The translations under genes were made by a program, and so were the position numbers. Positions 1 through 32,684 of a stretch of 32,684 nucleotides of DNA are shown piece by piece. This DNA comes from a virus (lineage: Duplodnaviria > Caudoviricetes): IMG/VR virus record IMGVR_UViG_3300013120_000186, positions 1-32,684 of that record; one strand, 5' to 3'. Within the stretch, counting starts at the first letter, position 1, and each line of letters begins with the position of its first letter. Under the pieces are notes generated by a model. The model was given only the letters and a program-made list of their open reading frames with translations, had not been told where the DNA came from and made no database searches.

Positions 1-119
1 CTATTCAGCGTGAACAATGTGTATCCCTCTCTTGCTATTCTTCACCCACGCCGCTCCGGTTATTCCCAGCCGGTATCCATTGTATGATATGGCTGGATTT
101 TTCTTCAGTTTATATCCGC
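1..119. repeat. Exact terminal direct repeat, copy 1 (circular contig overlap)
   Basis: 1-119 reads identical to 32566-32684. Confidence 0.97.
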
Positions 120-153
120 AAATCGTCATCCATAAATATCGCAACATCAACAT
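1..153 (-). CDS. Small hypothetical protein, 50 aa (MLMLRYLWMTICGYKLKKNPAISY...VHAE), below the ORF-track cutoff
   Basis: Manual translation: ATG at 153 overlaps the TAA of the upstream ORF (TAATG); TAG at 1-3. Confidence 0.5.
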   Translation of the reverse strand: MLMLRYLWMTICGYKLKKNPAISYNGYRLGITGAAWVKNSKRGIHIVHAE

Positions 154-416
154 TATCCACTCTCCTCTTCTCTCTCATATACCAGTTCCGGCTTTCCATC
201 TATTCTACCTCTGTAAATAGTGTGACTGATACCGTGTCCGTGATGTGGACGGAGTTCGATGAGACACATATCTCCTCCGGCACTCTTATCTTTCCAGATA
301 GACACCACCACCTTGCCATCCCAACTGGCCGCCTCCACTACCAATCCGCTCTTGGCTGAGCCGCACCGGCTGGCTTCTCCTCTGTTACCCTTTACAATCC
401 CTCTAAATGCAGCCAT
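153..416 (-). CDS. Hypothetical early protein, 87 aa
   Basis: GGAGG RBS; TAATG coupling to the upstream gene. Confidence 0.75.
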   Translation of the reverse strand: MAAFRGIVKGNRGEASRCGSAKSGLVVEAASWDGKVVVSIWKDKSAGGDMCLIELRPHHGHGISHTIYRGRIDGKPELVYEREEESG

Positions 417-625
417 TATTGACCCTCCTTTATTTTTGTAAACTCCTCTAAACTTCTATCCATCCTATTAAAGAACCTCTGCACACTCCGCATATCCGGT
501 TCACTCATCTTTATTACATCTGTTGCCCCTTGCTTATGGGCTCGCAATTCTCCAGTGTCGTCACTGTTTAGTGCTATATCTATATTCACACCATCACCTA
601 TCCATATCTGTCGCATCTGTTCCAT
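416..625 (-). CDS. Hypothetical early protein (likely start MEQMRQ at 625)
   Basis: GAGGAGGAG RBS then TAATG overlap at 625. Confidence 0.7.
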   Translation of the reverse strand: MEQMRQIWIGDGVNIDIALNSDDTGELRAHKQGATDVIKMSEPDMRSVQRFFNRMDRSLEEFTKIKEGQ

Positions 626-843
626 TACTCCTCCTCTCCAAGCATCCATTTATAGACACTCAAAATATTTTCGTCTTTGTCAATCATTGCCAGAATATCC
701 TCCATAGTTTCCAAAGTTATTCTCAATGAGTGTTTGTTCAAGGTGTCCATTTTATCCTTTGCGTACCGGAGTTTTTTATGATTTCTCTTTATCCGCTCCA
801 TTGCTGCCATCATTGCTTCTCTGGAGTGATTTTTTCTTTCCAT
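625..843 (-). CDS. Hypothetical helical protein, 72 aa; possibly the 3' part of a frameshifted gene starting at 883
   Basis: ORF fits the operon but has a weak RBS at 843; see the finding on the 10-bp duplication. Confidence 0.6.
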   Translation of the reverse strand: MERKNHSREAMMAAMERIKRNHKKLRYAKDKMDTLNKHSLRITLETMEDILAMIDKDENILSVYKWMLGEEE

Positions 844-848
844 ATTTA

Positions 849-870
849 CTGCTCTCTTCTGCTCTCTTCT
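849..870. repeat. 10-bp tandem duplication (CTGCTCTCTT x2.2)
   Basis: ctgctctctt ctgctctctt ct read directly. Confidence 0.9.
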
Positions 871-879
871 CCTGCTTTG

Positions 880-996
880 TCATTTCAGCTCTCCTCTGTT
901 TTGAGTATTATTACGCTCTCTGCTCTCGCACCGATTAACACCCCATAAACACCTCCTCTGCTGTCTTTGGGTATATCCCCATATATTTCTATTCAT
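880..996 (-). CDS. Small hypothetical peptide, 38 aa (MNRNIWGYTQRQQRR...)
   Basis: GGAGG RBS upstream; stop overlaps the ATG at 883 (ATGA). Confidence 0.4.
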   Translation of the reverse strand: MNRNIWGYTQRQQRRCLWGVNRCESRERNNTQNRGELK

Positions 997-1023
997 TATG
1001 TTCCCTCCGGTCTCTCGCAACAC

Positions 1024-2334
1024 TTATTCACCTCCCTTTGTTTCCGGAGATATAAGGAACATCGCAATGTCCACAGCCAAATCACCCAGAGCGGACTGAA
1101 ACTGACTGGAGCAATCGTGATAGCCAAGATGATAGTGGATTGTCTCGTGCATCATCGTGGACAGCGTCTGTTTCCGGCTCTGGAGTATTTTATTACTGAC
1201 CTTGATATACTTCTGATATACAGCCGCTCCGCAGGTTGTCCCCTCATCAAATTCCGTCACTCTTACATCCTTAATTTTTCTTCCAATTACCGCTTCTATA
1301 ATTTCCCTGCTCCACTGGAGGTTCTTGCGCTCTGCCAGTGTTAATGTATCCTTAGCAATCCGGCGGTCTGCCGCCTCATAAGATACACAGTCAGTGTCTT
1401 TTGGCAGAGCAGCTTTCAGCCACTCCACTTCTGTCTGGATGACTTTGTATCTGTTGTATTCCGCTCTGACAGTTGCGTCACCTCCGGTGGCCACGCAGAT
1501 TTTCTTAGTATCATAATATTTGGTCAGCCGGTTCAACCAAGTTCTGGGGTGCTTATATTCCCAATCCATATATCTGATTTTGTTCTCAAAAGTCTCTCTG
1601 TTTTCTGCCGCTGCCTCAATCAGCCGGTCAATGAACAAGTGGTCATCGCCAGCATCATATCTGCTCAACATTATCCGGTATATCTGGTGCTCAATAGCAG
1701 TCTCTGAAACTTCTCCAGTTATGGGGTTGGCACGCTCTATATTCAGATTGTATCCCACCGGTGAATCAATCCGACAGGTGAATATTCCCTTGATGAAAAT
1801 ACAACCGGAATAATCCACACGGTCATTGCCGGCTTTGCCTGTGATGAGATACCGCTGTCTGAAGTTATGGTAATTAGAAAATCCCAGAAAGTTTATTCTG
1901 TAATTTTTCTCTATTCCTTTAATGATGATTTTAGTTCCATTATACCGGTTGGCCAGCGGTGAATACTTGATTACCAGAATTTGAGTGTCAAACATTTCTT
2001 TCAGTTCCGGTTCCAATTTGAGTTTGTTGGTGTAAACTGTGACTGACTTTCCCTCTCTGAGAAGAGTGAGAAAAGCAAATTTCATACCCTCACCAAATTT
2101 GCCCACGGAGGTAATACCGTCTTTGCTGCTCTCACCGATGAGCAGGTGCCTCAGTTCTATGCCTCTGCCTTTGTCTCTGATTTTCTGTACTTTTGTTTCC
2201 GCATCATAACTCCACTCCACGCCACCAGCGTCAATAGCATTCTGTGTGAGTTCTCTCACCGCATCCCACTCAGTCCATTCACTCCGGTATTTTGTGGAGA
2301 CTGGATATTCAATTCTGCCTTTGTCCTTGTTCAT
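1024..2334 (-). CDS. GHKL (HATPase_c/MORC-like) ATPase fused to a C-terminal HEXXH zincin-like domain
   Basis: RELTQNAIDA (N box), DKGRGI (G1), GKFGEGMK (G2), NGTKIII (G3); C-terminal TMMHETIH; AGGAGG RBS. Confidence 0.85.
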   Translation of the reverse strand: MNKDKGRIEYPVSTKYRSEWTEWDAVRELTQNAIDAGGVEWSYDAETKVQKIRDKGRGIELRHLLIGESSKDGITSVGKFGEGMKFAFLTLLREGKSVTVYTNKLKLEPELKEMFDTQILVIKYSPLANRYNGTKIIIKGIEKNYRINFLGFSNYHNFRQRYLITGKAGNDRVDYSGCIFIKGIFTCRIDSPVGYNLNIERANPITGEVSETAIEHQIYRIMLSRYDAGDDHLFIDRLIEAAAENRETFENKIRYMDWEYKHPRTWLNRLTKYYDTKKICVATGGDATVRAEYNRYKVIQTEVEWLKAALPKDTDCVSYEAADRRIAKDTLTLAERKNLQWSREIIEAVIGRKIKDVRVTEFDEGTTCGAAVYQKYIKVSNKILQSRKQTLSTMMHETIHYHLGYHDCSSQFQSALGDLAVDIAMFLISPETKGGE

Positions 2335-2372
2335 TGTTTCCTCCTCTGTTTGTGTATGTTCCTTTCAAATAG

Positions 2373-2448
2373 TAACATAACACGAGGACATATATAATGT
2401 CAAGCCCCCTTTCAGATAGTGGCTATACACCACCCTCGTGTTTTGTTA
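2373..2448. repeat. 15-bp inverted repeat (14/15) bracketing the promoter
   Basis: TAACATAACACGAGG (2373-2387) versus CCTCGTGTTTTGTTA (2434-2448). Confidence 0.8.
2374..2403 (-). promoter_or_regulatory. Sigma70-type early promoter
   Basis: Minus strand TTGACA-18 bp-TATGTT with extended TG, 40 bp upstream of the GHKL start. Confidence 0.65.
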
Positions 2449-2464
2449 TTTTTTTGCCGGCTGT

Positions 2465-2821
2465 TTACTCGGTTGGCTTTTCCGTCTTTGAAATTACGCC
2501 AGCAGATTTCAGCACTTCCAGCACCTCCGGTACGCTCCGGCATACTGCTGTTTTCCAGCCGGCTCCGGACAGTCTGGTGAGCCACTGTTTTTGCTCTGGG
2601 GTTATCCGGTTCTTTCCATACTTCAATTCTATTGCGATGAGCGGCTGGAATATCAGAACATCCGGCACCCCTCTCTTCAGTCCTGCTCTCTTTAATCGTG
2701 CCCCTGCTCTTGGTGACCGCTTTCCCTCATTTGGACAGTGACACCATAATAGGTTCAATGTATCTAATAGCCGTGCCACCTCATTCTGTAAATCATTCTC
2801 ACTCCGGATAATCACACACAC
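2465..2821 (-). CDS. VRR-NUC domain nuclease (Holliday junction resolvase-like)
   Basis: SENDLQ...HCPNEGKR...GVPDVLI...IELK...ITPEQKQWL PD-(D/E)XK pattern. Confidence 0.9.
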   Translation of the reverse strand: MCVIIRSENDLQNEVARLLDTLNLLWCHCPNEGKRSPRAGARLKRAGLKRGVPDVLIFQPLIAIELKYGKNRITPEQKQWLTRLSGAGWKTAVCRSVPEVLEVLKSAGVISKTEKPTE

Positions 2822-2847
2822 CTCTCTCCTCCGGTTCTTATACCGGT

Positions 2848-2892
2848 TCTAATCTCCTCTCCTCTTATCTCCTCTAATCTAATCTAATCTCC
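2848..2892. repeat. Nine tandem TCTNN pentamers
   Basis: tctaa tctcc tctcc tctta tctcc tctaa tctaa tctaa tctcc. Confidence 0.9.
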
Positions 2893-2896
2893 CCAC

Positions 2897-2962
2897 CATT
2901 GCTAAAATTGTGCTGGAGCATTGCTGAAGCATTGCTGGAGCATTGCTGAAATTATGCTAATT
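2897..2962. repeat. Six 11-bp iteron-like repeats (consensus CATTGCTGRAG); putative replication origin
   Basis: cattgctaaaa ttgtgctggag cattgctgaag cattgctggag cattgctgaaa ttatgctaatt, with TGCT at a strict 11-bp period; origin function is inferred. Confidence 0.75.
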
Positions 2963-3059
2963 TTCCTCCACTACCTCCGGAGTGAAAACTGTCATTAATC
3001 CCACCTATACCCACGATAATAAATCAACCGTTCAGAAGCAAATCTGCGATTTTTGGAAG

Positions 3060-3177
3060 TACCCCAGAATGCTCATAAACCCATTTTTTATGGCGATAGT
3101 GCGGTTCAACCCCATAAGTGAAACAAAATCTATTCACCCACTCACAAAGATTGGCATATGATGTGTTTCTCCAATTT
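3060..3177. repeat. Dispersed 118-bp direct repeat, copy A
   Basis: Ungapped hand alignment to 24389-24506 gives about 93/118 identity, with exact blocks TACCCCAGAATGCTCATAAA and CAACCCCATAAGTGAAACAA. Confidence 0.92.
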
Positions 3178-3187
3178 CCACTATATT

Positions 3188-3316
3188 AAAACGCTAATAA
3201 AACGCTGTTCAGATTTTACTAAAACCCATATGAATGGTGGCTATACACCACTTCTCTCCACTTTTGCCAAAAATAGTTTTAATTTTAGTGTGCGAACGGC
3301 GTTTTATTAGTGTTTT
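3188..3316. other. Long stem-loop: 23-bp arms around a structured 83-nt interior
   Basis: AAAACGCTAATAAAACGCTGTTC (3188-3210) pairs with GAACGGCGTTTTATTAGTGTTTT (3294-3316); 21 Watson-Crick plus 2 G-T pairs on the plus strand. Confidence 0.8.
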
Positions 3317-3331
3317 TTAGTACCGGATTTT

Positions 3332-3988
3332 TCACAATTCTAATGAGATATTTGCTGAAAAGTGAGGTGCATTTTCACTGCCAAATCTGTATCCAAATCC
3401 GGCTCCAATCGCAACTCCACTCCAGACATTTTTACTCATTCGCAGTTCCGGTGAAATCCATTTTCCGGTCAATCCCACAGTGCCGGATATTGACAAATTC
3501 ACCTCAGATATTTCTGCGAACCGGTACGCAACACCGGCTCCAAAGCGGTCAATTTCAGAGTTTGTAATGCTGAAAATCACCTGCCAATTCCGCTCCGGTA
3601 CTTCTCGTGAATACCATTCCACTCCGGTAATTTCAACCGGAATTGAATCAATTTCCAAAACAACCTCCGGTGGCTCATTATCTCCTACAGAGACATAAAC
3701 CTCAACTGAAATTGTATCTTCTGGTGAGATTATCGTGTCCGGTGAATACTCTCCGGAGCCGTGAATGATGATGTCCGGTTCCTGCGGTGCGATTATTACA
3801 GTGTCTCCGGTGGTGCTTATCAAGAGTTCTTGTTTGGGTGAATATAAATCCTTGCGATTGGGCTGTTTTGGCGTTATATCGCACTTATGGGGTATTATCA
3901 GCCATACTACCAACAATACGGCTCCCAGAACCGCCCAGAGTGATACATTGAATTTCCACTCTATTTTGTTTGTATTTTTCGGAGCCAT
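3332..3988 (-). CDS. Membrane-anchored lysis-cassette protein, spanin candidate
   Basis: N-terminal TM helix (VSLWAVLGAVLLVVWLII); Pro/acidic linker; C-terminal amphipathic Gly/aromatic beta-strands; follows the endolysin. Confidence 0.55.
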   Translation of the reverse strand: MAPKNTNKIEWKFNVSLWAVLGAVLLVVWLIIPHKCDITPKQPNRKDLYSPKQELLISTTGDTVIIAPQEPDIIIHGSGEYSPDTIISPEDTISVEVYVSVGDNEPPEVVLEIDSIPVEITGVEWYSREVPERNWQVIFSITNSEIDRFGAGVAYRFAEISEVNLSISGTVGLTGKWISPELRMSKNVWSGVAIGAGFGYRFGSENAPHFSANISLEL

Positions 3989-4455
3989 AAATTGAATTCC
4001 ACTACCCTCCGGATATAAGGCAAAGCACGGTACAAATTATATTCCGGACAGTCTGTATTACACTTGGGCATATCCTTATGCCCCAAGATAGCAGCCACTG
4101 GCAATTCATAATCGTAACAGAGCCGTGAACACAGGTCAATCAACGCTCCCATTTGCCTGCCGGTTGGTATCTCCTCTTTGAATGAACCTATTAGACAAAT
4201 GCCAACGCTCTCGTGATTATGCCCTCTGGCTTGTGCACCCATATACTTGATATCCCTGCCGATATGTATTTCACCATCTTCACCGGCTTTCCAGTTTCCA
4301 TTCTTTCTGCCGTTGGTAATGATATAATGATAACCGATATCACTCCACCCATTCCTGTCCACGTGGAGATAACGGATAAAATCAGTGCTGCCACCAGTGC
4401 TCTCTGAATGGTGGATAACTATGTATTTCACTTTCTGTGGGTCAAGTCTATTCAT
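3961..4455 (-). CDS. Endolysin, N-acetylmuramoyl-L-alanine amidase (Amidase_2, T7 lysozyme/PGRP-like); likely start MNRLDP at 4455
   Basis: YIVIHHS, GWSDIGYHYII, GAQARGHN, SVGICLIG, ILGHKD...TDCP zinc-amidase motifs. Confidence 0.93.
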   Translation of the reverse strand: MNRLDPQKVKYIVIHHSESTGGSTDFIRYLHVDRNGWSDIGYHYIITNGRKNGNWKAGEDGEIHIGRDIKYMGAQARGHNHESVGICLIGSFKEEIPTGRQMGALIDLCSRLCYDYELPVAAILGHKDMPKCNTDCPEYNLYRALPYIRRVVEFNLWLRKIQTK

Positions 4456-4627
4456 TATGCGGTCTCCAACTCTCAAAACCGCAATAAGCCACCAGAAGAG
4501 CATATTGAAATGGAGCCACAGCCACAGCGGTCTCTGCATCCGTGAATAGTAGTATCAGCCACACCACCATAGTTATGCCCACTACTGTCAGCCGTTTACT
4601 CCACGCTTTCCTCATCCACTGTATCAT
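4448..4627 (-). CDS. Putative holin, 59 aa, two hydrophobic segments (missed by the ORF track)
   Basis: Manual translation MIQWMRKAWSKRLTVVGITMVVWLILLFTDAETAVAVAPFQYALLVAYCGFESWRPHNE; ATGA overlap with the upstream gene; directly precedes the endolysin. Confidence 0.7.
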   Translation of the reverse strand: MIQWMRKAWSKRLTVVGITMVVWLILLFTDAETAVAVAPFQYALLVAYCGFESWRPHNE

Positions 4628-4914
4628 TTTTTTAATCCCTCTCGCAGAAAATGGTCGTGGAGTTCCTTCACATTCTTTGCCATTTCTCCGGTTAATGTTT
4701 TCAGCGTAATCAAATCTGTTTCCACGGTATCAATATCAGCATCCTGTTCACGCTGATTCTGCCATAGCAGGTCTATGTCATCAGCGTTATGCTCCACCTG
4801 CTGTTCTATCTTGCCCAGTAGTTTTCCCTGCTTATGAGCAAGGTTAAGCATACTCAATGCCAGCCCAAAGAAAGCAATGGCGGCTGATACCGCCCCGATG
4901 ATAGATGCTGTCAT
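4624..4914 (-). CDS. Single-TM coiled-coil protein (holin/antiholin-like)
   Basis: N-terminal hydrophobic helix then heptad-rich region, inside the lysis cassette. Confidence 0.6.
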   Translation of the reverse strand: MTASIIGAVSAAIAFFGLALSMLNLAHKQGKLLGKIEQQVEHNADDIDLLWQNQREQDADIDTVETDLITLKTLTGEMAKNVKELHDHFLREGLKK

Positions 4915-5051
4915 TTACTCTTCTCTTTCTTCAGTTGTTTTTTCAGTGTAGTCATCTGTCTCTTCAGAGACACTATCTGATTACCCTGCGATGTCAATAC
5001 TGCCTCTAACATCTGTATTCTTGCCATAATGTTTCTCTCACCTTTAGTCAT
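4911..5051 (-). CDS. Small basic coiled-coil protein, 46 aa (MTKGERNIMARIQMLEAVL...)
   Basis: AGGAGGTGA RBS; ATGA overlap with the next gene; manual translation. Confidence 0.65.
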   Translation of the reverse strand: MTKGERNIMARIQMLEAVLTSQGNQIVSLKRQMTTLKKQLKKEKSK

Positions 5052-5063
5052 CACTCACCTCCT

Positions 5064-7607
5064 CTAAGGATAGTATTCATCAATTCCATTTTTGCCCATC
5101 AACTGTTCTGCCGGAAAATATTCGCCGTCACTCCGGAGTAGCCACCGGAGGCAGCCCACCATATGCTCACTATAAGTTGGTGTTGTTATAAATGCCTCAT
5201 TAAATCCAGATTTGGACACGGTTATATCTCCAATGAGTGTCTGATTGAAATAGAACCGGAGTGTATTATTCATCCACTGTAAACCCACAGCATAATCTCT
5301 AAGTGTATCACTTATATCTCCAGTCCACGGAGTACCAATGCCAGCCGGCATTAATACTATATCTTCCCAAGTAACTGTTACCGCTTTCCAGTCCAGAGTA
5401 TGCCCCACATACAGTTGATTTTCCACGCAGGAGTGTCTTGTTAACGGCGGCACTGTCCACACCTGTTCCGGTCTCTTTATTCCAAACACCACTGCCTCAT
5501 CTGAGCCGGCTTTCCCAAATCTAAAGAGCGGATTGTATAAAATATCTTGATTCAGAAACATCGTGGGGTCAGTGTCCTGCTCACCGATTATACCCACTAT
5601 GAAATCCACGAGGTCACAGTCATTCGCTGAGGCACTCGTGGGTGCAAACGCCACCGGTGCCTCCACACAGTCCACCTCATTTGAATACCCCAGCAATGCC
5701 CCACGCCAGTCTGCGTGAATAATACTATTCATACCGCCGCTCAGTGTCCAAGTACCTCCGGAGCCCAGCCACGAATTATCCTCACCATTCCACACTCCCA
5801 GATTTGTCCACTTCTCCCATCGCCAGATACCTTGAACACCAGTATCTTCAAAAGTGGAGTGGATGCCTATATTGTCCGGATAGTGTAACAATTCCACTTC
5901 GTATTTTCCAGCGGTTGGGTCACCATTTATCTCTGTTATCAAAAATACAGTTTCATCCAAATCGTAGCAGTCAGCGGTCACTCTTATCTGGTCACCGCAC
6001 TCCCAAGCAGCCGCCCTCATCCCCACGGTCACTTGGAGCCGGTACCTTGAACCTGTTAACCGCTGTGCGAGTTGAGCGGCAATCCCATCCCTTGCCAATT
6101 CATAGTCATTAAACTCCACCCCTCTAATCGCACCGGTTTCATACACCCTGTCCACTTCGTCCTCTGATACCGGTAAATCACCGGTGGAGAAGTGATTGCC
6201 GTGTAATCCTCCGGTGCCCTCTATGGTGACACGATTGTATCTGTCCAGCGGTCTGTCTTTCCGGAATTTGCTATCAGAGGTATCATCCATATTCAATGCC
6301 CATACTTTCATTGACGGTCTGTACACCGCTGGGTGCCACAATACAATAGCATCGTCCACCCCTCTCGTGATACCTAATGCGTGCCTAATACCATTGCCCT
6401 GTATAAGTGTTGATATAGTTTCATCCTCTATTTCAGCAGTGGTATAGGTCACCTCTGGCCATACAGTTCCCAGCCGGTTCATTATCCAGACAATATCATT
6501 ATACCGGAACCGCTGCCACCTCAAACCGCCGCCATTTACTAACTGGTCAATAAGCACCCACGGTGAAGGTTCTCCATCTATCTCCACATTCTCAAATCCC
6601 ATAATGTTATCACGATAATCTGGGATGCGGTTTAATGCCTGCTTCAAAGGACATTCTAATGAAATTTCCTGCCGGTTCCGGAGCCGGTCTGCTTCTCCAA
6701 TTATTGCGAGTTCCTTAGCAATCACCGCCGGCTCTTCTGATTGATACATCTGGGTGAAAGATACCTCCAATAATTCTCCTCTGTAATCTTGAATGTCAGT
6801 ATCTTCTCTGGACAGCACTAAAGAACCTCTGGAACCATAATCCATTTTCCAACTCTCTGGCCACTGTGATTTTCTGGACAGCACGGATGATAGAGAAGTG
6901 CCTGCCGCCGGCTCCAGTGAAATATCATCCTCTGCCGGTAACATTACAGAACGCTTTATGGTAGCATCTATTGTGTAAGTGCTGGTGCTGTTTCCCAGCC
7001 GGTTATACTCCTCTGTCGTCAGTTCCGGTCTCACTGTAGCATCTGCCTCCTCAGTGTCACTGAAACTGTACTGTAAATACGCTCTGCCGGTGGGTGCTGG
7101 AGAGTGGAGTATATGCACGCTTCTCCGGTGATTACCTCCGGTGCGTGCCCTTATCATCAGCCCATTAGTGTTCCGGAGATATTCGCTGTCCAATCCGGAC
7201 ATATCAAAACAGCACCAGTTTGCTCTCCGGATTGGCAGTAATGATATACCGCTCTGCCACGCTCCCAGTGTTAACGCCATCATCTGTGCCTGTGTATAAG
7301 AGGTGTTCCACGGGTCATTTATTTTGGCTATCTCATAAGCATTACCGCCATCGGTGGCAAGGTTCTTCACGCACACAAATAATAGGCAATCTATTTCAGC
7401 GGAGGTTCCTGCGGTCACCCAGTCTGGAGCCGCTGTCTCAAATTGCAGTGCGGTTCTGGCTACTTCACCAGAGGTCTCTTGGGCATTAGAGGACACCACC
7501 AGCCCCTCACCCTCCGTAAATATCTTTCCACCCAGTTGTGTCTGAAATGAAAGAGCATACCGGAGGTCAATTTGGTATGTATTCCGTGCCGGTGATTTAG
7601 TGGGCAT
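5064..7607 (-). CDS. Tail tip/hub and receptor-binding protein, 847 aa
   Basis: Position after the tape measure and distal tail genes; hub-like motif AWECGDQIRVT...FLITEI; N-terminus resembles DNRLRE/CBM96 domains; C-terminus is LamG/ConA-like (YAVGLQWMNNTLRFYFNQTLIG). Confidence 0.7.
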   Translation of the reverse strand: MPTKSPARNTYQIDLRYALSFQTQLGGKIFTEGEGLVVSSNAQETSGEVARTALQFETAAPDWVTAGTSAEIDCLLFVCVKNLATDGGNAYEIAKINDPWNTSYTQAQMMALTLGAWQSGISLLPIRRANWCCFDMSGLDSEYLRNTNGLMIRARTGGNHRRSVHILHSPAPTGRAYLQYSFSDTEEADATVRPELTTEEYNRLGNSTSTYTIDATIKRSVMLPAEDDISLEPAAGTSLSSVLSRKSQWPESWKMDYGSRGSLVLSREDTDIQDYRGELLEVSFTQMYQSEEPAVIAKELAIIGEADRLRNRQEISLECPLKQALNRIPDYRDNIMGFENVEIDGEPSPWVLIDQLVNGGGLRWQRFRYNDIVWIMNRLGTVWPEVTYTTAEIEDETISTLIQGNGIRHALGITRGVDDAIVLWHPAVYRPSMKVWALNMDDTSDSKFRKDRPLDRYNRVTIEGTGGLHGNHFSTGDLPVSEDEVDRVYETGAIRGVEFNDYELARDGIAAQLAQRLTGSRYRLQVTVGMRAAAWECGDQIRVTADCYDLDETVFLITEINGDPTAGKYEVELLHYPDNIGIHSTFEDTGVQGIWRWEKWTNLGVWNGEDNSWLGSGGTWTLSGGMNSIIHADWRGALLGYSNEVDCVEAPVAFAPTSASANDCDLVDFIVGIIGEQDTDPTMFLNQDILYNPLFRFGKAGSDEAVVFGIKRPEQVWTVPPLTRHSCVENQLYVGHTLDWKAVTVTWEDIVLMPAGIGTPWTGDISDTLRDYAVGLQWMNNTLRFYFNQTLIGDITVSKSGFNEAFITTPTYSEHMVGCLRWLLRSDGEYFPAEQLMGKNGIDEYYP

Positions 7608-9299
7608 TTATAATACCTTCACCTGTTCGCATACAATCCTACCATCCCAATACTTTCTTTCCCACGGTGATGGAGATAACTGCGGAATAATGGAAAACAA
7701 TCTCCCTCTGGTCATCCGGTACATATCCAGATTATCCGTGTCAGATAACCGCTCCATTGCTGTGGAGGTCTCATCCCAATCCGCTGCGGATATTACCACC
7801 TCTGAAATTATGCCGTTGGCTGTCTCTTCACTTCCATATTCTGTTCCAATAGTCACCATATTAAAATGGCAGAGCGGTTCCAATCCAGCAGTGGCTGTAC
7901 AGGTGGTTGTACTGGTACCTCCAACCTCTCTTATGGAACCGGATACAGTATATGTTCCGTTATTAAAACCCACCACCAGAGCCGCCACATACTCGCTGCC
8001 CAAAGTATGCGTGAAGTTCCCCTCTGCCTTTAATACATTGTTCTGATAGACTGTTATTTTTGTGGAAGTACTGCCCTCTAATATAGCAAGCATTACATCA
8101 TTACCGGTGTTGTTATTCCGGAGCGTGAAAACAGGTCTCACCCTGTCGTCAGTATTCACCGGATATAGAGGTGCCACCAGTCCGGATATCATCACCGCTG
8201 TATCATTTTCAACAGCCACTTCTGAATGGTATAAATCCGCTCCAAAAGTACCGGTGCCCTCTAAATCAGTGTCATCTATTTCACCGGTTGTACCTGTACC
8301 ACTGGAGCCCATAAATGCTGGATAATATTTGATGTCCTCTGTATCACTTTTCACTAATTGCGGAGCGGTGAATTCACCATATGTAGCACTCCCAGCGGTG
8401 ATGTTCACCTCTAATCTTATGCCAAGACAGGCACCTGCCGGCACCTCCACCTCTTGATGTTCATATCCGGAACCGGCTGTATGTGTAAATGTAGTAGTGG
8501 AGACACCTACAAAATTGAGTGCCACTTCTATACTTCCATCACACCGCCAGCCATAAGAGAAAGCCATATATTTACCAGCCGGTGGACAGGTCATCAAATC
8601 ACTCCTCCACTGAAAATGCCGGTCTGATGTCCACACCGCCGGAACACCCATCCAGCCAGAAGTGATTACACCTCCGGTTGTTGGCGGTGAAGCCGGTTCA
8701 GTGTAATCCCAATCTGCCGGCACTCCGGAGGTAACATCACCCAGCAGAGAATTGTCCACTGAGTTTTCTCGTGGACGCAATAATAATGCCCCTCTTCCAA
8801 GAGTTAATTCAGCAGAGGTTCCTGCCGCCGTGGGAATATTATTGCTGAATATTCCGGTCTCATAATCATACTCTTTCAGATACCAGCCGGCTCCTGCGTC
8901 TGCCTCCGGAATATACACCACAGTATTCGCATCTATAGAGCCATTATATGACAGGTTTTTGCTATCCCCACCATAACCTATACACAACGGATAATATGCC
9001 TGTATAGAGCCGGATATATGCGGATAAATGTATATACGCAGTCCACGCCGCCGCACCTCCTCTAATATCCGGACATTTTCAGCGGATAACTTAGTCACTC
9101 CCAGTTTTATTGTTCTCCTGTCTTCACCCAATCGGAACACTTCAACATTCCCATTCGCCAATTCCAACCGCTCCTCATTTGGAGATAACTCCACCACCGG
9201 TATCGGCAGCCGGTTTAACCGCTGAAATATTCGTGGCTGTGTTCCCACCTCCGTCACTATATCGCAGGTTAATGAGGATGCCTGTGTATATTTATCCAA
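7608..9299 (-). CDS. Distal tail-like protein with inserted beta-sandwich/carbohydrate-binding domains
   Basis: Directly after the tape measure gene; Thr/Gly-rich beta composition in the middle, with compact N- and C-terminal parts. Confidence 0.6.
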   Translation of the reverse strand: MDKYTQASSLTCDIVTEVGTQPRIFQRLNRLPIPVVELSPNEERLELANGNVEVFRLGEDRRTIKLGVTKLSAENVRILEEVRRRGLRIYIYPHISGSIQAYYPLCIGYGGDSKNLSYNGSIDANTVVYIPEADAGAGWYLKEYDYETGIFSNNIPTAAGTSAELTLGRGALLLRPRENSVDNSLLGDVTSGVPADWDYTEPASPPTTGGVITSGWMGVPAVWTSDRHFQWRSDLMTCPPAGKYMAFSYGWRCDGSIEVALNFVGVSTTTFTHTAGSGYEHQEVEVPAGACLGIRLEVNITAGSATYGEFTAPQLVKSDTEDIKYYPAFMGSSGTGTTGEIDDTDLEGTGTFGADLYHSEVAVENDTAVMISGLVAPLYPVNTDDRVRPVFTLRNNNTGNDVMLAILEGSTSTKITVYQNNVLKAEGNFTHTLGSEYVAALVVGFNNGTYTVSGSIREVGGTSTTTCTATAGLEPLCHFNMVTIGTEYGSEETANGIISEVVISAADWDETSTAMERLSDTDNLDMYRMTRGRLFSIIPQLSPSPWERKYWDGRIVCEQVKVL

Positions 9300-12123
9300 T
9301 GGTCACTCCCTGCTGTCTTAGAACCTGTATAATCTGCCTGCCAGCCTGTGTCATTTCCGCTTGACTGGCTGACCCAAATAACGGTCTGTAATTCATCTGT
9401 ATATTCACGATACCTCCGGAACCGGAACCGGTCTGCTCAGCCAACACCTGCTCTCTTGGAATAACACGCTCACCACGCTCCAGAAGATATAAATGCCTGT
9501 CTCCATATGCTCCGGTATCTGGGACATATTCACCGCCCTGTGCGTGCCGGATTATACCACCACCCTGCTTGCCTTTGCCAGCGGCTGAAAACAGGTTCCC
9601 AAACAGAGAACCGCCGGCACCCAACACACCTCCGGAAAATATATTCAGCACCATCAAAAATACTTTCTGAGACACTACTCGCACTAACTGCTTAATCAGA
9701 TTATCAGCCCAACGGTCAACACCCTCTTCACCCTCTGTTAATGCGGTTGAAACTCCAACGCCAAACTGGTCAAAGATACTCGCCATATCTCCCACGACAC
9801 TCATATTTTTATCGTGTAACCGCTGCTGTTTCTGGGCAATCCTATCTTCCAGTGCCTCCTGTTCCTGATAGGAAGTTATTTTTGCCTGTCGTGCCTCTTC
9901 TATATTAGCCATTTCCAAATCGTGTAACGCCTGCTGTCTGTCCGCTTCTGTTTCATCTATTGCCAACTGTAATTCTTCAAGTCCTGTATATGCTTCAGCC
10001 AGTTCATTTAACCGCTCTATTTCAGCATCATATTCCGCATTGATTGCATCCACACCCTCCAGCCGTGCCTCTTGCCTGCTCTGTATCTCTTCTCGCAATG
10101 CTGCCTGTACTTCTATAAGTGTAGCAACGGTTGTGATTACCCCTCCTACTGATACGCCATACTCTTCAGCACCCTCCGTGGCTGCATTTATCGCCAGAAG
10201 TTCTGAGGCAAAACTCTCCACCAGAGCATCTTTAGTCTGTTGATATTGCTCCTCACTATTCGCCAAATCTTCTGTGGACTGTCCCCAAGTCCAGCCGGCT
10301 TTTAGATTAGTGTCTATTGCATCAGAGTATTGCTGTACCGCATCCGCTCCGGTCATCCAGCCCTCAGTGACTGCTAATTTTAAGTTCTCACCCAATGTTC
10401 TCTGACCGATTAGAGCATCATCAAGTATACCATCGGCATACTCCAGCCCCTCTGCTAAATCCATTTGCCTCTCGTGGCTTAGTTCGAGCAGAAAATTATA
10501 TGCGTCCAGCGTGTCATTATACTCCTGTAAATGACGCTCAAAATCTTCTACATCAGCACCCCAAGTCGGGTCAATAAAATCTTCCAGCACAGGTTCCGGC
10601 ATAGCAGTTATCAAATCTTCCAATCGCTCTTGATGTTCTATCTCGTCAGCCAGTGCCTCGTTTAACTCGCCCACCTCGTCACCATACACTGATGTGAGTA
10701 TAGCACCACGCTCTCTTGCCTCTGCTAAAGTGATTTCACCATTCAGATATTGTAGTGTTAAGTTTATTTGATTTTGTTGCATCTCCTCTAAAGCAGAACC
10801 ATACACCGCTGCTATCAAATCCTCATACGCTGCTTTGGCTGCTATAGTCGCTGTTGACTGTGCTCCAAACGCCAGAGCATTCGCATAAACCTTTGCGGTT
10901 ATATCTGCTATTGCGGTGGAAAAATCGGCACCATCCCCTATGGCTTCTGCCCACGAGTCAGCAAGGTTTTCTGCCTCTGTCGTGGCTGTTGCTTCTGCCT
11001 CTGCTAACTCCTCCAAAGCCGCTTTGGCAGGATACATCCAATTCACCACTCCCTCTAATGCTTCAGAGAGTAGTGTAAGTGGGCCAGTTGCTGCGTACAT
11101 TACCACTGCTATAAAGTCCGCCATTATTTCTATAATCGGTGTTATTGCCGGAGTAACCATTTCAAGCACCGGAACCAGTACATCAGCCAGAACGGTGACA
11201 AGGTTCCCAAACTCCGCTGTCAGCGGTTCTATAGCATCCAAAACAGTTTCAATAACCGGTAATAAAGCATTAAATAAATTGAGCACTGTATCCACGATAT
11301 TTCCGGTAAAATCTGCTTCCAATAAGCCCTCTGCCATATGCCCAAATAGTATTGTCACCGCTTCTAATATCGGTGCGAGTTGTGGCAGAGTTTTCTCTGC
11401 CATATCCATCATTACATCCATCACACCCATCAATGGCTCTAATATCGGCACCAAAGCATCAGCCGCAAAACCTTTGAGGGCAAAGGATACATCAGTCATC
11501 GCATCCGCATATGTCTTTAATTTTCCCACCTGCTCGTCAGATAATGCGTGTCCAAATTCTTCAAACTGTCCTTGGGCATTCCGGAGAGAACCATCAAATT
11601 GTTCCAGTGCTGCGAGTATAGAGGACATCCCCCTGCCGCCAAACATTACCATTCCAATTTCTGTTCTGCGTACTTCATCCTGAACCCCTGCCAGTGCCTC
11701 TGCTAAAATATGAAAAGTCTCCTCCGGTGATTTGGCTTCTAAGTCCTCATACGCCAGTCCCAAATCTGGGAGGTATTGCGTGTATGTTTTCATACCCTGT
11801 TCTAAGTACCCTACAAACCGTGCCTGTGTACGCAATGCCATTGATAAGTTCCGTGTTGAACCTCCTGCCTGCTCTATTCCATAAGACAGCCCCTGCAGTG
11901 CCTGTATTCCAATTCCAGTAGCATCCGACATATCGTATATTGAAGCACCATAATCAGCCAGTTTCTTGGCTGCTAATAAGGTGGCTGTTGCTACAGCGGT
12001 AATTGCTATTGCGGCATTTCTCGCAGTCCTTCCAAACCGCTGTAAGCCCTGTCCAGTTCTGCGAAGTGGCCCACTCAGATTATCTCGCAGTGTAGCTATC
12101 AATTCCACTCTATTTTGAGCCAT
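9292..12123 (-). CDS. Tail tape measure protein
   Basis: 943 aa, Ala/Leu/Glu helical; N-terminal IATLRDNLSGPL; periodic Pro-hydrophobic repeats; C-terminal HAQGGEYVP...LLERGERVIP. Confidence 0.93.
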   Translation of the reverse strand: MAQNRVELIATLRDNLSGPLRRTGQGLQRFGRTARNAAIAITAVATATLLAAKKLADYGASIYDMSDATGIGIQALQGLSYGIEQAGGSTRNLSMALRTQARFVGYLEQGMKTYTQYLPDLGLAYEDLEAKSPEETFHILAEALAGVQDEVRRTEIGMVMFGGRGMSSILAALEQFDGSLRNAQGQFEEFGHALSDEQVGKLKTYADAMTDVSFALKGFAADALVPILEPLMGVMDVMMDMAEKTLPQLAPILEAVTILFGHMAEGLLEADFTGNIVDTVLNLFNALLPVIETVLDAIEPLTAEFGNLVTVLADVLVPVLEMVTPAITPIIEIMADFIAVVMYAATGPLTLLSEALEGVVNWMYPAKAALEELAEAEATATTEAENLADSWAEAIGDGADFSTAIADITAKVYANALAFGAQSTATIAAKAAYEDLIAAVYGSALEEMQQNQINLTLQYLNGEITLAEARERGAILTSVYGDEVGELNEALADEIEHQERLEDLITAMPEPVLEDFIDPTWGADVEDFERHLQEYNDTLDAYNFLLELSHERQMDLAEGLEYADGILDDALIGQRTLGENLKLAVTEGWMTGADAVQQYSDAIDTNLKAGWTWGQSTEDLANSEEQYQQTKDALVESFASELLAINAATEGAEEYGVSVGGVITTVATLIEVQAALREEIQSRQEARLEGVDAINAEYDAEIERLNELAEAYTGLEELQLAIDETEADRQQALHDLEMANIEEARQAKITSYQEQEALEDRIAQKQQRLHDKNMSVVGDMASIFDQFGVGVSTALTEGEEGVDRWADNLIKQLVRVVSQKVFLMVLNIFSGGVLGAGGSLFGNLFSAAGKGKQGGGIIRHAQGGEYVPDTGAYGDRHLYLLERGERVIPREQVLAEQTGSGSGGIVNIQMNYRPLFGSASQAEMTQAGRQIIQVLRQQGVTIG

Positions 12124-12673
12124 CGGTTTGCCTCCTCTTCTCTGCTTCAGATACTTCTATAATTGCGAGTACCCTCCCCAGTTCTGAATCAGTCCACCGC
12201 TCTATTTCCAGCGGTGATATTCCATACCTCTGAGCAATGGTGTCTATGTATAATGCTATCCGCTTCTGTCCCTCAAATAATTGGCGTTGAGTATCTGGAT
12301 TGTATGCGGTTCTATTAGTGCCATAAAAACGGCTGTCAGACAATTCAATTATTTGCTGAAACGCATAAGCAATATCATCATCTGGAATATCTAAAATTGA
12401 AAGTGTTTCCGCTCCGGATAATTCGCTGCCCTCCGGTACTATTTTGGGAGATACAGAACAGGCACATAATACTTCCCCTGCCTGTTTCATTATCAGGTCT
12501 GCCTCTTCATCGGTGAGCAGCTCCTCAGAGCCGTGTTTGATAAGAGGTGCAAGCCCAGCATTCAGCATATCTATGCCCCTGTATGCTCGCACCTCTATGT
12601 TCACATTGAGGACAGGCAATGTGACTATTCTTCTGGACAACTCCCTGATTTTATTCGCTGTAGAAGTTCCCAC
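12110..12673 (-). CDS. Tail assembly chaperone
   Basis: Between tail tube and tape measure genes; C-terminal IAQRYGISPLEIERWTDSEL resembles gpT-like segments. Confidence 0.7.
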   Translation of the reverse strand: MGTSTANKIRELSRRIVTLPVLNVNIEVRAYRGIDMLNAGLAPLIKHGSEELLTDEEADLIMKQAGEVLCACSVSPKIVPEGSELSGAETLSILDIPDDDIAYAFQQIIELSDSRFYGTNRTAYNPDTQRQLFEGQKRIALYIDTIAQRYGISPLEIERWTDSELGRVLAIIEVSEAEKRRQTDGSK

Positions 12674-12691
12674 ATTTATACTCCTCTTTCC

Positions 12692-13678
12692 TTATGCGAT
12701 AGTGTGGGTGTTCTTCATTACTACTGCGAGTACATCTGTAGTGCCGTTTGTTGCTTTCATTGAAACGCTCCGTGTCTCTCTGCCCCACGCTCCGATAGGT
12801 CTGGAGGCACTGTCTATGAAACTGTCTCCAAACTGAATTGAAAGTTCCCTCTCACTCGCACCGGCACCGCCGTTATTCCAGACAAATTTATTGTCGCCAG
12901 TCCATTCCGCAGTAGTATCTCCGGTGAGTGTATAGGCAGCAGCATCCATCCGGATGTCAAATTTCCAAGAGACATCTCGCACACCGCTTCTGCCTATAAA
13001 GTTCAGTGTTGCCGGAGCGGTGGCTGCGTGGTCAAAATCACCCTCTGATAAAGATGCTCCAATATCAAAACCGATGGAACCCAACCGGTATGTTGTTGTG
13101 CCGTTCAGAGTGGGTGTAAAGTGATTCCATTTAACCGGTTCCGTGTCTGTAACTGATGAAAGAGTATTGTTTGTAGTTCTGGTCATCGCAGTGGCTAATC
13201 CGGACACGGTCATTTCAGCATTCCCCTCCGGTGATTCAGAGATACTTATTGCTGTCACGCAGGCATTCGCAAATACCTCTTTGATAATCTCTCCGCTGTT
13301 CGCTTTCTGGTCAGAATATTCTACTGCCAGTGAGCCAAACTTAACTTTATCTGCGAGTGCAAATGTATGTGTAATCGGTGCCGCTCCGGCAGAAGTTATC
13401 GCACCACCCATAATGAGTTCATATAACTTCTCTCTGTATGAGTAAGACATCACTGTTGTAAGTGTCCAAGTATAGTATAATCCACCTACCACATAATCAG
13501 TGGGGTCAACATCCAACTCCTCTATAATTGATTTGTTGTTCCGTGGCTCATAGGTAAACCCACCGGCTTTGATTTTTAGATATTCATAAGAACCGGCAGT
13601 CTGTCCAAAAGTGGTGCCGTCCACCTCTGCGTTTATAGCAACACCCACCCTCGCATTTTGTCCAATAAAATACGCCAT
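12692..13678 (-). CDS. Major tail tube protein
   Basis: Size, position and Thr/Gly/Ala beta-rich composition; THTFALAD motif; no sheath gene nearby. Confidence 0.8.
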   Translation of the reverse strand: MAYFIGQNARVGVAINAEVDGTTFGQTAGSYEYLKIKAGGFTYEPRNNKSIIEELDVDPTDYVVGGLYYTWTLTTVMSYSYREKLYELIMGGAITSAGAAPITHTFALADKVKFGSLAVEYSDQKANSGEIIKEVFANACVTAISISESPEGNAEMTVSGLATAMTRTTNNTLSSVTDTEPVKWNHFTPTLNGTTTYRLGSIGFDIGASLSEGDFDHAATAPATLNFIGRSGVRDVSWKFDIRMDAAAYTLTGDTTAEWTGDNKFVWNNGGAGASERELSIQFGDSFIDSASRPIGAWGRETRSVSMKATNGTTDVLAVVMKNTHTIA

Positions 13679-13861
13679 TTATTTGCCTCCTGTTTTCTTA
13701 GTTTTCTCCGGTTTAATCTGCTCCCAAAATCCCTCTGCTATCCGTGCATTCGCTTCACGCTCCGGTACTTTGATTTCATCATCCGGTTTTATTCGCACCG
13801 GCTTTCCGTCCACCACTACTTTCAGCGGTATGGTGCCTGTATATTTTAGTTTCTGACTCAT
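13679..13861 (-). CDS. Small hypothetical virion-associated protein, 60 aa
   Basis: Fills the gap exactly; GGAGG RBS. Confidence 0.7.
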   Translation of the reverse strand: MSQKLKYTGTIPLKVVVDGKPVRIKPDDEIKVPEREANARIAEGFWEQIKPEKTKKTGGK

Positions 13862-13862
13862 C

Positions 13863-14297
13863 TTATCCCTCCATTATTCTACACACCAATTTCATTGATG
13901 CGGTTATTCCCATTTGGGTGTCTATCACTTTGCTCACCGTGCTCATATATGCCCACTCTATATCTTCCTCATCAAAGATAGGATAACCGGAATTGGGGAC
14001 ATTACACGCCGCCTCTATTTCTGACACCGCAGTGTCTATCAGTTCATCTTGCTGCTCGTCACTTTCTCCTCTGGCTATCACGCCAATGATATATTCTCCG
14101 GTTCTGGCTGGAGTGTCCGGCACCAGCCCTCTTGCCTCGTCATATACCAATCCGGAAAATGTCACCACCGCTGCTACTTTGTAAGCGGTCTGCGATAGTG
14201 CTTCAGATATATTCTGAGTGATGAGATAATCACCGGATAATTCTGACTGTAAGTGCGACACTATTGACGCTCCAATACCTCTATAATCTACACTCAA
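13863..14297 (-). CDS. Tail terminator-like protein
   Basis: Position and size in the neck module. Confidence 0.55.
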   Translation of the reverse strand: MSVDYRGIGASIVSHLQSELSGDYLITQNISEALSQTAYKVAAVVTFSGLVYDEARGLVPDTPARTGEYIIGVIARGESDEQQDELIDTAVSEIEAACNVPNSGYPIFDEEDIEWAYMSTVSKVIDTQMGITASMKLVCRIMEG

Positions 14298-14764
14298 TTC
14301 ATATACCTCCGGCAGAGTTCATTGAACAAACTTCTGGCGTGCTCCTCTGCGTAGTTTTTCGCTGGCAAGAACGGTCTGGCTGGCATACCGGTTTTTGTTC
14401 CCTCCTCTGTGAATATTGAATATTCTTTTGGGGAGCCGACACGCACCAAACCTCTGCCCCTGTTCATCTCCTGCGAGATAGAACGCCGCATTGCTCCAGT
14501 CAGAATATTAGCCAATCCGCTCTTTCCGTGTTCTAGTTTCCACTCCGCATATTTGGCATTCAGTGGTGCCCACGCAGCCCCACCTCCCTGCTTCTGGTCA
14601 TCAAACGCTTTCAGTCCCTCACGAAGCATCCACGCAGCCATACGCACCAGCCATTTCCGCTCCACCACATCATAATCACCCTTGACCCATCGTGCCCAGT
14701 TCCGCAGAACCTCTTTAGAGGTGTTTGTAAACCGGAGTGATGTGCCTCCATAATCGGTGGTCAT
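14294..14764 (-). CDS. Virion morphogenesis/tail completion protein (Mu gpG / P2 gpS-like)
   Basis: WAPL...LTGAMRRSI...VGSPKEYS...GT...MPARPFL. Confidence 0.85.
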   Translation of the reverse strand: MTTDYGGTSLRFTNTSKEVLRNWARWVKGDYDVVERKWLVRMAAWMLREGLKAFDDQKQGGGAAWAPLNAKYAEWKLEHGKSGLANILTGAMRRSISQEMNRGRGLVRVGSPKEYSIFTEEGTKTGMPARPFLPAKNYAEEHARSLFNELCRRYMN

Positions 14765-15561
14765 CTGTCAAAATCCCTCGTGGTATCGTGAGCCCAATTT
14801 ATGGGGTCACTCATATCGGCAATGGGATAAGAACCGGATGGACTGCTCACCGGTGCTCCGGATATTTTACTGAGTGCGGTTCCGGTGCTATCTGTTAGAG
14901 TTCCGGAGCGGATAGAATTGTATCCACTCTCCAGTAAATCATCGTAATCACTTCTGGCATTCCCTGTACTGGAGCCGCTGAGTGCGGACACTGACTGCCC
15001 TGCCATAAGTATAGATGCCGCTTTCCAACAATTCATTAGTATTAAAATCTCAAATGTTCTGCTGCCTCCGGTAAATGCTGTAAGAGTGATATTAGCACTG
15101 TCAGTTGTCAATCCTGTATTATTCCCCTCGTCACCGGCTTTCCTCGCATATAAGGTGATTATGGCACTGTCTCGCAGAGAATACACAGTGGTGTTAATTC
15201 CGGTACTGGTGTGATATTCTCCTGTGGACAGATTATTGATAGCACTGTGAATATTTAATGCCGTGTCCTCTTTTGTTGAACCTATTTTGACCTCATCTTC
15301 TGCCGTTGGAGTTCCAGAGACAAAAGTGTAAACCTGCGAACCTATTGTAAGTGTTTCACCAGCAACCGGATTAGCAGTCAGTTCCACCCCTCCGGTTGCT
15401 GTATTAGATATAGGTGCTGAATAGGTGTCCGCTAACTTCATTTCAATCTCTTGACTGGCTGCGGATAATGTACTCAAAATCACCTTATCGGTATAAGATG
15501 AATTGCTGAATACAGGCAACCGGTTTTGTAAATCAGTGATGCTCGCAAAACTCATATTCAC
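14761..15561 (-). CDS. Head-tail adaptor (Mu gp36-like) with an inserted beta domain
   Basis: N-terminal FASITDLQNRL...ASQEIEMKLADTYSAPI adaptor pattern; follows the capsid gene. Confidence 0.65.
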   Translation of the reverse strand: MNMSFASITDLQNRLPVFSNSSYTDKVILSTLSAASQEIEMKLADTYSAPISNTATGGVELTANPVAGETLTIGSQVYTFVSGTPTAEDEVKIGSTKEDTALNIHSAINNLSTGEYHTSTGINTTVYSLRDSAIITLYARKAGDEGNNTGLTTDSANITLTAFTGGSRTFEILILMNCWKAASILMAGQSVSALSGSSTGNARSDYDDLLESGYNSIRSGTLTDSTGTALSKISGAPVSSPSGSYPIADMSDPINWAHDTTRDFDR

Positions 15562-15578
15562 TCAACCCCTCTAATGTT

Positions 15579-16493
15579 TTATGTAAGCACGCTGTATCTC
15601 TGATATCCAGCAGTCTCATCAGTTGCTACACGGTCACGACAATCACGCAGAATAAACTTAGTGCCTGCTGGGTCAATTAAAACCTCTTTGGCTGTCTTGG
15701 TCAACTTAGTATTCCGCACGGTGTACTGGAATGATGGAGCATTCTGCGAGTTCGCAGGTGAGCGGTAAAACATCCAGCAATATCCGGTTCCCCAGATTTG
15801 AGCCATACTGCTATCTTTCCGCTTGGCTGCACTATCGTACTGAGCCAGCCCCACGTGAATTTCAGGCACACCCATCCAGTTAGCAATCTCCGTACCGTCA
15901 GCAAGTTTAGAGCTGCCACCGGCCATCCGCTGGTCAGCAACAAACTCTTGAAGAAACAGGAATACATCCGGAGATACTACGCAGACATTTGGCAATCTTC
16001 CCACGCTGGTAAGGATGGTGGATTTCATCGTGGTAATATCAGCCGCTGGGTCGCCACTGGCGGCATCCCATTTTGTTCCGGGAGTTCCCTTGTTAGTGAA
16101 GTTAGTACCGGTGGTCATCCAGTCAGCCACTTCCAGTTCCTGTTCTATCTGCATACTTTCCTGCAAATCTTCCATACCGTGAGTAACAAGAGATATAGGC
16201 AAATCACTCTGCAATTCTATCTCCTCCGGTATGAATACAGAACCCTTATGAACCTCGCAGGAGAATGATATTGTGCTGACATCACTATCCACTGCGGTTG
16301 CTGGTGAATATGCTCCGGTTTTGAAGTTCAAATGTTTCTTATGTTTTGTGCCAAACTTTGGAATATATCCGTTGCTGGAAGTAGTGTTAATCACCGGTGC
16401 TATCTTATCCCAAATATAGAGTTCATTGCGATATGATAGAGCCGTCTTTGTTACGATATTAGTCAGTTGGACATCTGTCAAATTTATAGCCAT
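15579..16493 (-). CDS. Major capsid protein (HK97 fold)
   Basis: LSYRNELYIWDKIAPVI, KWDAASGDPAADI, GRLPNVCVVSPDVF motifs; position after the decoration and scaffold genes. Confidence 0.88.
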   Translation of the reverse strand: MAINLTDVQLTNIVTKTALSYRNELYIWDKIAPVINTTSSNGYIPKFGTKHKKHLNFKTGAYSPATAVDSDVSTISFSCEVHKGSVFIPEEIELQSDLPISLVTHGMEDLQESMQIEQELEVADWMTTGTNFTNKGTPGTKWDAASGDPAADITTMKSTILTSVGRLPNVCVVSPDVFLFLQEFVADQRMAGGSSKLADGTEIANWMGVPEIHVGLAQYDSAAKRKDSSMAQIWGTGYCWMFYRSPANSQNAPSFQYTVRNTKLTKTAKEVLIDPAGTKFILRDCRDRVATDETAGYQRYSVLT

Positions 16494-16509
16494 TTTATTT
16501 TCTCCTCTC

Positions 16510-16914
16510 CTATGTGGTGCTTACAGAACCGTGTGTAAGAATAACAAGGATATAATCACCAGCAGCGGCTGATGCCTCCAGTGCCATTGCTCCATATAAA
16601 TCCTTGTCTGTATCCGCTTTAACCCCAACGCCACTTGCATCGCTTTTGAGATAATCTCCCACTGCGATAGCAGTGCCGGAACCGTCAACCTTGAGTATGA
16701 ACATACCGCTGAATTTCACATCGCAATATGATTCATCTGCTACACCGGATACAAGTATGCCTGCCGGCTGTTCACCGGCTCCAGTGATGACGATTTCACT
16801 GCTGTCTATTTCAACAAACTTGTAAGCACCGTTTGCTAAGTTCTCACCAGCGGGAAAGCCACTGAATATTCCATATTCAAATTCTTTACTGCTGACATCA
16901 TTTAATGCTGCCAT
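16510..16914 (-). CDS. Capsid decoration/cement protein (DUF2190-like)
   Basis: IAVGDYLKSDASGVGV...GAMALEASAAAGDYILVIL. Confidence 0.8.
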   Translation of the reverse strand: MAALNDVSSKEFEYGIFSGFPAGENLANGAYKFVEIDSSEIVITGAGEQPAGILVSGVADESYCDVKFSGMFILKVDGSGTAIAVGDYLKSDASGVGVKADTDKDLYGAMALEASAAAGDYILVILTHGSVSTT

Positions 16915-18005
16915 TATTTTCCTCCAATTATCTGATTACGCTTCTCCGGATTGGCTGCCATCCATATATCAACCGCTGACGCTTTTGTTATATTTTTCTC
17001 AGCCATTATCCTGTCGCAATCCGTGTTCATTTCAGCATATATCTCTTCTGTTTTATCTCCAGTATTTTCCACCGGTGATATTTCCAGTTTACCGGCTTTT
17101 GCCCTCACCGGTTTTAATGTTCTGTTCATTGCTTCCAAAACTGGCTGTGCTCCAGCACCGTCTGTTGCTAATGATTTTTCCAATTCCATCCGCTCTGCCG
17201 GTAATAGTTTTGTGAGCACCTGCCTCAGAAGTTCCGTCACTCCGGTCTGCTGTTCCGGTTCCGGTTCTGACACAGGTTCATCCCCTGCCTCCACCTCCGG
17301 TCCAACATCCTTATCGGTGGCAGCAGTCTCCAATTCCGGCTCCGTGCTTGCCTCCTCTTCTGGTGCCTCCTCTTCTGCCGGCTCCTCTTCCATTCCGCTC
17401 TCCTCTATTGCCTTCACTCTTGTATCAAGTTCATTCAACTTCTGTAAGAGTTCTGCCAACTTCTCTTCCACAATTATACCTCCCTGTATATTGTCTTTAG
17501 ATGCTATGAAAGTGATAGTGTCTCCAGCATCTTTGCTGGCTGCTATTTTCTCTGGTGGCACAGCCGGTAAAACTCCAGCCGGCAGTATTGCCCACGCAGT
17601 CACTTCCATTGTTAATTTCCGGTCTCCATAATAAGCACTATTGGTGACATCGTAGCCACCTTCCAATGACAGTTGCATAGTACGCTGTTCCAATGCTTCT
17701 CTCATCCGCTCCTGCGTGGCTACGATGCGTGAACCCTCTCCAGTATCTGTTTCAGCATCGTGGAGTAAAACAAGGTCAGCATATAATTCTCCTGCCTCTG
17801 TCATCGCATTGATTATCGTGCCAACCGGTATTGCTTCAGCATCCTGCCTGTGGGTATATTTGAGAGCAACCGGAACCCCCAATAATGCCCTCCGGTTAAT
17901 GCACCATTCAATATCTCTAATGTTCTCTGCAGTGACCTTAAACTGTCCGTTGGCACCGCTGTAAGTACCCTCACGAAGTAGCCACTGTTTCATTAATCTT
18001 TCCAT
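16914..18005 (-). CDS. Prohead protease/scaffold (Mu gpI-like)
   Basis: N-terminal protease-like part (YTH, PVGTI, GELYADL, LSLE, PAVP) followed by an acidic coiled-coil scaffold. Confidence 0.75.
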   Translation of the reverse strand: MERLMKQWLLREGTYSGANGQFKVTAENIRDIEWCINRRALLGVPVALKYTHRQDAEAIPVGTIINAMTEAGELYADLVLLHDAETDTGEGSRIVATQERMREALEQRTMQLSLEGGYDVTNSAYYGDRKLTMEVTAWAILPAGVLPAVPPEKIAASKDAGDTITFIASKDNIQGGIIVEEKLAELLQKLNELDTRVKAIEESGMEEEPAEEEAPEEEASTEPELETAATDKDVGPEVEAGDEPVSEPEPEQQTGVTELLRQVLTKLLPAERMELEKSLATDGAGAQPVLEAMNRTLKPVRAKAGKLEISPVENTGDKTEEIYAEMNTDCDRIMAEKNITKASAVDIWMAANPEKRNQIIGGK

Positions 18006-18205
18006 TATTTACTCTTCTCATAAAAGATACCGTGGTCACCTTTGTAATGCTGATTGTGCTTTATTCTATTGTTCAATATTTCCTGTGGGATGCCCTCTGG
18101 GTAAGCATCGCATCTTAACAATGGTACCCTCTTGCTGTTTTGTCTGAAGTGCTTACAAGTAGAACATTGACTGACTTTCCCAATTATATCTTCTCTTTGC
18201 CTCAT
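18005..18205 (-). CDS. Small Cys/His protein, 66 aa; candidate immunity or partner of the ADP-ribosyltransferase
   Basis: ATG at 18205 overlaps the portal-ART stop (ATGA); CSTCKH...CDAYPEGIP...H. Confidence 0.7.
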   Translation of the reverse strand: MRQREDIIGKVSQCSTCKHFRQNSKRVPLLRCDAYPEGIPQEILNNRIKHNQHYKGDHGIFYEKSK

Positions 18206-21117
18206 TGCTGCACCAACCTCACTACTAACTTCAAACACGGTCTGATGTCTGTAGTCCCCATCTCTCCAATACCCCAATTTATAGTACCCATCGCAGCATC
18301 CTCCACTATCAACTGAGAACCTCTATTTAACAGCACCTCAAATTCATTGTATATATCATCCACATCATCTATTGAATACAATTTTTCCAAATGTAATCCA
18401 CGGTTAGAAGTAGATGTGCTGCGTATTTCCATAGTCACCATCCGGTCTGCGTGTGGCAAATTATATTCGCTGATAGGCATTCTGCTGAACATTTGTTCAG
18501 CAGCAAAATCTTCTCCCACACCAGCACTGGTGCTGGTGCTGACAAAAGCATCATCAACAATAATTTTCCCTTTCATATCATTCAGTATCTGGGCAATATC
18601 ATCATCGCTCACCTTTGTCCAATCTATATTCAATCCATCAATATGCTTTGTGGTACCTCCACGATACAACACAGTGTCTTTACTCAGATTGCCTGCATCA
18701 GACAGCATTGCTTCGTCCATTAAAGACACAATTTTTCTTGCCTCCTCCTCAGACAAAAATTGCATCTTGTCAGCATCCCCTCGCAAATATTTATTGATGT
18801 CATAGCCGGTATTGTTCATATAAGTTTCCAACGCTTCCAACTGTTCCGGAGGCAGCCCCATTGTCAACATCTCCGGAGGCACGCTGCGGACAGGTGCGAG
18901 TTTGCCACTGAAGTTATCCGGCAGCCTGCCGGCCAGTTCTTTGCTCTCTTGTAATGAAGTCCACTGACCGTCACCCCACGGTTCCTCGTCACTGAACACC
19001 GGTATCAGAATGCTCCGGCAGTTGAAGTGCAGAGGAGGTTCCGGCAGTTCTGGGTCATTCACGTGAAAGAACCTACCATCATACATCTGGCAAATCTCGG
19101 TGGTGCTGTCGTCCATCACCGCTGAAAACTGATACCCTTTTATGCCTCCGGTTTTCATCGCAAATGGGTCAGACAATTCATTGAATAAAGACATCCTGCC
19201 GGAGTTATATGCGGTGGCGAGATTAGTGTTTACTATCGTGGCTGCCCTCCCTGCCGGTAATGCCTCTGCTGAAAGATACTGCTGAACCTGCGACATTGCC
19301 TCACGCTCTGAAATACCTCCGGTTAAAGCACGCTCAATGCTGTAATAGATGTCATTGGCTATGTTTCCATAAGTCTCTTCCAACGCCAGATATACCCTCT
19401 GGCTCATCATCTGCTGTGCCGCTGCCGGAGTTACCAACACCGGAGTGGTGGACACCTCTGCCTTTACCGGCAGTAATTTCTGGGCATTCTCTCTGCCCTG
19501 TTCCCACCGGTTCATTAGTGAGTCCGTTAATACTTTCCGGAGTTTAGAACCTCCAGTGGTGACATTATCTTTTATGGCTTTCCGGACAGTTCCAAAATCT
19601 CGTGATTTCCACTTTCCGCTTCTGTCAAATAATCCGCTGTTTATTGCTTTCATTAGTTTAGGCAAATTCTCTTTCCAAACATCCAGCAAATTATCCTTAG
19701 CACTCTTCTCCTCTTCCAGTGCCTGTTTCTTCAATTTCCGGATGTCAGCACGCTGTCTCCCTTTGGGTGCGGCGGCTGCTATTATAGTTTGCCCATAAAC
19801 ACCGGTTTTATGCCGCTCCTGCCATCTTTGTATTGTACCCTCTATATTGGTATTCAATTCAATCTGAGCGGTGTTATATTCGCTTATATCAAAGTCCACA
19901 CCGGTGGGATATAAGAGTTTTTGAATGAGTTGCTTCTGTGTTCCCTCCGACACTTCTGTTGTAAGCAATCCGGTCTGCTTTGCTTGGGATAGAGAAGTGA
20001 GAACCGCTCCCACATCCGCATCCCTCTTGGACAACGGTTCTGGGATTAGTCTCGGCACCGGATATTCTGCAAACCCATTCCAGTCAAGCAATCTCCGGAA
20101 TAACTGCTCAGCAATGCTCTCGCAGTATGCCCAGCCGTCTGCCGCCATTGCCTCATATACTATCTTCTGGCTGACTACCTTAGAAGCATAAGAACCGGTG
20201 TGCTGACCCTCTGCGTTTATACTCTCATCGTACAGAATTGCTTTGCGTATCTCTTTGTTTGAAAGTTCTCTAATGCCGTTAATGAAATGCGTGCCGGCGG
20301 TTCCTGCCGGTATCTCCAAATCTATATCATAACTCGCAGGCAATACCACACTCGCATATTCAGACATCTCTCTCAACATAGTGAGAGTGGCGACTTTGTC
20401 CCTCTGATAATGTTCATCTGGTATCTTAGCTGAGCGGATGCCACTGGCGTTCACACTGCTGAAAACTCCATATAATCTGAATAGTATCTCTTTCAGTTTC
20501 CAAGCGTCATATGCAGAATATAGAATGCTCTCACCATATGGGTTCCACGGCTGGGAGCGGAACGGATAGTACACCACCTCATCCGGTTCAACTGTATTCA
20601 CTACTCCGGTAATGTTCTGGGTGAAGGATAATATGTTGCCCCTCGTGTCCATCTGGATACCATCCGCAAAATCGTCTGACTTACAAACTCGCAGTGCTTC
20701 CAACCCCACGACATATCCAAACCGGTCTGTGTCTATTATCCGCTGTATAGGTTCCGCAATTACCATTCCGGAGATAAGTGCCTCACGCAACATCTGACTC
20801 CGGAGAACACTCAGAAATGAGCCCCTCATCCGCTCTATAATCTCAGTGACTAAATCAGCCGCCAATTTGCCCTCCGGTGTATCATCAGCCGGTGTGATTT
20901 GATAACCTGCTACCATCGCAGTCAATCGGATATTCAAGCACGCTGATACTTCACTGTCTCGCAGCATCCCTCTGTATTCGCTTATCCCCTTAGTGCCGGA
21001 GATAGTATCAGAGGTGGAGACATCTGAAGATGGCTGACCAAAGGTGTCCACAACACCCAGTTCCGCTCTAATCTGTTTTTTGATTATTTCACGCACAAAT
21101 TGTATAGGTGTTCGCAT
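18202..21117 (-). CDS. Portal (Mu gp29/DUF935-like) - MuF head morphogenesis - ADP-ribosyltransferase fusion, about 971 aa
   Basis: Portal: MLRDSEVSACLNIR, NPYGESIL, GSYASKV. MuF: RAATIVNTNLATAYNSGR, SAVMDDSTTEIC, PPLHFNCRS. ART: YDINKYLRG, LYRG, FVSTSTS, EFEVLLNRG. GGAGGAGG RBS before MRTPIQ. Confidence 0.9.
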   Translation of the reverse strand: MRTPIQFVREIIKKQIRAELGVVDTFGQPSSDVSTSDTISGTKGISEYRGMLRDSEVSACLNIRLTAMVAGYQITPADDTPEGKLAADLVTEIIERMRGSFLSVLRSQMLREALISGMVIAEPIQRIIDTDRFGYVVGLEALRVCKSDDFADGIQMDTRGNILSFTQNITGVVNTVEPDEVVYYPFRSQPWNPYGESILYSAYDAWKLKEILFRLYGVFSSVNASGIRSAKIPDEHYQRDKVATLTMLREMSEYASVVLPASYDIDLEIPAGTAGTHFINGIRELSNKEIRKAILYDESINAEGQHTGSYASKVVSQKIVYEAMAADGWAYCESIAEQLFRRLLDWNGFAEYPVPRLIPEPLSKRDADVGAVLTSLSQAKQTGLLTTEVSEGTQKQLIQKLLYPTGVDFDISEYNTAQIELNTNIEGTIQRWQERHKTGVYGQTIIAAAAPKGRQRADIRKLKKQALEEEKSAKDNLLDVWKENLPKLMKAINSGLFDRSGKWKSRDFGTVRKAIKDNVTTGGSKLRKVLTDSLMNRWEQGRENAQKLLPVKAEVSTTPVLVTPAAAQQMMSQRVYLALEETYGNIANDIYYSIERALTGGISEREAMSQVQQYLSAEALPAGRAATIVNTNLATAYNSGRMSLFNELSDPFAMKTGGIKGYQFSAVMDDSTTEICQMYDGRFFHVNDPELPEPPLHFNCRSILIPVFSDEEPWGDGQWTSLQESKELAGRLPDNFSGKLAPVRSVPPEMLTMGLPPEQLEALETYMNNTGYDINKYLRGDADKMQFLSEEEARKIVSLMDEAMLSDAGNLSKDTVLYRGGTTKHIDGLNIDWTKVSDDDIAQILNDMKGKIIVDDAFVSTSTSAGVGEDFAAEQMFSRMPISEYNLPHADRMVTMEIRSTSTSNRGLHLEKLYSIDDVDDIYNEFEVLLNRGSQLIVEDAAMGTINWGIGEMGTTDIRPCLKLVVRLVQQ

Positions 21118-21157
21118 AGAACCTCCTCCACATACTATACACAATTATTCCCTGTCG

Positions 21158-22600
21158 TCAAGCATAGACAATATCATTGGGTGATATACGCTCCGTAGGT
21201 TCATATACAGCCATTGCTACTGCATCCGCTCTATCCGGTGACCTGCCCAGTGTTTTCTTGATTTTATCCTTAGCAACTATTTTGATTTTACCGGCTGAAT
21301 TCAGCTCCCATTGTATTGACAGCAACTCCTCTCTTAGCATTGGGTCATCCGGCAGCGTCAGAGTTCCCTCTTGGAGCCGGTCACGGAGGTTCCAATATGA
21401 CTCCGCTCTCTTGTTTAGGTATGTACTGTCCACAGCCCTCTCTGAAGCCATATACCTCTTAGCATATATGCCCTGTTCCGTCAACCGTGCATACACTCCG
21501 GCACCCACCCCAATACTATCCACAGAGACAGGAACGCTCCCAGCATTAGAAGCATTTATAACACGCCCCACTACCTCCATAAGATTAGTGCCTGTATATG
21601 TTTCAATTTTCTCTATTCCAGAACCGGTATAGAACGCCAGCACTGTTTCATCATCCCCATACTCCGCAACATCCACCCCAATATGCTTCACCACCGGCTC
21701 TTCTCCTCCGGTACTCTTCACCGCTCTTTCCAACCACGATAACTCTATCAATCTGCCCTCAGATACTCCAGCAAACTCTCCAAGGATATGCTGACGATAT
21801 ACAGCACTGTCCTCACCCCACTGCTGTTTCCTCTTCTCCAAATACCTCTCATCCATTGAACCCTCTCTGATAGCATCCTCCACTGTTATCCGCTGTACAG
21901 CCCAATCGGTGTACCCTCTCTTTCCGGAACAAATGTCATAGAACCTCCCCACCGGCATAGATGGAGTGCTGACTGCGATAAACTGCGTGGTGCCAGCGGT
22001 TCCAATACCCTCTAACGCATCCCAGATGGCTGGTGGTACTCCCTTTGCCTCATCTATCAGCACCAGTATCTCGTCAGCGTGAGCACCCTCTAATTTATTG
22101 GGGTCAGAACACGATGCTGAGAACGCTTTGCCATAATCCAACGCCAGAGATTTTAATTGAAGTTGCTTGCTATCGTATTCAGTCCCGATGATATCCCACT
22201 GGAGTTCCCTGCTCCATTTATGAACCTCTTGCCAGAGGTACTGCGTCAACTGTAGCCACGATGATGCCACGGTCAGTATTTTCCACTGCTGTCTCCTCTT
22301 CTCTCTGGTAAGAGCATACCAGTGTATCAGCCACGCCAGTGGTGCCGTCTTGCCCACCCCTCTGGGTGCGTATATTGCGACACGCTTGTTGTTGGCTACT
22401 GCCTCCAACATCCTCTCTTGATAATCACGCATTTCAACACTGGGCAGGAACCTCCGGACAAATTCCGCTGGATTAGCATACACCTCGTCAGACAGGAGTG
22501 CCCCACCATTATTCTTCACTAATCTCAAGCAGTCTGCTAACTTCTGTTTCTGATGTTCCGATAATTGAAGCAACAGCGGTGATGATTTCACGGTCAACAC
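21158..22600 (-). CDS. terL: Terminase large subunit
   Basis: RDYQ Q-motif, APRGVGKT Walker A, LIDEA Walker B, VSTP coupling motif, IGVDVA and RSPDRADA nuclease motifs. Confidence 0.96.
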   Translation of the reverse strand: MLTVKSSPLLLQLSEHQKQKLADCLRLVKNNGGALLSDEVYANPAEFVRRFLPSVEMRDYQERMLEAVANNKRVAIYAPRGVGKTAPLAWLIHWYALTREKRRQQWKILTVASSWLQLTQYLWQEVHKWSRELQWDIIGTEYDSKQLQLKSLALDYGKAFSASCSDPNKLEGAHADEILVLIDEAKGVPPAIWDALEGIGTAGTTQFIAVSTPSMPVGRFYDICSGKRGYTDWAVQRITVEDAIREGSMDERYLEKRKQQWGEDSAVYRQHILGEFAGVSEGRLIELSWLERAVKSTGGEEPVVKHIGVDVAEYGDDETVLAFYTGSGIEKIETYTGTNLMEVVGRVINASNAGSVPVSVDSIGVGAGVYARLTEQGIYAKRYMASERAVDSTYLNKRAESYWNLRDRLQEGTLTLPDDPMLREELLSIQWELNSAGKIKIVAKDKIKKTLGRSPDRADAVAMAVYEPTERISPNDIVYA

Positions 22601-23036
22601 CTCCCTCCTCTATTCTCACTGTCCTGTCCGGCATCCCTGTGGCCTGTGCCTCTATCTCCAAGCCCAACCGGAGTAAGTTCATTGCTAACTGTGGTGTAAC
22701 TTCTCCAGCATCAAATGCCTCTTTCAATCGTGCTGCAGTATGCTTTTGTAGCCACTGCCCTATGCGGAGCCGCTTCACCCAGATGTCTGCCTCTTTCTGT
22801 ACTGCTTTCTCTCTTGCCACCGTTGACACACGGTTCCGATACTCATACCTCTGTGCCACCCAATTCTTTAGCATGGAGTGTTTTCTCATAGTGGAGACAG
22901 CCGGTATTTTTTCCGGTGGTAATGACTGCGGCAATAACACCTCTCGCATATATTCAAAAGTGACCTCATCATCCCCTGTGATATACGCTTCTGCTATAAA
23001 TGCCCAGTCAAATTGTTTCTTATTATTCCTGCCCAT
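22509..23036 (-). CDS. terS: Terminase small subunit (likely start MGRNNKK at 23036)
   Basis: Immediately upstream of terL; DWAFIAEAYITG HTH-like start, NWVAQR, helical body; GAGGAG RBS. Confidence 0.75.
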   Translation of the reverse strand: MGRNNKKQFDWAFIAEAYITGDDEVTFEYMREVLLPQSLPPEKIPAVSTMRKHSMLKNWVAQRYEYRNRVSTVAREKAVQKEADIWVKRLRIGQWLQKHTAARLKEAFDAGEVTPQLAMNLLRLGLEIEAQATGMPDRTVRIEEGGVDREIITAVASIIGTSETEVSRLLEISEE

Positions 23037-24387
23037 TCTCTTCTCCTCTGCCCTCACGATACATATAGACAATATTACCATCGTCATCTATTCCGTGAAC
23101 AGATACCGGTTCACCAAAGTATCGCACCGGTGAATATCCGCTCTTGGGATTGTTCCACTGGAATTGTAGCCACTGGTCAACGCTCCTGCCACGGTGAATT
23201 GCCCTGCTCTTAGAGGTGGAGCGTGCTACATTCATCCCATTCGCATCTGGGGCATTTACCTCTCGGAATATATCAGCCGCATCACCGGATATATCAGACC
23301 AATACATCAGCGGTTCCTCACCCCTCCGGTGCCGTTGTTTTGCTATCATCAACGCTTCTGTGAATTGTCCCTTTGATACTTTCCAATCCGGAGGTACTCC
23401 ACAACAGCAGGTAAAATCTGATTTTCCCTTATGATGAGCGTCACTGCAATAGAACCTCATCCCCAGCCGGTGTGCGAGTTCCTTTATGCCGGCAATAGTA
23501 TCTGCCTTTAATGCGTAGTTTAACCGCATATAACCGTGTTGCTTGGGTGAGTGTGTGCGATAGTATTCATACATATCATACCCCATCACCCTGCTCATAG
23601 TTGTGTATCTTTCCTTGAGTTCTGGCTGTGCCCTCCCCTCTAAACAAAAATATTCCACCGTGACACTATCCGCTCCTGCTCTCTTGGCCGCAATTATGAG
23701 GTCTCTCCAGTCGTCAGACAGCCCCACAATATAAGGTCTCAACCGCAGTGTCACGTGGGCACCGGTATCTGCCAGCCGCTTGATTGCTTTCAACCGCTCC
23801 TGCGGTGAGTCAACTCTATCCTCAATGGCTCTGGCTTTGATTGGGTCAGCGGTGATGATAGATATTTTCCAGTGCCAGTTATGTGCGTGTGCCCTCACCA
23901 GTTCCATATACCTCTCGTCACGTGTCCACCATACTCCCTTTGTGGAGATTGACAGCGGATAATCGTGCTGGTCAAATATCTCTAATAACCGGAGTGAGAC
24001 ACCGTGGGTTCTTTCAAATTCGTCTAGTGGGTCAGCCATTCCACCCCACTGCAATGTTCTCCGGTTCCGGAGATAATTCAAAAACTCTTTATCTGCTTTC
24101 CGCACCCTGCCAATGTATTTTCCCTCAGACAGATACAAAAGCCGGTTCACACTTTCTGGGTTTACAGATGACACTTTATGCTCTTGATAATCGGTTCCCA
24201 TTGTTGGTGCTTTCTGAAAAAATGCGAAGCAATAAAGACAATTATATGAGCACACGGAATAAGTATCAAATGTCATCGGCATAGAGCAATCGCACACCTC
24301 ACCGCTCCATCTTGGTGAGCAGTAATTCTGGTCAATATTTTCACTGATTTTTGTTGTTTTCATTCTCTGCTTTCCGCTCTTTCCCAT
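23023..24387 (-). CDS. Radical SAM enzyme 2 (spore photoproduct lyase-like), DNA modification cassette
   Basis: DTYSVCSYNCLYC (CxxxCxxC), GGMADP, ISTKG, LRLRPYIVG, C-terminal CCCG. Confidence 0.9.
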   Translation of the reverse strand: MGKSGKQRMKTTKISENIDQNYCSPRWSGEVCDCSMPMTFDTYSVCSYNCLYCFAFFQKAPTMGTDYQEHKVSSVNPESVNRLLYLSEGKYIGRVRKADKEFLNYLRNRRTLQWGGMADPLDEFERTHGVSLRLLEIFDQHDYPLSISTKGVWWTRDERYMELVRAHAHNWHWKISIITADPIKARAIEDRVDSPQERLKAIKRLADTGAHVTLRLRPYIVGLSDDWRDLIIAAKRAGADSVTVEYFCLEGRAQPELKERYTTMSRVMGYDMYEYYRTHSPKQHGYMRLNYALKADTIAGIKELAHRLGMRFYCSDAHHKGKSDFTCCCGVPPDWKVSKGQFTEALMIAKQRHRRGEEPLMYWSDISGDAADIFREVNAPDANGMNVARSTSKSRAIHRGRSVDQWLQFQWNNPKSGYSPVRYFGEPVSVHGIDDDGNIVYMYREGRGEENGQE

Positions 24388-24562
24388 TTACCCCAGAATG
24401 CTCATAAAGCCATTTTTTATGCCCGTAGTCAATAGCAACCCCATAAGTGAAACAATTTATATTCAACCACTCATTAGATTTGCTATATGCTGTACTTCTC
24501 CAGTTTTTTTTATTTATTTTTTGAAAATCCCATAAATAAAAGGTACTTCTTGAAGTTTTCAT
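24341..24562 (-). CDS. Doubtful 73-aa ORF spanning repeat copy B
   Basis: ATGA overlap with the upstream gene supports it; AT-rich hairpin content and a non-coding paralogous copy argue against it. Confidence 0.3.
   Translation of the reverse strand: MKTSRSTFYLWDFQKINKKNWRSTAYSKSNEWLNINCFTYGVAIDYGHKKWLYEHSGVNGKERKAENENNKNQ
24389..24506. repeat. Dispersed 118-bp direct repeat, copy B
   Basis: Matches 3060-3177 in the same orientation. Confidence 0.92.
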
Positions 24563-25356
24563 TCACACTCCGGTTCATCTGGAATTGCCTGTTTTAATGC
24601 CTCATAATTCACACCGGAATAAGTGTCAATTGCCTCGTGAATATCGTGAATATCCTTGCCCACATAGTAGTGACCCTTCCAGTATGATTTGAATTTACAA
24701 AGCACAGTTTCACTCTCTTGAATATTGATATTCCTGCAGTCATCCGGAGGTGCTTTGAACAGGCAGAGTTCTCTGATGATTTCATCTGAAACTGCCTTCA
24801 CCTCCTCTGGAGTTATCGGTGCTTTCCAATCCCTGTATTTAAGAAGTGCCGCCCCTTGTTTTGGGTCACGATACATAGCCAATGAAGCAGAAGAGAAGTC
24901 AACCGGATAACCTAAACACCTCTCACCCATATCACAGATTTTCCACGCAATCCAAGTACCACACATTGGTAAACTCCGGACACGCTTGGAACACTCTTCA
25001 TACTTCTGTGTCTTAAAAATCCACCGCACTATCTCCTCCGGAGTTCCGATATGGCTAAGTGCATTCACGGTTCTTACTGCTTTGGAACCTCTGAAATGCC
25101 TCCGCTCCGCTCCTCTCTTTCCTCCGGTCTGCTTTGCTATCTCTAACATTGCTCCATAATATTCATTGGGGTCATCGTAGTCGGCAATGGCCGCTGCTAT
25201 GCCCACGTGATAATAATACCAATACGCAAGGCACCACCGTGCTTTATATTCCCACGACAGTCCGGAACCGTGGAGCATATTGTACACTGGGTCAAGGTCT
25301 CCGGTTATGATGAGACGCTTTCCAAACTCCACAGGTTTGTATTTCATTTTACGCAT
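24559..25356 (-). CDS. Amino acid:DNA transferase (aGPT-Pplase2/AADT family, HhH glycosylase-like fold)
   Basis: GDLDPVY, RWCLAYW, RGAERRHFRG, GTWIAWKICDMGER, NIQESETVLCKFKS motifs, plus neighbourhood. Confidence 0.85.
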   Translation of the reverse strand: MRKMKYKPVEFGKRLIITGDLDPVYNMLHGSGLSWEYKARWCLAYWYYYHVGIAAAIADYDDPNEYYGAMLEIAKQTGGKRGAERRHFRGSKAVRTVNALSHIGTPEEIVRWIFKTQKYEECSKRVRSLPMCGTWIAWKICDMGERCLGYPVDFSSASLAMYRDPKQGAALLKYRDWKAPITPEEVKAVSDEIIRELCLFKAPPDDCRNINIQESETVLCKFKSYWKGHYYVGKDIHDIHEAIDTYSGVNYEALKQAIPDEPECE

Positions 25357-26648
25357 TTTGTCAAATCTGCTGGTGTTAACGCATTGGCTTCACCCATTCT
25401 TTTGTTTCCGCAGAGTGCTCTGCCGTTGTTATCAACGCAATAGAGACAGCCGGCTGGGTCACATTCTAACACCGGTTGCCATCTATCTTTAGTGCTTTTG
25501 CGAGTATATACCGGAACCCTCCTGCCGTGGCACTGGTCACTCGTGGTATAGTTTGGTGCTAAACTTACTCCAGTCTTATCCGTGATGTTTCCGCTCTTAT
25601 CTCTCTCATACCTATATTCATAACACAGAGACATAGTGACATCAGCCCTCCGGCACGCCGCACTGTATCTGTTCAATGCCTGTATCCTGTACGCCTCTTT
25701 AATTGTCCGGATGTGTCCGATAGTTTCTGTAAACAGCCCCTCAAAAATCTTCCCACGCTCTGGAAACAATGCTTTCATTTTCTTCACCAGTGGCTTCACG
25801 GTTGATGATACTATTTCCACGTGTTTGAATATGAGGTGATTTGCTCCCCTCTCTGCTAACATCTGTATTAACTCCTCTATATCTTCTACAGTAACTATTC
25901 CGGCAATTATCGGGTTCACCTGCACGCTCACATATATACCGGCTCTGGAATAATCTTCCACCGCTTTCAATATATCTTCCAGCGGTGATGCGAATGGTGA
26001 TATTTTACTCCATACATCACTCCTCTGCGTGTTAATACTGAATTGCATATATGAATATGGGTTCTTGGTCAAATACTCCATAGCCCACGCCGGCGGTACT
26101 CTTCTTGACAAATAGAAGATAGGCAAACCGGCTCTGATGAATACCTGCGATAATCTCTGTGTATTATGATACACCGCTTCCAGTTCTTGAAATGGCTCCG
26201 TGAATGATGAAATATACGCTCCGGAGGCAGTTCTCATCTGCGATAATTGTTTGCGTACCTTATCCGGATATTGGGGGTCAACCACTCCAACCCCTTGACT
26301 GCGATACCCTCGCACACCATTGTTGACATAACAGAAAGCACAGCGAGTAGAACAGGTGCCGCCATATGGCTGAGTGAGCAGTGCCTCTGTATAGCACGGT
26401 CTGGGTCTCACGCCCTCCGGTTCTGTCTTTCCCTTATACCATCCTCGCAATGGAATATTCTGGTCAAGTATCACGTGGGGTGTTGGCTTCATATATACCT
26501 TCATCCGCCGCCGGTTTTCCGGTGATGCACTCTGGAGCATACCTATATCCCACCACTGATATTCCCTGCCATTCTCGTCAATACCGCCTTTATGTTTGGG
26601 CACTAATTCGTTGCCCATCGGTTCTATTTTCTTCATATCACTCTCCAA
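25344..26648 (-). CDS. Radical SAM enzyme 1, DNA modification cassette
   Basis: QPYGGTCSTRCAFC (CxxxCxxC), SSFTEPF, VQVNPIIAG; extra C-terminal Cys (CHG...CDPAGCLYC...CG). Confidence 0.9.
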   Translation of the reverse strand: MESDMKKIEPMGNELVPKHKGGIDENGREYQWWDIGMLQSASPENRRRMKVYMKPTPHVILDQNIPLRGWYKGKTEPEGVRPRPCYTEALLTQPYGGTCSTRCAFCYVNNGVRGYRSQGVGVVDPQYPDKVRKQLSQMRTASGAYISSFTEPFQELEAVYHNTQRLSQVFIRAGLPIFYLSRRVPPAWAMEYLTKNPYSYMQFSINTQRSDVWSKISPFASPLEDILKAVEDYSRAGIYVSVQVNPIIAGIVTVEDIEELIQMLAERGANHLIFKHVEIVSSTVKPLVKKMKALFPERGKIFEGLFTETIGHIRTIKEAYRIQALNRYSAACRRADVTMSLCYEYRYERDKSGNITDKTGVSLAPNYTTSDQCHGRRVPVYTRKSTKDRWQPVLECDPAGCLYCVDNNGRALCGNKRMGEANALTPADLTKCVK

Positions 26649-27453
26649 TATTCCAAAACATTATTTTTGCCCTCTCTGCTATTTTATTTTCACACAGCCA
26701 CTTCCACGCTTTCAAATCGTAGTATTCATTGCACGGAAATGGACATTCAAAATCCACCGCATCCTTGTAATTGTACTTCTCATCTATGAAAGATATTCTC
26801 AACCGCTCCGGAGGTTTCAACCCACACTGCCGGAGTATATACTGCCGTGCTGATTCTCGGCTCCGTGAATACCCCATATGAAAGATAATTCTGCCGGTGG
26901 CTTTCCGCATTGTCAAGCCACGCAGTACGCCAGCACCTATAGTGCCAGAAGATATAGACACCACCCAGATATAATCGGTGAAATACTTTAGTGGCATACG
27001 CAGCACCTCTGTACAGGTTCCTGCCACTGTCTCGGATAACTTCAATGCGTTGGGCAGCATATAACTATACCGGAACCGCTCTGCTAATATTTTTTTGGCA
27101 CGGTGATAGAGTATAGCAGAGCGGCCAGCCGGCAGCGGTATCAGAACCGCTCCCAGTTTCTCTGCTCTTTCCTGCTGTTCCTGTAGTTCCGGTGAACCCT
27201 TATACACAGGATAGAACACCACTGCTTTCCGGTTCATTTTTTGGCATACATAAGAAACACCCCAGCCGGCTTTTGAGTGAAAGGTATCCAGCACCCCAAT
27301 GTACTCCTCTTTCCTCTTCTCCAGATGAGCGGCAATACCTCGCACCTTACTGAATGATGGAGCCGGTTTTGGACAGCACATATCCTCACGCTTGACTGTT
27401 ATTCCGCTGTGTACCTCTATGGGTGTATCAGTGATGATGAAATCTGATTTCAA
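26638..27453 (-). CDS. PLP-dependent enzyme (fold type II), probable DNA-amino acid decarboxylase/lyase
   Basis: TPIE...VKREDM...SKVRG (PLP lysine), SISSGTIGAG phosphate loop, YYDLKAW, FWNIG. Confidence 0.85.
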   Translation of the reverse strand: MKSDFIITDTPIEVHSGITVKREDMCCPKPAPSFSKVRGIAAHLEKRKEEYIGVLDTFHSKAGWGVSYVCQKMNRKAVVFYPVYKGSPELQEQQERAEKLGAVLIPLPAGRSAILYHRAKKILAERFRYSYMLPNALKLSETVAGTCTEVLRMPLKYFTDYIWVVSISSGTIGAGVLRGLTMRKATGRIIFHMGYSRSRESARQYILRQCGLKPPERLRISFIDEKYNYKDAVDFECPFPCNEYYDLKAWKWLCENKIAERAKIMFWNIGE

Positions 27454-27454
27454 T

Positions 27455-27937
27455 TTACCTCCGGTCTATGATTTTACTTCGTGAAAACCGGCTCGCATAT
27501 TGCGTGTACAGTCGTGTTGATTTTGTGGCAGTTCGCTTAATGTGCGGAACCGTCATTTGGGAGCCGGCGGCACGGAGCCGCTTCACACATTCTCGCAGTG
27601 GACAATATACAAGATATAGACAAATATCAAAACCGCTCCGGAATAGCCACTGAAACATCTTGTCATTAGTTATCCGGTCACCCTCCATAATGATATTATC
27701 CCACTGATTATAATTCTCGCTTAGCCACTGGCGTATATCCGGTGCGATAGCATAGTGGAGTGTATCCGTGCCCTGACACCTCCGGTCTATGATATAGTCA
27801 CCCAATAACACTGTTTTAGTGCCTGCTACCGTGTGTTTGAAAGGTTCCGTGTATAATACGACAGGGACAGACATCCAACGCTCACGCACCCACGATGTTT
27901 TGCCTGCCCCTGCCGTGCCGATAATTATGTGTATCAT
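27455..27937 (-). CDS. P-loop nucleotide/DNA kinase (type associated with hydroxymethyl-pyrimidine DNA kinases)
   Basis: GTAGAGKT Walker A, LGDY...GTDTL, IMEGDRI, RLRAAGSQ...RTATK. Confidence 0.8.
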   Translation of the reverse strand: MIHIIIGTAGAGKTSWVRERWMSVPVVLYTEPFKHTVAGTKTVLLGDYIIDRRCQGTDTLHYAIAPDIRQWLSENYNQWDNIIMEGDRITNDKMFQWLFRSGFDICLYLVYCPLRECVKRLRAAGSQMTVPHIKRTATKSTRLYTQYASRFSRSKIIDRR

Positions 27938-28569
27938 TCTGGGATATTCAACTCATCCTCATCAATCACTGTTTCACGGTTCCTGCCCTTGAATTCAAAT
28001 TTAATTCCGTGGTGTTTCAAAAACAGTTCCGCTTTTGCTTTATCCTTGAAACTCACATACACCACATACCGCTTGGCCGGTGTATCTCCGGTGATATCCC
28101 CTCCGGAACCGGAGTCACTTAAATCATCTGAATATTCTACATCCTCATAATCCCAGTCATCCAGAGATATATCAGTATCAATTCCGGTGATGGCTTCTAT
28201 TTCAATATCATCAAAACCGGTTATGAAATCATCGTCAGATATATCACCCAGAAGTGCTGACAGTTTATTCATATCCCAGTCACCAGATATTTTATTCAGT
28301 GCGAGGTTCAGTGACTTCTCCTCTGCTTCTGTGAGTTCTATCTCCACCATATCCGCTCCGGTCTCACCCAGTTCCAAAAGTGCCGACACTCGCTGATTTC
28401 CACCCACAATATTCATTGTTTTGGTATTCACGATAATCGGTTGCACCAGTCCGTAGGTGCTGATACTTTCCTTGAGTTTGTCCAACTCCTCTCGTGAAAT
28501 GTCTCGTGGGTTGTATTCTGCAATATGCACCTCATCAAACTCATACCGCTTCACTTGGATTTTCTTCAT
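27934..28569 (-). CDS. ParB/sulfiredoxin-like N-terminal domain protein (likely start MKKIQV at 28569)
   Basis: YNPRDI...LKESISTYGLVQPIIVN...IVGGNQR...LNLALNKISGDWD; acidic tail; no methyltransferase domain. Confidence 0.9.
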   Translation of the reverse strand: MKKIQVKRYEFDEVHIAEYNPRDISREELDKLKESISTYGLVQPIIVNTKTMNIVGGNQRVSALLELGETGADMVEIELTEAEEKSLNLALNKISGDWDMNKLSALLGDISDDDFITGFDDIEIEAITGIDTDISLDDWDYEDVEYSDDLSDSGSGGDITGDTPAKRYVVYVSFKDKAKAELFLKHHGIKFEFKGRNRETVIDEDELNIPE

Positions 28570-29441
28570 TTGCTCTCCTCTTTCTGGTATATAGTCAGTC
28601 CACCGCATTTACTCGTGGCAGTGAGTTTATTCCTGCTGATATACCGGTTCATTTTTTGTTCCCAGTCCTCACCTCTGAATATATGATAATTCACTTTGCC
28701 TTTGCTATCTCGTACATACACCGCTCCGGTCTGTTCCGCTCCGGAGGTTTTGGAGCCGGTCTGTATGTCTGTCTCATCTTCCCAGCCACCTCTATTCAGC
28801 CACGTGCTGGGGTGAGGTACAAATGCCCCTCCGTCCTTAGTCCACTGGTCAGTCTGTTTCCACCTCTCCACCGCTTCCATTATTATTGGTGCAATGGTAT
28901 CCAGTTTCATCCGGTTCCACACCTGTGCTGCTTTCCGTTTGCCTATCTTGCGTGGATACACCTCCCAGAATTTGGCAAATACAGCACCATAGGACACTCC
29001 TATGGCAGTTTTACTCTTCTGGGGTGTTTTAGTATGGCTGGGCTGTGTTTTGGCAGTCTCCACTGTTTCTGGGGTGTTCTTGGTGTGCCGTGCTTTCCCA
29101 GCATTAACTCTCTTGTTATGCTTTCCGGTCTGCTCCTCTCCAATCTCTACCAGCCGTGGAATAACAATAGAACCGGAACCGTGAAACAATGTACCCTCCT
29201 CCATCACCCTGCCACGCTCTAAGAGTTCTGCGAGAAGATTATTAAACACCTCCAAATCCAACCGGAGGTATGCCGCAATATCCTCGTGAGGCATATCTAT
29301 TCTGCCGGCTGTTTTCCGCACCCACGATAAACACATAAGGTCTATGAGCAAACCTCTGGCAGCAACAGAGCATAACCGGAGTTGAAGAGAAGTCATCCAG
29401 TCAATAGCATAGATGGGATACCACTGCCGGATATCACTCAC
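28566..29441 (-). CDS. Phage replication initiator (YdaU/DUF1376-like N-terminus, helical C-terminal domain)
   Basis: WYPIYAIDWM...ARGLLIDLMCLSW; FWEVYPRKIGKRKA...VPHPSTWLNRGGWEDE. Confidence 0.8.
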   Translation of the reverse strand: MSDIRQWYPIYAIDWMTSLQLRLCSVAARGLLIDLMCLSWVRKTAGRIDMPHEDIAAYLRLDLEVFNNLLAELLERGRVMEEGTLFHGSGSIVIPRLVEIGEEQTGKHNKRVNAGKARHTKNTPETVETAKTQPSHTKTPQKSKTAIGVSYGAVFAKFWEVYPRKIGKRKAAQVWNRMKLDTIAPIIMEAVERWKQTDQWTKDGGAFVPHPSTWLNRGGWEDETDIQTGSKTSGAEQTGAVYVRDSKGKVNYHIFRGEDWEQKMNRYISRNKLTATSKCGGLTIYQKEESK

Positions 29442-29683
29442 TATTTCACCAGCCGGTAAAATGAGTGCTTGACATTATTTTTCTTGTGTACCAGTTTGTT
29501 CTCTATTCTCTCACCGGCTCCGCATTTCAGTCTGGCTTGGCTGACCACCGTGGCTATGGATAATGAGTGTATATACTTAGCCAAGTCCCACGCACTAATC
29601 CATTCACCCTCACGCTCCAGCAGTATTTCATATACAAATCCTGCTCTTGATGTTATCATTTTTCTTGCTTTTATCATTATCAT
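29441..29683 (-). CDS. Small winged-helix DNA-binding protein
   Basis: VYEILLEREGEWISAWDLA...VSQAR...FYRL pattern. Confidence 0.6.
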   Translation of the reverse strand: MIMIKARKMITSRAGFVYEILLEREGEWISAWDLAKYIHSLSIATVVSQARLKCGAGERIENKLVHKKNNVKHSFYRLVK

Positions 29684-29862
29684 TTTCCGCTCCTCTCTTT
29701 GTTTATCTGGTCAGTGACTGTTATCAGTCTCTTCTCTGCCTTTTCACCTCTGATGATTTTCCGCTCCTGCCACACCAGAAGTTCTGCGAGTTTATGCGGC
29801 ACTATTATTTCCAGTAACTTCTCTATTGTCCGGAGTTCTGGAGTGCTCTCTTCACTACTCAT
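29680..29862 (-). CDS. Hypothetical protein, 60 aa
   Basis: Overlap-coupled to both neighbours. Confidence 0.6.
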   Translation of the reverse strand: MSSEESTPELRTIEKLLEIIVPHKLAELLVWQERKIIRGEKAEKRLITVTDQINKERSGK

Positions 29863-30115
29863 TTTTGTTCTCCTCTTCTGCTGCCCATATCAGAAGTTCG
29901 CAGTTATCAGAACCGGTGTCTGCTTTAAGGTCTGCCTCACAGGAGCGGCAACAACTTCTACATACCCAATCCCATATTTCCTCACACCACCGGAGTGTGT
30001 CATCATCTTCTGGGTCATATCTATCTTCGCACTCTCGCACCCATTCATCGCAGATACCGCAATGCTCCGGTGACCGCTCCTTTGCGTTTGCTCTTCTAAT
30101 CCAACTCAATGCCAT
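29855..30115 (-). CDS. Cys-rich acidic protein, possible zinc finger
   Basis: CGIC...C...C...CRSCCRSC; GAGGAG RBS. Confidence 0.65.
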   Translation of the reverse strand: MALSWIRRANAKERSPEHCGICDEWVRECEDRYDPEDDDTLRWCEEIWDWVCRSCCRSCEADLKADTGSDNCELLIWAAEEENKNE

Positions 30116-30135
30116 AATATTCTCCTCTGTTTTCC

Positions 30136-30159
30136 GGAGGTGAGCATATGCCCACCTCC
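30136..30159 (-). other. Intergenic hairpin (possible terminator or processing site)
   Basis: Minus strand GGAGGTGGGC-ATAT-GCTCACCTCC with one G-U pair; no U-tract. Confidence 0.5.
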
Positions 30160-30173
30160 TGTTTGAATGTTAA

Positions 30174-30614
30174 TTAGAACGGCACATCATCATCAGCCGG
30201 CGGCGTTGGAACCTCCTGCGTGTTCTCCGGTTCCGGAGGTGTTTCACTGAATACCCAATAGGCAATTTTAGCACGCTTATTTTCATTATATGTTTCGTGC
30301 TTAATCTGTACCACTGCCTCTCTGTTTACAAACAGTTCCGGTTTGATATTACGCTTAACATTCACAGCCAGTCCACAGGCATTCATAATGCTCCCAAAAG
30401 TACGCTGGGCAAACTGATTATATACAATGTATTCCCATAGGTGCGAACCTTTGCCAGCACCATCTAACACCTTACATACCAGTACCATCATATCATTACC
30501 ATTCGCAGATACCTCTTCTGTTGCCTCCTCTATTCGCACTCTCACTTTCCCAACCGGAGGTATAGCAAATGTTTTACTCTCTGGGTCATAGGTTCCGTCA
30601 TATTCGTATGGCAT
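30174..30614 (-). CDS. DUF669-like single-stranded DNA-binding protein
   Basis: IPPVG...SANGNDMMVL...C-terminal DDDVPF tail; follows the Sak4-like gene. Confidence 0.85.
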   Translation of the reverse strand: MPYEYDGTYDPESKTFAIPPVGKVRVRIEEATEEVSANGNDMMVLVCKVLDGAGKGSHLWEYIVYNQFAQRTFGSIMNACGLAVNVKRNIKPELFVNREAVVQIKHETYNENKRAKIAYWVFSETPPEPENTQEVPTPPADDDVPF

Positions 30615-31312
30615 TATTTACCCTCACTTTCAGTTCTGATTTTTTCAAATAACGCTCCCAAATCTGCGGTGCAATATCTGTCCTCATTATACCGGTTCTT
30701 TGCTACTATCTGTTCAGTGGGTTGGAGCCGGATGAACCGCTCACCCTCGTGACCTTTCTTTGTACTGACTTCCATATGCCCCACGATGTCAAACAGTCCG
30801 CATATCTCTGGTGCTAATCTCCTGCCCATCATTGGATATGCTCGTGTTCGGATAACTCCATCACCCTGTTCCAGTTCCAGCGGCATTTCAAGTGCTGTAA
30901 CAATAACATCCATTCCGGTCTCTCTGAGGTCTCGGAGCCGCCGCATATAATCACGCATCCGGAAAGAGACAATGCCATAATCTTGGAGTGTCGGCATACC
31001 CTCATTCCTGCTCCGCTTTGCGAGTTCTATCAGCATAAACTTCTCCAGTTCCGTTGCTGAATCAAACATCACCGCTCCATACCCCTCTATTGTACTGATT
31101 TCATCAAATATATCTTTGATATTTGAAAGGTCTGAATGAATGCGTACCGTATCTATATCTTTATGCTGGAGGCACGCCACCCCCCCCTCTATATCAATCA
31201 ATAGTGGATTGTCTAATGTACCGGCGGTGCTTGTCTTTCCAACACCACTATCCCCATACAGCAATACAGTTATTCCCTTTGCTGCTATCTCATTTGTTTT
31301 CTCTATTTTCAT
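30614..31312 (-). CDS. Sak4-like AAA_24 ATPase (single-strand annealing recombinase)
   Basis: LLYGDSGVGKTS, LLIDIEGG, FDSATEL, PTLQDYG, FDIVG, AKNR. Confidence 0.88.
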   Translation of the reverse strand: MKIEKTNEIAAKGITVLLYGDSGVGKTSTAGTLDNPLLIDIEGGVACLQHKDIDTVRIHSDLSNIKDIFDEISTIEGYGAVMFDSATELEKFMLIELAKRSRNEGMPTLQDYGIVSFRMRDYMRRLRDLRETGMDVIVTALEMPLELEQGDGVIRTRAYPMMGRRLAPEICGLFDIVGHMEVSTKKGHEGERFIRLQPTEQIVAKNRYNEDRYCTADLGALFEKIRTESEGK

Positions 31313-32178
31313 CTGCCTGTCCTCTCTGTGAAATTACCCTCTCGCACCTCTGGTGTATCCTCTAAGCATATGCTATCAAAAGCACAGTCGTAAATGGAAC
31401 ACGCACTGGCGTTGGGATAATAATTCTGCTTATATTTTGCGTGCCTTATATCAGCCATTACTGCCTCTATTTCAGCCAGCCAAATCTCCTGCTGTTCCGC
31501 ATCCCTGTAAACATTATGAATTACAATGCGGTTTGTCTCGTGATACCACTGTTTTATTCTCTCAATATACTCCTCTCTGTTTTCTGATTTTTTCTGTCTG
31601 ATACTGGGTTTGAGCAGAATATTATACATAACTCCCTTCACATTATATCCGCTCTTATTCGCACCCACGATATATGCGGTGGCTTGGTCATCACGGAGTA
31701 GTCTGGTCATATACCGCTCATCAAACCTCGCAGCCGTCTTATGCTCCAACACCCACTGTTCACCAGTGGCTGTATCCTCCACGATAGCATCAATGTACCC
31801 TCGCAGCCGTCTGCCGTGTCCAATAGGCACCTCAAAATACTCCTCTATTGCCAGTATTTTATGGGCACCGATTGGATAATGAAAACACCACCGCTCTAAG
31901 CAATGAACCGCTTTGTACAACTCCACCGCATCCACCGGCTCCCCATCATCGTGCTTTTCCAGCACGGTTTTTATCTCTCCCACTGTTGGCATTCCGTGTA
32001 ATTCATCCGCACTTGCCCACTGAAGTATCTGAGCCAATCCGGTATGAACAAGTGACCCAAATCTAAATGCCGGAGCCGTCACCTGTGGTCTCAGATTTTC
32101 GTTGTAAATGAAATGGTATTTTCTCCGGCATTCTTTCCAGCACCTTATTCCACTCGCACTGATTTTCTGCATCTTCAT
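31309..32178 (-). CDS. PD-(D/E)XK exonuclease (RecB/AddB/Cas4-like with Fe-S staple cysteines)
   Basis: SASGI...CRRKY, GSLVH, GYIDAIV...EHKT, QATAY, C-terminal CSIYDCAFDSIC. Confidence 0.9.
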   Translation of the reverse strand: MKMQKISASGIRCWKECRRKYHFIYNENLRPQVTAPAFRFGSLVHTGLAQILQWASADELHGMPTVGEIKTVLEKHDDGEPVDAVELYKAVHCLERWCFHYPIGAHKILAIEEYFEVPIGHGRRLRGYIDAIVEDTATGEQWVLEHKTAARFDERYMTRLLRDDQATAYIVGANKSGYNVKGVMYNILLKPSIRQKKSENREEYIERIKQWYHETNRIVIHNVYRDAEQQEIWLAEIEAVMADIRHAKYKQNYYPNASACSIYDCAFDSICLEDTPEVREGNFTERTGR

Positions 32179-32188
32179 TCTGACCTCC

Positions 32189-32368
32189 TTATTTGCGGTA
32201 TTTCCACCGCTGAAACTCCTCTGTTTTTCTCACCATCCTCCGCACTATATTGTTCCGGCTCTCTCCAGTGCTCTTCATCATATCTTTCATAAAATGATTC
32301 AGCTCCGCATCCACCAGAAGATACCACACGATTGAGAACCGCTTGCGAGTGCTTTGTTTTGGCTTCAT
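32189..32368 (-). CDS. Ribbon-helix-helix-like regulator, 59 aa (start MKPKQS)
   Basis: AGGAGGTGA RBS; beta strand then two helices (VDAELNHFMKDMMKSTGESRNNIVRRMV). Confidence 0.6.
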   Translation of the reverse strand: MKPKQSTRKRFSIVWYLLVDAELNHFMKDMMKSTGESRNNIVRRMVRKTEEFQRWKYRK

Positions 32369-32523
32369 ATTCACCTCCTCTCTCCATTGGTAATATATAT
32401 ACATTCTCTATTTGAGCAAAGATACCTGTTTTAATGACGCTCTTGACATCTTCTCCAGTTCGCAGTATAAATACATCACACTGATATTTTGCATCAGTTC
32501 TACAACACTGCTCCTTTGTTTTG

Positions 32524-32553
32524 AGTAGAGCCGGCTGTACAGCCGGCTCTACT
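32524..32553. repeat. Perfect 30-bp palindrome
   Basis: AGTAGAGCCGGCTGT|ACAGCCGGCTCTACT. Confidence 0.95.
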
Positions 32554-32565
32554 TTTACCGGATAA

Positions 32566-32684
32566 CTATTCAGCGTGAACAATGTGTATCCCTCTCTTGC
32601 TATTCTTCACCCACGCCGCTCCGGTTATTCCCAGCCGGTATCCATTGTATGATATGGCTGGATTTTTCTTCAGTTTATATCCGC
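32566..32684. repeat. Exact terminal direct repeat, copy 2
   Basis: Identical to 1-119. Confidence 0.97.

What the first reader, a model, noticed from the sequence alone, without database searches (positions are those of the whole stretch)
1..32684. Strong genome-wide enrichment of the palindrome CCGG
Seen: by hand count about 20 CCGG in 1-2040 and about 21 in 8101-9072, against roughly 3 per kb expected from rough base composition. It occurs in different codon phases (CCG-G, NCC-GG, C-CGG) and in non-coding DNA, so single-codon bias does not explain it. It is almost never flanked as CCCGG/CCGGG (one CCGGG noticed near 16078). Phages normally deplete palindromes, so enrichment is unusual. Inference: CCGG may be the target of the modification cassette, for example a host-methylated 5mC that the radical SAM/kinase/transferase pathway elaborates, which would explain the missing precursor enzymes. 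Other options are a binding or packaging signal, or the footprint of Vsr-type biased repair at a host CCGG methylase site.
Basis: partly seen in the sequence, partly recalled or inferred. Interest (0 to 1): 0.85.

Follow-up and report, generated by a model that had tools for sequence, protein, structure and literature searches.

The report
Phage gains CCGG while purging palindromes
This marine phage has removed almost every short restriction-type palindrome from its DNA but carries CCGG about ten times per kilobase, likely because its host's methylation-linked DNA repair keeps turning near-matches into CCGG, and probably not because its own DNA-modification genes, predicted to act on thymine, target that word.

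Summary
The excess is real: 339 CCGG in 32,684 bases (3.65x base composition; 328 in genes against 160±9 in synonymous shuffles and about 205-230 after modelling avoided words). It is uniform across modules. GATC, CGCG, GCGC, CATG and CCNGG are almost absent.

The cassette link is not supported. The cassette is an M6-type thymidine pathway, and CCGG has no T. A syntenic sister phage with the same ParB and radical-SAM genes has purged CCGG (0.04). Among 80 radical-SAM relatives the median ratio is 1.1.

The genome closes into a circle and encodes no methylase. At silent sites the outer C is almost fixed (C:T 27:1 against 35:104), the inner one much less so. The likeliest cause is a host CCGG methylase with biased T-to-C repair; no host was found, so this is inferred.

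Separately, the second radical-SAM gene (fold closest to spore photoproduct lyase) stands where TET/JBP or dUMP hydroxymethylase normally stand and probably makes the missing precursor without oxygen. This scan has noted both CCGG-rich phages and that radical-SAM stand-in before, on other DNA.

The parts
1..32684 (.). CCGG, 339 copies (337 without the terminal repeat), mean spacing 97 bases, no longer consensus
1..32684 (.). Purged words: GATC 0, CGCG 0, CATG 1, GCGC 1, CTAG 2, TCGA 2, AGCT 8, ACGT 9, GGCC 14, CCNGG 1, GGNCC 3, CGNNCG 2, GANTC 18; Pro-Gly 1 against 29 expected
1..119 (+). 119-base terminal repeat, copy 1 (genome closes at 32,565 bases)
   Evidence: a 920-base contig of run X1 lies on both ends
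32566..32684 (+). 119-base terminal repeat, copy 2
16078..16082 (+). The single CCGGG/CCCGG (Pro138-Gly139 of the major capsid protein)
   Evidence: position derived from the residue numbers
27934..28608 (-). ParB N-terminal domain protein, constant left end of the modification cassette
   Evidence: Pfam PF02195 E 1.9e-7; also in the sister phage
27455..27937 (-). P-loop kinase, likely 5-hydroxymethylpyrimidine DNA kinase
   Evidence: Pfam PF18751 E 0.0026, below cut-off; PHROG 800 E 9e-10; no tblastn hit to the M6 region at E 1e-4
26638..27453 (-). PLP enzyme, homologue of M6 gp52 decarboxylase
   Evidence: 48% identity; PHROG 7093 E 1e-75
25344..26648 (-). Radical SAM 1, homologue of M6 gp53 glycinyl-thymine isomerase
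   Evidence: 43% identity
24559..25356 (-). Amino acid:DNA transferase, homologue of M6 gp51
   Evidence: Pfam PF18724 E 1e-18; 34% identity
23023..24387 (-). Radical SAM 2, candidate oxygen-independent maker of 5-hydroxymethylpyrimidine in DNA; constant right end of the cassette, next to the terminase genes
21158..23087 (-). Terminase large subunit and probable small subunit

Best explanation
The CCGG excess is likely a footprint of the host: a host methylase would mark CCGG at its outer cytosine, and repair tied to that mark would turn TCGG/CCGA into CCGG and slow its loss, while restriction presumably purged the other palindromes. Shown: the excess; its presence in all phases and modules; a far stronger C-over-T bias at the outer than at the inner position; no methylase, Tet/JBP or thymidylate-synthase gene in the closed genome; and the opposite state in the sister phage. 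Inferred: the host methylase, the methylated base, and Vsr-type T:G repair. Protection by N4-methylcytosine would shift the same ratio and cannot be told apart here. The phage's own cassette is predicted to modify thymine (ParB plus radical SAM 2 to 5-hydroxymethyluracil, then kinase, glycine transfer, isomerisation and decarboxylation to 5-aminoethyluracil, as in M6) and is probably unrelated to CCGG.
For: Silent sites, outer position: His/Asn/Tyr codons before CGG end C:T 27:1, against 9:11 before CGC/CGT (p 7e-5) and 35:104 before other C-starting codons (p 6e-13); all two-fold NNY codons give 51:2 against 108:154. Inner position: Ala/Thr before GG end A39, C88, T44, against A369, C173, T218 before non-G, an odds ratio of 2.5-5; plain selection for the site would give similar odds at both positions. 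Against codon-order shuffles the CCGG surplus per phase (+54, +89, +55) is matched by TCGG+CCGA deficits (-43, -65, -40), while CTGG and CCAG are up (+30, +20). CCGG+TCGG+CCGA is 386 observed against about 375 in the avoidance-aware null. Ala-Gly, Thr-Gly and Ser-Gly total 248 against 166 expected, so the bias reaches the proteins. No C5 or N4/N6 methylase in the genome. In 4 of 4 genome-borne radical-SAM loci with CCGG O/E of 2 or more, other contigs of the same genome match: 3.46/3.91, 2.57/2.39, 2.53/2.23, 2.01/2.06. Precedents for outer-C methylation of CCGG-core words: Anabaena DmtD rCCGGy (PMC4390886, section 3.4 part 1) and Caulobacter ScmA with Vsr-like VsrA (PMC12907096, passages).
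Against: No host was found, so neither methylase nor Vsr was seen. In toy simulations outer-C drive alone reached only CCGG 2.0-2.2 and TCGG 0.46-0.66, and outer protection alone 1.3. Reaching 3.69 needed extra retention at all positions, and no run gave the observed TCGG 0.26 with CTGG 1.5. TCG is low in other contexts too (TTCG 0.21, GTCG 0.15), and ATCGG is only mildly low (0.69), so part of the TCGG deficit may be separate avoidance. Markov and Karlin measures are only 1.29 and 1.11. The prophage-host agreement is partly circular, because genome bins are built on tetranucleotide frequency; those hosts mostly lose CTGG rather than TCGG; and the fifth pair disagreed (0.0 against 1.48 on 9.5 kb). 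A Vsr gene was found in only 1 of 5 such genomes. CheckV rates the record 43% complete despite its terminal repeats.
Confidence: 0.47

Rival explanations
1. CCGG is selected as a host-read signal (self mark, strand-discrimination or uptake-like word), and TCGG/CCGA is avoided separately as part of other restriction sites.
For: Retention at all positions gave CCGG 2.6-2.9 in toy runs. The inner position is also biased. TTCGG 2, CTCGG 7, GTCGG 8 against ATCGG 40 suggests context-specific avoidance.
Against: Needs two independent causes. No clustering by module and no longer word. Much of the gain came with amino-acid change rather than the cheaper silent route. 337 sites at 97-base spacing is far denser than the roughly one per kb of iterated palindromes (PMC4390886).
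Confidence: 0.2
2. One reading: the host makes 5-methylcytosine at CCGG, radical SAM 2 hydroxylates it, the kinase/transferase/isomerase/decarboxylase build a bulky cytosine, and the phage multiplied the sites.
For: Two of the three other phages with the full cassette plus radical SAM 2 have CCGG O/E of 2 or more (2.37, 2.02; third 1.16), against 8 of 80 radical-SAM loci overall. Thymine-containing palindromes are purged (mean O/E 0.03), whereas the M6 region keeps most of them (GATC 1.49, CATG 1.05), so thymine modification does not visibly shield them here. Phage T-dioxygenases also oxidise 5mC (PMC13229309, abstract). The transferase is only 34% identical to M6 gp51.
Against: M6 homologues act on 5-hydroxymethyluracil. 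The sister phage with ParB and radical SAM 2 has purged CCGG. 14 of 80 radical-SAM loci have O/E of 0.25 or less. Only 5 of 49 radical-SAM records carry a C5 methylase. The outer/inner asymmetry is not predicted. The sister purges thymine-containing palindromes too, so that avoidance may predate the cassette.
Confidence: 0.12
3. Passive spill-over: with GCGC, CGCG, ACGT, TCGA, GGCC, CCNGG and CCCG barred, CpG and CC/GG pairs collect in the one palindrome left.
For: Modelling 39 avoided words raises the expectation from 160 to about 205, and to about 230 with TCGG/CCGA barred too.
Against: 328 observed stays about 85-130 above every iteration. A neutral simulation with avoidance gave 0.93-1.05. 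CCGG exceeds an additive flank model 5.5-fold, the highest of 188 sequences of 10 kb or more.
Confidence: 0.1
4. Plain amelioration to a CCGG-rich host genome through shared polymerase and codon preferences, with no methylase involved.
For: CCGG-rich bacterial genomes exist, and their prophage loci match them. Other viruses reach 5.3-6.2.
Against: Single-codon preference is controlled by the shuffles. The effect is confined to one 4-mer and mostly to one position in it.
Confidence: 0.11

Closest known systems
CCGG over-representation in Helicobacter genomes (Rusinov 2015, PMC4687349; Ailloud 2023, PMC10423294; m4C methylase M.Hpy99VIII, PMC3936762)
   Same: CCGG is the one over-represented Type II site amid wide avoidance of other sites, in a restriction-rich setting; PMC4687349 offers no explanation (passages).
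   Different: There it is a chromosome that encodes the methylase, and the excess is on Karlin's measure (about 1.5); here Kr is 1.11 but the raw O/E is 3.65. Two Helicobacter phages show no excess (0.82, 0.90).
Highly iterated palindromes of cyanobacteria, especially rCCGGy of Oscillatoria PCC 10802 (Elhai 2015, PMC4390886)
   Same: A GC-rich palindrome spread genome-wide and proposed to arise by methylation-biased repair; the rCCGGy methylase marks the first C.
   Different: A bare 4-mer with no extension, W rather than R flanks preferred, about 10 per kb, in a phage with no methylase of its own.
Dcm/Vsr very-short-patch repair bias (CCWGG gain, CTAG loss in E. coli; recalled) and Caulobacter ScmA/VsrA (PMC12907096)
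   Same: T:G-to-C:G repair at a methylase word would give the one-position C-over-T bias seen here.
   Different: A different word, seen only as a footprint in phage DNA; enzymes not identified; CCWGG itself is absent here.
5-aminoethyluracil pathway of Pseudomonas phage M6, gp51-54 (PMC8989533)
   Same: Transferase, PLP enzyme and radical-SAM isomerase homologues, with a P-loop kinase.
   Different: No dUMP hydroxymethylase, dCMP deaminase or DNA polymerase; ParB and a second radical SAM flank the genes.
ParB-dependent phage thymine dioxygenases (5mYOX clade C1; O'Toole 2026, PMC13229309)
   Same: Same neighbourhood: ParB, glycosyltransferases or amino acid transferases, kinases, terminase.
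   Different: No Tet/JBP gene; an SPL-like radical SAM occupies the place. The paper's main text has no occurrence of 'radical' or 'rSAM'.

Membership tests
Highly iterated palindrome (HIP) | Palindrome over-represented genome-wide beyond codon effects | tested here: met
Highly iterated palindrome (HIP) | Word of 5-8 bases with consistent extension | tested here: not met
   Positions -3 to -8 near background; commonest 8-mer 24 of 674 strand-wise sites
Highly iterated palindrome (HIP) | Cognate methylase in the same genome | tested here: not met
   None in the phage; host unknown
Vsr-type repair footprint | Gain of the methylase word with loss of its T-for-C neighbour at one position | tested here: met
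   (outer C); TCG also low in other contexts
Vsr-type repair footprint | Host encodes a C5 methylase for the word and a Vsr nuclease | not testable with these tools
   Host not found
Vsr-type repair footprint | Size of the effect reproducible by T-to-C drive alone | tested here: inconclusive
   Non-coding toy model reached 2.0-2.2 against 3.65
Thymine-shielded restriction site | Surviving sites flanked by T on both strands | tested here: not met
   TCCGGA 59, about 57 expected from independent flanks; 120 of 337 sites have no 5' T; 27 GCCGGC
M6-type 5-aminoethyluracil pathway | Amino acid:DNA transferase, radical-SAM isomerase, PLP decarboxylase | tested here: met
   34, 43 and 48% to gp51, gp53, gp52
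M6-type 5-aminoethyluracil pathway | 5-hmdU DNA kinase | tested here: inconclusive
   P-loop kinase in the operon; weak PF18751, PHROG 800; no tblastn hit to the M6 region
M6-type 5-aminoethyluracil pathway | dUMP hydroxymethylase as precursor source | tested here: not met
M6-type 5-aminoethyluracil pathway | Modified base present in virion DNA | not testable with these tools
   No isolate or long reads; only short assembled contigs
ParB-dependent T-dioxygenase cassette | ParB N-terminal protein linked to decorating enzymes and terminase | tested here: met
ParB-dependent T-dioxygenase cassette | Fe/2OG Tet/JBP dioxygenase | tested here: not met
   No PF12851 match at E 1; all 39 ORFs scanned. 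The Pfam model misses some phage 5mYOX (PMC13229309)

The most novel reading that the evidence does not exclude
The ParB/radical-SAM-2 pair hydroxylates host-made 5-methylcytosine at CCGG without oxygen, the M6-like enzymes build an amino-substituted cytosine on it, and the phage has multiplied CCGG to one site per 97 bases, even at the cost of amino-acid changes, to coat its genome. A milder novel reading is more likely (about 0.6): radical SAM 2 is an oxygen-independent DNA thymine hydroxylase, here feeding the aminoethyl pathway rather than a sugar transferase, and CCGG is unrelated.
Probability: 0.1. Interest if true: 0.85.

Novelty: new variant of a known kind. Interest (0 to 1): 0.45.

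Why it matters
CCGG over-representation amid wide restriction-site avoidance is reported and left unexplained in Helicobacter (PMC4687349). This phage and its sister give opposite states (3.65 and 0.04) in syntenic genomes, and the bias sits mainly on one base, which makes the methylation-repair idea testable and predicts the host's methylome. If true, a host repair bias is rewriting a phage proteome. The cassette swap between the sisters (sugar transferases against the M6 enzymes, between a constant ParB and radical SAM) points to an oxygen-free route to hydroxymethyl-DNA for phages of anaerobes. One search found no paper holding four of the five terms searched for that; subscription papers are mostly outside the library.

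Tried and rejected
Host search failed. The capsid alignment found nothing in genome contigs or metagenome contigs. Terminase relatives beyond the three closest were about 43% identical or less and mostly unnamed. 201 genomes of the phylum of G056 (its locus title names a spirochaete) held CTCCGGAG at no more than about 60 per Mb, against 11 in 32.6 kb here, which names no host. The best tetranucleotide correlation of any fetched locus was 0.62.

The transferase alone found no relative in viral contigs. Radical SAM 2 has no match among 50,697 deposited phage records and none by sequence in the PDB; the Atlas gave only unnamed radical-SAM clusters.

I first read the contig as incomplete; searches corrected that. 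Run X2 holds only scattered pieces and is not used as evidence.

Rejected: single-codon bias; spill-over as sole cause; a longer hidden word and thymine shielding; inner-C drive as in Bacteroidota hosts, because CTGG/CCAG are raised here; a phage-encoded methylase; Helicobacter phages as a positive control, since they show no excess.

The plain Foldseek search against the PDB was not obtained; VIA-align was used. Supplements of the papers were not read and may hold sequence-context data for M6 enzymes and co-occurring domains for 5mYOX clusters.
Full report
**Observation.** The window holds 339, which is 3.65 times the base-composition expectation and the top 4-mer on that measure. Nearly all other palindromes with C or G are gone: GATC 0, CGCG 0, CATG 1, GCGC 1, CTAG 2, TCGA 2, AGCT 8, ACGT 9, GGCC 14, CCNGG 1, GGNCC 3. 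GTAC is near normal. The missing CCCGG/CCGGG flank is simply CCNGG and CCCG avoidance, strong enough that Pro-Gly occurs once against 29 expected. In genes there are 328 sites, against 160±9 in 300 synonymous shuffles and 131±9 in 300 codon-order shuffles, in all three phases. A Monte-Carlo null that also matched 39 avoided words gave 198-222 over six iterations, and 215-243 when TCGG/CCGA was penalised too. O/E is 3.5-4.0 in each of five module sets. Against this, measures that condition on trinucleotides give only 1.29 and 1.11, because about 60% of CCG is CCGG. There is no longer consensus and no preference for T on both strands.

**The genome.** All 39 ORFs I annotated lie on the minus strand and describe a tailed phage with an amidase and strong GGAGG ribosome sites. 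It has a 119-base terminal repeat. A 920-base contig of run X1, a marine metagenome, lies on both ends (the same length and depth in both calls, taken to be one record). The genome therefore probably closes at 32,565 bases, although CheckV estimates 43% completeness. No integrase, DNA polymerase, C5 or N4/N6 methylase, Tet/JBP or thymidylate synthase was found. Any methylation of CCGG would come from the host.

**The cassette.** The order is ParB, P-loop kinase, PLP enzyme, radical SAM 1, amino acid:DNA transferase, radical SAM 2, terminase. The PLP enzyme, radical SAM 1 and transferase are 48, 43 and 34% identical to phage M6 gp52, gp53 and gp51. In M6 these build 5-aminoethyluracil on 5-hydroxymethyluracil (PMC8989533, passages). 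CCGG contains no thymine.

**Does CCGG follow the cassette? Mostly not.** The closest relative found (L001/L160; capsid 67%, syntenic from the recombination genes to the tape measure) has ParB, two TET-associated glycosyltransferase-like genes and radical SAM 2 before the terminase. It avoids eight of the same palindromes and also CCGG: 2 in 17,039 bases, O/E 0.04. Among the best 80 of 488 viral radical-SAM-2 stretches the median O/E is 1.11; 8 are at 2 or more and 14 at 0.25 or less. Among 61 genome-borne loci the median is 0.83, with 4 at 2 or more. Among the best 80 of 88 PLP-gene loci, the 67 of 8 kb or more have median 1.13 (13 shorter loci dropped), and the 41 with thymidylate synthase have median 1.11. 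M6, Pam3 and RHph_I72 regions give 1.07, 1.26 and 1.37. These are few, possibly share host groups, and the loci are not independent.

**Where the excess comes from.** At silent sites the outer base is almost fixed: His/Asn/Tyr codons before CGG end C:T 27:1, against 9:11 before CGC/CGT and 35:104 before other C-starting codons. The inner base is less biased: Ala/Thr before GG end A39, C88, T44, against A369, C173, T218 before non-G. Per phase, the surplus over codon-order shuffles (+54, +89, +55) is largely matched by deficits of TCGG plus CCGA (-43, -65, -40), while CTGG and CCAG rise. Ala/Thr/Ser-Gly pairs number 248 against 166. This is the pattern expected if T is converted to C at the first position of CCGG on either strand, even where that changes an amino acid. 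It is inferred, not shown. TCG is low in other contexts too. Toy simulations needed both outer drive and general retention to reach 3.69, and none matched all neighbours.

**Host link.** No host was found. In the four genome-borne loci with O/E of 2 or more, other contigs of the same genome agree (3.46/3.91, 2.57/2.39, 2.53/2.23, 2.01/2.06); a fifth, CCGG-free locus did not match its small host sample. Binning by composition makes this partly circular, and three of those four loci lose CTGG (0.34-0.54), a different route. One of five genomes tested has a Vsr gene, fused to a reading frame with C5-methylase motifs. The window still had the largest CCGG-specific excess (5.5-fold over an additive flank model) of 188 sequences of 10 kb or more.

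**Radical SAM 2.** Its predicted fold (pLDDT 92) is closest to spore photoproduct lyase, Z 18.7, rmsd 3.3 over 268 residues, next hit 15.6. That enzyme acts on thymine dimers in DNA. Within 81 loci its neighbours cluster as ParB-like (69 loci, by the cluster's representative), TAGT (35), amino acid:DNA transferase (23) and kinase (17), with TAGT and kinase fusions. Among the 80 PLP loci, 43 have thymidylate synthase, 3 radical SAM 2 and 3 a Tet/JBP hit, with no overlap. Most of the 61 genome titles name gut or rumen anaerobe groups, with exceptions such as a Staphylococcus and a Pseudomonadales bin; the search patterns may favour these. ParB-dependent thymine dioxygenases sit in the same neighbourhoods (PMC13229309, abstract, section 12 and passages). 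The enzyme probably supplies the hydroxymethyl base without oxygen; this is untested. I formed this idea before opening earlier notes, but the scan had already recorded it six times, so it is not new within the scan and those notes are not independent evidence.

**Comparison with what is known.** CCGG excess amid wide avoidance is described in Helicobacter and left unexplained (PMC4687349 and PMC10423294, passages); the J99 methylase is m4C (PMC3936762, passages). Iterated palindromes and a methylation-biased repair model are in PMC4390886 (abstract, passages, first part of section 3.4). An outer-C methylase with a Vsr-like partner is in PMC12907096 (passages). PMC5889632 was read in passages. 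The E. coli Dcm/Vsr compositional effect is recalled. Searches for a phage case gave no listing that describes one; I saw titles and abstract starts only. The feature works like a methylation-repair footprint. It is not a HIP by membership, having no longer word and no methylase of its own.

**Verdict.** Observation confirmed. Cassette target 0.12; host methylation-repair footprint 0.47; selected host-read signal 0.2; spill-over 0.1; plain amelioration 0.11. A new variant of a known kind, interest 0.45.

Noticed in passing
window 23023-28608 against L160 5932-9509: Clean module swap between sister phages: kinase, PLP, radical SAM 1 and transferase here, two TAGT-like glycosyltransferases there, between a constant ParB and radical SAM 2.
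   Followed up: yes
window 18202-21144: Portal, MuF minor head domain and an ADP-ribosyltransferase-like domain (PF03496, E 5e-17) fused in one 980-residue ORF; the sister's match ends at residue 747, before that domain.
   Followed up: partly
L063, L090, L091 (G006, complete 35 kb): A radical-SAM-2 phage with four enriched palindromes (CCGG 5.3, GCGC 5.6, CGCG 4.5, GATC 2.6) and five nearly absent (AGCT, CATG, CTAG, GGCC, GTAC); it has an N4/N6 methylase and no C5 methylase.
   Followed up: partly
L271 (G258) 1-20774: A 34% GC virus with CCGG O/E 6.2 while most other CpG words are at 0.2-0.3; two N4/N6 methylase matches lie in the gene run after its PLP gene.
   Followed up: partly
L047 / L240 (G031): The one record of 49 with both radical SAM 2 and a Tet/JBP gene, about 3 kb apart on opposite strands.
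   Followed up: no
L241 3-1661 minus strand (G052): Vsr domain fused to a reading frame with C5-methylase motifs, in a CCGG-rich, CTGG- and CTAG-poor genome.
   Followed up: partly
window 1024-2334: A 436-residue ORF with a GHKL ATPase domain and a weak SprT-like metallopeptidase match; its N-terminal part matches an ORF in the M6 region.
   Followed up: no
window 2966-3144: A contig of run X1 differs from the window at several letters near 3080-3106 and then runs on unlike it after 3144; possibly a variant of the non-coding gap.
   Followed up: no
window 1-32684: Many non-palindromic words are also nearly absent (CCGAA, CGCTA, AACGA, CGACC, AGCCT, CCTGA, AACCA, CGGAAG), suggesting exposure to an unusually large set of restriction systems.
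   Followed up: partly
L161 152-2138: A third, more distant relative has an unrelated-looking radical-SAM-type ORF and a ParB-like ORF before its terminase genes; CCGG O/E 1.54.
   Followed up: no

Follow-up and report, generated by a model that had tools for sequence, protein, structure and literature searches.

A radical SAM enzyme as a candidate oxygen-independent source of 5-hydroxymethyluracil in a phage DNA hypermodification cassette

An M6-type cassette next to the terminase genes

The window analyzed here is the whole 32,684-nucleotide stretch of IMG/VR record IMGVR_UViG_3300013120_000186, a Caudoviricetes contig. A preliminary description of this DNA had reported a tightly coupled run of genes for a ParB N-terminal domain, a kinase, a PLP enzyme, a first radical SAM enzyme, a transferase, a second radical SAM enzyme (RS2) and both terminase subunits. 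All of them are present in that order on the minus strand (Table 1), with neighbors overlapping or at most 1 nt apart. The order and identities were thus borne out, while a 73-aa ORF between the transferase and RS2, which had no match in Pfam, PHROG or NCBIfam searches, was absent from that account. The ORF following RS2 is a probable terminase small subunit (terS), judging by its position and a weak match (7e-6) to a family that stands after RS2 in other loci; one member of this family matches an NCBIfam terS model, below its cut-off.

Table 1. Genes of the cassette and adjoining terminase region
Feature	Position	Strand	Basis or remark
ParB-like protein	27934..28608, likely start 28569	-	PF02195 1.9e-7
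P-loop kinase, M6 gp54 (5-hmdU DNA kinase) family	27455..27937	-	phrog_800 9e-10
PLP-dependent decarboxylase, M6 gp52 counterpart	26638..27453	-	phrog_7093 1e-75
Radical SAM 1, M6 gp53 (glycinyl-thymine isomerase) counterpart	25344..26648	-	phrog_9252 3e-115
Amino acid:DNA transferase, M6 gp51 (glycine transferase) counterpart	24559..25356	-	PF18724 1.2e-18
73-aa ORF	24341..24562	-	overlaps 118-nt direct repeat
Radical SAM 2 (RS2), SPL-like fold	23023..24387	-	PF04055 1.8e-7
Probable terminase small subunit (terS)	22509..23087	-	position and weak match
Terminase large subunit (terL)	21158..22600	-	PF03237 8e-8

Counterparts of all four post-replicative enzymes of the phage M6 5-NedU pathway (PMC8989533, available in part) are encoded here, with their catalytic motifs kept. 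The transferase is 34% identical to M6 gp51 and retains GDLDP, ERRH (84-87), CGTW (132-135, FGPW in gp51) and ETVLC (216-220); its correspondence with the active-site residues of PaMx11 gp46 was drawn by motif through gp51 rather than by direct alignment. The PLP enzyme shares 48% identity with gp52 over 284 columns (E 5e-92), and its Lys36 is aligned with Lys36 of gp52, a residue whose role is described in PMC8989533. Radical SAM 1 is 43% identical to gp53 over 409 residues, with its CxxxCxxC motif at 99/103/106. The kinase is divergent: Walker A, G-x-D and EG motifs can be matched to those of gp54 in an alignment with 19% identity, it scores only 17.8 bits against PF18751 (cut-off 27), and a tblastn search of the contig with gp54 gave no match. 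By analogy with M6, whose product is 5-NedU (5-aminoethyluracil, 271 u; PMC8989533), the end product of the cassette is likely the same base.

Compared with the M6 pathway, the cassette has neither a dUMP hydroxymethylase nor a polymerase, a dCMP deaminase or an HD hydrolase; it has ParB and RS2 in addition, and it lies next to the terminase genes. The earlier claim that no thymidylate synthase (TS) homologue, dCMP deaminase, DNA polymerase, TET/JBP or methyltransferase is recognizable held up in six-frame, HMM and tblastn searches. In all six frames of the contig, PF12851 (TET/JBP), PF00303 (TS), PF00145 (C5-methyltransferase) and PF02511 (Thy1) had 0 matches at E<=1. Local HMMs of TET, TS, polymerase, dCMP deaminase or HD hydrolase had no match at 1e-4, and tblastn with M6 gp58, gp62 and gp65 gave no match at E<=1. 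No hidden hydroxymethylase or TET came to light in these searches, and the non-structural ORFs left without assignment are far shorter than either enzyme type, TET or TS. Since there is no C5-methyltransferase and the downstream enzymes are of 5-hydroxymethyluracil (5hmU) type, 5-methylcytosine was rejected as the substrate in this window.

The same description had called the genome apparently complete. The contig is circular, with a 119-nt terminal repeat and the IMG/VR direct-terminal-repeat class in favor of this, whereas CheckV puts completeness at 43%. A 118-nt direct repeat lies at 24389-24506, with a second, 79% identical copy at 3060-3177. Its predicted fold was unremarkable (z between 0.15 and -1.49), Rfam gave no match there and promoter-like sites were not in excess. 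A diversity-generating retroelement was rejected, as the two copies do not differ specifically at adenines and searches for a reverse transcriptase came back empty. Elsewhere in the window, ORF 7608-9299 fell with tail-like or lectin-like clusters in the ESM Atlas.

Fold and conserved cysteines of RS2

RS2 belongs to the radical SAM superfamily, with a CxxxCxxC motif (C46/C50/C53, conserved in 97-98 of 98 sequences) and a partial TIM barrel in the predicted model; it is 21% identical to radical SAM 1 over 208 columns. The structure model (pLDDT 90.5) has spore photoproduct lyase (SPL) as its top match both in Foldseek (3e-8) and in VIA-align, where 265 residues aligned with Z 19.3 and rmsd 3.2 and the next match had Z 15.6. 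For the H-donor cysteine and the base-flipping hairpin residues of SPL, both fold searches gave aligned ranges rather than residue pairs. At the sequence level RS2 falls outside the SPL family. Identity to SPL is 12-16%, and RS2 has some 110 extra C-terminal residues and four extra conserved cysteines, C34 in 97 of 98 sequences and C248, C328 and C329 in all 98. A profile of 42 RS2 sequences had no match among PDB sequences at E<=0.1, and the nearest NCBIfam models, PA0069 (63 bits, cut-off 360) and Rv2578c (51 bits, cut-off 430), were far from their thresholds. No B12 domain was seen in Pfam and NCBIfam searches, and the ESM Atlas returned only viral radical SAM clusters without a function.

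SPL is a radical SAM enzyme that flips out thymine and passes through a thymine allyl radical (PMC3467042, available in part). Its context is repair, whereas that of RS2 is phage DNA modification. Because the SPLs of some species, such as clostridial ones, also have a fourth cysteine upstream of the motif that serves as H donor (PMC3467042), C34 of RS2 need not bind metal. Separately, a structure prediction combining two ParB chains, RS2, two 4Fe-4S clusters and SAM scored 0.00, which bears neither way on binding.

RS2 in the slot of known 5hmU sources

RS2 loci were collected with an alignment-based scan, as a single-sequence scan returned nothing, and source and modifier enzymes were called with six-frame HMMs. 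The one set chosen regardless of RS2 consists of 109 groups of gp53-like loci. A TS homologue was found in 55 of these, RS2 in 8, TET/JBP in 6 and no source in 40; no group had two sources. The source-less loci have a median length of 5.3 kb, and since nine gp53 groups lack any recognized source although at least 12 kb of each is visible, other sources exist or lie further away. ParB occurs in 12 of the 109 groups, always with RS2 or TET and never with TS. For RS2 versus TS, a Fisher p of 0.003 overstates independence because all nine RS2-linked gp53 proteins fall in one clade of the gp53 tree, in which only five changes are needed. A TET pair groups with RS2 loci in a starred subclade of this tree.

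RS2 loci share the ParB-TET-modifier-terminase layout, with RS2, usually directly before terS, in the TET slot and unrelated enzymes downstream (a kinase and amino-acid transferase, or the glycosyltransferase TAGT). The 93 RS2 groups include ParB in 82, terL in 77, kinase in 50, TAGT in 36 and ADDT in 34; the 51 TET groups have ParB in 47, terL in 35, kinase in 29, ADDT in 26, TAGT in 14 and RS2 in none. By their known function kinases and TAGTs act on a hydroxymethyl OH, and one or the other is present in 80/93 RS2 groups and 43/51 TET groups. Counting against RS2 as a hydroxylase, 13 of the 93 have neither, and in five of these 15-21 kb of sequence is visible. Of 28 long homologues, 9 are fusions of RS2 with TAGT, joined at either end, one of them a kinase-RS2-TAGT protein, and a TET-TAGT fusion was also found (L159).

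The preliminary description had proposed that RS2 may stand in for TET/JBP by activating the C5 methyl, a proposal that regular co-occurrence of RS2 with TET or TS would have refuted. Such co-occurrence was not seen: among the RS2 groups, TET is present in 1/93 and TS in 0/93, and across the 46 whole RS2-bearing viral records the counts are 1/46 and 0/46, with positive controls recovered 3/3 for each search. At least 90% completeness is reached by 15 of the records, of which one has TET, none has TS and 14 have neither. A complete genome (L064/G035) that carries RS2 with its own ParB plus a TET operon counts against the hydroxylase reading. On balance the genomics, including the blank search for a hidden hydroxymethylase or TET on the contig, supports the proposal. 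Its stated alternative, a further step on the glycine adduct, is disfavored because gp53 occurs in only 1/93 RS2 groups and the glycosyltransferase in 36.

The nearest described parallel is clade C1 of the ParB-dependent phage T-dioxygenases, or 5mYOX (O'Toole et al. 2026, PMC13229309, available in part). These loci share with RS2 loci a ParB without HTH, the same downstream kinase, ADDT and glycosyltransferase modules and the terminase linkage. They differ in having an Fe/2OG (Tet_JBP) dioxygenase where the cassette has a radical SAM enzyme, and the named hosts of RS2 loci are mostly anaerobes. In an alignment with 35 ParBs from RS2 loci, the cassette ParB has the NTPase fold, an acidic linker and a short C-terminal domain, with no HTH visible. 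Its place is within a starred clade of 66 RS2-linked ParBs; in the wider tree RS2- and TET-linked ParBs interleave, with nine label changes, at least four of them forced by starred branches. By analogy with PMC13229309, the cassette ParB is likely an activator of RS2.

The data set that best matches the phage itself is a marine metagenome, and no RNA data set was listed for it, which bears neither way on expression; the named hosts come from other loci. Among 61 GTDB prophage RS2 loci, 54 come from genomes whose names point to groups of obligate anaerobes. RS2 matches none of 50,697 cultured-phage records and a phage TET matches 36, of which 35 are named after aerobic genera, a link to anaerobes that is confounded by sampling (gut MAGs versus cultured aerobes).

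Proposed reaction and its alternatives

Because the M6 genes are present, no known enzyme for making the base accompanies them and RS2 sits in the oxidase slot of related phages, oxygen-free hydroxylation of thymine in DNA is the likely role of RS2. From sequence and the structure model, we assign a probability of about 70% to RS2 being an oxygen-independent thymine C5-methyl hydroxylase in a cassette whose end product is likely 5-NedU. RS2, probably with help from ParB, would convert thymine in finished phage DNA to 5hmU. The 5'-deoxyadenosyl radical would abstract H from the methyl at C5 of a flipped-out thymine and leave a thymine allyl radical, as in SPL. A one-electron oxidation of this radical, in which a second metal site at C34/C248/C328/C329 may be the acceptor, would then give an exocyclic methylene to which water adds. 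From 5hmU, the kinase, glycine transferase, radical isomerase and PLP decarboxylase of M6 type would lead on to 5-aminoethyluracil. A precedent by analogy is BchE, the radical SAM counterpart of the O2-using AcsF under anaerobic conditions, which takes its oxygen from water (PMC13598231, available in part). As RS2 would for TET/JBP, BchE substitutes for an O2-dependent oxidase; it differs in being cobalamin-dependent and acting on a tetrapyrrole, whereas RS2 has no visible B12 domain and a DNA context.

We consider it unlikely that RS2 is the entry enzyme with oxygen drawn from elsewhere, either a non-water donor (a carboxylate, phosphate or prephenate-like group, later hydrolyzed) or O2 trapping the radical at low tension. 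A GNAT acyltransferase is found in 27/93 RS2 groups compared to 2/51 TET groups and is the only modifier detected in two groups, and DarE is a radical SAM enzyme that requires O2 (PMC13598231). However, the window encodes no GNAT, both the kinase and TAGT need a free OH, and most named hosts are anaerobes. More doubtful still is a role for RS2 in a tailoring step that yields a new base, with 5hmU coming from the host, from a gene that escaped detection or from a part of the genome that is missing. The low CheckV estimate, the genome with both RS2 and TET, the nine long gp53 loci lacking a recognized source and a rearranged junction between two 118-nt repeats in one contig would all fit such a role. 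It is opposed by the pairing of RS2 with end modules of unrelated chemistry (sugar or amino acid) and the rarity of gp53 among RS2 groups, by the 14 of 15 near-complete genomes without TET or TS, and by the shortness of the unassigned ORFs. Very improbably, RS2 works as a repair or eraser enzyme in the manner of SPL, or as a factor linked to packaging, and cleaves C5-methylene adducts back to thymine: SPL is its closest fold, C34 could donate H like the upstream cysteine of clostridial SPL (PMC3467042) and RS2 usually adjoins terS, but the kinase, transferase and TAGT would be left without a substrate, the exclusion with TET and TS and the TAGT fusions would go unexplained, and identity to SPL is low.

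In the literature surveyed, phage DNA is described as acquiring 5hmU in two ways, from a hydroxymethylated nucleotide pool or through O2-dependent TET/JBP. We found no paper that puts forward a radical SAM enzyme in place of TET/JBP, although Iyer et al. 2013, bioRxiv supplements and the PMC8989533 figures and supplements may show such loci; radical SAM has 0 mentions in the available portion of PMC13229309 (text and 12 supplementary files), and "radical" has 0 in PMC12704722. Extending the hydroxylase reading beyond this cassette, we hold it somewhat more probable than otherwise that RS2 founds a widespread radical SAM family, an "anaerobic TET/JBP", that hydroxylates the thymine methyl in dsDNA with water oxygen under ParB control and provides phages of anaerobes with a third 5hmU route, feeding both amino-acid and sugar hypermodifications. 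Because every downstream enzyme has a characterized M6 counterpart and the expected product is known, this genome is an unusually clean test case in which RS2 and ParB are the main unknowns. If correct, hydroxylation by RS2 would be undescribed DNA chemistry and a new reaction for radical SAM enzymes on DNA, and may offer an anaerobic tool for marking thymine. It would also explain how small temperate phages that infect anaerobes of gut and sediment carry hypermodification genes with no visible precursor.

Gene content of the cassette and its genome

Every recognisable gene of the window (Pfam/PHROG-type annotation) lies on the minus strand, where a replication initiator precedes ParB, a P-loop kinase, a PLP enzyme, radical SAM 1 and an amino acid:DNA transferase (ADDT), followed by a 73-aa ORF, the second radical SAM enzyme (RS2), a probable terS and terL; the cassette genes overlap or nearly abut. 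The preliminary description had the run from ParB to terL right and overlooked the 73-aa ORF between transferase and RS2. Its view of the genome as apparently complete agrees with a 119-nt terminal repeat on the 32,684-nt contig but not with CheckV, which puts completeness at 43%, the repeat notwithstanding. No integrase or repressor was recognised in the whole window. Cluster members of radical SAM 1 and of RS2 each occur on an ENA contig of 6,837 nt, and we infer that these are one contig, a second assembly of the linkage.

The ADDT, PLP enzyme and radical SAM 1 are 34%, 48% and 43% identical to gp51 (glycine transferase), gp52 (PLP decarboxylase) and gp53 (glycinyl-thymine isomerase) of Pseudomonas phage M6, with motifs kept (ADDT residues judged from those described in PMC11472151), and the kinase is a divergent member of the gp54 family. 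As anticipated, a source of the hydroxymethyl base was missing: a six-frame search of the window gave zero matches at E<=1 to Tet_JBP (TET), thymidylate synthase (TS), Thy1 or C5-methyltransferase, and no polymerase, dCMP deaminase or HD hydrolase was found in the contig. In its downstream steps the locus operates like the M6 pathway, in its upstream part like ParB-dependent T-dioxygenase clusters; its entry enzyme places it outside both.

Conservation of the 118-nt direct repeat is at the level of DNA, not of codons, and one copy lies immediately ahead of RS2. In one contig of run X1 the sequence flanking the first copy continues into the second copy within a 20-nt identical core. Such a junction would remove the lysis, structural, terminase and RS2 genes as a loop; it may reflect true recombination or a chimera formed in the library.

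Positions of RS2 and of further features in the window
Feature	Position	Family match
RS2 (minus strand)	23023-24387	
Portal, MuF domain and C-terminal ADP-ribosyltransferase domain in one fusion	18202-21144	PF06074, PF04233, PF03496
GHKL-type ATPase fused to weak SprT-like metalloprotease domain	1024-2334	phrog_6077
22-nt tandem repeat, three copies, intergenic ahead of VRR-NUC gene	2897-2962	
118-nt direct repeat, copies 79% identical	3060-3177 and 24389-24506	

RS2 and its proposed reaction

RS2 and radical SAM 1 share only 21% identity. RS2 has 795 homologues (E<=1e-10, 90% collection) and 274 homologue clusters (E<=1e-30, 50% collection), with no match in 50,697 cultured-phage records and no family above cut-off in an NCBIfam search. 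Spore photoproduct lyase is the closest fold to the predicted model (pLDDT 90.5; Foldseek 3e-8; VIA-align Z 19.3, rmsd 3.2, 265 aligned, next 15.6). In an alignment of 98 sequences (one from each group, frames of 380-650 aa, with 34-54% identity to the query), 97-98 keep C34, C248, C328 and C329 in addition to the CxxxCxxC motif. Fusion to a glycosyltransferase (TAGT), at either end, was seen in 9 of the 28 homologues that exceed 500 aa, and one of these proteins runs kinase-RS2-TAGT. Inteins or LAGLIDADG insertions were seen in homologues P0372, P0380, P0382, P0439, P0458, P0460, P0474 and P0495.

Both the kinase and TAGT require the hydroxymethyl OH. Because kinase/TAGT loci without TET or TS share RS2, we infer that RS2 makes 5hmU in DNA. 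A 5'-deoxyadenosyl radical would take hydrogen from the thymine C5 methyl, after which one-electron oxidation and addition of water would give 5hmU. For spore photoproduct lyase, PMC3467042 describes a thymine allyl radical and puts the methyl C-H bond strength at 86 kcal/mol. BchE, a cobalamin-using radical SAM enzyme in place of an O2-using oxidase, takes its oxygen from water (PMC13598231). Another oxygen donor at the RS2 step is unlikely. M6-type enzymes would then carry 5hmU through 5-PmdU, N-glycinyl-T and C-glycinyl-T to 5-NedU, the order described for M6 (PMC8989533). Putative RS2 synthesis of 5hmU in DNA, aided by ParB and feeding these enzymes to yield 5-NedU, is our best explanation (probability roughly 0.7).

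Distribution of known and proposed 5hmU sources across loci

Local profiles were run on six-frame translations of all loci, which were clustered by their key protein at 90% identity. The RS2 set combined the best 80 of 251 viral matches with 61 GTDB loci; once one fragment was removed, its 140 loci formed 93 groups, with ParB in 82/93 groups, terL in 77, kinase in 50, TAGT in 36, ADDT in 34, gp53 and TET in 1 each and TS in 0. For the TET set, the best 80 of 577 matches gave 51 groups, with ParB in 47/51, terL in 35, kinase in 29, ADDT in 26, TAGT in 14 and RS2 in 0. The oxidase is exchanged and the two layouts are otherwise the same. This gene context supports the earlier proposal that RS2 replaces TET/JBP, and in the RS2 set regular co-occurrence with TET or TS was not seen. 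Against the proposal, neither kinase nor TAGT was in view in 13/93 RS2 groups (8/51 TET groups) of these best-match sets. GNAT acyltransferases (e.g. L073, L074, L105) were detected in 27/93 RS2 groups versus 2/51 TET groups of the same sets, and were the sole modifier detected in some RS2 loci.

Of 47 longer RS2-bearing viral contigs picked by hand, 46 were examined as whole records, with TET in 1/46 and TS in 0/46 (1/15 and 0/15 at >=90% completeness); positive controls of both searches were found in 3/3. That RS2 is an extra tailoring step beside a hidden 5hmU source is improbable, and a repair or eraser role more so. The complete phage L064 (9354-15583) counts against RS2 as a substitute for TET: besides RS2 and the ParB belonging to it, this phage carries a ParB-TET-PLP-ADDT-kinase operon in convergent orientation. 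The two systems may form a pair for aerobic and anaerobic conditions, or RS2 may have another role.

The most direct test of source exclusion used loci collected by gp53 only; the best 80 of 123 viral matches and the best 80 of 185 matches in metagenomes gave 109 groups. TS was present in 55/109, RS2 in 8, TET in 6, two sources together in 0, and no source in 40 (median 5.3 kb); all 12 ParB-bearing groups have RS2 or TET. Nine long groups lack any source, a further result against the reading. Cassettes L229, L289, L301 and L302, with 18-21 kb in view and TS, TET and RS2 all absent, may draw on yet another route or on a gene further away. A gp53 tree was built from the window, M6 and the 69 groups that have a source, leaving out the 40 source-free groups. 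A single clade takes in 9/9 RS2-linked proteins plus 2 TET rows and 1 TS row, and the tree needs no more than 5 changes of source, so the Fisher p of 0.003 for RS2 versus TS exclusion among gp53 groups is not an independent-sample result.

Further loci with ParB, gp53, ADDT, kinase and RS2 (L065:9896-15579, L223, L224, L227, L230, L315, L316, L320) vary in gene order, and all except L230 have the PLP enzyme; L227, L230, L315 and L316 have a polymerase-like gene nearby, with TS absent.

ParB, oxygen and novelty

A tree of 176 ParBs (those <140 or >330 aa left out) has 9 RS2/TET label changes, at least 4 of them forced by starred branches. Many RS2 loci (e.g. L010, L031, L046) have two ParBs each; the first copies make up one clade and the second copies its sister. 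Clade C1, the ParB-dependent phage T-dioxygenases, is described as activated by ParB (PMC13229309). By analogy, ParB likely activates RS2.

TET occurs in 36 cultured phages, 35 of them named after aerobic genera. Of the 61 GTDB RS2 loci, 54 lie in genomes that we take to be those of anaerobes; sampling and possible binning errors confound this link. The window phage is best represented in a marine metagenome.

The 5hmU sources named in PMC8989533 are dUMP hydroxymethylase and TET_JBP. Our literature search, with Iyer et al. 2013, PMC8989533 figures and supplements and bioRxiv supplements outside its scope, found no radical SAM substitute, and the accessible part of PMC12704722 does not mention radical enzymes. 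The cassette is a real feature, a variant system on a known plan, to which the window adds the complete set of M6 counterparts, whose expected product is known, and the mutual exclusion of TS, TET and RS2 in loci anchored on gp53. The proposed RS2 reaction is probably new to enzymology.
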